A DNA stretch of 64,000 bases from the human T2T-CHM13v2.0 reference genome, Homo sapiens, in NCBI RefSeq assembly GCF_009914755.1, contig NC_060943.1; one strand, given 5' to 3'. The position numbers and the translations under genes are program-made. How positions within the stretch are numbered: the stretch's first letter is position 1; each line of letters begins with the position of its first letter. This document shows, in pieces, positions 1 to 64,000 of this stretch. Below the pieces are notes generated by a model that searched no databases, had not been told where the DNA came from, and saw only the letters and a program-made list of their open reading frames with translations.

Positions 1-570
1 ACACACAGCTCTGGACGGCATCCAATTATCTTCTTCCTGATTTTTACCAGAAAACTAGGCTCACGGAGAGCGGGGTGAAGGGTGACTGTCAATTAAGCCG
101 CCTGGGGTAGCTAGAGACCAATAAACCTACTTTCTAAATCAGAGGCAATTTCCTTTTCCACAGCGCCTGCTCTGCCTCTCTGTCTACAAGGACACATGAG
201 ACCGGCAGAGTCAGCGGTGGCCAACTTGGGCCTAACGGGCGTTCGGTTGTCTCGCAAGACAGAGAACAGCTATGCTCCACGGGTAAGTGGAGAGGAAAAG
301 CATCACAAACCCTTCAGCAAGTGGCAGCCATCAAGTTTCCCAGAATAACTCAAGTTCAGGAAGATGCTACACAGCCTCCGGTGAGGACAGCGAACTAATA
401 AACCTGCAGCAGCGCAGTGAGATCGGCGGGGGGTCCCCAAGGCGCATGCTCCATATCAAATTTCATTCTCCCCACCGACAGGGACGGAAGGGAAGCCGCT
501 GTTCTGCTGGAAGGGTGAACACCGCTGCCACGCTGGTCTCCGTCCTGCCCACGCTCTGGGCGGGACTCAC

Positions 571-858
571 CGGTCCAGGTCGTAGGGCCTCCGCCCGGGC
601 CGCCGCTCCTGCTCGTAACGCAGCTGCTCCTGCTGGCGCCGCAGCTCCTCGCGCTCGCGGTGGATGCGCTCCTGCTCCTTCCTGCGCTCACGCTCCACGC
701 GCATGCGCTCGCGCTCCAGCCGCTCCCGCTCCATGCGCTCCCGCTCCAGCCGCTGGCGCTGGCACTCGAGCTGCAGGCGTTCCCGCTGTAGCCGGGCCTT
801 CTCCTTCCGCTCATGGAAGGCCTCGAGGCGTTGCTCCCGCTCCCGCTGCTCGCGCTCC
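571..858 (-). CDS. SAFB2: SAFB2 exon 15 (Arg/Glu-rich coiled coil); gene continues beyond the window start
   Basis: cag|G GAG CGC.. [42 protein letters not shown]...RRPYDLD CG|gtgagt; within ORF 567-968. Confidence 0.94.
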
Positions 859-1540
859 CTGCGGGGACAGGTGAGGCTGCCCTGAACTCCCTGCGTGAGC
901 CTCCAAGGAGAAAGCCCGGTGCCCAAAACTGGGTGTGTATTGGAAGCAGAAAAAAAAAATGGATCCAAAAGCTCACCGGGCTTCCCTAAAGCTGCGCGTG
1001 CAGGGGGTTACCTTACTTAACAAAGCTACCTTAAGAAAAGCAAAGGCAGCACAGCTGGCAACATTTCTAGGTTTGCTCGAGAACATTTTCCAAATGCTGT
1101 GAGCACAGCTTTTGCTTTACTGAGCAATATTTGAGGAAAAGTGACAAGAGAACGCCGGGCATCCCGACATGAAAAGGCCGAATGTCAAGGCAGAGGGACA
1201 AGCCTCCTTCAAGACCACAGCCCAGAAGGGAGCCGCGGCAAAATGACAACTGGACTCTGCTTGCAGTTTCTGACCTTAGGTGAAAGGTTTCAACAGGGAA
1301 GACAGGCCTCAGCACCCAGGCACCATCCCATCCCATCAAAGCCACACACGGCTGGGCCTTCCACACGGGCCAAGGTCCAACATCAGAGGAGGGGCGAAAA
1401 TAGACTTTGAGCCAGCAGAAGGCTCAGCCTGTAATCCAGCACTTAGGGAGGCTGACGCAGGAGGATCGCTTGGGCCCAGCAGTTATCAGCCTGGCAACAT
1501 AGCCAAACCCCATATACTGTAAAGGGCTTTGATGACTTCT

Positions 1541-1827
1541 TTTTAAGAGACAGGGTCTCACTCTGTCACCCAGTCTGCAGTGCACTGTTGTGATCACAGC
1601 TCACTGCAGCCTTGAGCTTCTGGGCTCCAGCAATCCTCCCACCTCAACCTCCTGAGTAGCTGGGACTACAAGTGCACGCCACCATGCCCAGCTAATTTTT
1701 AAATATTTTGTAGAGGTGGGGTCTCGCTACATTGCCTAGGATGGTCTTGAACTCCTGGCTTCAGGGGATCCTCTGGCCCTGGCATCCCAAAGTGCTCGGA
1801 TTACAGGTGTGAGCCACTGCACCTGGC
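1541..1827 (-). mobile_element. Alu (old, AluJ-like)
   Basis: gagacagggtctcactctgtcacccag...gtgagccactgcacctggcc. Confidence 0.85.
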
Positions 1828-2040
1828 CCTTTGATGACTTTCATGCCACCTGGCATGTCTGGCGGCTCACGTGTGAACAGGTGCTGGCCCCTGCCTCGAG
1901 GACCCAGGTTAAGCACGACACCCGCCAGCCCAGGCACTGGCTCTCGGGCACACAGACTGCGCACTCCAAGTACAGCTGGGAGAAGGACAGCCACCCCGAG
2001 AGGAAACCACCAGCCCACAGCCCCACCCAGCTCCACTCAC

Positions 2041-2177
2041 CGCCGCCTCTCCGTTTCGCGGATCTCCCGTTCCCGCTGCCTCTGGCGCTCTCTCTCCCTT
2101 TGTTCTTTGATTTTATCAAACGACAAGATGTCTCTCTTTTCTTTGCTTTCTGACTTGCGATCCTGACTCTTGGAGCT
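2041..2177 (-). CDS. SAFB2: SAFB2 exon 14
   Basis: cag|[47 protein letters not shown]|gtgagt. Confidence 0.92.
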
Positions 2178-2662
2178 CTGTTTACCAAAACTGGTTTATT
2201 AATGTCAGGAAAATGATTGCAACAAACAAACAATGGAGATTATGCACGTGTGCATGAGACTAAGATTCTCTGGCCCCACATGGTGTAGATGGAAGGCTGT
2301 GGTCTCCAGACCAGAGGCCCAGGCATAGGCTGCTTCCCTCCAAGTTTGCATTTTACTGCCTAATCCAGAATCCTGCTTTCAGATGTCAAGGGGCATTCAT
2401 GGAAGAGAAGAGGTTGGCCCACGCCTCAGAAAACCTACAGGCACAGTTCTTCTAGCATAGCACAGCCAAGGACTCACATAATCCAAAGCAAACCTAGGCC
2501 TCTCAGAGCCACGGGCACATCCGCACAGGGCCACTGTGGCCATTAGTTCAGAGGGGACAGCAGTCAGGCCAGCTGTTTGGACAGCTGGAGGGCAGACTAC
2601 ATGTTTCACATCTCAACTGCTGGCTCAGGACTCAGGCAGACAGCTCTAAATAGAATATGCCA

Positions 2663-2972
<310 letters not shown>

Positions 2973-3049
2973 TTAATGCAAAACAGTGCTCCTAATAAGG
3001 TACAGAACACTAATAGCCAACTTCCGTAATTTATTTTTTGTAGGTTTTT

Positions 3050-3322
3050 TGGGTTTGAGACCCAGTCTTGTTCTGTTGTCCAGCCTGGAGTACAGTGGCT
3101 CAGTCACAGCTCACTGCAGGATCAAGTGATCCTCCCACCTCAGCCTCCTCAGTAGCTGAGACCACAGGTGCACACCACCATGCCTGACTAATTTTTCTAT
3201 TTTTGTAGAGACAGGGTTTCGCCCTATTGTCCAGGCTGGTCTCAAACTCCTGAGCTCAAGTGATCTGCTGCTTCATCCTCCCAAAGTGCCGGGATTACAG
3301 GTGTGAGCCACCGCACCCAGCC
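3050..3322 (-). mobile_element. Alu (AluJ-like)
   Basis: Antisense Alu consensus motifs. Confidence 0.85.
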
Positions 3323-3394
3323 TACATTCATCATTTTCTATCTGTGGCATAAAGCTCAGAGCTGTAACAACTGACTCCCATTTCCAAGGTTCTC

Positions 3395-3536
3395 CAGGGC
3401 CCCTCACCCAAACTGGCTACACATCAGACCCTCCCAGGAAGCTTTTAAACAACACAGAACCTGAGGCCTCCTGCTGATCCACACAGAATCTCTGGGGCAG
3501 GGGCCTGGGAAATGACATTTTTAAAAAGCTACTCAG
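3395..3536. mobile_element. MER5-like hAT DNA transposon relic
   Basis: cagaatctctggggcaggggcctgggaa...ttttaaaaagct resembles the MER5 core (recognised from memory). Confidence 0.55.
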
Positions 3537-4527
3537 TTTATTTCCCTAATTAGCCCCCATAGGAGAGAAAGAGCGAGCAATGAAAAACAAACCAACCCAA
3601 CAGAAAGACAGGCAAAGGTCAAGATGAGACATTACACCAATTATTAATAAAATGCAGGCTGGGGAGAAAGGGGCACACAGACACAGGAGAGACACACATC
3701 ACCCAGCACTTTGATGGCAAGCTTTGCCTACGAGACGGGCAGATGTCTTACACACACTGCAGTAGAATAAGGTGACAGATGCCCACATACCACCGCACAG
3801 TGGGCAGCACAGCAGGCAACAGTGTCAGCACGGGACTCCTGGGTTCTCAGGCCAGCTTAGCCACTTACTAGCGACCTGGCAGGTGCAACACACCCAGGAG
3901 ATTTAAGTCCCCTCCACAACCTTTCTGAACAGCACTTTATTTCAAAATTTAAACGTTAAAAGAGGCTGGGAGTGGTGGCGCACACCTCTAATCCAGCAAG
4001 TTTGGAAGATCAAGGCGAGAGAATCACTTGAAGCCAGGCTAAGCAACAAAGTGAGACACTCCCACCCTTTATTTTTTTTAATAGGTAAATATCATGCATA
4101 AAATAAAAAATATATGTAAAAGCGAAAAGAAAAAAAAGCAAAAAGGAAAAAAGCCAAACCGTATGTGTCTGTATGTAGAGACCTCCAAGGCATATTACAC
4201 AGAAAGTGCAAGCTCCAGCACATCCTCTGTCTGTGGTCCCATGGCAGGCACAGGGGACGTGTGTGCAGAGGAAGCCGAGGAGCCCAACTGGACACACGGA
4301 GGCTTTAGTATGCCCGTGCTGCATCTCCTCAAGCTGACCAGATGTTCTAATCATGCATGTGTCATCACTACTTGTTTTCAACATCACAGTTACATGGGGG
4401 TAAGAGTATGGGTCTTTTTCAATGTTCTACTCTACATTTCTCTGTATCTTATGATTTTCATGTGAAAAATGACATTAGGAACTGATACTTTATAAAATCC
4501 AAATGTTCATTTTAAAAACTAAGTCTT

Positions 4528-4834
4528 GGTTGGGCACGGTGGCTCAAGCCTGTAATCCCAGCACTTTGGGAGGCTGAGGCGGGTGGATCACTTGAGGTCA
4601 GGAGTTCGAGACCAGCCTGGCCAACGTGGCAAAATCCCGTCTCTACTAAAAGTAAAAAAATTAGCCTGGTGTGGTGATGTGTGCCTGTTGCCTGTAATCC
4701 CAGCTACTCGAGAGGCTGAGGCAGGAGTCGCTTGAACCCAGGAGGCAGTGGTTGCAGTGAGCAGAGATCACGCCACTGCACTCCAGCCTGAGTGACACAG
4801 CAAGACTCCATCTCAAAAAAAAAAAAAAAAAAAA
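4528..4834 (+). mobile_element. Alu (AluS-like)
   Basis: Full dimer, poly-A tail, TSD taagtctt. Confidence 0.92.
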
Positions 4835-5472
4835 GTTAAGTCTTAACAACACAAAGTGGTCCTGGCTGAATATGGTGAACTCCACATTCGTTAAAAAAGT
4901 ACTGTCACCTCATGAATATCTTAGCTAGAACCTGCAGCTGGGAAGCAGAGGTTTTTATTGTTTCCCAGAGTGAAAAACGCAAATGAGACGCTATTTCGTC
5001 TAGTTGTGTGCACAACTCGAGAGGTACAGCTCTTGATCTGATAACATGACCAGCTCTCTGTCCTAGGTTGGTCTCTACCTTTTTGGTTAATTTAATAGGA
5101 GACTAAAAAACCAATGGAAGAAAGTAACCTGCTATTAAGTCAACCAAAGAGTAGGACCTGCCTTCCGGCTCGAAAAGCCTGGGTCTGGCCCATCCCACCC
5201 TATGGTGAGCTGCCGTGTGAACCAATGCTCTGTCTGAAGGCGGCACATCCCGGTCAGGAGCCAGTAAGGGAAGCAAACACGGATGGGCACTGCTCTGCAG
5301 AAAGCACCAGGATTCATGTGTGTGTCTGTATCCGCAATCTACACAATTATCGCGCCTCCTACAAACTTCAATTTTAAAGGCAAAACAGTGCTGTTTTCAT
5401 AATGCGGATCAAACGGGCCGTGGAGCCATCGTGAGAAACAGCTGGCCCTGAGATGGCAGAGGCAATACTCAC

Positions 5473-5564
5473 TCTCTCTTTGGACCTGCTTGTGGTTTTC
5501 ACGCTAATGACGGGCTCTCCTTTCGATTTATCCATCACGACCGTCCGCTCCATTCCTCTGCTTC
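5473..5564 (-). CDS. SAFB2: SAFB2 exon 13
   Basis: aag|GA AGC.. [30 protein letters not shown]|gtgagt. Confidence 0.93.
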
Positions 5565-6810
5565 CTTCAGGAAAAAACACAACAAACTATCAAAACCTGT
5601 GGACGCCCCAACTTCCCGCAGTAAACAGCACTCTGATGGACCCTGGGCTTTTGAACACACAAGGCGTGAGTCAAGTGACTGACACTAGCCTTGGGAGCCT
5701 CTAATTCTCATCTATTGTGAGCAACACGGTAACACGGGCACAGCATCATGGGGGTACCCTCACAGCTCTTTACACAACTAGAGGGACCTGTTCCCAACCT
5801 ACAGCTTAAACCTGCAGCACACACACAAGCACGGCCATCCTGCAGAGCCCTCCGTGACCCTCCACTCTAAACCCACACAGCTCCGGAGCTGGTCTATGCT
5901 GTCACTCCTCCCTGACATTCTGTGAAGCTCCGCAGTATCCAGCCTGTGCTAGGAATCACACTGCCACTCTGAGGGAGTGCCTTGCCAGACGGGTGGGCTT
6001 CCCTCCATTCATCTCCAGCAATAAAGGCTTCCAAACCAATTATCTCTCCTGACGACAGAACCACCAGGCATAAACCACTGGAACAATGACTTATTTGGGG
6101 AGATTTATAATACTTGAGGAACATTTTAAAAACACGTTCCTCGTGAGACTCAGGGTAAATTAGCCCGAGAGCTGAAGATCCAGCTTGTAATGTGCTGTAC
6201 CAAATTTCAATGCTCCAGATGGTTGGGTTTTGTCTCTGTTTTTCTCTTCCTTGATGGGGGAGGTGGAGTTGGCTTATTTTTTTTTGCCACTAAACATTCT
6301 GAGTCTCATACAGATTCAAAGGTGTAAAGCACAATGAACCTTTATAAAATGACAACAGAAGTGGCATCGTCCAAACAGAACCACTTCAACAGATGCTTGG
6401 AGGTTTCATTTTTCTCTGTGTTTTTACTACCTCCAGCTTTAACATAATGTGGGAAAAACTTTACTGCACACCTGCAAAATAGCATCAGGTTAGTTACAAG
6501 AAACTCGGACAACTCACTCTTGCAAATCCCACACTACAATCAGCCAAAGGCCCTGAAAAAGCCCAAACTCAGGCAGCTGAGTTCAGCAATACACATAAGC
6601 CCTGAGTCCCAGGCACTTCTGGATTCCCGATGTTGTATGGACACTCCTTTAAGCCATTTCATCAACAGACTCTTGTTTCTTTAACACTGCCATATGAACA
6701 GCGAAACAGCCATGTCACCAGAGCTTGCTGTCCTCACCTTCCCTCGGAACCCCCACTCCCCACCCGTGCCAGGCCTTCCCCTTCCACAGCTCTTAAAAGG
6801 CTCTCCTCAC

Positions 6811-6941
6811 CTGATTTGGTGACTCTAGACCGATTTGTAGGTCCGGGTTTCAGCTCATCCTGGTCTTTTTCTTCCTTCTTAATGTCTTCAGGCTTTTTTT
6901 CCTCCTTCTTCTCAATCTTCTCTTCCTTCTTAATTACAGTT
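6811..6941 (-). CDS. SAFB2: SAFB2 exon 12
   Basis: tag|A ACT GTA.. [44 protein letters not shown]|gtgagg. Confidence 0.92.
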
Positions 6942-8109
6942 CTATTTAAAGACATGGTTATCAAATTTGAGTTCACAAGACTCTGTAACAGGAACGGCTC
7001 ACCCAGAGCCTCGACTCACACATACTCAGACGTCCACACAAAACAAATCACCCCGGCAGCAATTAGGTGGGAAAAATTATTTGGAACCCATAGTAATAAC
7101 AATACTCCTCTTTAGATACAGGCTGTATTCCCACTTCTAGTATGTGCTGAATTGAGGGATATGCACAATGAAATTCCTGGGGATGCGTTTCCAAAATGTC
7201 AGACAGGCTAGCACGCAAGAGTGGTGTGCAGGTGGACATGAGAAACACGCCAACTACATAAGAACACTTCTAAAAAGTTTAATGTTTCATCATGTATGTG
7301 TGGAACATTGTTTATAAGCTTTATAGGGAAAAGCATTTCTTCCCAATACAGCCTCAACGGGATGGAGGCACAGTGGCAGGACACCAAGCCCCCACTGCAC
7401 AGAGCGGCAGGCCATTTACCCGTGAGGCCAACACCCCTCGACCGGTAACTGCTGCATACTTTTAGGGAGTTAAAATAATGTGTTATGTGCCAGTGAATAC
7501 GGGAAGGTGTTAAGTGCCATTTCAACCAAAGGCAACTTTCTTCTAAGCAGTGAAATAAATCATCTTCGCCACTCAAACTCAGCTGCTGCGTTCCCTAATG
7601 CCATTTGTCTCAGGCAATTAAACTGCACACCGACTCAACACCAACGACATGCCAGGGTCCAGGCAGGAAAGTCAGGCCCCTGCAAGGCCCTCCAGCAAGC
7701 ACCTGTTGGCCTCTCCTCCAACCGACCCAGGCAGGGTTCCCGGCAGAGCTCCAGCCATGCCAGGGAAGCCTCTCTGATTGCCCCGTCTCCTCTGCCCTTC
7801 TCAACCTCCACATCATGGAGTTGTCTTTAAAAAATATATATATATACCATTTTGAGAAAAATTTTAAATACACACCATAGTAATTAATGGTACATCCCAG
7901 AACTGACTATTGTAAATCATCTCATCTCCTCTCCCTCATCCCTGCGACAACCACCAGGGTGGCCTTAGTGTCAATCACTGGGTCTGCCTGACCGCAGTAA
8001 TCTACAGTGACATTTTGTAAGAATGTCTTAGGAGTGACACGAACGAGGCCATACTTCATACACTGCTTACTTTTGTCACCTCATGGTATGCTTTAAAGAA
8101 GGGTTTTTA

Positions 8110-8439
<330 letters not shown>

Positions 8440-8880
8440 TTAGATCCTGAGACAGAACTTAGGGGGAATAAAAAGGGTCTGACTCCTTTCACCTGCTGCA
8501 CAAAATTCTGTGTTTATTCATCTGCTTTCCTTCCAGTAGATAAATATATATGCTGGAAAAAAGACTGGAAGGATATCCAACAAAAAGCATCATCCCTAGG
8601 TGTTGGGATTACCCCTGACATTTACATGTGCTTTCTGTATAACAACTGTATAAAAACCACCACTCATCCAAGATGGCAAAGGCTAGCCCCTCTTCTTCCC
8701 CTCTTTGGAAAGCTTCTCTATTTCACAAGGCCAACCACTAATCTAGAAATCCTTCAAATGGAAGGGAAGGCTAATGAAGGTGTTAATTTGAAGAAAAAAA
8801 TAAGGTCAAAACAAATTTTTAAATGCTCAACCTCCTAGGCAAACAACCTGCATGCAGTTTGGTCTTAAAGATCTTAAGTT

Positions 8881-9211
<331 letters not shown>

Positions 9212-9673
9212 TTAAGAGCCATGGGGCTCCGAGCAAACTTCATAGGTTGAATCCCAGCCTTGCCGTTTCCCAGCAAACTCAGGCAGGGCGCGCTCCCCTC
9301 TCTAGGCCTGTATCCTCTCCTACATAGAGCAAGTGCCTCACAGGGCTACTACAAGGACCAAGGAAACTGCTGCATTCCCAGTGCTGGCCACAGGACCACA
9401 CCATACTGTTAGCTAATTATTACCGCCTTTCCCACAAATACAGAAAAACAATTAATGAAACACGCAAGATACCAAGAACACCGCAAACCTGCAACAACAG
9501 TTCCCCATCTTCCACCAATACAGACATTTTTTTCTTAGCAATGCTGATGGGATGTGTCTTTTTGAAGTTGCTGATTAAATTAGAGGGCTCACCGCCCCCC
9601 CCACCCCCCTCCTCCAAGTTCATGAAGGCTCATCTGACACTCATTACTCAGGGGCCTACTGATTTCAATCTGG

Positions 9674-9950
9674 GGCCAGGTGCAGTGGCTCACACCTATA
9701 ATCCCAGTCTTTTGTGGGGCCAAGGTGGGAAAATTGCTTGAGGCCAGGGTGGAAACCAACCTGAGCAAAAGAGCAAGACCCTGTCTCTATCAAAAATTTA
9801 AAAATTACCTGGGAGTGGTAGCCCACACCTGTAGCCCCAGCTACTAGGGAGGCTGAGGTGGGAGGTTCACTTGGGCTTGGGAAGTCGAGGCTGTAATGAG
9901 CCATGACTGCATCAATGCACTCCAGCCTGGGTGACCCGTCTCAAAAAGTA
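9674..9950 (+). mobile_element. Alu (AluJ-like)
   Basis: Degenerate dimer. Confidence 0.82.
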
Positions 9951-10302
9951 AAATGTTTTTTAAAAATAATAATTCCAATTAAAAATAATAATTCCAATTT
10001 GGCCATGATGTAAATTGGTAATTACATCTTCAAAAACCCAGTTCAACTATGTCCACAGACATGTTTACCCTCTAAACTGCGTTGACAACGTAAACTTAAG
10101 GCAGACACTCAGCCTTCTGAGACACTGCCATGATCAGATACAACACGGAAATCTACCTTCTCAAAAGAGAAGCCTACAATTGTGTTAAAAATATAAACAA
10201 CCCACACCTCCCTTGAAAGATCTGTCCCTACCTCCATTTTGATTAAAGATATAAATCACCCCTTTATAAAAATAGAACCTCAGACCCATGGTTCCCAACT
10301 AC

Positions 10303-10422
10303 TACGCCAAGGTACGCCAAGGTACCCCAAGGTGCCACCGTGAACTCACAGGGTGCCACCGTGAACTCACAGGGTGCCACCGTGAGAACTCACAGGGTGG
10401 CACTGTGAACTCACAGGGTGCC
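10303..10422 (+). repeat. Compound minisatellite: 3 x 10-bp (tacgccaagg) then ~4 x 21-bp (ggtgccaccgtgaactcacag)
   Basis: Directly visible tandem units. Confidence 0.9.
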
Positions 10423-10786
10423 TTGGAATATTTTTAATTTTGAGGTAAACACAGCAATGCTTTTGCCATCTGTCAGACACAGCACCAACTGCTCACTCAA
10501 GGTCATTCACTGCAACACTAGACCAGGCTAAATTCCTTTGGATGATGCTTTATCTTTGAAAAACTGGGTGTATGACAGTTGCTGTGATTAATAAGTGAGA
10601 ACTGCATGAAAATCAACGTGGATGAGGAAATGATTCCAAGGTCTGAGAGGCTGTACAAGGGACCAGAATATGGAAAATGACATTTTGTGTATACTGTTTT
10701 TTCAAAAGGCTAATCAGTTATCAGGAAACAAATACATGCTGAGGATCAACTGTATCCACTTCTTAAAGACATGGGCTACTTCGTTA

Positions 10787-11097
<311 letters not shown>

Positions 11098-11268
11098 GCT
11101 GAATATTAAAGTGGCAGCAGAACACAAAAATCAGCTGAGACTCCAGCAGGAAGCTGGCAAGGCTGCGTGGGTACAGGTGGGGACAGATGCGTGTTTTTCA
11201 AGGCCCATGGTGGCTGCCCGTGCCCTCCTCCCAGGGATTCCAAGAGGAGGTTTGAAAATTCACTTTAC

Positions 11269-11381
11269 TTTTCAATTTTGATCTCCACAGAATGATGTCT
11301 GTCGACACTCGATAATTTTTCCTTCTTCACTTCGCACTCTTTTCTGTCGGAAAGCTTTTTCCCAGCAGGCTCATTTTTGGC
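11269..11381 (-). CDS. SAFB2: SAFB2 exon 11
   Basis: tag|[39 protein letters not shown]|gtaaag; phase matches exon 12. Confidence 0.88.
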
Positions 11382-11472
11382 CTAAAATATAATAGACAGA
11401 AATGATGTGTGGCCCAGAGCTTCTCACTTGCAAACTCCATTTGCGAGTTACCATAGACGAGAACTGCCTCAC

Positions 11473-11622
11473 CTTCTCTACGGAGATCATTCGTCCATGC
11501 AGCTCAGTTCTGTGGAGATGGCTGATGCACTTGGTCGCCTCGTCAGATGTCGACATGGTGACGAATCCATAGCATCGAGCCCCCGGGCTGCGGGCGTTCG
11601 TTACCACTTTGGCCCCGACAAC
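11473..11622 (-). CDS. SAFB2: SAFB2 exon 10 (RRM, RNP1)
   Basis: aag|[50 protein letters not shown]|gtgagg; 150 nt. Confidence 0.95.
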
Positions 11623-11778
11623 CTTCATGAAAAAGGGCACTCTTACTCTCTCATACAAATGACCACACAACTTGCTAAAGTTATTACCTGGCAATCAGAA
11701 TCATTTTCACTATTTGTCACCTCTCCCCATATGGTAGTTTTCCATTTTAGTTACTGAATTGGTTCTAATTAATCCTGA

Positions 11779-12090
<312 letters not shown>

Positions 12091-12926
12091 ACTAAATACA
12101 ACTGCTTTTAATACAAGATAAGTCATCACAAGGAAAACACACAAACATGCAAGGTTATAAAACCATTAAACTTCATTACTCACAACTAATAACCAGAAGT
12201 CCTACCCATCCACATTGTTTTCTCTATTTCCACTGTGCCCACAAACAGCTGTGGGGCTACTAAGAAATGCACCCATCCACTCCAGCTGGGCCTGAGAAGA
12301 GCTCTGACACAGACATGGACTGTCAGAAATGTCCCCATGGGGAAAGGACTTCCACTTCTGGCTGAGATGGGAGAACTAAGCATTGTCTTCCTGCCTGAAA
12401 CAACTAACAAATGTGATGAAACGTAGGCAACGACAGTTTTCAGATCCTGGACATCAGGCTGCCCAAGACAACAATCCCTGAGAGCTCCCTGACTGCCCCT
12501 GCTCACTGCCTAGATTCCCAGGCAATGGGGGATGGGTAAGACAGCACTGAGATTCTGAGACCAAGACAGAGAGAAATCACGGAACTGAGTATCAGAGAGG
12601 ACACAGCCACACAGAGCCACGCAGAGCAAGCTGAAGAGACCCACAGAGGGTTCCTCCCACCCAGTGCACACGTGTGCGAGGAAACCAGAGGCTGGGACAG
12701 CACCACCCATAAGGAGCAGAGGGAACAATCAGGAGCAGAGGGAACAACCACTGGAGGGGCACTCAGGGCCACAAATGGTTTGCTCTTCCCAATAGCCAGG
12801 GTGGAAAGGCTGGTAATTCACGGGCCATCAGACCCACTACTCAGAGGGCACTGCCCAGTGGTGAGACAAAATCAGCCCAAACTGAAGGCTACTTTGGCCC
12901 TGCCTTAGTGTGTGTCCAGTACCTCA

Positions 12927-13331
<405 letters not shown>

Positions 13332-13334
13332 CCA

Positions 13335-14385
<1,051 letters not shown>

Positions 14386-15453
14386 CCCGGGACACAGGAG
14401 TCCTGGTCTCTGCCCTATCTCTGACTCAGGGCATCAACCTAAGCAAGGCATTCCCCGTCTCTGGACCTCATGGCCCCAACTGTGAAATGACAAGGTGGAA
14501 CCCACAAGCTTGAGGTTCCCATCTGACGTCCTTGGTTTTGACCACACAAATGGAGGAGTCAAGGCTCTGCCTGAATCTGTCCAGGGCCAAAGGGACAGAA
14601 GACTCTCCTGAGAGAAACACAGATGCCACTTCCCATTCTACCTTCCCATCAAATTAATCATCCTTACAAGTATATCTCTTCTGATGACAGACAAAACCCA
14701 AATGAGAGCAGGCACCATACTAAGCTTGTATGTCCCTATCCCTGAGCTATGCCATCCGCCCTGGAGGCTCTGCATACTTCAGTCAAGTAGCTGAGTGGTG
14801 TCCTGCCCCTCTGGCCTTCCTACGTCCTTCTGTTTTTGTCCAGAGCTGAGCCCCACAGGTAAGGCCAACTCTGTCACTCACGCCTCAGCTGAATGTCACT
14901 TCTTCAGCGAGCTCTGCTGAAGCTGCCTCCCAAATCTAAACACGGCCTCCCCAACACACTGACGGCGTGCTCTAATATTCCTTAATACGCTCATCACAAC
15001 ACATCATATGTGTTTATTTCTTAAATGGTCTTTTTCCCGCCAGACTAAAAAATCTGTGATGACAGTGACCACGTATGTTTACCTCTGCTTAATCATCAGT
15101 GTCCGAGTGAAGTCAACAAAGTAACTGAATAAACAGGTTATTCATGGCTATAAGAATTTCCTAAGCCCTTGCTGAACACACAGACTGTTCAGAGAAAAAT
15201 TGAACAGCACGCTTTCTCCGGGTCCTGTCCGCTTCTTAAGCAATGAAACATTAACCAACACCTGATCGGGTGACACAGACCTAGACAAAGGAACGGCTTC
15301 TGTAGCCAGAAAACTGTGTCAGACAGGGCCCACTCTGCCTGGAATCAGGGCACCCTCCAGACACTAAATGGTCCGAACCTTGTCCCTTGGAAGCCACTCC
15401 CCAGAGGCACCCAGGAGACCAGGGCAGTGCCAATTGCTTACCAGAAGACTCTT

Positions 15454-15780
15454 GGCTAGGCGCGGTGGCTCACGCCTGTAATCCCAGCATTTTGGGAGGC
15501 CAAGCAGGCAGATCACATAGGTCAGGAGTTGGAGACCAGTCTGGCCAACATGGCGAAACCCCATCTCTACTGAAAATACAAAAATTAGCCAGGCATGGTG
15601 GTGGGTGCCTGTAATCCCAGCTACTCGAGAAGCTAAGGCACGAGAATCACTTGAACCTGGGAGGGAGGCGGAGGCTGCAGTGAGCCAAGATCACACCACT
15701 GCACTTCAGCCTGGGCAACAGAGCGAGACGCAGTCTCAAAAAAAAAAAAAAAAAAAAAGAACAACAAACAAACAAAAAAA
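15454..15780 (+). mobile_element. Alu (AluS-like), TSD agaagactctt
   Basis: Full dimer with flanking direct repeat. Confidence 0.92.
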
Positions 15781-15984
15781 GAAGACTCTTAATTAATTTC
15801 AAACAGTGGAATCATTTTAAATTGTCCTCACCTTCCTTTGGAAAGCTGCTGAATTGTACTATTTTTCTCCCACCCCCATGAGCAGCATCTTAGTGATTTA
15901 TTTTTGAACCACGATCATGTTCTAGTTATCAGACTATATACTTAAAATGCTAAATGATATGAAAGTCAATTATTCACTTCATTC

Positions 15985-16285
<301 letters not shown>

Positions 16286-16678
16286 TAAGTTTTGCACAAG
16301 ACAAAAGACCACCAGTCTCTTTGAGACCAGTTAGAAAGAACCCCAAGAACATTGAGAGAGAAGCTGTTTATACAGCTGTTCTGAGCACTGTTGTGATATG
16401 ACCAACCACCTGCCCTGCTCCGCACCCTAGTTACTGTGAGTCAGGAAACAAGGTGCACTGCACAAGACTGGGCGAGCTTCGCTGCTGTCGTTCCATTTTT
16501 TAGTAAACACAACATCTTGCTATGTTGCCCAGGCTGGTCTTGAACTCCTGGGCTCAAGCAATCCTCCTGCCTCAGCCTCCCAAACTGCTGGGATTATAGA
16601 CGTGAACCACCGTGCCCAGCAGAGCTTCCTTTTTAACTCTGAATCACAGTGGATGGTATGAGGCAAGGGAAGGCATAC

Positions 16679-16779
16679 CTTCCCATACTTGCTGAAAAGG
16701 TTCTTGAGATCCGTAGCGCGTGTTGTGGAGGACAGCCCGCTGACCCACAGGTTCCGACCAGAACCGCTGCCGACCCGAC
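16679..16779 (-). CDS. SAFB2: SAFB2 exon 9 (RRM, RNP2)
   Basis: cag|[34 protein letters not shown]|gtatgc. Confidence 0.95.
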
Positions 16780-17322
16780 CTGGCACGAGAGGGAGATTCT
16801 TAGGCATCACCCCAAGGCCTAACAGGAAGCACAACCATTCTTAAGACCGCAGCCCTCTTTAAAAACCCTAACGACGCCCAATCCCAACTGCTGACTTAAG
16901 AATTTAACGCACACACACATGCCAACACACAGAAGGCTGAAAATCTGGACAGCAAAAACTGAGTTTCCTTACTCAAGGAATAATCATGCCCATGTCAGTT
17001 ATGAACTGAAATGTCTTTTGATGATCAGATCTCATCCAAGACGGCAGTCTCTAAAATCCTTGAAACAGTCTTCAATGAGCAGAATTATTCCTTTCTTGTA
17101 ATGTGCTTTTCACCATCCCATAGATGACAACCACAAGAGAAACATAAAATGCAGGTGCTTGCGAACTTCTAAAACTAGTCTCTCAAGAAACCATTAGGTG
17201 GTTGATTCCGGTAACCCATAACAAAACAAATTACTGAATCCAAAGTGTGTATATCTCCAGGCCCCTCCTCCCAAAATAAGGGAACCATACCTGGCTCCCT
17301 ACCACGTTAAATTAAATCATAC

Positions 17323-17372
17323 CTTTTTCATCTTTAATGATTGGCTTTATATCTTTTTCTTCCTTAAAAGAG
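17323..17372 (-). CDS. SAFB2: SAFB2 exon 8
   Basis: tag|C TCT TTT.. SFKEEKDIKPIIKDEK G|gtatga; 50 nt. Confidence 0.9.
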
Positions 17373-17590
17373 CTAGAGACAAAAGTTAATGTTACTCATA
17401 CAGGAAAAAAACGAAAGAGAACAAAACTAAAAATATGATTATGTGCTAAAACTGAATACCTACCAGAAAATTAGTCTGAAATAAAATTTTAACAGACACC
17501 TCTGCAAGCTTATATTGGAAAATCTGACCCCAAAAATACAATGTCAGATTTGTAAAAGTCAATTCGATTTAGCTGAAGATAACAATTAAC

Positions 17591-18531
17591 AATTTAAGAA
17601 CACAACCATGGTAGGTTGAGAAAAAGAAAAGGAATTGAATCACCCATTAAAAACACACAAAGAGAAACGAAACATTCTTTAGAAGCAAAACTACAATTTC
17701 GTCAGTCTGGCTGGCCAATTGCAGAAAAAAACAGCTTATGTGTGTCATTACATGACCAATGAAAAGGAGATAGCGTCTGGTCTAAAACTGAGAAAAAACA
17801 AACCTCATTTTCTGATCAGCGCCCTCACTGGTTGAGGACTCTTTAGGAGCCGGAGGGACTTCATTACAAGCGTCAAAATCAAACTTCCTCCCGTCTTCTT
17901 TGCTATCTCTGGCTTCTGGGCTTGGGGCTTCCGTGGGTGCTTCTGCGAGCTCCTCGCTAGAGGCCTCCGCGAGCTCGGAGGCCGCACTACTCTGCTCAAC
18001 TGCCGGCTCTAGCCCTACAGGCTCACAGTCCGTCCTCTCGCCATCGCCTGGCTGCTCCGCGGGCTCCCTTTTCACTACCGCTAACAGGCTGTCTGCCTTG
18101 CTCGACTGAGCGTGTGCTGTTGACTCGCTGGCCAAATCTAAATCACCCTCTTCCGGATGGGCGCTGTCAAATAGGTCCTCTTCCTCCGCAAGCTTTCTGT
18201 CTGGCCCCACGCTACTTGTGTCCTGTGCAAATGGCTGCTCCAGCTCGGAACTTTCTTCTTTTACTGGCTCAGATTTACAAGTTTCCCCCAAAATGTCGAG
18301 TATTTTCTCATTTTCTACGGATTTAACAGGAATAGAATGGCACAAGGTTTAATTACCAGGGAAATAAAGCAATCACAAATGTGGAACTGGCACGGCTGCC
18401 ACACTAACACGAAGAGAACTGCTAGCTACACAGAGATTGGAAAACCCGCGGGTACACAAAGTTATACTGGTTACACTACCTGCGCCGCGACCGCCTCTAG
18501 GTAAGCCTCTACGCTACACGGAAGAGAAAAG
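17591..18531 (-). repeat. 941-bp inverted repeat, copy A (SAFB2 intron 6/exon 7/intron 7)
   Basis: Reverse complement of 55456-56396; matched positions always sum to 73987 (no indels); no mismatch seen by eye; first mismatches at 17590/56397 and 18532/55455. Confidence 0.93.
17804..18314 (-). CDS. SAFB2: SAFB2 exon 7 (511 nt, acidic region; identical to SAFB exon 7)
   Basis: tag|AA AAT GAG ([17 protein letters not shown]...GADQKM S) AG|gtttgt; within ORF 17782-18345. Confidence 0.95.
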
Positions 18532-19223
18532 GCCCCCACAGATTTAAACACCTACAACCACGCGGCTGGTTCTCAATAGTCTTCTTCGAGTTTTTGTTCA
18601 AGTCTGGGTCTTCTGACTGATTTTCCAATGTCCAAGGTGCTGAACCGAATGCAATCACCATTCAATGACAGCTCAACTTCCAAATTTCTTTGAATTTCTT
18701 TTAACAGAACAATCCAATATGAAAATCAGAATCTCTTCTGACGGTGGGAGATAAACGCAGTCCGGAAGGGGAATAATATGTTGAAAATTTTCACGGAGAA
18801 ACTCTGTTTCCTCTTCTGGAATCCAGTCACTTCTCAGGTGGTAAGTGCCCTGACAACAGCTTTATCCTGCCTTAACTGCGTTAATCAAAATGACTGCAGC
18901 AAAATATCACAAGATCTGTTTCATGTGTAGAAACACATGGAGGAATCACGGGGACGGGGGAATTAAATGCCACTCTACGTGGTTAGACATGAAAAGAATC
19001 ACTACTACATTGCACCAAATGTATTTGACCTCAAGAAGCCAGAATGGCTCTTCCACAGATCTGGTGATACGAATGGGTTTCCAATCTCTGATCCTTGTAT
19101 GATCTGGATTGTCCACCATTAGAGCAATTTACAAGATCATAACACAGCTTAAAATATAGACAGCTTTAAAATAATAGTGTGAAAACTTTCAAACCATAAC
19201 TGTCGTGTTTCTCTTATCAGTAC

Positions 19224-19251
19224 CTGGCTCCAAAAGGGATTCTTCAATGTC
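19224..19251 (-). CDS. SAFB2: SAFB2 exon 6 (28-nt microexon)
   Basis: tag|DIEESLLEP G|gtactg; same length and donor as SAFB 54700-54727. Confidence 0.88.
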
Positions 19252-20148
19252 CTATTTAAAAAAGAAAAAGCAAATCCACAAGTCACTTTAAACACGGGGC
19301 ACATACATTTCACCAGTAAATATGGCTTTCAATCATCTGTGAATAAATGCCTGTTTCCACAAAACTTTCTTGTCTCCAAAAAATGTATTCCATCCTACAA
19401 TAACCTGATGAAAACCAGCTCATTTTAACAGTTTCCCTGGTAACAGCAGGTCCCTAGTGATAACAGTCTGTCCCATTCTCCCGAGTTTGGGCCCTGCCCT
19501 GCCATGCCACCCACCCCATGACCAAGCTGACCTAGTGGCTGCTGCAGCTGGCAAACACCCCCTTTGTCAGAGAAGAGGTCACAGTGGATTTAAGAAAAAA
19601 ATACTTCTCCCAACATAAACTGATTTGTAACTGAAACCTGTCATAACAAAATGATCTCTCTACTCTGCTGAAAACCTTTTCCGACATCTGTCTCACTTAG
19701 GACAATAGGTCCAATCCTTCTGGTGGCCCAGACTCAGCGAGGCGGGCCCAGCTGCTCTGCAACACCTCTGGCTTCTATCCAACCCTGTGTGCTCCCCTCT
19801 CTCTTTTGCATCAGAGACACCACCCAAACTTTCTGCTCCAAATTCTTCTTTCCCTCTTCAACCTATCCGTCAGACCTCTGGGAAGAGTTCCAGGCACTTA
19901 TGAAGTCCAACCACCAGAACTGCTCCCTCATCACACTTCTTTCTCCCTTCTGGTTACATATTTGGTTTGATCCCACTGCCCCTGCTAGATGGCCAGCCCT
20001 GAGACTGTTTCTCTTCTGCTAACCTCTTAACCCCAGCATCCAGCACAGTATCCAGTCATTTCCATACACATACACACTGCTCTTTCATTATGGAAAATCA
20101 ACCACTCGATTAACATTTCCAGCGATGCAGAACCAGATGGTAACTTAC

Positions 20149-20211
20149 CGGAGTTACTTTGAAGTTCAACGATGAAGTTTCCAAAGTGTTCTTAAATCCT
20201 TCCCCATCCAC
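20149..20211 (-). CDS. SAFB2: SAFB2 exon 5
   Basis: cag|VDGEGFKNTLETSSLNFKVTP|gtaagt; 63 nt like SAFB exon 5. Confidence 0.9.
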
Positions 20212-20624
20212 CTGAAAAACAAAATGGAAGATGACTTCGTGGAGGCTGGAGCTATGAAAACCAAGGCTGACACCTCGCTTAGGCAACTTGTGTGTCTATT
20301 TCCCTCACGGCACCTTTTGCCATCTGCAAGTCTACTGTTGGGTCATTCAGTTCAGCACCTGCCTCTCCGCCAGAACACACACTCCACGACTCTGCTCCAC
20401 CAGCGTCTCTGGCAGTGGCCTGCAGGTGGGTATGCCCTGTCTGTACTGGGTGAATGAACGAATGAATTTCCCAGGCAGTTTCTAAGTACTGGTGATTACC
20501 ACATACCCCTCCAATCACAGGATTTCCAAAGCAGAACTCAAAATGATAAAATGCACCCCTCCAATTTCACCTGGTAGCAATACTCTTAAGGTAACACTAA
20601 CCGGGCACTTTCTCCTAGCCTACT

Positions 20625-20940
<316 letters not shown>

Positions 20941-21612
20941 TAGCCTACTTTATTAAAAACAAACATCTAACTTGGTCAATTTCTCTCTTTACTACATGCC
21001 AAACAAAAGAAAAACTGTTAACACCAAGTTTTACTAAATCTGAAGCTCTTTTTAAGTGAACTACAAAAACAGCACTCCCAAATATTTTCTTTTTTCCTTT
21101 TCTCGATTTGAACTCATGACCTGGGATGCCTCCATTAACTGAGAAGTACACACTCTGAAAACAATAAGCACACAGCAGTACCAGACTGAGAAAGGCGGCT
21201 AACCAGTTGCTCAGTGCTGCCCTAGGTCAAAGGATGGTAAATTTGGAGGCAATGACTTTTGACCGTAAGGTTTAAGGTTCAGTCCTATGGAGGCATTTCC
21301 ACCCCCAAGCTGAAAGCTGCAATGCCTTAAGGAAACAAAACAACCTACTGGGCACGTGACATCAGTCAGAGTACAATGAAGATCAGCTCGAAGACACTGA
21401 CAGCTTGTGATATTTGAACAGCCTCACCAGAGAGCTCTACGCCAAAACACTAGAAGTGAAAAGCTGGGAAAGCCCTAACAGAGCAAAGTTCCTCCTTTAC
21501 ATACAAGGATGCTCACAGTCAGTCCTTTTGGGGAGCAGGGTTGATACTTGTCTTCACTGTACTTTACATCTTTTAATGTAACTGCTTAACCTTGCTTAAA
21601 ACAACATTAACA

Positions 21613-22552
21613 GGCTAGGCGTGGTGACTCACCACTATAATCCCAGCACTTTGGGAGGCCGAGGCAGGCAGATCACTTGAGGTCAGGAGTTCGAGACCAG
21701 CTCAGCCAACATGATGAAACCCTATCTCTACCAAAAATATAAAAAATTAGTCAAGTGGCTGGGCGCAGTGGCTCAAGCCTGTAATCCCAGCACTTTGGGA
21801 GGCCAAGGCGGGCAGATCACGACGTCAGGAGATGGAGACCATCATGGCCAACATGGTGAAACCCCATCTCTACTAAAAATATAAAAAAATCAGCTGGGCG
21901 TGGTGGCGCATGCCTCTGGTCCCAGCTCCTCAGGAGGCTGAGGCAGGAGAATTGCTTGAATCAGGGAGGCGGAGGTTGCAGTGAGCCATAATCTTGCCAC
22001 TGCACTCCAGCCTGGGTGACTGAGAGAGACTCTGTCTCAAAAACAAACAAACAAACAAAACACAACATTAGGAGGAATATCTACATGATGAGATTAGAAA
22101 CCATTTTTGAGCTGGGCACAGTGGACCACACCTATAATCCCAGCACTCTGGGAGGCTGAGGCGGGAGGATTGCTTGAGCTCAGGGGTTCAAGATCAACCT
22201 GGGTAACCTAGTGAGATCCCGCCTCTAAAAAAAAAAAAATTTTTTTTTAATTAGCTGGGCGTGGTGGTTCACTGTGTAGTCTCAGTTATGCAGGGGGATT
22301 GCTTGAACCTGGGAGGCTGAGGCTGCAGTGAATTATGATGACACCACTGCACTCCAGCCTGCACAACAGAGCAAGACCCTGTCTCTAAATAAATAAACCA
22401 TCTTTGTTTCTTAAAACTGTATTTTAAAAGGAAAAAACTAAATGGGCACTGTGGCCTGTGCCAATAAGCCCAGGTAGTCAGGAGGATCGCTGGAGCCCAA
22501 GAGTTCAAGACCGGCCTGGGTAACAGTTGAGACCTCATCTCAGAAAAGAAAA
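21613..22552 (+). mobile_element. Cluster of sense Alus (left monomer fused to a full Alu, AluJ, monomer)
   Basis: Repeated Alu heads at ~21613, 21757, 22110 and ~22440. Confidence 0.85.
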
Positions 22553-22815
22553 ATCTTTTATGTCAGAGCTTTCTATTTTATGACTCACCACATGCTTCGA
22601 ATTATAAAAACACTCCCCAGTGCTACAGAAAAGCTATCTATGAGTAAATCCCTGAGCTACACAGCGTTTAAATGGACATGGTTTAACACCAGGGTGTAGA
22701 AGCAGAACTGTGTGTTCATGGCGGTTTAGCTGTGTTCTCCCTCACACGAGCAGCACGCGAGCACCAGGTGCCTCGGGGCTATGGGCACATCCTGCCGTGT
22801 CTCCAAGTTACCTAC

Positions 22816-23019
22816 AGCATGCTCTGGGGGCTGAGCCGGGAGCTGTCTCAGCTGTGCAGCCACGTATTCTTTACTATCACAAAAGGAATCGAGAAGGCCG
22901 TCCGTGCCATCCTCCCCAAAATCTGGAGCACTGCTATTCGCCACTTCAGTTTCGTCTAGCACACTCATGTCCATCATGCCCATATTCTGCAGGTTCTCCA
23001 GACTTGCTTCCATGTCCTC
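22816..23019 (-). CDS. SAFB2: SAFB2 exon 4
   Basis: cag|EDMEASLENLQNMGMMDMSVLDE...PPEHA|gtaggt; phase 0/0. Confidence 0.92.
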
Positions 23020-23105
23020 CTGTAAAGAGGAAGAAGAATCGTTAACGACCACCTGGACCAGGACAGGGAGCTGCTGCTTGTCATCTCTACCCTGACATCA
23101 CTTAC

Positions 23106-23170
23106 CTGCCCGTCTCTGGAATCGTCTTCCAGGCCATTATCTTCTGTGCCTTCCTCCTCCATCTTCAGTC
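23106..23170 (-). CDS. SAFB2: SAFB2 exon 3
   Basis: ttag|GA CTG AAG ATG... LKMEEEGTEDNGLEDDSRDGQ|gtaagt; 65 nt like SAFB exon 3. Confidence 0.93.
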
Positions 23171-23282
23171 CTAATTACAGAATAATTGTTCAATCAGATA
23201 ACACTCAAGTTCTACCTCATAATTAGTTTATGCAGAATAGATTTCAATCTTAGAACAGAACACATTACAAGATAAACTATAA

Positions 23283-23631
<349 letters not shown>

Positions 23632-24270
23632 TCAATTGGTGTTCTAAGTAAGCCATCAACAGGGAGATGAAAATCTAGGATTCCTCTTAGATTCAGAGTA
23701 CTCTGATTTTCCACAAAATATCTAAAAGTTTCCAAATATTTCAAAAACACTCCAAACCTAAGAAAAAAAATCACAAAAAAATGAGCAAAGGATAAAAACA
23801 GGCATTTTCAACAAACCAACAAAAAAATGCAATACCCATCTAGTAACCAAAGAACTGCAACATAAAATAACATATTGAGTTAGTGATTTGCTGGCTCTCC
23901 CTATATTCCACCCATTTCAAGTAGGTCTTTGTCATTTTTTAGCTCAAGAACTTTTTTTTTTCCCCCAAGGCAAAAAGGCAAAGGCTGCCATAAAGTCGAG
24001 AATCATCCTGGGTTTTGTGACCACAAAATAACTATTTGATAGAATTCTGCTAGGAATTGCAAAAGGAGGCCAGAGGAGTTCAAGAGTGGAAACCTTGAGA
24101 AGAAACTTGAGGCTCTATATGTATCAAAAACCTTACAAATGTGCATACCCTTTGTTCCAGGAATTTGAGTCTTAGGATATCTGACAAGGAGTTCAAAACA
24201 TAGATATCTGTCCTATTATACCTGTTAAACACCCAAAAGGGAAACAAATTACAGCATATTTTCATTCAGA

Positions 24271-24459
24271 TATGGTTCACAACCGGGGGGAATGGCTGGC
24301 AATGTCTGGAGACATTGTTAGTGGTCATGACCTGGGGGAACGCCATTAGCATCAGTAGCTAGTGATGCTGGTCACGACCCTGCAATGCACAGGATACTCC
24401 CCAACCCCAGAGAATTCTTCGGCCCAAATTGTCAACAGTGCCAATGCTGAGAAACCCTG
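24271..24459. mobile_element. MER20-like hAT DNA transposon
   Basis: tggcaatgtctggagacatt...tgcaatgcacagga...ggcccaaattgtcaacagtgcc...tgagaaaccctg matches the MER20 pattern. Confidence 0.8.
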
Positions 24460-24544
24460 TGGGACACCATCCAATGTCTCACAATATTTAAAGAATGTAT
24501 GCTTTTAAAGAATATTTAATGAAACAGAAAAAATGCCCACAGTG

Positions 24545-25093
<549 letters not shown>

Positions 25094-26223
25094 TCAAGAG
25101 TCTCACTCACCACTGTTATCAATAATCACTCAAGAAATGCAGTTTAATTGCATGTCTCGCAACGTGAGCTTTTTCCAGGCTATCATTTAAGACGCCTAAC
25201 AACGCTAGCAGGTTTTATTATCTGCATTTGACACGAGAATTTGGTTGAGCTCCAAAGCTGGCACTCTAAAACTCAGCTGTCCCACTTCGCATTATATCTA
25301 AACACAGCATATCCTTTTGAAATACGTTGTCTAAAAATGTTTGGTAATTGCACCCAATTTCTAGGCCCCTAAATAGTAGCCTGCAGTGCCCACATAGGCC
25401 GGAAATAGGAGAAATGCTGACCAAAAAGCATCACAGAAAAGCTAATGTGGCGCAGACAGGCGACGCCCCAATCCCCGGCACCTGGCATTGGCCAACGAAA
25501 AGCTGCCGCTGCTGGGGACACAGATGTAAGAAAATCCAACTTTAATCCCACATGGCATCTAAAACTTAAATTTTTAATCCAAGTTTTATTTTTTCCAAAC
25601 CCACCTACAATGTTGCCTAGGACTCCTAATCTTGGTGAAGACCCTTACTCTGATTTATAATGAGGACACTTTTCCCTCAACAAGTTTGGCTACTTCAGTT
25701 TTTGCAAGGAAGCAGTTACTGGTGAGTTCCCAGAATGAGTCCAACTTTGGACTCAACTGAACACTGCTGCATAGTGCTTGAAACGAAAATTAACTGGTGA
25801 ATTCCTCCTGATCTAACAGTTGTATGTAATCACAGGCCCTAACTGCAACCACAAAGTCCTAAGGCTCTTGTGCTTTATCCATTAGCCACGTGCCCCGACA
25901 CCTCTAGAGAACATCACCAGCTCAGGATGGAAGATGAGGCCTGCAGGGCCTGAGCACCACCTGAAGACCTGGGCTCTCTCTGGGCTTGGTTACTTCGCTG
26001 AAAAAGGAATGGGAAGGGATCAGAAGCCCTTCTAACCCTCACTAGAGCTGAGGCTACAAAAGTCCTTTTTATAGCAACAGAAGAACTTTATCATCCAAGC
26101 TTTCCTGACAAAACACTAACTCCAAGTAGTTTTGAATCCACCTAAGCTTTAATCTAGACATTCAGGCAGGTCTTCAAAGCACTCAGCTAAAGTTTAGTTT
26201 TTCTAATGATGCAAAGATCATTA

Positions 26224-26560
<337 letters not shown>

Positions 26561-27169
26561 CTAAAAGCCAAGGATATTTTGAGTAGTAAGTCTTGAACTT
26601 TACAGTTTTAAAATGAGCACCTACATAAAAAACTTTTAAACTTTATTGTTAAGCAGTTTTCCCAACCACTAAAAAAAGAAAATTCACATCATGCATAAGT
26701 TAACACCTAAACAGAAGAGATAAACTATATTTCCTGCGTAGACCAGTCTCTCACATTCTGAATGTGCTCAGGCTGGGCCTTCTAGGTGAAATACGGACAC
26801 TCACAAGAACAGCAAAAACGCATCCATGTGTCAAAATTAAACTTTAACTTAAAGCTCTTATGCAACCTAACTAAAAGATTTAATCTTTCAAACTACATGC
26901 ACATGTTTTAAACAGTTAATGTGTTATGAAACACATTAAGAAGAAAAAGCTATTAAAAAAATGAAATTGTTAAAAATGCTACAATTTCTTTCTACTTTCT
27001 AAGCACTGATCCTCCACTGCCTGAATTTAGCACTTTTCCAAGAAAACAGGCCCCCTGCACAGGAAACCTAAATTATATTATCCTTATCACCATAAAACCT
27101 AACAATACCAACTGGGATAGTCAAAGCTTCAAAGTTTTATGGAATTCAATGCTTTCAAAAATAACTGGT

Positions 27170-27530
27170 ATCAGCCATAAACAGGAATGAAGTATCAATA
27201 CATGTTACAACACAGATGAACTTTAAGCATTATGCTACGTGAAAGCTGATGCAAATGGCCATATGTTGTACAATTCCATCTACATGAAATGTCCACAATA
27301 GGCAAATCTATGCGGACAGAACATGGATTAGTAGTTGCCAGGGGCTGGAGGGAGAAAAGTAAGGCGACTAACTTCTAATGAGGACCGGGTTTCCTTTTTG
27401 GGTGATGAAAATCCAGAAGGAGACGGTGGTGGTGGTGGCAGAGCCTTGTGTATACACTAGGAAGCACTGAATTGTACACCTTAACCTGATGAATTTAACG
27501 GTCTGTGAATTAAACCTTCACATTCAAAAA
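27170..27530 (+). mobile_element. L1M (L1MB-like) 3' end fragment
   Basis: cagccataaacaggaatgaagta...aaatgtccacaataggcaaatctat...gattagtagttgccaggggctgg is typical of old L1 3' ends. Confidence 0.75.
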
Positions 27531-27990
27531 CCGTAATAGTAAAAAATAGGCTGAGTGCAAATACCCCAACAATCTACTTTGGACCCTAGCAAAGCTGAGT
27601 TCTATTCGGTCTCAGGTTGGTGTCCTTTTCTTTGGGTTAAGACCTATTTTTTGAACCAGGAAGGAAGCCAAGTAGGTACATTTGGTTCCTCAGACCCGTA
27701 GAAGTAGCTTTAAGAGCTTGTCTTTCTCTAGTTGACTTTTAATCCCAATGGCAGAAGCTGAAACGTTTTTCGTATATTTTAATTGCACTTGGCACCTGTA
27801 CATCTCTTTCCTCCTCCCTGTGCCCTTGACAGAGCTACCTGTTAGGTGGTGACGAGCAAAGCTAACTCTTAGTGGAGGGACACCGAGTACCAGAGAAATT
27901 CTCCCAGCCTAGAAGGCGGGAAGAGCACACTACACACCATTTCTCTAAATTCTCTGAACACTCAAGCCCCAAGCAGCATATGTACAATAC

Positions 27991-28078
27991 CTTTAACACA
28001 TCTCTTGGCTGACTTCTTGCTGGTGGCTTCTAACTCGATGCCAATTTCATCAGGATCTTGCCCCTCTTCTTTAACCGC
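27991..28078 (-). CDS. SAFB2: SAFB2 exon 2
   Basis: tag|GCG GTT AAA... AVKEEGQDPDEIGIELEATSKKSAKRCVK G|gtattg; paralogous to 33088-33172. Confidence 0.93.
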
Positions 28079-28844
28079 CTATTAGGGAGAGATGAGTTTT
28101 ACAACATCATTAAGAGCTGCAGGGCACACACTGTTCCTTACAAGTAACAACCTCCCATGAAACAAAGGCAAACCCGTCCTTGCAAAGAGCAACTCCGGGT
28201 CAGCTATCTGGGCCGCAAGCCCAAAAGGCGGAGGAGGAACCCCGCACAACTTGGGTCTCTCTGGGTCCAAATGACAAAGGAGAGGGAGGCTGTGAGCAGG
28301 AGCTCCAGAATTGGGGTCAAGGACCAGTTCCAAAATGGCAACTCAACTCGACAATGCCAAACCTTCGACTTTAAAGTTATATGATGGGACAAATTAGAAC
28401 AGAGAGGCTGCACTTGGCCCGGCCTCGGTGAAGGGCTGGCCACCGCTGGTGAGGAGGAACAGCAGCCAGCCTGGGGAGATTCAACAGGTCCCTCAGTGCC
28501 TGCCACCTGCCGGGTCCAGGACTGGGTACCCACAAGCTCCCTCCCTATGCTCAAGTTGTTTGTTCCAGTTGCGGAAACAGACAATTCCCAACCCCTTAAT
28601 ATTTTGCATTTAGCCCCTGCTTTCAGCGAGGTGCGACACAAACGCAGGATGAGCTGGCAAGGAGGTGGGGCAGCGCATTAGGAAGGGCGCTCAGGAAGGT
28701 GATGTCTCAGGCAGACCCAAAATGACAACAAGGGGCCGGCCACGAGAAGATCTGGGGGACCCGGGTGGACAGCTTCGTAAAGGCCAAAGCCCTGGGGCAA
28801 GAACAAGCACCGCCCCCTTTCCTGTAAATGCTCTGGAGTCCGCC

Positions 28845-28920
28845 AGACACCCATTCTCCGGAGGAGGAAACTGAGGCACAGAGAGAAAGGCACCTGCCCA
28901 AGGTCACAGAGCCAAGGCTC
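28845..28920 (+). mobile_element. MIR core fragment
   Basis: gaggaaactgaggcacagagag...cctgcccaaggtcacagagcca. Confidence 0.75.
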
Positions 28921-29211
28921 GATCGGGAGCCCCAGGAGGGGTCCCGGGGCCACCCTGGTAGCGGAGAAGACCGCACGCTGAGCGCGCTTGAGGAGAAAAG
29001 GTGGAAAGAGGATAGGAAGGGAGGCACAGAGAGGAGCGGTGACGGGCCAAGGTCACACAGCCGGCCCCCTGGGTGCCCGACACCTCGAACCGGGGTCGGC
29101 CAAGACGCGGGGCGAACCCAGGGCGCCCCGGGTCCGGGAGCCGCGGTGACAGGTGCAGGCGGGGGCGTGCCCGGGCCTCCTGCGCCACCCCCGAGCCCCG
29201 CGCCGCCTCAC

Positions 29212-29397
29212 CTTCTTGAGCCGCTCCATCAGGACGCTCTTGTTGCCGCCCGTGTCCAGGTTCCGCTTCTTCAGCTCCGCCCGCAGATCGATCACCCGCA
29301 GCTCGCTGAGCCGCCTCGTCCCAGTCTCCGCAACGCCCGGGCCGAGAGAAGCCGTGCCAGGGCCCGAGTCGCCCGACCCGGGCAGAGTCTCCGCCAT
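29212..29397 (-). CDS. SAFB2: SAFB2 coding exon 1 (start; N-terminal part of SAP domain)
   Basis: [14 protein letters not shown]...[33 protein letters not shown] (SAP motif); donor AAG|gtgag; 186 nt. Confidence 0.97.
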
Positions 29398-29888
29398 CGT
29401 CGCGTTCCCGTCTTCGCCACCGACTCAGTCGCACACCGCCGGCAGCTATAGCGGCTCTGAACACAAAATGGCGCCGCCTAAGAGGAAAACGCACTCGTTT
29501 CCTCCCGCCCCGCTTTGCGGCCGCGCACGCGCACGCGCACCGCCCCCACTAGCGTACTTAGCAGCAAGGACGCTCGCCGCGTCCACCAACCGCGGGTTCC
29601 CCGGCACAACGCGCAAGCGCTGAATCTGCAGCTCGCATGCGTCCCGGCAGTTCCCGGCGGGAGGCTGACGAGACGCAACGCGTCTGCGCACATCCCCGCG
29701 TTGTTCTCACTGCGCATGTGCAGTTGCAACCGGGATACTAGAACCTACGCTTGGTGCGCCTGCGCAGAAGCGAGGCGCGCTGGGGCGACTGGAGCGGTTC
29801 CCTCGCAGGCGGCGCCATTTTGTGCTAGGAGCCTGATAAAACCGGCCCGGTTCTGTGGAAAGTGGGCGGCGGAGCCAGGGTCCCTGGA
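29398..29888. promoter_or_regulatory. Bidirectional promoter plus 5' UTRs shared by SAFB2 and SAFB (491 bp between start codons)
   Basis: Divergent ATGs; GC/CpG-rich; NRF1-like motifs (CGCATGCG 29634-29641, TGCGCATGTGCA 29711-29722, TGCGCCTGCGCA 29755-29766); YY1-like CGCCATTTT on each transcript strand. Confidence 0.92.
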
Positions 29889-30077
29889 ATGGCGGAGACT
29901 CTGTCAGGCCTAGGTGATTCTGGAGCGGCGGGCGCGGCGGCTCTGAGCTCCGCCTCGTCAGAGACCGGGACGCGGCGCCTCAGCGACCTGCGAGTGATCG
30001 ATCTGCGGGCGGAGCTGAGGAAACGGAATGTGGACTCGAGCGGCAACAAGAGCGTTTTGATGGAGCGGCTGAAGAAG
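29889..30077 (+). CDS. SAFB: SAFB (SAFB1/HET) coding exon 1 (SAP domain)
   Basis: [15 protein letters not shown]...[33 protein letters not shown]|gtggat; 189 nt. Confidence 0.97.
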
Positions 30078-30429
30078 GTGGATTTGGGGCCCCGAGGGCG
30101 GGCACAGGGTGGGTCTGGGGTCCTCTTGGCCGCGACGGTGGCTCGCGGGCCCTGGCGTCCGCCCCCGGCCGCGTTCGCGGCCTCGCCGGACCTGGCGCTC
30201 TCGCGTCCCCCGGCTCCTCCGAGGCCCCGGAGAGAGTTCCTTGGCCGGCTGGGCCTGGGTTCAAATCCTAACGCCGCAATGGGGCCAGGAGAACCACAAA
30301 AACGGCACGCGTGCAGGAGAAACGGTGACGGGTGACATCGTCCACTGAGAGGAGGGTTCTCCCCTCGTCTCGTCCCCTCCTCCGTACCTGGAGGGGAGAC
30401 CCTGAAACCCTCACTTCCCAGGCGAGGGG

Positions 30430-30500
30430 AAGGGACTCGGCCAAGGTCACACGGCCGAGGACGGGCAGCGTCGGGATTTGAACCCAGGCCCTGGGATTCC
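30430..30500 (+). mobile_element. MIR fragment inside the CpG island
   Basis: ccaaggtcacacggc...gggatttgaacccagg. Confidence 0.6.
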
Positions 30501-33087
30501 TGATTCGGCTGCTTGGTTTCCCCAGGGAAGATGCTTTGTGACCCACAGGGGACCGACCAGCCTGAATCGGGGCTGATTTACAAAGGAAACACCCGTAGGA
30601 CATACTCAAAGGGAAAAATAGAAAAAAACCCACCACAATCCAGTTTTCACGGTTTGCCGGTACTCGCTCGGTGAAGTAACGTGGCAGGAAGGAAAAGTGG
30701 TGTTGACGGTAGTGATCAGAAATGTGAAATGAGGGGAGACCCCGGGTGGACTTTAAAACCAGCCTCAGAACTGCCCGGGAGGCGGGCAGAGCCTGGGCTC
30801 CCCCAGCTCCGTCAGTCTCTCTGGACTTGGGGACCCTGCCAGCTCTCGGTGGCCTGATCTTGGGCATAGGAGACCTTGAACCCCTTCTGAGTCCTCTTTT
30901 CTATTCTTTTTTTTTTTTTTTCTCCTGTAAGAAGCAAAAAAGCAATAGGACTTTGATTTGGGGATTAAATAAGTTTGCGTGGAGCAGGCTTGGCGTGCTG
31001 CCTGGCGCATGTAAACACTCGGTGTGTGGTTGCCATCACGATTCGCTTTTCCTCTCTGTGCCACCACGAGTCCTCATTTGCAGATCGGGGGCTCTAACGC
31101 CTCCCTTGGGGGATTCAAAGGGATCCCTAGGAAAAGCAGAGAGGCAAGTAAAGGTTAGCCACCTGCGGTTTCCTTATTCCTGTAGCTTTTTTTCTCTGCC
31201 TTTTTTCCACCTGGCTACTCTGGGACCTCTCCCCTGTAGTTGCTCCGCCTGGCCGCCCACCCCCCAGCCCCTGCAGGCAGTGGGGCTGTTGACACATCCC
31301 ACCATCCTGACTCCGGAACTACGGAGATCACAGGGCTTTATTATTAATTGGTGATGAGAAGAAGTAGGGATTTTTTTTTTTTTTTTTTTCCTGATGAGAA
31401 ACCCTGGGCTCAAGGGTGGATAGTTGTCTCGGCCAGAGTCACATGGGCCTTTTAAAAGCTCAAGCTTGTGTTTCTTTTCACTATGGATTCTCTTTACTCA
31501 GATAAGGCAGGAAGCCCACTGATCTACATATTTACCCAGAGAAAATGCAGAGAGTGGAGATTGGCGGCTGGTCAGGTGTGGTGCCCCGCCACCAGGGCCT
31601 CCCATCAGCTAAGCCAAATTAAGAGGCTTTATCCTTTTTTTCTCCCTGGACGGTCCATAGGCCTGAAAAGCTGCTGTGATCTTCCTGTCAAGCTGGTGAC
31701 TGAGACTTCCCATCACTCGCTGTCATCTCTGAGAGCACAGATTTGTTCCTTCTTCCTTCTCCTTTTCATTTTCTTCAAGATGTGGTCCCAAAACACGAAT
31801 ACCGCCAGCCCATATCCCTGTCTGCCACTCACCCAAGCCAGTCTGGAGTTCCTGATCTCATTCTCTTCCCGTTTCTGTCATCCTGTTGGTGTCCCTTTCT
31901 TGGTTTATTTTTCCAGGAAGGGCAAAAGAACAAAAAGGGGGAACAGGACACCTGCCTAGGGCATTGCTTCTCTTCTCCTGGTGGTGTTTCAGAATTGCCT
32001 GTCCCCGGGAAAAGGGTGAGGGACTTGGTGATTGTACTTTTCCTTGATCCCAGGAAAGAACTTCAGTCCCTTTTCTGGCTTCTGAGAGGAGAGATTTTTG
32101 TTGCTGCTGGTAAAGATGAGATGTGGAACCCCCAGGCCCTATCTCAATTCAGACTTACCCACCTGGGAAACTTGGAGGCTTCCAAACCTCTGCAGATAAA
32201 ACATAGTACATGAAATGATGTAAACAAAACTTGTGCTCATGGGACTGGAGAGTAAAGACTGGAAAAGTTATCAGTAAAACTTGACCTGAAGCTAAGTTTC
32301 TAGGGACGTCATCGTGATTGACGTGTTCGGTACTGATGGCTTAGTTGATGCCAGGCACTGTGCTGAGGATGGGCATAGTTGAAGTGAGTGACAGAGTCCT
32401 GGGGTGGGAGGCTGGGCGTGCCAAGAAATTCTTATAATTCAATATCCGATGAGGCACAATCACCTAGTGGTTGCGAATGAGGTACTGGAGTCGGTTGTGA
32501 ATGTACATGATGGGGATCGGATGAGGTCATGCATGTCGTGACGGGTCTCGTGCGTAACACATAGTAGGATCCCAGTCAGCGAGCATTAGTATTCTGTCCA
32601 CACAGTACTGAGTACAGGCACGGCGTGGAGGGAGTCCCTGGAGGGTTAAAGAGTATTTTGTGAGTAAAGTCAGGGGAAATGGAGAGTGTGCCTTTCCCTT
32701 TTTGAGTTCTTCTGGGCTTAGGAAGGAGATGAACCAGATAAGCCTACTGTTTGTTGAGTGCTTCCTTTTCATGGCTAGTAGAGTCCTCACAACAGCCTTC
32801 CAGGGTAAGTACTGTATTATTATTAGCCGCATGTTCCAGAGGAAGAAGCAAAAACTGAGCACCTAAGTAAACCTGCCTGGGACCACCCAGCTAAGAACTG
32901 GTGGCGTCAGTCGGTCTCCAGTGTAGAGCGAGATAACAGATGAGTGGATGGGCCACAGGTCCTGGGTGGTGAGGGCGGCAGCAGCTTTTTGATCTTAAAA
33001 ATACAGTTTCCTTGTCACCTGAGAGCTCTCTGAAAGCAGTGTGTGAGCTGACTTTTTGGATCAACTTTACTTTTCCCTTCTTTTTAG

Positions 33088-33172
33088 GCAATTGAAGATG
33101 AAGGTGGTAATCCTGACGAAATTGAAATTACCTCCGAGGGAAACAAGAAAACATCAAAGAGGTCTAGCAAAG
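33088..33172 (+). CDS. SAFB: SAFB exon 2
   Basis: tag|AIEDEGGNPDEIEITSEGNKKTSKRSSK G|gtatgg. Confidence 0.94.
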
Positions 33173-33446
33173 GTATGGAGGATTTCATAAGCAAGTTTCA
33201 TGTTAAGTGCTTTCTTCAAAACGAATACATTGCTAATGTGCCTCGTTTACTTGTCTGTGTGTTGGACTTGTGAACCACTCTGAACTGGGAGCCTTCAGCG
33301 AAGCTTTGCATTTTCTTTCAAGATCTCTCTACTGTGTTTTGTTTTCTTGGTATCTGGGAATTCCAATGGAGGATGGAAGGAGTATTTGTCCTTTATTCAT
33401 TTTCCTCTGTAGATTGTCAGCGGTCCTTAAATAAGGAGTCTTTTGG

Positions 33447-34125
33447 GAGTCAGTCACAGTGGCGTGTGCCTGTAATTCCAGGCGACTCGGGGCTGTGGTA
33501 GGAGGATCACATGAGCCTGGGAGTTCAAGACCAGCCTGGGCAACATAGCAAAACCCAGCTCTACAAAAAAACTTTTAAAGGCCCGGTGTGGTGGCATGCA
33601 TCTGTGGTCCCAGCTGCTTGGGAGGCTGAACCGGAAGGATTACTTGACCCCAGGAGGTTGAGATCAGCTTGGGCAACATAGGGAGACCCCCATCCCCACC
33701 AAAAAGAAATTAGCCAGGCATGATGGCATGCACCTGTGATCCCAGCTACTTGGGAGTTTTAGGAGGGGGATCACTTGAGCCCAGGAGCTCAAGCCTGCAA
33801 TGACCTAATGATTGCACCACTGCACTCCAGCCTGGGTGACAGAGCAAGACCCAGTCTCTCTTAAAAAAAAGGGGGGTGGGGGCGGGGCACAGTGTCTCTC
33901 ACCTGTAATCCCAACACTTTGGGAACCCAAGGCAGGAGAATGGTTTCAGTCTAGGAGTTTGAGACCAGCCTGGGCTGCCTCTATCCACTGCCAAAAAAAA
34001 AAAGTACCTAGGCGTCGAGGCACGCCTGTTTTCCTAGCTACTTGGGAGGCTAAGGCGGGAGGATCATTTGAACCCAGGAGTTCAGGGTTGCACTGAGCTA
34101 TCATGGCACCACTGAACTCCAACAT
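33447..34125 (+). mobile_element. Cluster of old Alu monomers/dimers (AluJ/FLAM-like)
   Basis: Successive degenerate Alu motifs. Confidence 0.8.
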
Positions 34126-34152
34126 GGAGTCCAAAAAGTAGGACTGCCTGAG

Positions 34153-34295
34153 CCTCCTATTGCTTGGACTTGGAGAAAATAACATCCCTTATAAACAGCA
34201 CTTGGCAAAAACAGAATTGTCACTTTAACATTTCTTTTAAAAGCAGCTTATACAGTAAAAGTCACATTCCACATGACATGACTCTCACCATCTTA
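34153..34295 (+). repeat. 143-bp local direct duplication, copy 1 (copy 2 at 38279-38421)
   Basis: cctcctattgcttggacttggagaaaat...ctctcaccatctta; 8 substitutions counted, no indels. Confidence 0.9.
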
Positions 34296-34651
34296 CCGAA
34301 ATCTCTCTTGCCCATCCCCCACACCCTGTGCTTTAGTCAGGCCCCAAACACGTGATTTACTCTCCTGGTTCTCTGTGACTTCGCTCCGCCCACCCTTCCC
34401 CATCTGTCTGCCTTAGAGACCTAGTTCCTCAAAAGACAACTGATCCATCCCACCAATAGCAACTCGTCTCCTTGGGTCCTCTGTCCTCCCGTGGCATAGT
34501 TCCTTACCCCTTGGTTTAATATTTATGTCATCTTGCCTTCTGTCAAGAGCAGATTGATGAGGACTAGGGCTGTGTCTTGTTTATCTTTCTTTCCCCTTCA
34601 ATGGTTTAACTTGGTAACACTCAACTATTGGCTTAAGAAAGAATCAGCTGA

Positions 34652-34945
<294 letters not shown>

Positions 34946-34989
34946 TCAGCTGAAGCTGGGCTTGTAGACCGAATGTTCTCTTGGTTCAT

Positions 34990-35277
34990 GTAGAGTTTTC
35001 CCTATCTGAAATGCTTGGGACCAGAAGGGTTTCATTTTTTGGATTTTGTGCGGTATTTTCGTACGCATAATGAGATAATCTTGGGATTGGGGCCCAAATC
35101 TAAACAAGAAATTTGTTTCTTATACACCTGAAGATAATTTAATACCATATTTTTTATAATTTTGTGCATGAAACAAAACTTTCACTAATTCCACACATCA
35201 GGTGTGGAATTTTCTACTTGTGGCAATATGTCAGTGCTCAGAAGGTTTCAGTTTCAGATAGGGTTGCCCAACCTGTA
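34990..35277. mobile_element. MER46/Tigger4-like DNA transposon relic
   Basis: ccctatctgaaatgcttgggaccagaag ... tttcagatagggttgcccaacctgta: terminal inverted repeats and TA end. Confidence 0.7.
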
Positions 35278-36458
35278 ATTGAAGGCCTGGTTCTCAGGGC
35301 CCAAAACTAAATGAGATAATAACTAATACTTGGTGGTGAAGTACTGGGTTTAAATATCTGAGAGTCAGGCCCCAGTGTCAGCCACAGTGTTTGGGGTAAG
35401 TGCTGGGAGAACAGCAGAATGAAGTCACTTCTGTGGCTCATGATACATTGCGTGTTTTTGCCTTTACTCAAGTATACTTCTGCCAAGGCAAAGAGTCCTG
35501 GAAAATCAATGGAGAAAGAAATAATAAAAGCAAAAAACAGAGCCTGTGGATCTCCTTTTTTGTTTTCCTTTTTCTTCTGATAAAAGCAAATACTTGTACT
35601 ACAGGCTTTTGTTGCTGTTTTTGTTTTGTTTTTGAGGTGGGTTCTCACTCTGTCACTCAGATGGAGGGTAGTCGCGCAGTCATAGTTCGCTGCAGCCTTG
35701 AACTCCTGGCCTCAAGCAGTGCTTTCACCTCAGCCCCACAAAACGTTTAGATTTCAGTTGTGAGCCACTGCGCCCGGCAGGTTTTAAAATACGTGCATGG
35801 GAGTAAAAAGCAGAAGTTGTTCACAGTCGGGACAGCCCACTACTAAAAGTTAGGCATACTTCTCCAGACTGTGTGTGTATGTACAATGTTTAAAAGTAAA
35901 CTTAGGCCTGGGTTACAGAGCAAGACCCTGTGTCTAGAAAAACAAAAAGTTAAATAAAAGTCAATGAGCTGGGCATGGTGGCACACACCTGTAGTCCCAG
36001 CTACTAGGGAGGCCAAGGTAGGAGGATTGCTTAAGCCCAAGAGGTCAAGGCTGCGGTGAGCCATGAGTGTGCTTCTACACTCCAGCTTGGGCACAGAGTG
36101 AGAGGGGGAAAAAAGTAAATATATAGGTATGTGCACACACCTGTATGCATATTTTTTTCATTAAAAAAACCCGTGATCTTGCTATACAAAATCTCACTGT
36201 TTTTTAACAGGCTAATAATCTTCTGTATGAATAAATACACAATTTAGCCCATCAGTCTTTTTATTACTAGACGTTTGGAGATTTTTATTTCCAATTATCA
36301 CTCGGTACTTCCAACATTCAGTGTTTGCACGAACCAGAGATAAATACCTTTGTGTGGTCAAAGTAATATAATTTTTGATAACTTAGTGAAAGGAGAATTC
36401 TAGACTCCAAGGATATGGCCCTTTATTTTCACATAGCTAGTTTACAAATAGCTGTCCC

Positions 36459-38745
<2,287 letters not shown>

Positions 38746-38899
38746 ATTACCAGGAAACTAAATTTATTTGTAGTGTCATCACAAAGTACAAATTAATAGG
38801 ATGTTTTATGGTGTTTGAGAATGTTTTGTAACTGGAGATGCAAAGTTGGCCTGTTTGCTTGGTTAAGTATTACCCAATCCTTTGCTGCTGGCTTGTTTT

Positions 38900-40170
38900 G
38901 TTCAGTTTTTGTTCATTTTGGCAATTTCATACTTAAGTTGCAAGAATAATGCAAGGAATTCCCATATACCCTTTACCCAGAGTCCCCAAATATTGCCATC
39001 TGACTACATTTGCCTTGTCCTTTTCTCTCCTTGTATGTATGTTTTTACTAGACCGCATGGTAAGTTGCAAGGCGCATATGCCCCTTTGCCCTACGTACTG
39101 CAGTAAAGTAAGGATATTACCTAACTGTAGATGTCCAGATCAGGAAATTAACATTGATACAATACTGCCACCTCGTCTTAGTCCTCATTTAGATTCAGTA
39201 GTTTGTTCCAATAATATTCTCTATAACTCAGACAAAAAATGTCCAGAGTCATGCATTGCATCAGGTTGTCATGTTTCCTTAGTTTTCTTTAATCTTGAAC
39301 ACTTACACTTATTTTGTAGTTTATTTTTCTATTTGAATTGTTTTGGGTTCTCCCCGCCCCATAATAAGGATCAAGTTATACGCTTGTCAGAAATACACCA
39401 GACATGTTGTATTCCTGTTTTTTGTTTTGTTTTGGTTTGAAACCGGGTCTTGCCCTGTTACCCAGGCCAGAGTGCAATGGTGCAATTGTAGGTCACTGCA
39501 ACCCTGAATTGCTGTGCTCAAGCGATCCTCCCACCTTGGCCTCCCAAAGAGTTGGGATTACAGACATGAGCCACCACGCCCAGCCTATATTGTCATCAGA
39601 GTATACTATCCAGAGGCACATGCTGTCAGTTTGAGCCATTATTGGCCATGTTAGCTGACTTCAAATGCTATTGGCCAGGTTTCTCCACTGGAAAGTTACT
39701 GTCTTCCTTTTCACAGTTACATTTGTGGGGAAGATACTCTGAGACTTTGTAAATATCCTGCTCATCGTCCATTAGTTTTAGCAACCACCAGTTCCTGTCT
39801 ATTCATTTATTCTGGTAGTTGCCAAATGGTGATTTTTTAATTTTGTTATTGTTTGTTTATTACTTGGTTTACTGACATAAGGAATAGCTTGCCCTTTGCC
39901 CTCATTTATCTGTGTGAACTTAGATTATTTTATTCCATAGGTTGAAAGCCTTTATGCTTATTTACTACAATGTGCAAAACGTTCCATTGGGAACCCTGTC
40001 AGACAGGCTCCCCTGTCATTTCCACATGTTCATGCCATTCTTGGGATACTTTTTTACCTTCTGGAATGGCAGGGTACGTGAGTCTCATCTTATGCTTTTC
40101 CTGCCCTTTCCCCGGAATCAGCCATTTCTTCCAGGTGCCCTGGGCCCTTTTGAGGAGAGCTATTAGAAAC
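38900..40170 (-). mobile_element. Old L1 (L1MC/ME-like) 3' region, antisense, with an Alu fragment at ~39420-39585
   Basis: ttcccatataccctttacccag, aaattaacattgatacaatact, ggaatcagccatttcttccagg motifs. Confidence 0.6.
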
Positions 40171-40180
40171 CAGGGTCTGC

Positions 40181-40526
<346 letters not shown>

Positions 40527-40843
40527 TCAACTCCTGGGCCAGTACTTGGTTTGTGAGAGCTACTGGGCTGATTGTACCTCAGGAAATTAAGTACTGTTAA
40601 AGCAATCCGAAGCAAGCCAAAGACAGCTTAAGAAAGGTGACAAAGCCCTCATGAACAGTTTGGCAAACTTGCTAGCTGGTTAAAATTGTTAATCACTTCT
40701 CCAGGATTTTTTAGGTGACAGTTATATCATTAGTGAATCAAAGAATTAAGCATGTTGCCAGATTGACATTGAAATGTACATAACATTCTTAAATAGTAAA
40801 TAGAATTAACAGGAAATTTTCAAGTCCTGCGAAATCACTAATT

Positions 40844-40921
40844 AGAGAAAAATTTCCTAGATGTGATGACTTTTTAGCAGAGAAAATTTTCCTAGATATG
40901 ATGACTTTTTATCAGAAAATT
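40844..40921 (+). repeat. 35-bp tandem duplication (~2.2 copies)
   Basis: agagaaaaatttcctagatgtgatgacttttttagc / agagaaaattttcctagatatgatgactttttatc. Confidence 0.85.
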
Positions 40922-41539
40922 GTCACTTTTCTCCACAGTAACCTAAAAGGAAATTTTATAATGTGTTCCATAATAGTCTAAAAAGAAAATGCACAAGAAT
41001 AACTAAAATTCTGGGCGGGGGGGAATACAGGGATTTCCTCTAATTTTGATGATAGGATATTGCAAACAACAGAAAGTTTGAGGGTTTGTTCATTTGATGG
41101 TGGGGGAAAGCTCTAATCTTATCTCTTCTTGTGTAAAATAGAAATTCCAGCTAGTTTAATACTTTTTATAATATAGTAATAAGAAAGACCTGAAGTAAGA
41201 ATAAAACTGAGAAACAACAAAGAAAGAGAAATTTGGCTACATAAAAGTTTTAACTCTCTGTTAAGAAAGGTATGCAACAGTCTGGGAGAAAATATTATAG
41301 CACAGAATAAGGAAGAAACTCATATCCAGAAAGCATTGAATGTTCTGACAAATCAGTAAGGAAAACAGGCAACCCAGTCAACAAGGAGCAGAGACTATGA
41401 ACAGGCAATTTACAAATAAATGAAAAAGCAGATGTGGCCTAGAGACCAAAAGATTCCCTTGCTGGTAGTTGCAGAATAGCAAATTTTGAAATGACATAAG
41501 ATTTTTGCCTATCAAACTGGTAAAAATTTACACAGTTCC

Positions 41540-41830
<291 letters not shown>

Positions 41831-43293
41831 TTTTTTTTACACAGTTCCTGTTCTCCTACATTGGCAAGGGTATTGGGGAAGGTGTAGGTGTTGGAGACAA
41901 TAAATTGCTACAGCCTTTTTGAGAAGGCAGCTAACGTGGGGAACTGCCGTAGCATGGAGTCAAAGATGGAGGTGGATCAATACGCAGTACATAAAAATGT
42001 CCAAGGCCTGTTAGTAGTTTCTGTAACTTGTGTCATTGCTCACTAACAATAAGATTTCATCTCATCACAAGCTTATTTCCATATGTATCATATAATGTAT
42101 GTAGATGCAAGATGATGTCCTGAGGCACCACCAAGCTGGGAACGTTGGTAACCTCTTAAGAGGACAGTAGGGAAAAGGGAAGGTATTATAGCTTTATACT
42201 TCCTATACTTAGGAGGATGAATCTTCTGTTACTGCAGTAAAGTTTAATACGTATATTTGCATAATTAGGGAAGTGTGTTTGTGTAATCAAATCAGAAAGT
42301 AATGAACCACCCACATGCAGCCCTGGGTACTATGGGAGCATCCCAGCAGAAGTCCAGGGCAGCAGAGTCAGCAGTGAGATTGGACAGTCTCTGAGGCAGA
42401 AGCTTAACAGAAGGCAAGAGATGGAATCCCAGGCAGGGAGCTACGAGCAGGCGATAGAGGCGATGACGGTCATGCCCATAGCTGAGACCACAAACTAGGG
42501 TGAAGAGCTGAGGTAGAAGGATTCAAGGGGCACATTGGCCTTGATACTAAAGACAAATCAATGGCTCTTCAGTTTTTGCCAGAGAGTTATACTTTTCCCA
42601 TTTGCATTCATTTTTGGTTTTTTTAGACGTTTTTCTTCTCTGGAGAATACTGTCTTTCCTCAAGTCGTGATGATTAATAAACATTCCAGTCAGGGATGTG
42701 CTTTATACGTTGAAGATTAAACATTTTGAAGATTGCATGTTCTCTCGACATTTCCAGTCACATTTTACCTCGGGGGAGCTTTCCCCTGAGAAGGATTTGG
42801 CTGCAGTGTACCTGTACATACTGCTTGGGAGAAAAGTGGTCATAGAAGTGGAAAACCCTGATTCTGTTTGATGAAAATCTAGTACCCCTCCTGAGGAAGA
42901 GAGAACACCGTATGGAGGGCAGCAAGTTTCTGATAAGTTAGTAGATTTTTCCTATTATCTGGAATAGGATTGGACAGAAACCAACGTACGTATCATAGAA
43001 TTGTAGCAACTTTATCAAATGTAATCATTCTGTGGCAATGCTCTGGTATCTCTTCCCAGCATGTTTACAGAGACCACTGGGTTGAGTTCCAGCTGTTTTT
43101 TAGACCTCGAGGCATGTTTTGCCAAAGAAATAATGGTATAAAATGGGGATGGATTTCCCAGCCAACTGACCAAAATATCATGTATTGAATTCTGTTATCA
43201 GTTTGATAGTCCCCTATCTTTGTAAATAAGGTAATTCTAAAAATATGAATGAAATTAGAATATTTAAACGTCAATTACAGTACAAATAATTAG

Positions 43294-44360
<1,067 letters not shown>

Positions 44361-44999
44361 GACTATTCTTCACACTGGGAAAGAGGCCTGGCAGGAAGTA
44401 GTTTTCCCAAAGTTGTGTGTTTGATCAGCTTTTCTCCCATGTTCTTCAAAAAGCTGAGCACCGCCTTCTATAAGGAATGCTAGGAAGCTGTGCTGGCAGT
44501 AGCTCTAAAACATGAAATGATGCTACATTATGCCTTGCCTTTGAGATGTGGTCTTCCAGAGTCTATTTCATGGATTTCATGCATGTGATTTTATTCTTCA
44601 CATGGAAGACAGTCAAAGAGTTTAATTTGAGCATGCCTATTCCTGACACCAGAAATTTCATTTTTGCCATGCCTAATGACTTCCATTTTTGCTTCAGTTC
44701 TGTTATTTCTGGTATCATCGTTTACATTTTTCTATTCTCTACTCATTTTATCATTTGTATGAAAAAGCAAATGACTATATAAATACTGCTGTTTGGATGA
44801 AGGTGCCAGCATGCCTGCCCTTGTGAACTGTTGCAAATGTTATAAATCATCAATTAGTAAGAAAAATTGGGAGGTTGCACAAGGGGAGTTGGGGAAATGA
44901 CTTCCCTGTTCTTAGCATTGTTGGCTGACAGGAGAAGTATGAACCTAAGAAGGTATGCAGCCTCTTGATGTTTTTCACATTTTTTAAAATTACTAAACT

Positions 45000-47853
<2,854 letters not shown>

Positions 47854-48276
47854 TTCTTTTTTCTTTTTAAGCATTAAAAATGTGCATACTCGGGCATGCG
47901 CAGTTTCTGTGGGAAAACATGTTCCTTAACTAAAAGGCAGCACATTTGCAACAAATAATTTTTCCCTCAAACAAGGACACTTGGGATAGGAAGAAGGGCA
48001 GAGCTGAGGACAGGTCTGATCCTGTTCAACTTTACTAAGAACCTGTTTTCTGCACTTCTACTTCCACAGCTCAGACAAGAACAGAACCTCTTCTGCTTGG
48101 GGGTGGGGCAGGGCTGTCTTGTGCGGAATGGCCTCATTCCTGGATTAGGAAGTGTTCCTAAGTAGTGAGGTGTCTCAGATGTTTATAAAGTGACCACTTG
48201 TGTAGTGCTCAGGGCATTGTTGCTTCTGTAAAGTGCGTATCATTTGATCTCATGCTGTAAATGATTCTGTCTTCAG

Positions 48277-48341
48277 GGCGCAAACCAGAAGAAGAGGGTG
48301 TGGAAGATAACGGGCTGGAGGAAAACTCTGGGGATGGACAG
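48277..48341 (+). CDS. SAFB: SAFB exon 3
   Basis: cag|GG CGC.. RKPEEEGVEDNGLEENSGDGQ|gtatgt. Confidence 0.93.
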
Positions 48342-48422
48342 GTATGTGCAGCCTTGCGAGTGAGTAGCGTGGTGGATGGACCAGTGGCGGTCACATGATG
48401 GTTCGGTCTGGTTGTGTCACAG

Positions 48423-48629
48423 GAGGATGTTGAGACCAGTCTGGAGAACTTGCAGGACATCGACATCATGGATATCAGTGTGTTGGATGAAGCAGAAATT
48501 GATAATGGAAGCGTTGCAGATTGTGTCGAAGACGATGATGCTGATAACCTCCAGGAGTCCCTGTCGGATAGTAGAGAGCTAGTCGAGGGGGAAATGAAAG
48601 AGCTTCCGGAGCAGCTTCAGGAACATGCT
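48423..48629 (+). CDS. SAFB: SAFB exon 4
   Basis: cag|EDVETSLENLQDIDIMDISVLDEAE...LQEHA|gtaggt. Confidence 0.92.
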
Positions 48630-49332
48630 GTAGGTAACCGGCAATGTCTCTAGAATGTGCCCTGAATGTATCAGTTCCACAATTAAAATAGGTGATCAGT
48701 TTCATATTGGGAAGTAAGTTGTTCTGTAATGCCAGTTCAGTAGAATAAGGGTCAGTTGGTTCAGATGATTCTGAACCAATTTGTTTTGTTGAAAGGTGAT
48801 GTCTTATAACATTTCATATGTACTTGCTATCCATTTGCGGCATACAGTATGAGACATTTTGAGGACAACCATTCAGACTCTTCCTGTTGCCGGACTTGAT
48901 CTGTGGTGTTATGGCCTAGGTACCTTGAAAGCATTGAACTAGGAAGAGGTTAGAAGTTGGTGTTTTCCTGTTAAGAAGCAATTGTTGAGCTGGGTGCCTT
49001 GATGCACTCATGTAATCCGGTAACTCAGAAAGCTGAGGTGGAAGGAGCAGCCCAGGAGTTCAAGGCTGTACTAAGCTATGATTGTGCAATTGAAGTCCAG
49101 CCTGGGTGGCAGAGTCTGACAGAACCCTATCTCTTGTTTAAAACAAACAAACAAAAAAAAAAACACAGCCAGTTGATACCTATCTTAAGAGTTAACCTCA
49201 AGTATTAACCTGGATGTTGTTTTTAAACCTAAATTTTTTTCCTGTTAGAAACATATCAAATGGATAGTAAGATTATAGTGGGTAGTATTTCCTGAATACT
49301 ACCTACCAGGCATTGGCATTATGCCCTTCCTT

Positions 49333-49649
49333 TCTTTTTTTTTTTTTTTTTTTTTTTTTTTCTGAGACAGAGTTTTGCTGTTGTTGCCCAGGCTGGAGTG
49401 CAGTGGCGCGATCTCAGCTCACTGCAACCTCTGCCCCCTGGGTTCAAGTGATCTCCTCCCTCAGCCTCCCAAGTGAGTAGCTGGGATTATAGGCGCCCAC
49501 CACCAAGCCCGACTAATTTTCTTGTATCTTTAGTAGAGACGGTTTTCACCATGTTGGCCAGGCTGGTTTTGAACTCTTGACCTCAGGTGATCCGCCTGCC
49601 TCAGACTCCCAAAGTGCTGAGATTACAGGTGTGAGCCACCGCGCCCAGC
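49333..49649 (-). mobile_element. Alu (AluSx-like)
   Basis: Poly-T then antisense dimer. Confidence 0.92.
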
Positions 49650-50381
49650 ATGTGCCCTTTAATTCTTCTAATAGCAACATGAGGTGCTGTTGTCCCCATT
49701 TTCAGTTGAGGAAATTGGGAAGGCAAGAACTAAAAAACATCTCCAGATGACACACAGCTCATAACAGAATAAGAACTAAGATCAGGCTAATTCCAGAGGC
49801 CATGTACTTAACTTATGTACGATGTTGTCTTGGTGCCATTAATTTGATATTAATTTCATTTACCTGATGATTAATGTTTGTCAGACAGAAAAAGTGATGC
49901 ATATGAGAAGCTGTGGGGCCCTTTCTGTGTTGGCTCGTGGGGGGCCCTGTTCTTGTCCTGGTCCTTAGGTCTTCCGCAGTGAGTGCTTCTCAAGCAGTCT
50001 TGGTGGACAGAAACCTTGTTGTATGCCAGTCAATCCGCTTCTGCATTTCTTCAGAATATTTTTGCATTTCCTCTTGGAACTGATTCCAAGTATCCTTAGA
50101 GGTAGCAGATTGTCATATTTGAATGGAGGATTTGAGTCTGAGAAGTGGCTGAGAGTTATTCTGATACAAATAGGGTGTGCAATTTTTGGTGAGTCCCATT
50201 CATCAGCTTCTAAAAAGGAGTAGCAGAAACACTTGCACAGCAGCAGGAGTTACTTACCCTTCCTGAATGGCTGCATCTTCTTAAGGCTGTTTTTTTCCCT
50301 CCTAAGCAGAAAATCATACATTCTGCAACAAAAGCTGGAAACATCCTAAATGCCTGGAAGCAGTTTAGTTTTAAGGGTTGA

Positions 50382-50629
<248 letters not shown>

Positions 50630-52020
50630 TCACTTGCAAGAGGTTTTCGGAAGATTCAATGGATGGATGTTTATTATACACTTAAAGCAGAAGTCATCAA
50701 GTTGGCTGTCACCTGGGTTGTTTTTGTTTTGTTTTGTTTTTGTTTTGGGGTTTTTTTGTTTTTGCTTTGTTTTGCTTTTTTTCAAGACAGGGTCTCATGG
50801 TGTAAATGAAGTTTTCTGAGAACACAACCACACCTATTGATACTGTTGTCTATGGCTGCTTTTGTGCTTTAGTGTCAGAGAGGAGTCCTGACTCATCTGT
50901 TCTACAATTCCTGAAGAATTTACTAGGCAGCTCCAACAAAGTGTTTCCCAGCCTAGTTCAATGCCTAGCATCTAGAAAGCACCGTAGAGTTATGAAATGT
51001 ACCACCACGAATACAGTTTTTACTGCAGTGTAACCATCAAAATGAACTAAGCACATCTGTGTGAACTCAAACAATCTCCAAAAGAGAAGTGACACTTGGG
51101 GAGGGTTCAGAATGATGTGCTGCCCCTGGTGCAGATGTCTAAGGGGAGATGGTCTTTGGCACTTAAACACGTGTGTAGCATATGCGATGACCACTGCATG
51201 GCAGGAAGAAAGGAGTAGTGGAGAGTGGTTTTCAGTGAATGGGCTTTTGTACCTTTTGAGTCTTCTGATCGTGTGCGTGTCTTTCCTAGTGAAATATAGT
51301 GATAAAAATACATGCTGGTTATAAAATATCTGAAAACGTCTCCCCCTAAGTATATCTCAAATTTCAGGGCTTTAGAGCAGATGGCCAAAATTGGTTTCAG
51401 TCACAAATTATCTGAACCCCCTTTCTTTGTTTGGGGAATCCTTTGCCTTATTGGGCAGAGCCTACTTCTTAGAATAAAAGCTATTCTTCCCCTGCAAGTA
51501 GGGCATAGGATATTGCCAGTCTCGAGCTCCTGTCCTCACCCTCATGCTGGGAGATGCTGTTCCATTGAGGGAGGTACCTACCCCAGGGGCAGCAGGTCCC
51601 ACATCCTCAGCATCCAGGCTGGGCGAGCAGCGGTGGCTGAAGGCTCCACTTCAGCAGGACTCTAGCCATTGCTCCTGGAAGAACAGCCCTCACCCTGTGC
51701 TCAGATCCACTTAGAGGCTGTGCACTCATTTTCATCTCTTTTCTGTTTGACTTAGACTTTTTTTCTTTCTTTTGCATCTTAAAACCTACATAGCTACCAT
51801 ATTAGTAGATTTCCTAGTCTATGTGCAGGTGGACATTTACATACAACTTTTTTTTCAGTTTAGCTGCAATTATACTATAATAGTGTTTTGATTTCTGCCC
51901 TGGGTTTAAAATTTTGTTGTGAATTATTTTCATAGCTGTTCACTTTTCATTGTACAGATGTACCATTATGTTACGTTATTGTTGGTGTGATGAACTGTAT
52001 TTTCTCCATTTATTTTACAG

Positions 52021-52083
52021 ATAGAGGACAAAGAAACTATAAACAATTTAGATACTTCATCATCTGACTTCACTATATTACAG
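52021..52083 (+). CDS. SAFB: SAFB exon 5
   Basis: cag|IEDKETINNLDTSSSDFTILQ|gtaaac. Confidence 0.92.
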
Positions 52084-54699
52084 GTAAACTGTTGTATGTC
52101 TCAGTACTTTTAGAATGAAAGGTCAGACCACAATTTCTGGAATCCATTTCAGACACCATATGCCAGTTCCAGCTAATAATCACCACAAGGGTTGTTTCCT
52201 TTGTCAGGATCGTTAATGGGTGTTTGCTTTCTGCTTTCCTCCAAATATAATGTACGCATTGCCAGGGACTTAACTCTAGGCTTCGACGAGTGGCCTCCAA
52301 GCGCTGTGGCTTACCAGCAGTCATTAGAGTCATGTTTTGTGGCATTCTTAATTTCATTGCTTGTGGCAGGGGAAGGCAGCCTGTCTCATCTACCCTGGGT
52401 GGCATCCCCTGCAGAAAGATGATTTGATGAGACAGCAAGAGGGCATGGCTACCTGGGAAAGATGAGTAGGGCCCAGATGGGGATTGAGGGTTGACAGAGC
52501 CCTGTTGGGGAAGGTGGGGTCTCAGGGGTTCTGGTCTTGTCTTTGGGAAGTTTTTTTTGTTTTGTTTTGTTTTGTTTTTGTTTTGTTTTTTCTGAAATTG
52601 CCCAGATTTCATTTAATGACTGTATCATCCTACCTGTTTCATTGGCATCTCTGTAAATATTAAATCTTAGATGAGAACAGATGAGTTGAGAATTTCCAGG
52701 TATGATTTTTATATTTGTGGGTCTTGAGTTTCCTTTTTTTTTCCAGCCTACATAGATACAAATTGTTAGAACACACTTACCTAGGTAGCTGGCTAATTCT
52801 TAGGAGAACTTTTTGTGGAGAAATGAAGATCGAGCCAGCTTTTGCCCAGCCTTTTTATTTATTTATTTTTTTTCCCGTCTTCTTTTTAAATGTCATCTAT
52901 GTTATTGTAATTAGAAATCCCCTTTTGGAAAAGATCTCCATTTGCTTCTGCCATGCAAGGGCAAGGGAGATACTGGAAAGCCAGAGCTCCAACCTTGAGG
53001 AGGGCACAAATCTCAAGAAAACGTGGTGAAACCCAGTTCGCTTTTAGAGCTGCCGTCTCTCCACCTGCAAATTGACACGGCCATTCCCGACTCAGAAAGG
53101 AGAGGAGGAGCCGGATCTTGTCACTTTCCCCTGGCTCTTTCTTGGTCACAGTCTCCCATGTTAAAATGGGAAACCTACAGTCTCTCCTAAACAAATAGGA
53201 ATGTATTTGCTTCTCTTTAGAGAAAATGAGGAAGAATTATTCTGCCAACATTGATGATTTGCTTCAGTCCTATGGTCAGAATTCCCAGCATGGGGTAGGG
53301 TACATGGGGAAAAAACTGATTAAAAATAAGTGAAAGCATGAGGAAAGTGTACAGTTTCATAGAGCATCCTGGAATGGCAGGGCAGTTCCCAGGGGAAGTT
53401 ATAATTCAGTCACACCTACTTATTGGGTATATGTGAATCCCCTGTGATGTGTCAGGTGTGGCATTAACTACCAGCATTACATAGATGAATGAGAAGGAAG
53501 GGTGGTCCCCATGCTCGTGGGGCCTGGCCTGATGGTTAACAGTGCAGACTCACACTCATACACGGCCTTTGCTCAGAGCCTGTCTCTGCTTCCCACCTGC
53601 TGTGTGTCCTTGGGCAAGTTACTCAGTCTGTCTGGTCACAGTCTGTTACTCTGTAAAAAGAAGGGTGCTACCATTAGGACCAACCTCCTGCAACCGATGA
53701 CGAGTCTGTGTGTATGTAAGGTGCTTACATTTGTGCCTGGAACCTAGTCAGTGCCCATCAGTTGACTGGAATTCCAGAGGAGTGTACCTTGTGTGCACAG
53801 GAAACATAAAGGCTGGGGGATCACATCATGTGGAAAAAGCTCCTTTGCTTAGTGGGGCACAGCTGGAGTTGGGTTAGAGGGAAATAGGGAAAGCCTTCCT
53901 GAAAGGAGATGCCACTGAGCTGGATACTGAGGGATGTGGATGACTTGGCTGGACGGGGCAGGGGAGGGCTGGGCCTGTCAGGGAGGGAGGTGGCATAGGG
54001 ATCCATTGGCTGAAGGCTGAAGGCCACAGAGGGACATGAGCTTACTGTGGACACAAGGTGCAGAGAGATGGGATGGGGATAATACAACCAGATGCCACAG
54101 TAGGCAAGGATGGCACCAGCCTGAGTGGACAGGGCTTCCTGGGAAGAGTCTGAATGACTTCTAGAACTGGCCTGGTGGGAACACTGATTGGAAGAGGAGA
54201 TGAAGGAGGGAGGGTATTTACAAAGTTTTTCATGCTGGCACCACCATGCCAAGTAAGAGCAGGAGTCATACCACCTGGGCCCATATTCCCTCAGTCTTTC
54301 GAATATCAGAAAGTTGTCGTAGCTTCATTGAGTGAAAAAGTGACTGTTAATGTGCCATGCATTCCTCTAGATGCTAACAGTAGAAAAATGAAAACACTGC
54401 TCTCCTTGAATTTGAGAGTTCAATCTAGAGGGTCAGGCGTGCTTATGATGAGTGCCTCACCATGAAGTGAGACCAGTTCCAGGCTCCTGCAGGGGAGACT
54501 GAATGGAGGGTGGGCTGAGTGAAGTGGATGCCAGTCTTATGGAGCCATTCCTAGAACAAGCAGGTTCTCCACCTCTTGAGTTTGTGAGTTTCCCTCCCTG
54601 GATTTTTAAAATTCCCTCTTTAGTTATTCTGGGTTTTCATTTAAATAAACTGTAGGTGTCATTCATCTGGCACAGTCTTATTTACGTTTTTTCTTGCAG

Positions 54700-54727
54700 G
54701 AAATTGAAGAGCCATCCCTGGAGCCAG
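54700..54727 (+). CDS. SAFB: SAFB exon 6 (28-nt microexon)
   Basis: cag|EIEEPSLEP G|gtactg. Confidence 0.9.
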
Positions 54728-55455
54728 GTACTGTTAAATGAAAAACTTACCAGCGGGGGTTTGGAACCATTCTAGTTTTCCACCTTCTCTAATTTGAATT
54801 CTTTGATTTTTAAAAGTTACCTTACTATAGTATACATTGTTCTAAAGGTTTACAATCCAAAACCTACCAGGATCATAGAGATTGGAAACCCAGCCATATC
54901 ACCAGATCTGTGAAAGTGGCTCACTTCTCATTTTACAAAATGTATTGGTGAGATGAAAGTATCTCATGCCTTTTTGAATATCAACAGCATTGAATCATAC
55001 ATAGAGAAAGAGTTCCAGATGCCTCTCTTGAGAGCTAATACCTCTGCACCCACAAAACAGATCTTGTGATATTGGGCAGTAGCTTAATTTTGTTGTTTTT
55101 AATTGAGGCAGCTCAGGTAGTGGTAGGGAGATACATTTTAAAACATAAATTTGAGACATAACTGGATTCCAGAAGAGGAAAGAGTGTCTTCATGAGAATT
55201 CCAAACACTGTTCACTTTCTGGACTGCAAATATCTCAGAGCACGGATGGAAGAGATTCTGGTTTTCATGTTGGACTGTTCTGTTAAAAGAAATTCAAAGA
55301 AATTTGGAAATTGAGCTGTTCAGTGAATGGTGATACATTCAGTTAAGCAACTTGGACTTTGGAAGCTAAATTTGGAAGAGTCATATCTAAACGACGACAG
55401 AATGAAGACTGTCAAGAATCAGCCAGAAGGTTTTGGGGGTTAAATCTCTGGGATG

Positions 55456-56396
55456 CTTTTCTCTTCCGTGTAGCGTAGAGGCTTACCTAGAGGCGGTCGC
55501 GGCGCAGGTAGTGTAACCAGTATAACTTTGTGTACCCGCGGGTTTTCCAATCTCTGTGTAGCTAGCAGTTCTCTTCGTGTTAGTGTGGCAGCCGTGCCAG
55601 TTCCACATTTGTGATTGCTTTATTTCCCTGGTAATTAAACCTTGTGCCATTCTATTCCTGTTAAATCCGTAGAAAATGAGAAAATACTCGACATTTTGGG
55701 GGAAACTTGTAAATCTGAGCCAGTAAAAGAAGAAAGTTCCGAGCTGGAGCAGCCATTTGCACAGGACACAAGTAGCGTGGGGCCAGACAGAAAGCTTGCG
55801 GAGGAAGAGGACCTATTTGACAGCGCCCATCCGGAAGAGGGTGATTTAGATTTGGCCAGCGAGTCAACAGCACACGCTCAGTCGAGCAAGGCAGACAGCC
55901 TGTTAGCGGTAGTGAAAAGGGAGCCCGCGGAGCAGCCAGGCGATGGCGAGAGGACGGACTGTGAGCCTGTAGGGCTAGAGCCGGCAGTTGAGCAGAGTAG
56001 TGCGGCCTCCGAGCTCGCGGAGGCCTCTAGCGAGGAGCTCGCAGAAGCACCCACGGAAGCCCCAAGCCCAGAAGCCAGAGATAGCAAAGAAGACGGGAGG
56101 AAGTTTGATTTTGACGCTTGTAATGAAGTCCCTCCGGCTCCTAAAGAGTCCTCAACCAGTGAGGGCGCTGATCAGAAAATGAGGTTTGTTTTTTCTCAGT
56201 TTTAGACCAGACGCTATCTCCTTTTCATTGGTCATGTAATGACACACATAAGCTGTTTTTTTCTGCAATTGGCCAGCCAGACTGACGAAATTGTAGTTTT
56301 GCTTCTAAAGAATGTTTCGTTTCTCTTTGTGTGTTTTTAATGGGTGATTCAATTCCTTTTCTTTTTCTCAACCTACCATGGTTGTGTTCTTAAATT
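55456..56396 (+). repeat. 941-bp inverted repeat, copy B (SAFB intron 6/exon 7/intron 7)
   Basis: See copy A; four ORF-track entries recur identically on opposite strands. Confidence 0.93.
55673..56183 (+). CDS. SAFB: SAFB exon 7 (511 nt; identical to SAFB2 exon 7)
   Basis: tag|AA AAT GAG...ATG AG|gtttgt; ORF 55642-56205 has the same translation as ORF 17782-18345. Confidence 0.95.
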
Positions 56397-56609
56397 CTTC
56401 CTAATTACCTTTAGCCCAGCAGAATTAATTAACTCCTGTGGGTCTGAAATCTTATGGTTAGGTCAGATTTTCAATACAAGTTTGTCGGGGTATCATTTTT
56501 TCAGAACTAAATTTCGGGTAGGTATGCAACCTCAGCACGAATTTTATGGTTTTGAGTTTGTTTCCTCCATGCTGCTTCCTTGTGGAGTGACATTGTCTTT
56601 TGTCTCTAG

Positions 56610-56659
56610 TTCTCCCGAAGATGACTCGGATACAAAAAGGCTTTCCAAAGAGGAAAAGG
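56610..56659 (+). CDS. SAFB: SAFB exon 8
   Basis: tag|T TCT CCC.. SPEDDSDTKRLSKEEK G|gtaggt; 50 nt. Confidence 0.92.
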
Positions 56660-57106
56660 GTAGGTCACCTCGGCGACACCAGTCCCTTGGAGCATGTATG
56701 GCCTGGGCAGTGGCGGGTATTTGATTCTGGTTCATCGCGTGCTATGCTCCTTACCCAGGAGACTCCTGAGACGTTTGTGCAGTCTTTCTCCTTCTCTGCT
56801 GTTACCGCTACAGGTTCTGGGTTGTAGGAAGCATACCAGGTCCTAAGAGTTAACAGGCTGATTTGGTGCAGATCCTTGTGTTGGGAGCACATTCATCCTG
56901 TAACCCTTCATTAAATGCATTAACTGAGAAATAATTTTACCCTACCAAATTCCTTCTTAATCAGTGTTCTAAAGGAGTAAAAACATGGGATAGATACAGA
57001 GCTATACGTGGAAAGAGAAACAGTGCATTGTTGACACCAAGGTTGACTGTTCTGCTACATGGCCGTTGCACACTGCACTTCCTCCTGTAATTAAGCGATC
57101 GCTAAC

Positions 57107-57394
<288 letters not shown>

Positions 57395-57661
57395 CGCAAT
57401 TGCTAACTTTCTTAGGAAACCTCACATTGTCCCAATAGCCCCACTCAGTATTGTGACGGGCCCTGTGGTAGTGCTGCTGGGCCTGGTGTTGCACTGGAGG
57501 CTCTTGGTGAGGATAGTGGTCAGGCCCACAGCCCCATTTGGCTTTTAGTGCTGCCACTGCCTCAGGAAAAATGGGAACCATGTCTCTTTTGGAAAGGTTG
57601 TCTCTAAGACTCAAGATCTTGTGGGTATTTGGGTTTTTACTAGAATTTTCTTTTGAAATAG

Positions 57662-57756
57662 GTCGCAGCAGTTGTGGTAGAAATTTCTGGGTTAGTGGAC
57701 TCTCTTCTACAACCAGAGCTACAGATTTGAAGAATCTTTTCAGCAAATATGGGAAG
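57662..57756 (+). CDS. SAFB: SAFB exon 9 (RRM, RNP2)
   Basis: tag|[32 protein letters not shown]|gtaagt. Confidence 0.95.
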
Positions 57757-58597
57757 GTAAGTGCCAGAGCTTTTCTGGAGAAGATACTTTGAAACCAGCG
57801 TTGTGTGGCCTTTACATGGAGGTCCTCTCCCCTCAGTGAGTTCTTTGAGAGATACCAAGGAGCTTACACTTGCTAATGGCTGGGGAGGGTCTGCCCGTCC
57901 ACAGGTAGAGGTGAGAGTGGTGTGGAAGCTTCCAGAGCCCACATCACCACTGTATTTCCCTCCCTTCTCTGCGAGCTTGCCCCCTTCCCTGTGATGGCTC
58001 GTGGATCCATTTCTGTGTCCTCAGGACGTCGCACTCAGGCTGGGCTGCCAGGGTTGGCTGGTGGGGTGCTGGTCAGCATGTCTGGGAGACAGCAGTGTTC
58101 TTAGAACAGTGTTCGTGATGCTGGAACTCAGAACTCAGAACAGGGACCCTGGAGTCTGATGATAGGGGTCCTCACCACGGGTGTCTTGGGTCCATTGACT
58201 GAACCTCACCTCAGCAGCTGGGGGCTCTCAAAGTTGCTGCCTCAGTTCACCACTGGGGGCAGTTCTAGTGGCCTCTTGTCTGCAGCACCTGCCTTTCCTG
58301 AGCCCGTGAAGGTGGGGCTGGTGGCACCAGCCCCCTACCTGCAGTGCCCAGCGCAGCCGCCTGGCCCTCCTCCCTGTGCTTTCTCACTCCCTTCCTCCCT
58401 GGTGTTTCCCAGACTTGCCTCCCAAACAGCCTCCTGCATTCAGGGCTCCTCGTCTCTCTCAGAGTCGGTTTCGGGGACTACCAAAGGAAGGAGTCCAATC
58501 CTTTGTGTTACACAGTGAGGGTTCAACACATTGCAATATAGAAAACCAAGTGTTTTCCCTGATACTGACTTCGAAGAACTTAAAAGAGGATAAAACA

Positions 58598-58892
<295 letters not shown>

Positions 58893-59798
58893 AGGATAAA
58901 ACTAATTATGTCATTATTACGGACATAACTAAGGGCTTCTTGAGCCTCAGTGATACAAGGTGTGTGGCTGGCAACACCTGCGCCAAGTCTCCCCTACTAG
59001 ACCCCCTTTCCTGACTCCATGGCGTCCCCCAGCGGGTGGGTGTGCTCAGTGGGGAAGTGTTGCCCTGGAGACTGTAGTGTCTTGAGCGCAGCAGGCCTGA
59101 TGTGGGTTAATTAGAGGACCGGGCCTCTCTGAGAATGTCCTCTGGGACTAGGATTCCATGTGGCATGATGAGCATGATTACCAGCCTCGGCCACTGGCTG
59201 CTGCAGGGCTTTTCCTGAGCCATGGTGTCTTCTGCCGTCAAAGGGCGACCCTAACTGCATCCTGCTGGAGTCGAGAAAACCAGGTAGACTGGAAAGGATG
59301 TGTCTACAGTAACTGAAACACATCACTGCGTTTTGTTACAGTCAATGATAGGGCAGATCTGAGTTCCAGAGCACGGCTCACAGACCTTTCCTTGCATCAG
59401 TCTGTGCCGAAGTCTTTTTTTTTTCTTTTTTCTTTTTTTGCCCACATTACATCACTTCATAATTTACCACCTACGTAGCATGACTGTATATTTGGAATCA
59501 TTTCTTCACAAGTTTTAGACCATATTAAAGGAACACTGGCAGAACCCTGTTTGATTTCCCTTTCGTCTGTTCCCCTACATTGCCCTCCTGGCCCCCTTGA
59601 GGAACTAGATGAGCGATTAGAACTGGCCAGAGGTCCTTGGAGGAACAACAGCGAAACAGAAGCATTAGTAGCATTGTCCTCCCCAGTCTAACACTTGTCG
59701 GACCCCTGATGAGCAGACTTCCCTGTGGGGTGTTCATATCCCCATGCCCCGCTCAGTGGGCTTCATGTCTGAGTCATATTTGCCTGCTTTCCTTTGAG

Positions 59799-59948
59799 GT
59801 GGTGGGCGCCAAGGTTGTGACAAATGCCCGGAGTCCTGGAGCTCGCTGTTACGGTTTTGTCACGATGTCCACAGCAGAAGAGGCCACAAAATGCATTAAC
59901 CACCTGCACAAGACGGAGCTCCACGGAAAGATGATCTCCGTGGAGAAA
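59799..59948 (+). CDS. SAFB: SAFB exon 10 (RRM, RNP1)
   Basis: gag|[50 protein letters not shown]|gtgagt; 150 nt. Confidence 0.94.
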
Positions 59949-60021
59949 GTGAGTGGCCGTTTTCTTCCCAGGATATAGCCCACATTAGGAAATGGGGGTA
60001 ATACTTGATTCTCTTTTTCAG

Positions 60022-60104
60022 GCCAAAAATGAACCTGTGGGAAAGAAAACCTCTGACAAAAGAGACAGTGACGGGAAAAAGGAGAAGTCGAGCAACAGTG
60101 ACAG
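60022..60104 (+). CDS. SAFB: SAFB exon 11
   Basis: cag|AKNEPVGKKTSDKRDSDGKKEKSSNSD AG|gtaccc. Confidence 0.92.
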
Positions 60105-60140
60105 GTACCCCTCCTTCCTGGCTAAATTAAAGGGGCAGGG

Positions 60141-60725
60141 TGTTTTTTGTTGTTGTTGTTTTGTTTTTGAGATGGAGTCGCGCTCTGTCGCCCAGACTGG
60201 AGTGCAGTGGTGTGATCTCGGCTCACCTCAACTCCACCTCCTGGGTTCAAGCAATTCTCCTGCCTCAGCCTCCTGAGTATCTGGGACTAAGGTGTGCACC
60301 ACCACACCCGGCTAATTTTTGTATTTTCAGTAGAGATGGGGTTTCACCATATTGGCCAGGCTGGTCTTGAACTCCTGACCTTGTGATCCGCCTGCCTCGG
60401 CCTCCCAAAGTGCTCGGATTACAGGCGTGAGCCACCATGCCTGGCCGGGGCAGGGTGTTTTAAACAGAATCTCACTCTGTTGCCCAGGCTGGTGTGCAGT
60501 GGCAAGATCTCTTTTCATTGAACCTCCACCTCCCTGGCTCAACCAATTCTCATGCCTCAGCCTCCCGATTTGCTTGGATTATAGCCATGCCCATTTGTGG
60601 TTTTAGTAGAGATGGGGTTTCACCATGTTGGCCAGGCTGGTCTCGAACTCCCGGTCTCATGTGATCCGCCCGCCTCATCCCCCCAAAGTGCTGGGAATAC
60701 AGGCATGAGCCACCACGCCCAGCCA
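60141..60725 (-). mobile_element. Two tandem antisense Alus filling SAFB intron 11; TSD ggggcagggtgtttt around the first
   Basis: Alu motifs at 60141-60446 and 60461-60725. Confidence 0.9.
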
Positions 60726-60744
60726 ACATGTCTGTTTTTTATAG

Positions 60745-60884
60745 ATCTACAAACCTTAAGAGGGATGATAAATGTGACAGAAAAGATGATGCTAAGAAGG
60801 GTGACGACGGAAGTGGAGAAAAGAGTAAGGACCAAGATGATCAGAAACCTGGCCCCTCAGAGCGATCTCGAGCCACAAAGTCAG
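60745..60884 (+). CDS. SAFB: SAFB exon 12
   Basis: tag|A TCT ACA.. [47 protein letters not shown]|gtgggc. Confidence 0.92.
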
Positions 60885-61051
60885 GTGGGCAGCTCATGAG
60901 CCCAGGAGATTCTGTCTTGTTTCTGTGCCTAGTGGAGTTTGTTAGTTTGCTGTGATTAGCTGGCAACGGAAACTGGATTCATGTTGCAGAGGGTTTTTCT
61001 CATCTGGGTATTCTTGGTTTTCCACTTACACTTTCCCCGTCTTTTCTGTAG

Positions 61052-61140
61052 GAAGTCGAGGGACCGAACGGACTGTAGTAATGGATAAATCCAAAGGGGT
61101 GCCTGTGATTAGTGTAAAAACGTCCGGGTCCAAAGAGAGA
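61052..61140 (+). CDS. SAFB: SAFB exon 13
   Basis: tag|GA AGT.. [29 protein letters not shown]|gtgagt. Confidence 0.93.
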
Positions 61141-61220
61141 GTGAGTATTAATTTTCTAACTAGGGTATTTTGCTCTTCTTTTCAGTTTGTATTTCTGTGT
61201 GCGTCTTAGGGAATTACTAA

Positions 61221-62164
<944 letters not shown>

Positions 62165-62924
62165 CACACACCTATTATTTGCATGGTCTGTGCACACCGA
62201 GCCACCCTTACTGGTTAACTGTCAACTGGGGACACTCTGAGAGCCAACTTCCCAGTTGCCAGCCAAGGACCAATCTTGGCAGCAGCCCCTCCTTAAGGAA
62301 GGAGAGGGACCTTGGACCCGCCTGGTCAACCCTCAGCTGCACGGAGGAGGAACCATTTCACTTGGTGAATGGAGCGGATTGCTTAGGAGCTTTCAGTCTC
62401 TGTGTGCCAGTATTATAATATGTCATAGCCTTTTACCCTTGTTCTATAAAACACCTTTGGAAAACGGAAAAAGGAAAGTGTGGGTTCTAGGGATAAAATG
62501 AGAAGGTCTCTTAACAATGTCATTGGCACAAATAAGGTACTTGTCAAGTGTACCGGAAGTGCTTCATTTGGGAACTCATTGTGTGTTTAATTATTGAAGG
62601 AAAAAGGAAAATTAAGAAATTTATTTTTGAAGCAAAAGACATAAAAAATTGGTGTTTTGATCTTATATGAAGTTTTCGGGGGCAATACTCATTTCCATTT
62701 TTTCTCTATTAAATGTACTGTTAGATCATATTTTAGCATTAAATGTTGATGAAATTCTGTGTCTTTCAATTATGATAAGCAAAATGTAAGGCTTGTTTGG
62801 ATTAAACAGCTCATCTGTTTTTCACTAAAAGTTATTCATCACATAGGACCTCCACATCTGATGGTTAGGCATGGATATATATACCTGATTCTTCCTGTTC
62901 CCCTATCACACCTACTTTTAACTT

Positions 62925-63888
<964 letters not shown>

Positions 63889-63924
63889 TCTGCTTTAACT
63901 TTTTAATGTTCTTTGGTGAACTAG

Positions 63925-64000
63925 GCTTCCAAAAGCCAGGATCGCAAATCAGCCAGCAGAGAGAAGCGGTCCGTCGTGTCCTTTGATAAGGTCAAGGAGC
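63925..64000 (+). CDS. SAFB: SAFB exon 14 (truncated by the window end)
   Basis: tag|[25 protein letters not shown]...; paralogous to SAFB2 exon 14. Confidence 0.9.

What the first reader, a model, noticed from the sequence alone, without database searches (positions are those of the whole stretch)
17591..56396. Perfect 941-bp inverted identity between SAFB2 and SAFB, centred on exon 7: gene-conversion tract
Seen: 17591-18531 is the reverse complement of 55456-56396 with no indel and no mismatch that I could find. It covers 217 bp of intron 6, the 511-nt exon 7 (synonymous sites included) and 213 bp of intron 7, so it is almost symmetric about the exon. Identity falls abruptly at both edges. 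Flanking exons are very diverged (exon 5 IEDKETINNLDTSSSDFTILQ vs VDGEGFKNTLETSSLNFKVTP), and even the RRM exons differ at many silent sites. Inference: an old duplication cannot leave intronic and silent sites identical in a low-complexity acidic exon, so this points to recent or recurrent non-allelic gene conversion confined to one module. I cannot check whether this has been published.
Basis: partly seen in the sequence, partly recalled or inferred. Interest (0 to 1): 0.88.

Follow-up and report, generated by a model that had tools for sequence, protein, structure and literature searches.

The report
Exon kept identical between SAFB paralogues
A 941-base stretch around exon 7 of the neighbouring, oppositely oriented human genes SAFB and SAFB2 is letter-for-letter identical because the two copies keep overwriting each other, and the protein piece it encodes is likewise kept identical in other mammals and in birds.

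Summary
Window 17591-18531 is the reverse complement of 55456-56396, 941 of 941 bases, and the genome holds only these two copies. The other exon pairs are 62-80% identical, apart from 24 of 25 aligned bases in the 28-nt exon 6. Their silent sites are saturated.

The gene-conversion reading is supported and widened. Eleven species have both paralogues among the retrieved proteins: 6 mammals and 5 birds. In 9 of them the exon-7 segment is fully identical between paralogues, while flanking exons are 52-82% identical. The segment differs between lineages: 84-92% identity to human outside the anthropoids. Lineage-specific changes are shared by both paralogues.

Flank trees separate the paralogues with 1 label change. 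Exon-7 trees follow the species with 14 changes in mammals and 13 in birds. AU tests reject paralogue clades (p = 2.9e-6 and 3e-68).

This is recurrent interlocus gene conversion confined to one exon. It has lasted through the placental and avian radiations and was last active in the human lineage within about 3 My. Nine text searches found no report of it. It is a new member of a known kind. All non-human evidence is at protein level.

The parts
55456..56396 (+). SAFB copy of the perfectly identical tract (217 nt of intron 6, exon 7, 213 nt of intron 7)
   Evidence: 941/941 identity to the reverse complement of 17591-18531. One of only two genomic copies. No masked repeat, no Rfam match inside the tract.
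17591..18531 (-). SAFB2 copy of the perfectly identical tract
55673..56183 (+). SAFB exon 7 (511 nt, residues about 213-383). It encodes an acidic linker between the SAP and RRM domains and holds the reported SUMO acceptor lysines K231 and K294.
   Evidence: RefSeq table; residue range. dS = 0 and dN = 0 against SAFB2. 27% D+E, with VKEE and VKRE motifs at K231 and K294. The two lysines are named in a passage of PMC4402547. No Pfam family.
17804..18314 (-). SAFB2 exon 7 (511 nt, residues about 212-382)
   Evidence: RefSeq table.
55236..55384 (+). Older patch in SAFB intron 6 (partner in SAFB2: 18604-18748, minus strand). 83% identical, K2P 0.19. Read as the remnant of an earlier, wider conversion.
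   Evidence: The 71 nt between the patch and the tract are only 65% identical.
54681..56662 (+). Whole alignable island in SAFB, exon 6 to exon 8 (partner in SAFB2: 17320-19268, minus strand). Intron parts outside the tract are 62-66% identical, K2P 0.47-0.54.
   Evidence: One gapped BLAST alignment of 2013 columns. Window profile. K2P values and a shuffled null of 43.5% mean, 50.3% maximum.
18532..55455 (.). The 36.9-kb segment between the inverted tracts: exons 1-6 of both genes and the shared promoter gap 29459-29765. A crossover inside the tract would invert this segment.
   Evidence: Geometry and the RefSeq table. The inversion itself is an inference and was not observed.

Best explanation
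The tract is an island of concerted evolution kept up by recurrent interlocus (non-allelic) gene conversion between the head-to-head paralogues SAFB and SAFB2. A break in or near exon 7 of one gene is repaired from the inverted copy 37 kb away on the same chromosome or sister chromatid. This copies a few hundred bases without crossover and erases any differences. SHOWN: there are two physical copies with zero differences at coding, silent and intronic sites. Divergence elsewhere is saturated. Divergence is nested around the core: 0, then K2P 0.19, then about 0.5, then saturated. The encoded segment evolves between species while staying identical between paralogues within species, in mammals and in birds, and lineage-specific substitutions sit in both paralogues. 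INFERRED: (i) The last homogenisation in the human lineage was less than about 3 My ago. This is the 95% bound for 0 differences in 941 sites at a recalled rate of 0.5e-9 per site per year. (ii) At equilibrium the local conversion rate would have to be at least about 14 times the genome-wide estimate of 2.5e-7 per base per generation. That estimate predicts a plateau of about 4.5% divergence, whereas here it is at most 0.32%. (iii) Exon 7 is the island probably because, at 511 nt, it is the longest exon listed for either gene in the window (the next is 204-207 nt coding). It would be the only block where unbroken homology long enough to start conversion could persist, so identity perpetuates itself. 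Short exons set in fast-diverging introns would have escaped. Selection for identity in this SUMO-bearing linker may add to this.
For:: 941/941; only two copies, so there is no third donor; other exon pairs are 62-80% identical at nucleotide level, apart from 24/25 aligned bases in exon 6; pS is 0.65 (exons 1-6), 0.81 (exons 8-13) and 0.89 (RRM exons), against 0 in exon 7. In Homo, macaque, marmoset, tarsier and polar bear, exon 6 is 6-7 of 9 (no aligned residues in polar bear) and exon 8 is 6 of 16 (2 of 2 in tarsier), while exon 7 is 167-169 of 167-169; nested divergence in the flanking introns; all 11 species with both paralogue types were examined, and 9 have a fully identical exon-7 segment (Homo, Macaca mulatta, Callithrix, Carlito, Ursus, Gallus, Bubo, Strix, Semnornis). 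M. nemestrina is 167/168 and Calidris 159/163. By row pairs, 10 of 16 mammalian and 8 of 12 avian pairs are identical. One search, cross-species pairs within a family or order: vespertilionid bats 169/169, bowhead against narwhal 169/169, yak against goat 168/169; exon 7 is 84-86% identical between human and bat, carnivore or cetacean SAFB1-type proteins, while the flanks of the same proteins are 91-97% identical. The segment is therefore not under unusual constraint; trees and AU tests (p 2.9e-6 and 3.1e-68); published rate, tract length and expected escape (Harpak et al. preprint, abstract and section 7 read).
Against: All non-human evidence is at protein level. It comes from database gene models of at most 902 residues (short isoforms and partial records), so tract edges and silent sites outside human are unknown. 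Some assemblies are short-read: the two tarsier proteins come from contigs of 10 and 30 kb and both stop just after exon 7, as expected if an assembler broke at, or collapsed, a repeat. Rodents are represented only by one naked mole-rat fragment. No reptile, amphibian or fish was among the 120 listed of 778 hits. The GC-bias signature expected of conversion is mixed. The intron-6 part of the tract has GC 0.475 and CpG o/e 0.90, against 0.372 and 0.16 just outside. The intron-7 part (GC 0.352) is not enriched, and exon-7 GC3 (0.54) is unremarkable. No PRDM9-type 13-mer lies within about 750 nt of either copy. Some cross-species pairs are low: Xiphorhynchus against Manacus 141/165, Elephantulus against Loxodonta 148/172. 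These are distant species or long-branch models and say little either way. Neutral models predict escape from conversion, so persistence over such a span is not explained by the average process.
Confidence: 0.9

Rival explanations
1. Conversion supplies the exchange, but the island persists because selection favours identical exon-7 segments in the two proteins (for example a shared modification or partner site). It would not persist only because homology perpetuates itself neutrally.
For: Neutral models with a homology threshold predict early escape, and even continuous conversion at the genome-wide rate gives about 4.5% divergence. Here divergence is 0 in human, and the proteins are identical in 9 of 11 species. 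The same exon is the island in both birds and mammals, although the flank tree puts the two bird paralogues together, apart from the mammalian ones. That could mean the pattern arose twice. Both reported SUMO acceptor lysines of SAFB1 lie in the exon.
Against: The segment evolves faster between species than its flanks: 84-86% against 91-97% identity to human in SAFB1-type proteins. It matches no Pfam family. The identity includes 430 intronic bases, which selection on a protein does not explain. The V-K-E-E motif around K231 is absent from the bird sequences shown. Exon length alone offers a simpler reason for the same exon in both classes.
Confidence: 0.3
2. A single recent event in the human or ape lineage (one conversion or a small duplication-replacement), with no long-term process.
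For: The human DNA alone cannot separate one recent event from many.
Against: The same exon is identical between paralogues in macaque, marmoset, tarsier, polar bear, chicken, two owls and a barbet. Each lineage carries its own substitutions in both paralogues. One change is shared by Macaca mulatta, M. nemestrina and M. fascicularis but absent from Colobus, and about 15 changes are tarsier-specific. The nested divergence in the human introns also points to earlier events.
Confidence: 0.03
3. No exchange at all: both copies are frozen by extreme purifying selection (an ultraconserved element).
For: An annotated enhancer feature (55158-56357) overlaps the SAFB copy.
Against: The encoded segment is only 84-92% identical between human and non-anthropoid mammals and 52-53% identical to birds. 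It is therefore not frozen, and the changes are shared by both paralogues within a lineage.
Confidence: 0.01
4. Artefact: assembly collapse or polishing in the reference, or gene models in other species that borrow one exon for both genes.
For: Short-read assemblies can collapse a 1-kb repeat. The two tarsier models both end just after exon 7. Three database proteins switch paralogue type exactly at exon 7: Desmodus P0016 and Prolemur P0066 and Atlantisia P0009. This is what mis-joins across an identical stretch look like.
Against: In the window the two copies are physically separate, each in its own diverged intron context. From my own knowledge, not tested here: long reads span a 941-nt repeat many times over. 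The protein pattern recurs in records from chromosome-scale contigs, for example macaque SAFB1 on a 70.8-Mb contig. Collapse in other assemblies would itself require near-identity.
Confidence: 0.03

Closest known systems
Non-allelic (interlocus) gene conversion between human gene duplicates, as parameterised by Harpak, Lan, Gao and Pritchard (bioRxiv 10.1101/135152; abstract and section 7 read)
   Same: A short tract is copied between paralogues on one chromosome. It leaves a block of identity with sharp edges inside diverged duplicates, and paralogues look young in the tract.
   Different: That study reports a mean tract of 250 bp, a small average effect and early escape. Here a 941-bp block shows zero divergence in duplicates whose silent sites are otherwise saturated. 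The same exon stays homogenised across mammalian orders and in birds.
Classical concerted evolution of linked duplicates such as the fetal globin genes HBG1/HBG2 or inverted Hsp70 pairs (recalled, no call)
   Same: Repeated conversion makes paralogues cluster within species. Tract limits can coincide with gene structure.
   Different: As I recall them, those pairs are young or similar over most of the gene. SAFB and SAFB2 are 59% identical in exons 1-6 and 72% in exons 8 onward at protein level, and only one exon is homogenised.
Sequence exchange between inverted duplicates that also mediate inversions, e.g. PMS2/PMS2CL and the FLNA-EMD inversion (recalled, no call)
   Same: Inverted repeats on one chromosome undergo conversion. 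A crossover in the repeat would invert the intervening segment.
   Different: As I recall, those repeats are many kilobases long. Here the repeat is under 1 kb and lies inside two functional genes in the same reading phase, so an inversion would swap the N- and C-terminal halves of two live genes. No inversion was observed here.

Membership tests
Interlocus gene conversion / concerted evolution | Two physically separate paralogous loci, not one collapsed locus | tested here: met
   Two copies 36,924 nt apart on opposite strands, each in its own diverged intron. Exactly two places in the genome by DNA and by protein search.
Interlocus gene conversion / concerted evolution | A tract of much higher identity than its flanks, with sharp borders | tested here: met
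   100% over 941 nt against 62-66% in adjoining intron and 62-80% in the other exon pairs, apart from 24/25 aligned bases in exon 6.
Interlocus gene conversion / concerted evolution | Identity extends to silent and non-coding sites | tested here: met
   430 intronic bases identical. dS = 0 in exon 7 against pS 0.65-0.89 elsewhere.
Interlocus gene conversion / concerted evolution | Phylogenetic discordance: paralogues group by species in the tract and by paralogue in the flanks | tested here: met
   Protein level only. Mammals: 35 of 85 aligned rows used, 1 label change in the flank tree against 14 in the exon-7 tree, AU p 2.9e-6. Birds: 31 of 52 aligned rows used, 1 against 13 changes, AU p 3.1e-68.
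Interlocus gene conversion / concerted evolution | GC-biased signature in the tract | tested here: inconclusive
   GC and CpG are raised in the intron-6 part (0.475, o/e 0.90 against 0.372, 0.16). They are not raised in the intron-7 part. Exon-7 GC3 is 0.54.
Interlocus gene conversion / concerted evolution | Polymorphisms shared between the two copies in populations, or de novo events in pedigrees or sperm | not testable with these tools
Inverted-repeat NAHR inversion locus | Both orientations of the intervening segment observed among haplotypes or species | not testable with these tools
   The only hints are three database proteins that switch paralogue type at exon 7. Mis-joins are an equally good explanation.
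Annotated segmental duplication (recalled definition: at least 1 kb at 90% or more) | Length of at least 1 kb at 90% identity or more | tested here: not met
   The ungapped block is 992 nt at 98%. The 2013-column gapped alignment is 81.6% identical. The threshold itself is recalled. If it is right, scans based on segmental duplications would skip this pair.

The most novel reading that the evidence does not exclude
The exon-7 island is not a passive leftover. It would be an actively maintained module with a local conversion rate at least ten times the genome average, or with selection for identity. It would have arisen, or been retained, in parallel in birds and mammals. Its inverted copies would also occasionally cross over, flipping the 37-kb promoter-proximal segment and swapping the N- and C-terminal halves of SAFB and SAFB2. 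On this reading the three database proteins that change paralogue type exactly at exon 7 (a vampire bat, a lemur, a rail) would be real recombinants rather than mis-joins.
Probability: 0.2. Interest if true: 0.75.

Novelty: new member of a known kind. Interest (0 to 1): 0.6.

Why it matters
Practical consequences:
- Any short read, probe, guide RNA, siRNA, peptide or antibody epitope from these 941 bases, or from the 169-170 residues of exon 7, cannot tell SAFB from SAFB2. Variants there will be mis-assigned or dropped for ambiguous mapping. Automated gene models can jump between the genes; three such records were seen.
- The SAFB literature I read places the highest conservation in the SAF-box and RRM (PMC4582101). 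In fact the linker exon is the only 100% identical part: 169/169, against 29/35 for SAP and 73/79 for RRM.

Evolutionary interest:
- This is a clean natural case of conversion confined to one exon in duplicates that are otherwise saturated. It is sustained across mammalian orders and seen again in birds.
- It runs against the expectation that duplicates quickly escape conversion. It therefore offers a test bed for what sets conversion hot spots and escape.

Structural prediction:
- It predicts a testable inversion polymorphism that would recombine two live genes.

Tried and rejected
A third copy or outside donor: none by DNA or by protein in the whole genome. Matches in closed regions are not shown.

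A transposable element or structured RNA as the cause of identity: no masked repeat overlaps either copy. The only Rfam match up to E = 1 in 55200-56700 lies outside the tract, at 56609-56652 with E 0.93.

A known protein domain in exon 7: 0 Pfam families at E up to 1.

The ERH-binding motif as the reason for identity: rejected. Passages of PMC13288104 place it at SAFB2 residues 567-588, outside exon 7.

A PRDM9-type hot-spot motif: none in 54700-57000 or 17000-19300.

Literature. Nine full-text searches were run.
- 'safb2' plus 'gene conversion' gave 2 papers that are one work, on gorilla acrocentric amplifications. Passages read are unrelated to this tract.
- 'safb' plus 'gene conversion' gave 10 papers, 9 listed. 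By title and abstract start, none concerns this locus. Except for the gorilla paper I did not open them.
- 'safb' plus 'concerted evolution' gave 3 papers, neither listed work on this.
- 'safb2' plus 'camouflaged' gave 0.
- Passages were read in 10.1101/2025.09.09.675111, PMC10605862, PMC9958909, PMC4689037 and PMC4582101. None mentions an identical exon or conversion.
- The paper that first described SAFB2 (Townson et al. 2003, J Biol Chem) is not held and may describe the identity.

Limits of the protein sampling. The length rule of the search for homologous proteins kept the canonical proteins out of range (915 and 953 residues, lengths recalled). I reached longer relatives in three steps: exon 7 alone (3 hits), a 294-residue hit with region 40-208 (9 hits), and an alignment of the 9 hits headed by a 515-residue protein (778 hits, best 120 listed, lengths up to 902).

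Rows used in the trees:
- 35 of the 85 aligned rows. One row per species and paralogue, chosen before the trees were seen. This leaves out further isoforms, the type-switching Desmodus P0016 and the mixed Colobus P0021. Prolemur P0066 was kept under its N-flank label, and it accounts for the second label change in the C-flank tree.
-, C-flank tree: the tool dropped 3 rows for lack of columns.
- 31 of 52 aligned rows.
- 34 rows.

Duplication age. The combined flank tree puts bird A and bird B together (support 99) and the wombat with SAFB2 (98). I could not decide between independent duplications and early whole-gene homogenisation, because no outgroup was available.


Full report
**Observation**

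An independent repeat scan ranks the pair as the longest inverted repeat in the window, 992 nt at 98%. The next 24 listed pairs are 210-323 nt at 74-88%, which I take to be Alu-type repeats. The tract is 217 nt of intron 6, the 511-nt exon 7 and 213 nt of intron 7 (with the RefSeq table supplied). The whole T2T genome holds exactly these two copies, by DNA search and by protein search. No third locus could be the donor, although matches in closed regions are not shown.

**Anatomy of the surroundings**

- Every other exon pair of the two genes in the window is 62-80% identical at nucleotide level. The exception is the 28-nt exon 6, at 24 of 25 aligned bases.
- Synonymous sites differ at 65% (exons 1-6), 81% (exons 8-13) and 89% (RRM exons 9-11). 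They are therefore saturated. Exon 7 has dS = dN = 0.
- At protein level, human SAFB and SAFB2 are 124/210 identical before exon 7, 169/169 in it and 162/225 after it. The SAP region is 29/35 and the RRM 73/79.
- The homology around the core is graded. One gapped alignment runs from exon 6 to exon 8, SAFB 54681-56662 against SAFB2 19268-17320.
- Outside the perfect core, the introns are 62-66% identical (K2P 0.47-0.54). Shuffled sequence aligned the same way gives a mean of 43.5% and a maximum of 50.3%.
- One 149-nt patch in intron 6 (SAFB 55236-55384) is 83% identical, K2P 0.19.
- I read the series 0, then 0.19, then about 0.5, then saturated as the trace of conversions of different ages and reach centred on exon 7. 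This is inference.
- No masked repeat overlaps either copy. Nothing in Rfam matches inside the tract. The exon matches no Pfam family.

**The cross-species test in mammals**

No mammalian or avian DNA collection was available, so I tested at protein level. Three linked searches gave 126 SAFB-family proteins from named sources.

I aligned 83 of them, plus the two human partial proteins translated from the window (85 rows). Identity of exons 3-6 and exons 8-13 to the two human genes sorts the mammalian rows cleanly into SAFB1-type and SAFB2-type.

Six mammalian species have both types. The exon-7 segment compares between paralogues as follows:

| Species | Exon 7 |
|---|---|
| Homo | 169/169 |
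| Macaca mulatta | 169/169 (4 of 7 row pairs identical; the other three differ at 1-2 residues) |
| Callithrix | 169/169 |
| Carlito | 168/168 |
| Ursus maritimus | 167/167 |
| M. nemestrina | 167/168 (the difference lies at the first residues of the exon, an isoform boundary) |

In these same pairs exons 3-6 are 52-56% identical. Exons 8-13 are 72-74% identical, except 61% over 145 aligned residues in M. nemestrina and too few residues to judge in tarsier.

Exon by exon, exon 6 is 6-7 of 9 (no aligned residues in the polar bear pair). Exon 8 is 6 of 16 where enough residues align (2 of 2 in tarsier). The island is bounded by the same exon in every species compared.

The segment is not frozen:
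- It is 84-86% identical between human and bat, carnivore or cetacean SAFB1-type proteins, whose flanks are 91-97% identical to human SAFB.
- The lineage-specific changes sit in both paralogues. One change is shared by Macaca mulatta, M. nemestrina and M. fascicularis but absent from Colobus. One is peculiar to human, chimpanzee and gorilla. About 15 are peculiar to the tarsier. Others mark vespertilionid bats, bovids and cetaceans.

Trees make the same point:
- On exons 3-6 the paralogue label needs 1 change, with clade supports of 99 and 100.
- On exon 7 it needs 14, at least 9 of them forced by strongly supported branches. The tree follows the species (35 of the 85 rows, one per species and paralogue).
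- Holding the SAFB1-type rows together costs 157 log-likelihood units, p-AU 2.9e-6.
- The C-flank tree needs 2 changes. The second is the lemur record discussed below.

**Birds show the same thing**

The 50 bird proteins fall into two types, A and B, by both flanks. Five species have both types. Exon 7 compares as follows, with flanks 71-86% identical:

| Species | Exon 7 |
|---|---|
| Gallus | 165/165 |
| Bubo | 163/163 |
| Strix | 163/163 |
| Semnornis | 165/165 |
| Calidris | 159/163 |

Gallus and Bubo differ from each other at 15-17 of 165 exon-7 positions. The bird flank tree needs 1 label change and the exon-7 tree 13. A type-A clade on exon 7 is rejected at p-AU 3.1e-68 (31 of 52 aligned rows).

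In a joint flank tree of 34 rows, each of the four groups is one clade. The two bird types join each other (support 99). The single marsupial joins SAFB2 (support 98). There are two possibilities: birds and mammals duplicated the gene independently, or an older pair was homogenised over its whole length for a time. Without an outgroup I cannot tell which.

**Mechanism**

The best reading is recurrent interlocus gene conversion. Breaks near exon 7 are repaired from the inverted paralogue without crossover.

Zero differences in 941 sites put the last homogenisation in the human lineage within about 3.2 My. This is the 95% bound at a recalled rate of 0.5e-9 per site per year. It is about 5 My if only the roughly 600 intronic and third-codon sites are counted. 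The 41 CpG sites in the tract would tighten the bound.

A published estimate for human duplicates gives 2.5e-7 conversions per base per generation and a mean tract of 250 bp. It predicts a plateau of about 4.5% divergence if conversion never stopped, and otherwise an early escape. Here divergence is at most 0.32% (3/941). If the locus is at equilibrium, its local rate is at least about 14 times that estimate. This is inference.

Why this exon? At 511 nt it is the longest exon listed for either gene in the window; the next longest coding block is 204-207 nt (RefSeq table). It would therefore be the one place where unbroken homology long enough to start conversion could survive, and each conversion renews it. 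This step is inferred, not shown.

Selection for identity is a non-exclusive alternative:
- For it: the exon carries both reported SUMO acceptor lysines of SAFB1 (a passage of PMC4402547; motifs checked).
- Against it: the segment evolves faster between species than its flanks, and the identity covers 430 intronic bases.

**Rivals**

- One recent human-only event is contradicted by the other ten species.
- Pure purifying selection is contradicted by the divergence between species.
- Artefact in the reference is unlikely, given the unique flanks.
- Artefact in some non-human records is possible and is discussed under the caveats.

**What is known**

Interlocus gene conversion and concerted evolution are textbook processes, so this is a new member of a known kind. 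Nine text searches found no report for SAFB and SAFB2. Passages read in seven SAFB-related papers do not mention it. One of them states that the two proteins are most conserved in the SAF-box and RRM (PMC4582101), which the numbers above correct.

The original SAFB2 paper is not held. Either may contain the observation.

The ungapped block is 992 nt. That is just under the 1-kb threshold I recall for segmental-duplication catalogues, which may explain why scans built on those catalogues would skip it.

**Caveats**

- Outside human everything rests on protein records of at most 902 residues. Many are computed isoforms or partial models, and some come from short-read assemblies.
- The two tarsier records come from contigs of 10 and 30 kb and both end just after exon 7.
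- Within-species pairs exist only for five primates, one carnivore and five birds.
- Bats, cetaceans and bovids are covered by pairs across genera or families: 169/169, 169/169 and 168/169.
- Rodents are represented only by one naked mole-rat fragment. Reptiles, amphibians and fish were not sampled.
- Low values for Xiphorhynchus against Manacus (141/165) and Elephantulus against Loxodonta (148/172) involve distant species or long-branch models. They are uninformative rather than contrary.
- The GC-bias signature is mixed, and no PRDM9-type motif was found.

**Consequences**

Sequence from this stretch cannot be assigned to one gene by short reads, guides, probes or peptides.

Three database proteins change paralogue type exactly at exon 7:
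- Desmodus P0016: SAFB1-type before the exon, SAFB2-type after it.
- Prolemur P0066: the reverse.
- Atlantisia P0009: type A before, type B after.

Mis-joins across the identical stretch are the plain explanation. However, a crossover between the inverted copies would invert the 37-kb segment between them and produce exactly such reciprocal, in-frame hybrids. That can be tested in long-read haplotypes.

Noticed in passing
Proteins P0016 (Desmodus), P0066 (Prolemur), P0009 (Atlantisia); no window coordinates: Three database proteins switch paralogue type exactly at exon 7. P0016 is 97% SAFB-like in exons 3-6 and 95% SAFB2-like in exons 8-13. P0066 is the reverse. P0009 is bird type A before the exon and type B after it. 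They are either mis-joins across the identical stretch or real products of an inversion between the inverted copies.
   Followed up: partly
Bird proteins, e.g. P0037 against P0075 (Gallus), P0078 against P0092 (Semnornis, both listed with a 43,389-nt contig): Birds carry two SAFB paralogues whose exon-7 segment is also kept identical within species. In the flank tree the two bird types group together rather than with SAFB and SAFB2. This leaves open independent duplication against early whole-gene homogenisation.
   Followed up: partly
window 55158-56357 and 18494-19693: RefSeq lists 1200-nt 'enhancer' features at both loci. The SAFB one covers most of the tract. The SAFB2 one covers only its last 38 nt plus intron 6. 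Assays based on short reads could not have told the two tract copies apart.
   Followed up: no
window 29209-29534 against 29754-30080: The first exons and the shared promoter gap form a second, much weaker inverted homology: 72% over 332 columns. This is the ordinary level of divergence for this gene pair.
   Followed up: no
window 55673-56183 (SAFB residues 231 and 294): Both lysines reported as SUMO acceptors of SAFB1 lie in the identical exon, in V-K-E-E and V-K-R-E motifs. SAFB2 has the same residues at 230 and 293.
   Followed up: partly
Protein P0003 (Heterocephalus glaber): The naked mole-rat SAFB1 fragment carries an insertion of a long glutamate-rich run inside the exon-7 segment, absent from all other mammals aligned.
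   Followed up: no
window 16973-17316: RefSeq model XM_054322745.1 of SAFB2 starts at 17316, in intron 8 just downstream of exon 8 (17323-17372). This implies an alternative internal first exon about 275 nt beyond the tract.
   Followed up: no
Protein P0021 (Colobus): This SAFB1-named record is only 84% SAFB-like and 66% SAFB2-like in exons 3-6, while other Colobus records are 94-100% SAFB-like there. It is a mixed or faulty model.
   Followed up: no

What the first reader, a model, noticed from the sequence alone, without database searches (positions are those of the whole stretch)
54874..55558. Long-range RNA stem conserved in both paralogues that loops out most of intron 6
Seen: SAFB CAUAGAGAUUGGAAA-CCC (54874-54891) is complementary to GGGUUUUCCAAUCUCUGUG (55540-55558): 15 contiguous pairs with one U-G, a 1-nt bulge, then 3 G-C. 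SAFB2 keeps the same pairing (19075-19090 with 18431-18447), with C-G where SAFB has U-G. The 5' arm lies outside the identical tract, as a conserved island in otherwise diverged intron. A weaker outer extension is also possible: AUUGUU (SAFB 54836-54841) or AAUUGCU (SAFB2) with AGCAGUU at 55564-55570. Inference: the stem encloses ~650 nt that include the candidate poison exon, and its 3' arm starts 32 nt after that exon's donor. This is the geometry of structure-driven exon loop-out.
Basis: partly seen in the sequence, partly recalled or inferred. Interest (0 to 1): 0.9.

Follow-up and report, generated by a model that had tools for sequence, protein, structure and literature searches.

The report
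Conserved long-range stems in SAFB intron 6
Two nested RNA stems are kept in intron 6 of both SAFB and SAFB2 and enclose a possible stop-codon ("poison") exon, which looks like a known kind of splicing switch but remains unproven without data from other species or from RNA experiments.

Summary
The pairing is real. SAFB 54874-54891 pairs with 55540-55558 (15 contiguous pairs with one U-G, a 1-nt bulge, 3 G-C; -29.8 kcal/mol). SAFB2 19090-19075 pairs with 18447-18431 (13 pairs, bulge, 3 G-C; -25.8 kcal/mol).

Three points change the picture:
- The 3' arm lies in a 941-bp tract (55456-56396) that is 100% identical between the genes, almost certainly recent gene conversion. Its conservation is therefore not independent evidence; only the 5' arm is informative.
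- A second conserved stem (54896-54911 with 55057-55072) sits 4 nt inside the first. Both of its arms are identical islands in diverged intron.
- The enclosed loop holds a conserved cluster of GAAGA/AAGAA motifs, the published SAFB1 binding motif, just upstream of the candidate exon.

Two paralogue-conserved helices of this size arose in 1 of 1000 conservation-preserving shuffles. There is no compensatory covariation. The SAFB2 stem is lost when 1.6 kb is folded. The candidate exon (55474-55507) gives a stop at codon 214 but is absent from RefSeq and from the papers searched.

The parts
54874..54891 (+). SAFB stem A, 5' arm. The core 54877-54892 is a 16-nt run identical to SAFB2.
55540..55558 (+). 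SAFB stem A, 3' arm. It lies inside the 941-bp identical tract, 32 nt after the candidate exon's donor and 114 nt before exon 7.
54896..54911 (+). SAFB stem B, 5' arm. It starts 4 nt after the stem A 5' arm and lies in the identical run 54897-54912.
55057..55072 (+). SAFB stem B, 3' arm, in the identical run 55055-55073. The stem has 7+8 pairs around one C/U mismatch and encloses a 145-nt loop that cannot be aligned between the genes.
55161..55473 (+). Conserved purine-motif cluster in the loop. It holds all 7 GAAGA/AAGAA motifs of the intron, mostly at positions conserved in SAFB2, and about 72% of its bases are identical to SAFB2.
   Evidence: motif from PMC4689037
55474..55507 (+). Candidate 34-nt poison exon. 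It has a pyrimidine-rich acceptor and a GTAGTG donor, and gives Ala-stop at codon 214. It is not annotated in RefSeq.
55456..56396 (+). 941-bp tract 100% identical to SAFB2 17591-18531 (gene conversion). It covers the last 217 nt of intron 6, all of exon 7 and 213 nt of intron 7.
19075..19090 (-). SAFB2 stem A, 5' arm
18431..18447 (-). SAFB2 stem A, 3' arm (inside the identical tract)
19055..19070 (-). SAFB2 stem B, 5' arm. G19070 makes a G-U pair where SAFB has A-U.
18904..18919 (-). SAFB2 stem B, 3' arm
18480..18513 (-). SAFB2 copy of the candidate poison exon. It is identical to the SAFB copy and gives a stop at codon 213.

Best explanation
Intron 6 of SAFB, and likewise of SAFB2, carries two nested pairs of conserved complementary regions that act in the pre-mRNA.

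Stem A (about 18 pairs) ties a site 146 nt downstream of the 28-nt exon 6 to a site 114 nt upstream of exon 7. Stem B (15 pairs) begins 4 nt inside stem A and pinches off 145 nt of unconstrained sequence.

With both stems formed, the exon 6 donor and the exon 7 acceptor are about 260 nt apart instead of 945 nt. A regulatory module is then held in a closed loop. It consists of a cluster of purine motifs of the type SAFB binds, followed by a 34-nt exon carrying a stop codon.

Inferred mechanism: the closed form favours productive exon 6-7 splicing and skipping of the stop-codon exon. Opening of stem A, or SAFB-family protein bound to the purine cluster, allows the exon to be included. The transcript would then carry a premature stop and be degraded, giving feedback on SAFB and SAFB2 levels.

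Shown here: the complementarity, its paralogue conservation, its thermodynamic dominance, the stop codon and the motif cluster. Inferred: pairing in vivo, use of the exon, and the direction of the effect.
For: - Stems A and B are the two strongest duplexes in the intron: -29.8/-25.8 and -21.7/-20.3 kcal/mol.
- Both stems are in the minimum-energy fold of the whole intron in both genes, with pair probabilities 0.8-0.98, and in the two-sequence consensus fold.
- Shuffles: 0/400 for SAFB and 6/400 for SAFB2. For both conserved helices together, with the conservation pattern preserved, 1/1000.
- The three arms outside the conversion tract coincide with three of the six identical runs of at least 12 nt in the intron.
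- Paired positions are 46 identical to 1 different, against 49 to 55 in the flanking 25 nt. The 4-nt linker between the two 5' arms has 3 substitutions.
- The only variation within the stems is a G-U for A-U change in stem B and the SAFB indel that lengthens stem A through a U-G pair. Both keep pairing only on the transcribed strand.
- Across the whole window, the only syntenic matches between the genes that are neither exon nor Alu are 54836-54916 and 55161-56399.
- Including the candidate exon gives a stop at codon 214 (SAFB) and 213 (SAFB2).
- GAAGA/AAGAA density is 2.24 per 100 nt in 55161-55473 against 0.30 in other SAFB introns. This is the SAFB1 iCLIP motif, which has been linked to exon inclusion (PMC4689037).
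- Energy, length and spread fall within the range of validated long-range structures (PMC8052449).
- In BRD2 and BRD3, disrupting such stems raises poison-exon inclusion and compensatory mutants restore it (PMC10789245).
Against: - No pair in stem A or B shows a compensatory double change, so the pairing itself has no covariation support.
- The 3' arm and the candidate exon are identical between the genes through gene conversion, so they carry no comparative information.
- In a 1.6-kb context the SAFB2 stem A has pair probability about 0. Its 3' arm pairs with exon 7 and its 5' arm forms a local hairpin, and forcing stem A costs 8 kcal/mol.
- Competing partners exist for both arms, at -22.0 and -24.5 kcal/mol.
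- The candidate exon is not in RefSeq, and nothing on a SAFB poison exon or RNA structure was found in nine literature searches and several supplements.
- Catalogues of conserved complementary regions are large (916,360 pairs) and only a small fraction have covariation support. Exon loop-outs are depleted among them overall (PMC8052449).
- The third family member, SLTM, has no stem A counterpart.
- The Fisher contrast is partly circular, because pairing with an invariant partner requires conservation.
Confidence: 0.45

Rival explanations
1. The stems are real, selected RNA structure, but they serve constitutive splicing rather than a poison exon. They compact the 945-nt intron and bring the weak donor of the 28-nt exon 6 close to the exon 7 acceptor. 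The stop-codon segment is never used.
For: - Exon 6 is only 28 nt and its donor is weak (GTACTG) in both genes.
- Intron 6 keeps its length between the genes (945 vs 909 nt) while other introns differ several-fold.
- The candidate exon is not annotated and was not found in the literature.
- SLTM has a strong hairpin at the position of stem B but no stem A.
Against: It leaves unexplained the conserved purine-motif cluster directly upstream of a well-formed acceptor, pyrimidine tract and donor.
Confidence: 0.2
2. The conserved islands are protein-binding or other splicing-regulatory elements, and their complementarity is incidental or secondary.
For: - The 5' island (54836-54916) is wider than the two arms and includes conserved unpaired stretches.
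- Stem B contains the palindromic core AGATCT, so two copies of one motif would pair in part.
- There is no covariation.
Against: - Complementarity extends well beyond the palindrome (7+8 pairs).
- Stem A has no palindromic core.
- Two such conserved helices arose in 1/1000 shuffles.
- The linker and loops diverge while the arms do not.
Confidence: 0.15
3. The arms are relics of terminal inverted repeats of one or two ancient DNA transposons, or chance inverted repeats, with no present function.
For: - The nested arrangement (one inverted-repeat pair inside another) resembles nested insertions.
- Each helix alone is only modestly significant (12/400 and 6/400 for Watson-Crick runs).
Against: - The intron has no other copy in the genome.
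- The 3' arm with up to 2 mismatches has 82 genome hits against 55 for a reversed control.
- No target-site duplications are visible.
- There is no Rfam hit.
- Neutral relics would have decayed like the loops, which are about 42% identical. A repeat-consensus library was not available.
Confidence: 0.1
4. The 5' island is itself an unannotated cassette exon (about 54871-54909, flanked by AG and GT in both genes). It would be conserved as an exon, not as stem arms.
For: AG precedes 54871 and GT follows 54909 in both genes. In SAFB it would give an early stop.
Against: - The upstream tract is A-rich, with a poor pyrimidine tract.
- It is not annotated.
- This reading does not explain the matching conserved 3' arm of stem B at 55057-55072.
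Confidence: 0.05

Closest known systems
BRD2 exon 3b and BRD3 exon 5b: conserved complementary regions that control poison-exon inclusion (PMC10789245)
   Same: In both cases, intronic complementary arms in paralogous genes flank a short stop-codon exon inside one annotated intron. The published direction of effect is that the stem suppresses inclusion.
   Different: BRD2 and BRD3 acquired their structures independently, at non-homologous sites, and were validated with antisense oligonucleotides and compensatory minigenes. Here the structure is homologous in the two genes, half of it is homogenised by gene conversion, a second nested stem is present, and nothing has been validated.
Catalogue of pairs of conserved complementary regions in human genes (PrePH; PMC8052449)
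   Same: Arms of at least 10 nt, energy of -15 kcal/mol or lower, less than 10 kb apart, intronic. Stem A would fall in energy group III (-25 to -30 kcal/mol) and stem B in group II.
   Different: The catalogue track itself could not be read, so I do not know whether these pairs are already listed. Vertebrate conservation of the arms was not testable here.
ATE1 competing long-range structures (PMC7797038)
   Same: Several conserved intronic elements have alternative pairings. Here the 5' arm has a local hairpin and, in SAFB only, a -24.5 kcal/mol partner at the candidate exon's acceptor. The 3' arm can also pair with exon 7.
   Different: ATE1 controls mutually exclusive exons and has been proven by mutagenesis. 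The competitors here are only predicted and are not all conserved between the genes.
Autoregulatory poison exons of RNA-binding proteins (SR proteins, TRA2B; e.g. PMC11791180)
   Same: An RNA-binding protein gene has a short stop-codon exon preceded by a cluster of the protein's own binding motif.
   Different: Those exons are ultraconserved and documented. For SAFB and SAFB2, neither use of the exon nor self-binding has been shown.

Membership tests
Pair of conserved complementary regions (PrePH definition, PMC8052449) | Complementary stretches of at least 10 nt, helix of at least 5, hybridisation energy of -15 kcal/mol or lower | tested here: met
   Stem A is -29.8 (SAFB) and -25.8 (SAFB2) kcal/mol. 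Stem B is -21.7 and -20.3 kcal/mol.
Pair of conserved complementary regions (PrePH definition, PMC8052449) | Both arms intronic, in one gene, no more than 10 kb apart | tested here: met
   The arms are 648 nt (A) and 145 nt (B) apart, within intron 6.
Pair of conserved complementary regions (PrePH definition, PMC8052449) | Both arms lie in intronic regions conserved across vertebrates | not testable with these tools
   No other vertebrate genome was available. As a proxy, three arms are identical runs between paralogues that were already separate genes before the human-mouse split. The fourth arm lies in a conversion tract and is uninformative.
Pair of conserved complementary regions (PrePH definition, PMC8052449) | Compensatory substitutions (supporting evidence, not required) | tested here: not met
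   No pair has both sides changed in stem A or B between the two genes. There is one G-U for A-U change. Two sequences give very little power.
Structure-driven loop-out of a poison exon (BRD2/BRD3 type) | The arms flank the exon on both sides | tested here: met
   The 5' arm is 582 nt upstream of the candidate exon's acceptor and the 3' arm is 32 nt downstream of its donor.
Structure-driven loop-out of a poison exon (BRD2/BRD3 type) | Inclusion of the exon introduces a premature stop well upstream of the last exon junction | tested here: met
   Stop at codon 214 (SAFB) and codon 213 (SAFB2). At least seven coding exons follow.
Structure-driven loop-out of a poison exon (BRD2/BRD3 type) | The exon is actually spliced in, and its transcripts are sensitive to nonsense-mediated decay | not testable with these tools
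   Reads are off for this job. The exon is not in the RefSeq list supplied and was not found in the papers or supplements searched.
Structure-driven loop-out of a poison exon (BRD2/BRD3 type) | Disrupting either arm changes inclusion and the compensatory double mutant restores it | not testable with these tools
   This is a bench experiment.
Terminal inverted repeats of a DNA transposon | Multiple related copies in the genome | tested here: not met
   The only genome matches to the intron are SAFB and SAFB2. The arm pattern gives 82 hits against 55 for the control.
Terminal inverted repeats of a DNA transposon | Target-site duplication flanking the arms | tested here: not met
   No direct repeat flanks either stem in either gene (reading). 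In an ancient element it could have decayed.
Any Rfam family | Covariance-model match | tested here: not met
   No match at E up to 1 in 54000-57000 on either strand.

The most novel reading that the evidence does not exclude
SAFB and SAFB2 share one auto- and cross-regulatory splicing cassette: nested stems, a cluster of SAFB-binding motifs and a poison exon. Its 3' half (poison exon, 3' arm, exon 7) is kept letter-identical by ongoing gene conversion. The unconverted 5' arms of both genes must therefore stay matched to a single shared 3' arm. That would be concerted evolution of an RNA switch, letting the two paralogues sense their combined dosage.
Probability: 0.2. Interest if true: 0.7.

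Novelty: new member of a known kind. Interest (0 to 1): 0.5.

Why it matters
SAFB and SAFB2 are abundant nuclear RNA- and chromatin-binding proteins, and I found no description of how their levels are set. If this reading is right, there would be a handle for altering both genes at once, because the 16-nt core of the 5' arm is identical in the two and could be targeted by one antisense oligonucleotide. It would add a homologous-paralogue case to the few validated poison-exon loop-outs. It would also be an example of gene conversion acting on one half of an RNA duplex. If wrong, it joins the large pool of unvalidated conserved complementary pairs.

Tried and rejected
- Rfam scan of 54000-57000: no match.
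- Genome-wide search for further copies of the intron and of the arm: none beyond chance. This argues against a repeat family.
- SLTM as a third sequence for covariation. Its exon 6 and 7 equivalents were located, but intron 6 cannot be aligned with SAFB apart from a 28-nt element before exon 7. The three-way consensus fold was meaningless, and no stem A counterpart exists.
- Long-sequence duplexfold between the upstream and downstream intron parts was uninformative. It sums many small helices, and shuffles score as well.
- A 2.7-kb partition-function fold timed out. It was replaced by 1.6-kb folds.
The separate DNA search was run on its own.
- Literature: nine searches and supplement look-ups found nothing on a SAFB or SAFB2 poison exon, conserved complementary pair, or gene conversion at exon 7.

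Full report
**Observation**

Reading both strands confirms the reported pairing. In SAFB, 54874-54891 pairs with 55540-55558: 15 contiguous pairs including one U-G, a bulged U, then three C-G pairs. In SAFB2, read on the minus strand, 19090-19075 pairs with 18447-18431: 13 Watson-Crick pairs, the same bulge and three C-G pairs.

The repeat finder ranks this as the top inverted repeat in each intron. The 5' arm starts 146 nt after the exon 6 donor. The arms are 648 nt apart. The 3' arm starts 32 nt after the donor of the candidate exon 55474-55507 and ends 114 nt before exon 7.

**What the paralogue comparison really says**

An alignment of the two regions shows a 941-bp tract, 55456-56396, that is 100% identical to SAFB2 18531-17591. 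It covers the last 217 nt of intron 6, all 511 nt of exon 7 and 213 nt of intron 7.

Every other coding exon pair is only 54-78% identical. Exon 7 encodes a low-complexity acidic segment with no detectable counterpart in SLTM. Purifying selection cannot explain identity at every site, so recent or ongoing gene conversion is the sensible reading.

The 3' arm and the candidate exon lie inside this tract. Their identity in the two genes is therefore not independent evidence of constraint. The informative part is the 5' arm, whose core 54877-54892 is a 16-nt identical run in sequence that is otherwise 42-76% identical per 50-nt window.

**A second, nested stem**

The repeat finder also reports 54896-54911 paired with 55057-55072, and the homologous SAFB2 pair 19070-19055 with 18919-18904. 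This stem has 7+8 pairs around one C/U mismatch. Both arms are identical runs (54897-54912 and 55055-55073), while the 145-nt loop between them cannot be aligned (about 42% identity).

This stem B starts 4 nt after the 5' arm of stem A, and 3 of those 4 linker positions differ between the genes. Three of the six identical runs of at least 12 nt in the intron are thus stem arms.

A window-wide comparison finds only two syntenic matches between the genes that are neither exon nor Alu: 54836-54916, which holds both 5' arms, and 55161-56399.

**Is it more than chance?**

- In 400 dinucleotide shuffles of each intron, none reached 15 pairs with at most one G-U for SAFB. Twelve reached its 12-pair Watson-Crick run. 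Six reached the 13-pair run of SAFB2.
- A stricter null shuffled alignment columns within conservation classes, so that conserved blocks stay in place. A best conserved Watson-Crick helix score of 12 or more occurred in 14 of 1000 shuffles. Two such helices occurred in 1 of 1000. This test ignores the three extra G-C pairs of stem A.
- Paired positions outside the conversion tract are 46 identical to 1 different, against 49 to 55 in the flanking 25 nt. This contrast is partly circular, because pairing with an unchanged partner demands conservation.

**Folding**

- Stems A and B are the two most stable duplexes any 20-nt window of the intron can form: -29.8/-25.8 and -21.7/-20.3 kcal/mol.
- Both stems are in the minimum-energy structure of the full intron in both genes, with mean pair probabilities of 0.88-0.90 (A) and 0.80-0.98 (B).
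- Both stems are in the RNAalifold consensus.
- In a 1.6-kb context, SAFB keeps stem A (0.88) but SAFB2 loses it. Its 3' arm pairs with exon 7 (18187-18205) and its 5' arm folds into a local hairpin. Forcing stem A costs 8 kcal/mol.
- Competitors exist in both genes. The 5' arm can form a local hairpin (-9.5/-12.0 kcal/mol). The 3' arm can pair with exon 7 (-22.0). In SAFB only, the 5' arm can pair with 55428-55462 at the candidate exon's acceptor (-24.5, against -15.8 in SAFB2).

**Covariation**

There is none. No pair in either stem has changed on both sides. Stems A and B differ between the genes in only two ways:

- In stem B, A54896-U becomes G-U in SAFB2.
- A 2-nt indel at the outer end of stem A happens to add an A-U and a U-G pair in SAFB.

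Both keep pairing only on the transcribed strand. That mildly favours selection at the RNA level over the DNA level.

**What is in the loop**

Including 55474-55507 after exon 6 (phase 1) reads Ala then stop, at codon 214 in SAFB and 213 in SAFB2. The segment is 34 nt long and has a pyrimidine-rich acceptor and a moderate GTAGTG donor.

All seven GAAGA/AAGAA pentamers of SAFB intron 6 lie in the 313 nt just upstream (55161-55473). That is 2.24 per 100 nt, against 0.30 per 100 nt in the other SAFB introns. Eight of the nine in SAFB2 lie in the homologous stretch, mostly at matching positions.

These pentamers are the top SAFB1 iCLIP motifs, and purine trimers were linked to exon inclusion (PMC4689037). 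In mouse cells SAFB binds introns through purine-rich motifs, and Safb and Safb2 are also divergently arranged there (PMC10578485). The duplication therefore predates the human-mouse split.

**Mechanism proposed**

This is inferred, not shown.

1. Stems A and B compact the intron from 945 nt to about 260 nt between the exon 6 donor and the exon 7 acceptor. They hold the purine cluster and the stop-codon exon in a closed loop. This favours productive splicing.
2. Opening of stem A, or SAFB-family protein bound to the cluster, permits inclusion of the exon.
3. Inclusion introduces a premature stop and leads to transcript decay.

This matches BRD2 and BRD3, where blocking or mutating such stems raises poison-exon inclusion and compensatory mutants restore it (PMC10789245). 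The energy, arm length and spread are within the range of validated long-range structures, and stem A would fall in energy group III of the published catalogue (PMC8052449).

**Rivals**

- The stems aid constitutive splicing of the 28-nt exon 6, which has a weak donor, and the stop-codon segment is unused.
- The islands are protein-binding elements and the complementarity is incidental.
- The arms are relics of transposon inverted repeats. Against this, the genome holds no other copies, no target-site duplications are visible, and neutral relics would have decayed like the loops.
- The 5' island is itself an unannotated exon. Against this, its acceptor is poor.

**What could not be done**

- No other vertebrate genome, sequencing reads or proximity-ligation data were available.
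- SLTM was located but its intron 6 cannot be aligned with SAFB, so it gave no covariation.
That step was dropped.
- Nine literature searches and several supplement look-ups found no description of a SAFB or SAFB2 poison exon, of this structure, or of the conversion tract. The full catalogue of conserved complementary regions is a browser track and could not be read, so the pair may already be listed there.

**Verdict**

This is a well-formed candidate of a known mechanism, not a new kind of thing. Its distinctive feature is that one half of the duplex is homogenised by gene conversion while the other half is held by selection in two genes.

Noticed in passing
window 55456-56396 (+) and 17591-18531 (-): A 941-bp tract is 100% identical between SAFB and SAFB2, spanning exon 7 and parts of both flanking introns. 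All other coding exons are 54-78% identical. This looks like very recent or ongoing gene conversion between head-to-head paralogues. Zero differences in 941 bp suggests the last few million years, assuming a typical primate substitution rate.
   Followed up: partly
window 55161-55473 (+); SAFB2 18514-18827 (-): A cluster of GAAGA/AAGAA pentamers (the SAFB1 iCLIP motif) lies just upstream of the candidate poison exon. It is about 7-fold denser than in other SAFB introns and mostly positionally conserved in SAFB2. It is a possible autoregulatory binding platform.
   Followed up: partly
window 55642-55668 (+); L014 2006-2033 (-) = chr15:56702006-56702033: A 27-28-nt element just upstream of the exon 7 acceptor is about 89% identical between SAFB/SAFB2 and the distant family member SLTM. 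It is the only clearly alignable intronic stretch between them, which suggests an ancient regulated acceptor or branch region.
   Followed up: partly
L014 3095-3117 and 2982-3004 (minus strand; SLTM intron 6): SLTM has a single-copy 23-position hairpin stem (22 pairs, 3 of them G-U; -31.3 kcal/mol; pair probability above 0.95) with a 90-nt loop. It sits 204-340 nt after the donor of its 28-nt exon 6, nearly the same place as stem B in SAFB (168-345 nt). No sequence homology could be shown.
   Followed up: partly
L014 about 2172-2206 (minus strand; SLTM intron 6): A roughly 35-nt segment with a good acceptor and a GTAAAG donor, containing stop codons, lies about 171 nt upstream of SLTM exon 7. 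The SAFB candidate exon lies 165 nt upstream of its exon 7. This is a possible analogous poison exon. Its reading frame and use were not checked.
   Followed up: no
window 55439-55446 and 55660-55667 (+): The 8-mer GTTAAATC occurs upstream of both acceptors in the intron: 27 nt before the AG of the candidate exon's acceptor and 3 nt before the AG of exon 7's. The second copy is also kept in SLTM. Its function is unknown.
   Followed up: no
window 54868-54872 with 55656-55660 (+): A 5-pair helix (CAGGA with TCCTG) is predicted outside stem A at pair probability 0.44. It would tie the conserved GGATC just before the 5' arm to the pyrimidine tract of the exon 7 acceptor. Only 4 pairs are possible in SAFB2. 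It is probably chance.
   Followed up: no
window introns 6 and 7 of both genes: Intron 6 (945 vs 909 nt) and intron 7 (426 vs 431 nt) keep their lengths between the paralogues, whereas most of the longer introns differ 1.3- to 7-fold.
   Followed up: no

What the first reader, a model, noticed from the sequence alone, without database searches (positions are those of the whole stretch)
54896..55072. Nested 16-bp stem with conserved arms and a diverged loop
Seen: SAFB AUAUCACCAGAUCUGU (54896-54911) pairs with ACAGAUCUUGUGAUAU (55057-55072), with a single C/U mismatch. SAFB2 has the same two arms (19055-19070 and 18904-18919), the same mismatch, and G-U in place of the terminal A-U. The loops (145 vs 135 nt) are barely alignable. 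The stem starts 4 nt inside the long-range stem, which suggests a multibranch junction. Conserved arms around a drifting loop are the expected signature of selection on RNA structure (inference).
Basis: seen in the sequence. Interest (0 to 1): 0.8.

Follow-up and report, generated by a model that had tools for sequence, protein, structure and literature searches.

The report
Conserved intronic RNA hairpin in SAFB/SAFB2
Two short complementary stretches in the intron after a tiny 28-base exon have stayed identical in the sister genes SAFB and SAFB2 while the sequence between them decayed, which most likely marks an RNA hairpin that helps control splicing of that intron, though this is not yet proven.

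Summary
SAFB 54896-54911 and 55057-55072 are 15/16 Watson-Crick complementary with one C/U mismatch and a 145-nt loop. SAFB2 has the same arms, a G-U terminal pair and a 135-nt loop.

In one sequence the stem is only modestly unusual: 10/1000 shuffles match it, and it is not unusual at all if G-U pairs are allowed. The signal lies in conservation:
- The arms are 31/32 identical against 60/146 for the loop (p=1e-9).
- Two of six conserved islands being this complementary occurred in 1/5000 random draws.
- Both arms lie outside a 941-nt tract of 100% identity that is probably gene conversion.

The sequence is not a genomic repeat and matches no Rfam family. Both stems appear in the predicted folds.

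There is no covariation: 14/15 pairs never vary and none is compensatory. Orthologues could not be reached. SLTM has its own 22/23-pair, sense-specific stem at the equivalent place, but homology was not detectable.

Best reading: a PCCR-like structural element in intron 6 that compacts the intron and probably affects exon 6-7 splicing. It is a new member of a known kind, of moderate interest.

The parts
54896..54911 (+). SAFB intron 6, 5' arm of the nested stem (ATATCACCAGATCTGT). It starts 169 nt downstream of the exon-6 5' splice site.
   Evidence: I5. Lies in a perfect-identity island, 54897-54912, shared with SAFB2. Paired in the MFE fold, pair probability 0.53-0.86.
54912..55056 (+). 145-nt loop of the nested stem, diverged between the paralogues.
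   Evidence: 60 of 146 alignment columns identical to SAFB2. 20-nt windows score 6-12 of 20. Internal helices differ between SAFB and SAFB2.
55057..55072 (+). SAFB intron 6, 3' arm of the nested stem (ACAGATCTTGTGATAT).
   Evidence: I5. Lies in a 19-nt perfect-identity island, 55055-55073, flanked on both sides by unalignable sequence.
54874..54894 (+). 5' arm of the enclosing long-range stem, 146 nt downstream of the 5' splice site.
   Evidence: I1: 21 nt, 86% complementary, 643 nt between the arms. Identity island 54877-54892. Pair probability about 1.0 for the core. Duplex -28.0 kcal/mol.
55538..55558 (+). 3' arm of the long-range stem, 114 nt upstream of the exon-7 3' splice site. It lies inside the 941-nt identical tract.
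   Evidence: I1. Its identity with SAFB2 says nothing about constraint because it lies in the probable gene-conversion tract.
55073..55537 (+). 465-nt domain between the nested stem and the long-range 3' arm. It holds further conserved islands and all GAAGA/AAGAA motifs of the intron.
   Evidence: Identity islands 55161-55185, 55249-55260 and 55276-55309. 7 GAAGA+AAGAA observed against 1.68 expected. Consensus hairpins.
19055..19070 (-). SAFB2 intron 6, 5' arm of the nested stem (GTATCACCAGATCTGT in RNA sense).
   Evidence: I3. Pair probability 0.87-1.0.
18904..18919 (-). SAFB2 intron 6, 3' arm of the nested stem (ACAGATCTTGTGATAT in RNA sense).
   Evidence: I3.
19075..19090 (-). SAFB2 5' arm of the long-range stem.
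   Evidence: I1: 16 nt, 94% complementary, 628 nt between the arms.
18431..18446 (-). SAFB2 3' arm of the long-range stem.
   Evidence: I1.
54700..54727 (+). SAFB exon 6 (28 nt), whose 5' splice site (CAG|GTACTG) opens the structured intron.
   Evidence: RefSeq annotation supplied with the finding; sequence. Present in all 7 RefSeq/Gnomon SAFB transcripts listed.
55673..56183 (+). SAFB exon 7 (511 nt), downstream partner of intron 6.
   Evidence: RefSeq annotation. 100% identical to SAFB2 exon 7.

Best explanation
The two arms base-pair in the SAFB and SAFB2 pre-mRNAs. They form a 15-bp helix of two segments (7 bp, a C/U mismatch, then 8 bp) that closes a variable loop of about 140 nt. This hairpin sits four bases inside a stronger long-range helix that loops out about 640 nt of intron 6.

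Together the helices form a multibranch architecture. It shortens the path from the weak 5' splice site of the 28-nt exon 6 to the 3' splice site of exon 7 from 945 nt to about 260 nt. It also displays a GAAGA-rich central domain.

Shown here: the complementarity, its conservation between paralogues against a decayed loop, and its thermodynamic plausibility. Inferred: that pairing rather than sequence is what selection maintains. Also inferred: that the function is to promote or tune splicing of intron 6, possibly as part of the mutual regulation of SAFB proteins.
For: - Arms verified in both genes.
- Arms 31/32 identical against loop 60/146, Fisher p=1e-9.
- The islands 54897-54912 and 55055-55073 are flanked by unalignable sequence and lie outside the 941-nt identical tract.
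- Complementarity between conserved islands was reached in 1/5000 random draws.
- The single substitution in the stem, A to G in SAFB2, keeps a pair as G-U.
- The stem is in the MFE fold of both whole introns, 15/16 positions, pair probability 0.86 and about 1.0. It coexists with the long-range stem and is in the RNAalifold consensus.
- Hairpin z-scores are -3.89 and -4.16, with 0 of 200 shuffles folding as well.
- Duplex energies of -18.3 and -18.6 kcal/mol pass the -15 kcal/mol lower bound of the PCCR energy groups (passages of PMC8052449).
- It is not a repeat. No masked repeat lies in 52000-57100. The 281-nt region occurs only in SAFB and SAFB2. The arm 15-mer has 316 matches at one mismatch or fewer, against 167 for the reversed control.
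- The third paralogue, SLTM, has an independent 22/23-pair stem with a 90-nt loop about 205 nt after the 5' splice site of its inferred 28-nt exon. It is much better in sense than antisense (-29.7 against -18.6 kcal/mol) and rare in shuffles (4/300).
- Context: SAFB1 and SAFB2 knock-downs up-regulate each other, a 'ternary feedback loop' with no stated mechanism (passages of PMC10901741). SAFB1 binds GAAGA (passages of PMC4689037). GAAGA/AAGAA is enriched in this intron in all three genes.
Against: - No covariation: 14/15 pairs are invariant and 0 are compensatory. Sequence-specific constraint therefore explains the arms equally well.
- With G-U allowed, stems of this size are expected by chance in an intron of this length (181/300 and 261/300 shuffles).
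- At -18 kcal/mol the stem falls in the weakest PCCR energy group. The catalogue's false-discovery rate runs from 10% to over 50% and is worst under relaxed conditions (passages of PMC8052449).
- The SAFB duplex is equally stable on the antisense strand, so the RNA strand is not identified.
- RNAfold is bound to pair any near-perfect inverted repeat, so searches are not independent evidence.
- The SLTM stem could not be shown to be homologous. MAFFT does not align it and the covariance model does not find it. Its exon boundaries are inferred from sequence, not from annotation.
- All 7 RefSeq/Gnomon SAFB transcripts splice exons 6 and 7 in the same way, so no regulated event is annotated here.
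- No probing or cross-linking data were seen.
Confidence: 0.5

Rival explanations
1. The arms are two copies, in opposite orientation, of one sequence-specific binding site. This could be a DNA-binding protein site in an intronic regulatory region, or an RNA-binding protein motif built around the palindromic CAGATCT core. Under this reading selection acts on the sequence, and the complementarity follows from the inverted orientation rather than from pairing.
For: - All four arms are essentially invariant with no compensatory change.
- The core of arm 1 is self-complementary: arm 1 with itself gives -12.2 kcal/mol.
- In SAFB the inverted repeat is symmetric between the strands.
- RefSeq annotates an enhancer element nearby, at 55158-56357.
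Against: - The annotated enhancer does not cover either arm.
- Fifteen to nineteen conserved bases is long for a single factor's site.
- A second, independent conserved complementary pair lies 4 nt away and is nested rather than crossing.
- The only substitution keeps a wobble pair on the sense strand.
- SLTM has a stem at the equivalent place with a different sequence and three G-U pairs that work only in the sense RNA.
- I identified no known motif; this rests on my own reading, and no motif library was searched.
Confidence: 0.2
2. The stem has no function. The identical islands would be leftovers of patchy gene conversion between the two head-to-head paralogues, and the complementarity would be a chance inverted repeat inherited from the ancestral gene.
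For: - A 941-nt tract of 100% identity with sharp edges lies 384 nt downstream. Intermediate identity of about 80% lies between 55150 and 55455. Sequence exchange is therefore active at this locus.
- In a single sequence the stem is only a 1-in-100 event, and it is unremarkable with G-U allowed.
Against: - Conversion tracts are contiguous. Here islands of 16 and 19 nt are separated by 142 nt at about 41% identity with indels, and the 3' island is followed by about 80 nt of unalignable sequence.
- That precisely two mutually complementary segments were retained has a probability of about 2e-4 under random placement.
- The same pattern holds for the 5' arm of the neighbouring stem.
Confidence: 0.1
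3. The 177-nt unit is the relic of a small DNA transposon (MITE-like) whose terminal inverted repeats survive.
For: Its form resembles one: short terminal inverted repeats around about 145 nt of unrelated sequence.
Against: - No masked repeat of 100 bases or more overlaps it.
- A genome search with 54830-55110 finds only SAFB and SAFB2.
- The arm 15-mer is at about chance frequency in the genome: 316 matches at one mismatch or fewer, against 167 for the reversed control.
- No target-site duplication flanks it: AGCC upstream and TGGG downstream.
- Neutral relic termini would have decayed along with the loop.
Confidence: 0.03

Closest known systems
[quoted passage not shown]
   Same: Two conserved intronic segments that are nearly perfectly complementary, lie within one intron, and have a duplex energy below -15 kcal/mol. 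[quoted passage not shown] That is the same limitation met here.
   Different: Conservation here was shown only between human paralogues, not across the 100-vertebrate alignment that defines PCCRs. SAFB is not in the paper's main text (0 papers hold both terms).
BRD2/BRD3 intronic RNA structures controlling unproductive splicing (Petrova et al. 2024, PMC10789245; abstract and outline seen)
   Same: Paralogous genes each carry conserved complementary intronic regions that control splicing. These were validated with minigene mutagenesis and antisense oligonucleotides, which is the experimental design needed here.
   Different: In BRD2 and BRD3 the structures evolved independently and flank poison exons. 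In SAFB and SAFB2 the arms are the same sequence, inherited from the duplication, and no poison exon is annotated or evident. SLTM, with a different stem at the same place, would be the closer analogue of independent acquisition.
Long-range pairing that promotes splicing of an intron, for example the SF1 exon 9-10 intron PCCR mentioned in PMC8052449 (passage)
   Same: A helix inside one intron brings the splice sites closer. Here the effective distance falls from 945 nt to about 260 nt.
   Different: The effect on SAFB splicing is inferred, not measured. The nested 16-bp stem is the inner and weaker of the two helices.
Autoregulatory conserved intronic elements of RNA-binding-protein genes, for example the ARGLU1 ultraconserved element (PMC5389617; search listing only)
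   Same: A gene for an RNA-binding protein with an unusually conserved intron, motifs for its own protein, and documented feedback among the paralogues (PMC10901741).
   Different: No retained-intron or NMD isoform of SAFB involving intron 6 was seen in the annotation or in the literature searched. Much of the extreme identity nearby is probably gene conversion rather than ultraconservation.

Membership tests
PCCR (pair of conserved complementary regions) | Nearly perfect complementarity with duplex free energy of -15 kcal/mol or lower | tested here: met
   -18.3 kcal/mol in SAFB and -18.6 in SAFB2. This places it in energy group I, -20 to -15 (passage of PMC8052449).
PCCR (pair of conserved complementary regions) | Both arms lie in intronic regions conserved across vertebrates | not testable with these tools
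   No vertebrate genomes or alignments are on hand. Only paralogue conservation could be shown: 31/32 arm positions, islands 54897-54912 and 55055-55073.
PCCR (pair of conserved complementary regions) | Both arms in the same gene and within the distance limit | tested here: met
   Both arms are in intron 6, 145 nt apart. The catalogue's numerical distance limit is recalled from memory, not seen in a call.
Structured RNA supported by covariation (R-scape type evidence) | Compensatory substitutions that keep the pairs | tested here: not met
   On the SAFB/SAFB2 alignment, 14 of 15 pairs never vary, 1 varies on one side and 0 on both sides. With only two sequences the test has almost no power.
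Any Rfam family (snoRNA, miRNA precursor, cis-regulatory element) | Covariance-model match at the gathering score | tested here: not met
   cmscan of 54600-56700 gave 7 matches at E<=10, all far below gathering (9.9-20.5 bits against 40-95). None overlaps 54896-55072.
pri-miRNA / mirtron | A long stem (roughly three helical turns) with a small terminal loop | tested here: not met
   The stem is 15 bp and closes a loop of 135-145 nt. No miRNA model matches at the arms. The stem-length criterion is from general knowledge.
MITE / DNA-transposon relic | Multiple dispersed genomic copies, with target-site duplication flanking the terminal inverted repeats | tested here: not met
   Only 2 places in the genome, SAFB and SAFB2. 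The arm motif is at about chance frequency. The flanks AGCC and TGGG are not duplicated. No masked repeat overlaps it.
Same stem family in SLTM (homologous structure across all three SAFB paralogues) | SLTM stem detectable with a model of the SAFB/SAFB2 hairpin, or alignable to it | tested here: not met
   Model R1 searched over 55 kb of SLTM with filters off gave 42 hits at E<=10, best E=0.45. The SLTM stem (L005 1982-2117) is not among them. MAFFT does not align the arms. Positional analogy only.

The most novel reading that the evidence does not exclude
Because all four arms are the same in both genes, arm 1 of one pre-mRNA can pair with arm 2 of the other exactly as well as in cis (-18.3 and -18.6 kcal/mol). 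SAFB and SAFB2 are transcribed divergently from a shared promoter region about 300 bp wide, so their nascent transcripts arise side by side.

The boldest reading not excluded is that the stems, together with the identical long-range arms, act as an inter-paralogue pairing code. It would couple the splicing of the two nascent transcripts and would present a shared GAAGA-rich domain that binds SAFB proteins. This would make it the cis-sensor of the reported SAFB1/SAFB2/SLTM feedback loop. It would also explain why the arms are frozen rather than covarying, since a change in one arm would need three matching changes.

A tamer version has the structured intron acting as the feedback sensor in cis only. 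I rate that version at about 0.15-0.2.
Probability: 0.04. Interest if true: 0.85.

Novelty: new member of a known kind. Interest (0 to 1): 0.45.

Why it matters
SAFB1, SAFB2 and SLTM are abundant nuclear RNA-binding proteins. They keep L1 and other purine-rich sequences from being spliced into mRNAs. Their levels are mutually buffered: depleting one raises another, a 'ternary feedback loop' whose mechanism is not given (passages of PMC10901741).

Intron 6 is the only SAFB/SAFB2 intron besides intron 7 that keeps similarity outside repeats. It combines two nested conserved helices with a domain enriched in the SAFB-binding pentamers. If the helices are real, they mark a concrete and compact candidate for the cis-element of that feedback. 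They also give specific targets for antisense oligonucleotides or compensatory mutagenesis.

If they are not real, the case is a useful caution. Invariant inverted repeats next to a gene-conversion tract can look like structural selection.

Tried and rejected
- **Transposon origin.** Rejected: no masked repeat, only two genomic places, arm motif at chance frequency, no target-site duplication.
- **Known RNA family.** Rejected: there was no Rfam match near the gathering score.
- **Gene conversion as the whole explanation.** Rejected for the arms, which lie outside the 941-nt identical tract and are separated by decayed sequence. It is kept as the likely explanation for the tract itself, and therefore for the identity of the long-range 3' arm.
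- **Best-stem statistic with G-U allowed.** It gave no significance for SAFB or SAFB2. I report it as a negative and replaced it with a Watson-Crick-only statistic and an island test.
- **RNA.duplexfold of long flanks, to find an outer stem in SLTM.** It gave only long spurious duplexes with large internal loops, for SLTM and for the SAFB control alike. Abandoned.
- **Homology of the SLTM stem.** By eye the arms share short words with the SAFB arms and a pyrimidine mismatch after the outer helix. MAFFT, the covariance model and an nhmmer profile did not support alignment of the stems. nhmmer gave only two weak hits elsewhere in the intron, E=0.089 and E=0.26. I therefore claim positional analogy only.
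- **Cryptic poison exon in the loop or the intron.** No conserved pairing of 3' and 5' splice sites was evident by reading. Not pursued with a splice-site scorer, because none was available.
- **Literature.** No paper holds SAFB with 'long-range RNA structure' (0) or with 'conserved complementary regions' (0). Searches of SAFB with 'gene conversion' (10 papers, 9 listed), 'detained intron' (4) and 'poison exon' (5 papers, 4 listed) gave listings whose titles and abstracts do not concern this intron. The library covers open-access papers only, and supplements were closed. The PCCR catalogue and the CLIP/FLASH tables that could bear on this were not seen.
- **Protein searches.** Not used.
Full report
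**1. The observation**

- In SAFB (plus strand), 54896-54911 reads ATATCACCAGATCTGT and 55057-55072 reads ACAGATCTTGTGATAT. These are 15 of 16 Watson-Crick complementary, with a C opposite a U at the eighth position and 145 nt between the arms.
- In SAFB2 (minus strand) the RNA-sense arms are GTATCACCAGATCTGT (19070-19055) and ACAGATCTTGTGATAT (18919-18904). They have the same mismatch, a G-U terminal pair in place of A-U, and a 135-nt loop.
- The neighbouring long-range pair is also there: 54874-54894 with 55538-55558 in SAFB, and 19075-19090 with 18431-18446 in SAFB2.
- In the consensus fold, four unpaired bases separate its last 5' pair from the first pair of the nested stem.

**2. Is it more than chance?**

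Taken as one sequence, only modestly.
- A 15/16 Watson-Crick stem somewhere in the 945-nt intron arises in 10 of 1000 dinucleotide-preserving shuffles.
- If G-U pairs are counted, a stem with this many pairs is the expected maximum: 181 of 300 shuffles for SAFB and 261 of 300 for SAFB2 do as well.
- In the 64-kb window, 26 clusters of 15/16 inverted repeats with 20-300 nt loops were found. Of these, 24 lie in masked repeats or A/T runs and 2 lie in unique sequence, this stem being one of them.

The signal comes from the comparison of the paralogues.
- A global alignment of the two introns shows perfect-identity runs of 12 nt or more at 54719-54733 (the 5' splice site), 54877-54892, 54897-54912, 55055-55073, 55161-55185, 55249-55260 and 55276-55309. 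It then shows one run of 941 nt, 55456-56396.
- The arms are 31/32 identical. The loop between them is 60/146 identical, about what unrelated sequence gives in a gapped alignment (Fisher p=1e-9).
- Segments of the same six lengths were drawn at random from unique parts of the window 5000 times. The best complementarity between any two reached the observed 14/16 once.

**3. Gene conversion**

Elsewhere, SAFB and SAFB2 exons are 67-78% identical and their introns share only Alu-type repeats. The exception is 55152-56613, which is 89% identical over 1482 nt. Its core is 941 nt without a single difference: 217 nt of intron 6, all 511 nt of exon 7 and 213 nt of intron 7.

The edges of this core are sharp, which I read as recent gene conversion between the two head-to-head genes. 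This has two consequences.
- The identity of the long-range 3' arm (55538-55558) says nothing about constraint.
- One must ask whether conversion also explains the nested arms.

It does not do so readily. Both arms lie 384 nt or more upstream of the tract. They are separated by 142 nt of decayed sequence with indels, and the 19-nt 3' island is again followed by about 80 nt that do not align. Patchy repair of a heteroduplex remains a minor rival.

**4. What it is not**

- It is not an interspersed repeat. No masked repeat of 100 bases or more lies between 52000 and 57100.
- A genome search with 54830-55110 returns only SAFB and SAFB2.
- The arm 15-mer has 316 genomic matches at one mismatch or fewer, against 167 for the reversed control. 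By my own estimate that is about the number expected by chance.
- No target-site duplication flanks the unit.
- It matches no Rfam family. There were 7 matches at E<=10 in 54600-56700, all far below gathering and none over the hairpin.
- Its form (15 bp closing about 140 nt) is not that of a miRNA precursor or a snoRNA.

**5. Folding**

- In RNAfold of each whole intron, the nested stem is in the minimum-free-energy structure at 15 of 16 positions. Pair probabilities are about 0.86 in SAFB and about 1.0 in SAFB2. The long-range stem forms at the same time.
- RNAalifold on the pair keeps both stems. It predicts 141 pairs in all, 13 of them with changes on both sides. None of those 13 is in the nested stem.
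- The isolated hairpins fold with z-scores of -3.89 and -4.16.
- Duplex energies are -18.3 and -18.6 kcal/mol for the nested stem. For the long-range stem they are -29.8 and -25.8, or -28.0 and -21.8 with slightly different cut-outs.

These numbers show plausibility only. A folding program will always pair a near-perfect inverted repeat.

**6. Covariation**

There is none. On the two-sequence alignment, 14 of 15 pairs never vary, one varies on one side (A-U to G-U) and none varies on both. In SAFB the duplex is equally stable on the antisense strand. In SAFB2 the sense strand is better by 0.8 kcal/mol.

So the paralogue comparison shows conserved complementarity. It does not show selection for pairing as distinct from selection for the two sequences. 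Orthologous introns would decide this, but the collections on hand hold no vertebrate genomes other than this reference.

**7. SLTM**

- I fetched the gene.
- I located the homologous 28-nt exon and the following large exon by reading frame, splice-site dinucleotides and two BLAST anchors. These boundaries are inferred.
- I searched 55 kb with a model of the SAFB/SAFB2 hairpin, with filters off. There were 42 hits at E<=10, the best at E=0.45, and none was convincing.

The homologous SLTM intron nevertheless contains its own stem.
- It is a 23-nt inverted repeat with a 90-nt loop (I1).
- In RNA sense it makes 22 of 23 pairs, 3 of them G-U, with one C/C mismatch. It starts about 205 nt after the 5' splice site, against 169 nt in SAFB and 154 nt in SAFB2.
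- It is in the MFE fold with probabilities near 1.0 and has a z-score of -4.67.
- A stem this good arises in 4 of 300 shuffles even with G-U allowed.
- It is single-copy in the genome.
- It is much better in sense than antisense, -29.7 against -18.6 kcal/mol.

Neither MAFFT nor the covariance model relates it to the SAFB stem. I therefore call it a positional analogue. It could be either very old and diverged, or independently acquired as in BRD2 and BRD3 (abstract of PMC10789245).

**8. Mechanism**

Some parts are shown and some are inferred.

Shown:
- Two nested, non-crossing, conserved complementary pairs lie in the intron that follows a 28-nt exon.
- If both form, the path from the 5' splice site (54728) to the 3' splice site (55672) falls from 945 nt to about 146 + 114 = 260 nt.

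Read from the sequence: the exon-6 donor, CAG|GTACTG, departs from the consensus at the +4 to +6 positions. The consensus is from general knowledge.

Inferred:
- The architecture helps to pair the splice sites across intron 6.
- The nested hairpin forms first during transcription and stacks on the long-range helix or stabilises the junction.

Context:
- SAFB1 binds GAAGA and AAGAA (passages of PMC4689037).
- These pentamers occur 7 times in SAFB intron 6 against 2.4 expected. All 7 lie in the 465 nt between the nested stem and the long-range 3' arm.
- They occur 9 times against 1.7 expected in SAFB2 and 8 against 3.7 in SLTM. In the control intron 5 they occur 7 times against 5.6 (uncorrected Poisson p from 0.03 to 8e-5).
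- Depleting SAFB1 raises SAFB2 and the reverse. In cells without SAFB2, depleting SAFB1 raises SLTM. No mechanism is given (passages of PMC10901741).

It is therefore reasonable, though untested, that this structured intron is where SAFB proteins act on their own and each other's pre-mRNAs.

Against a regulated event: all 7 RefSeq/Gnomon SAFB models splice exons 6 and 7 identically, and I found no paper describing a SAFB isoform that involves this intron.

**9. Comparison with known kinds**

The closest kind is the PCCR of Kalmykova et al. (PMC8052449; passages).
- Features met: the energy threshold and the intronic placement.
- Not testable here: vertebrate conservation.
- Not met between the paralogues: covariation.
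- At -18 kcal/mol the nested stem falls in the weakest energy group. The catalogue's false-discovery rate ranges from 10% to over 50%.
- Whether this pair is already listed could not be checked, because supplements are closed. SAFB is not in any main text that mentions conserved complementary regions.

**10. Verdict**

- The structural interpretation is partly supported.
- The element is best filed as a new, unvalidated member of the class of conserved intronic complementary pairs.
- Interest is moderate. It rises somewhat because of the nested architecture shared by two paralogues, the analogous stem in the third, and the link to an unexplained feedback loop.
- My confidence that the arms pair in the pre-mRNA, that this pairing is what selection maintains, and that it acts on splicing of intron 6 is about 0.5 overall. 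The specific splicing role is the weakest of these links.

Noticed in passing
window 55456-56396 (SAFB) = 17591-18531 (SAFB2, minus strand): A run of 941 nt is 100% identical between the paralogues: 217 nt of intron 6, all of exon 7 (511 nt) and 213 nt of intron 7. Its edges are sharp, whereas the other exons are 67-78% identical. It is probably recent gene conversion. Ultraconservation cannot be excluded without orthologues. A RefSeq enhancer element (55158-56357) overlaps it.
   Followed up: partly
L005 1982-2004 and 2095-2117 (chr15:56702982-56703004 / 56703095-56703117, SLTM, minus strand): SLTM has its own 22/23-pair stem (3 G-U pairs, one C/C mismatch, 90-nt loop) about 205 nt into the intron after its inferred 28-nt exon. 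It is sense-specific (-29.7 against -18.6 kcal/mol), single-copy, and matched by 4 of 300 shuffles. It is not alignable to the SAFB stem.
   Followed up: yes
window 55073-55537; SAFB2 intron 18315-19223; SLTM intron (L005 1000-2321): The SAFB1-binding pentamers GAAGA and AAGAA are enriched in the homologous intron of all three paralogues: 7 against 2.4 expected, 9 against 1.7, and 8 against 3.7. In SAFB all 7 lie in the domain looped out by the long-range stem. This may tie in with the reported feedback among SAFB proteins (PMC10901741).
   Followed up: partly
window 55653-55668 and 55386-55401; SLTM intron positions 1292-1316 and 737-762: Two short blocks of the intron are shared even with SLTM. 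One is a 16-nt block just upstream of the exon-7 acceptor (TATTCCTGTTAAATCC). The other contains GAAGA (GACAG.ATGAAGACTG). The nhmmer E-values are only 0.089 and 0.26, but the blocks are colinear.
   Followed up: partly
window 54945-54953 (SAFB loop); SAFB2 loop; SLTM loop (gene-oriented 32965-32975): Each hairpin loop contains a donor-like G|GT motif: TTG|GTGAGA in SAFB, TTG|GTGCAA in SAFB2, and ACG|GTAAGT in SLTM, which is close to consensus. The stems might hide or present a decoy 5' splice site. This was read by eye and not scored.
   Followed up: no
window 55257-55308: An imperfect hairpin covering the 34-nt identity island 55276-55309 is almost invariant between the paralogues. One G-U to A-U change occurs in the RNAalifold consensus (columns 397-448). 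It is another candidate structural element of the same intron.
   Followed up: no
window 30249-30264 and 30478-30493: This is the only other 15/16 Watson-Crick inverted repeat in unique sequence in the window (213-nt loop). It lies just downstream of SAFB exon 1.
   Followed up: no
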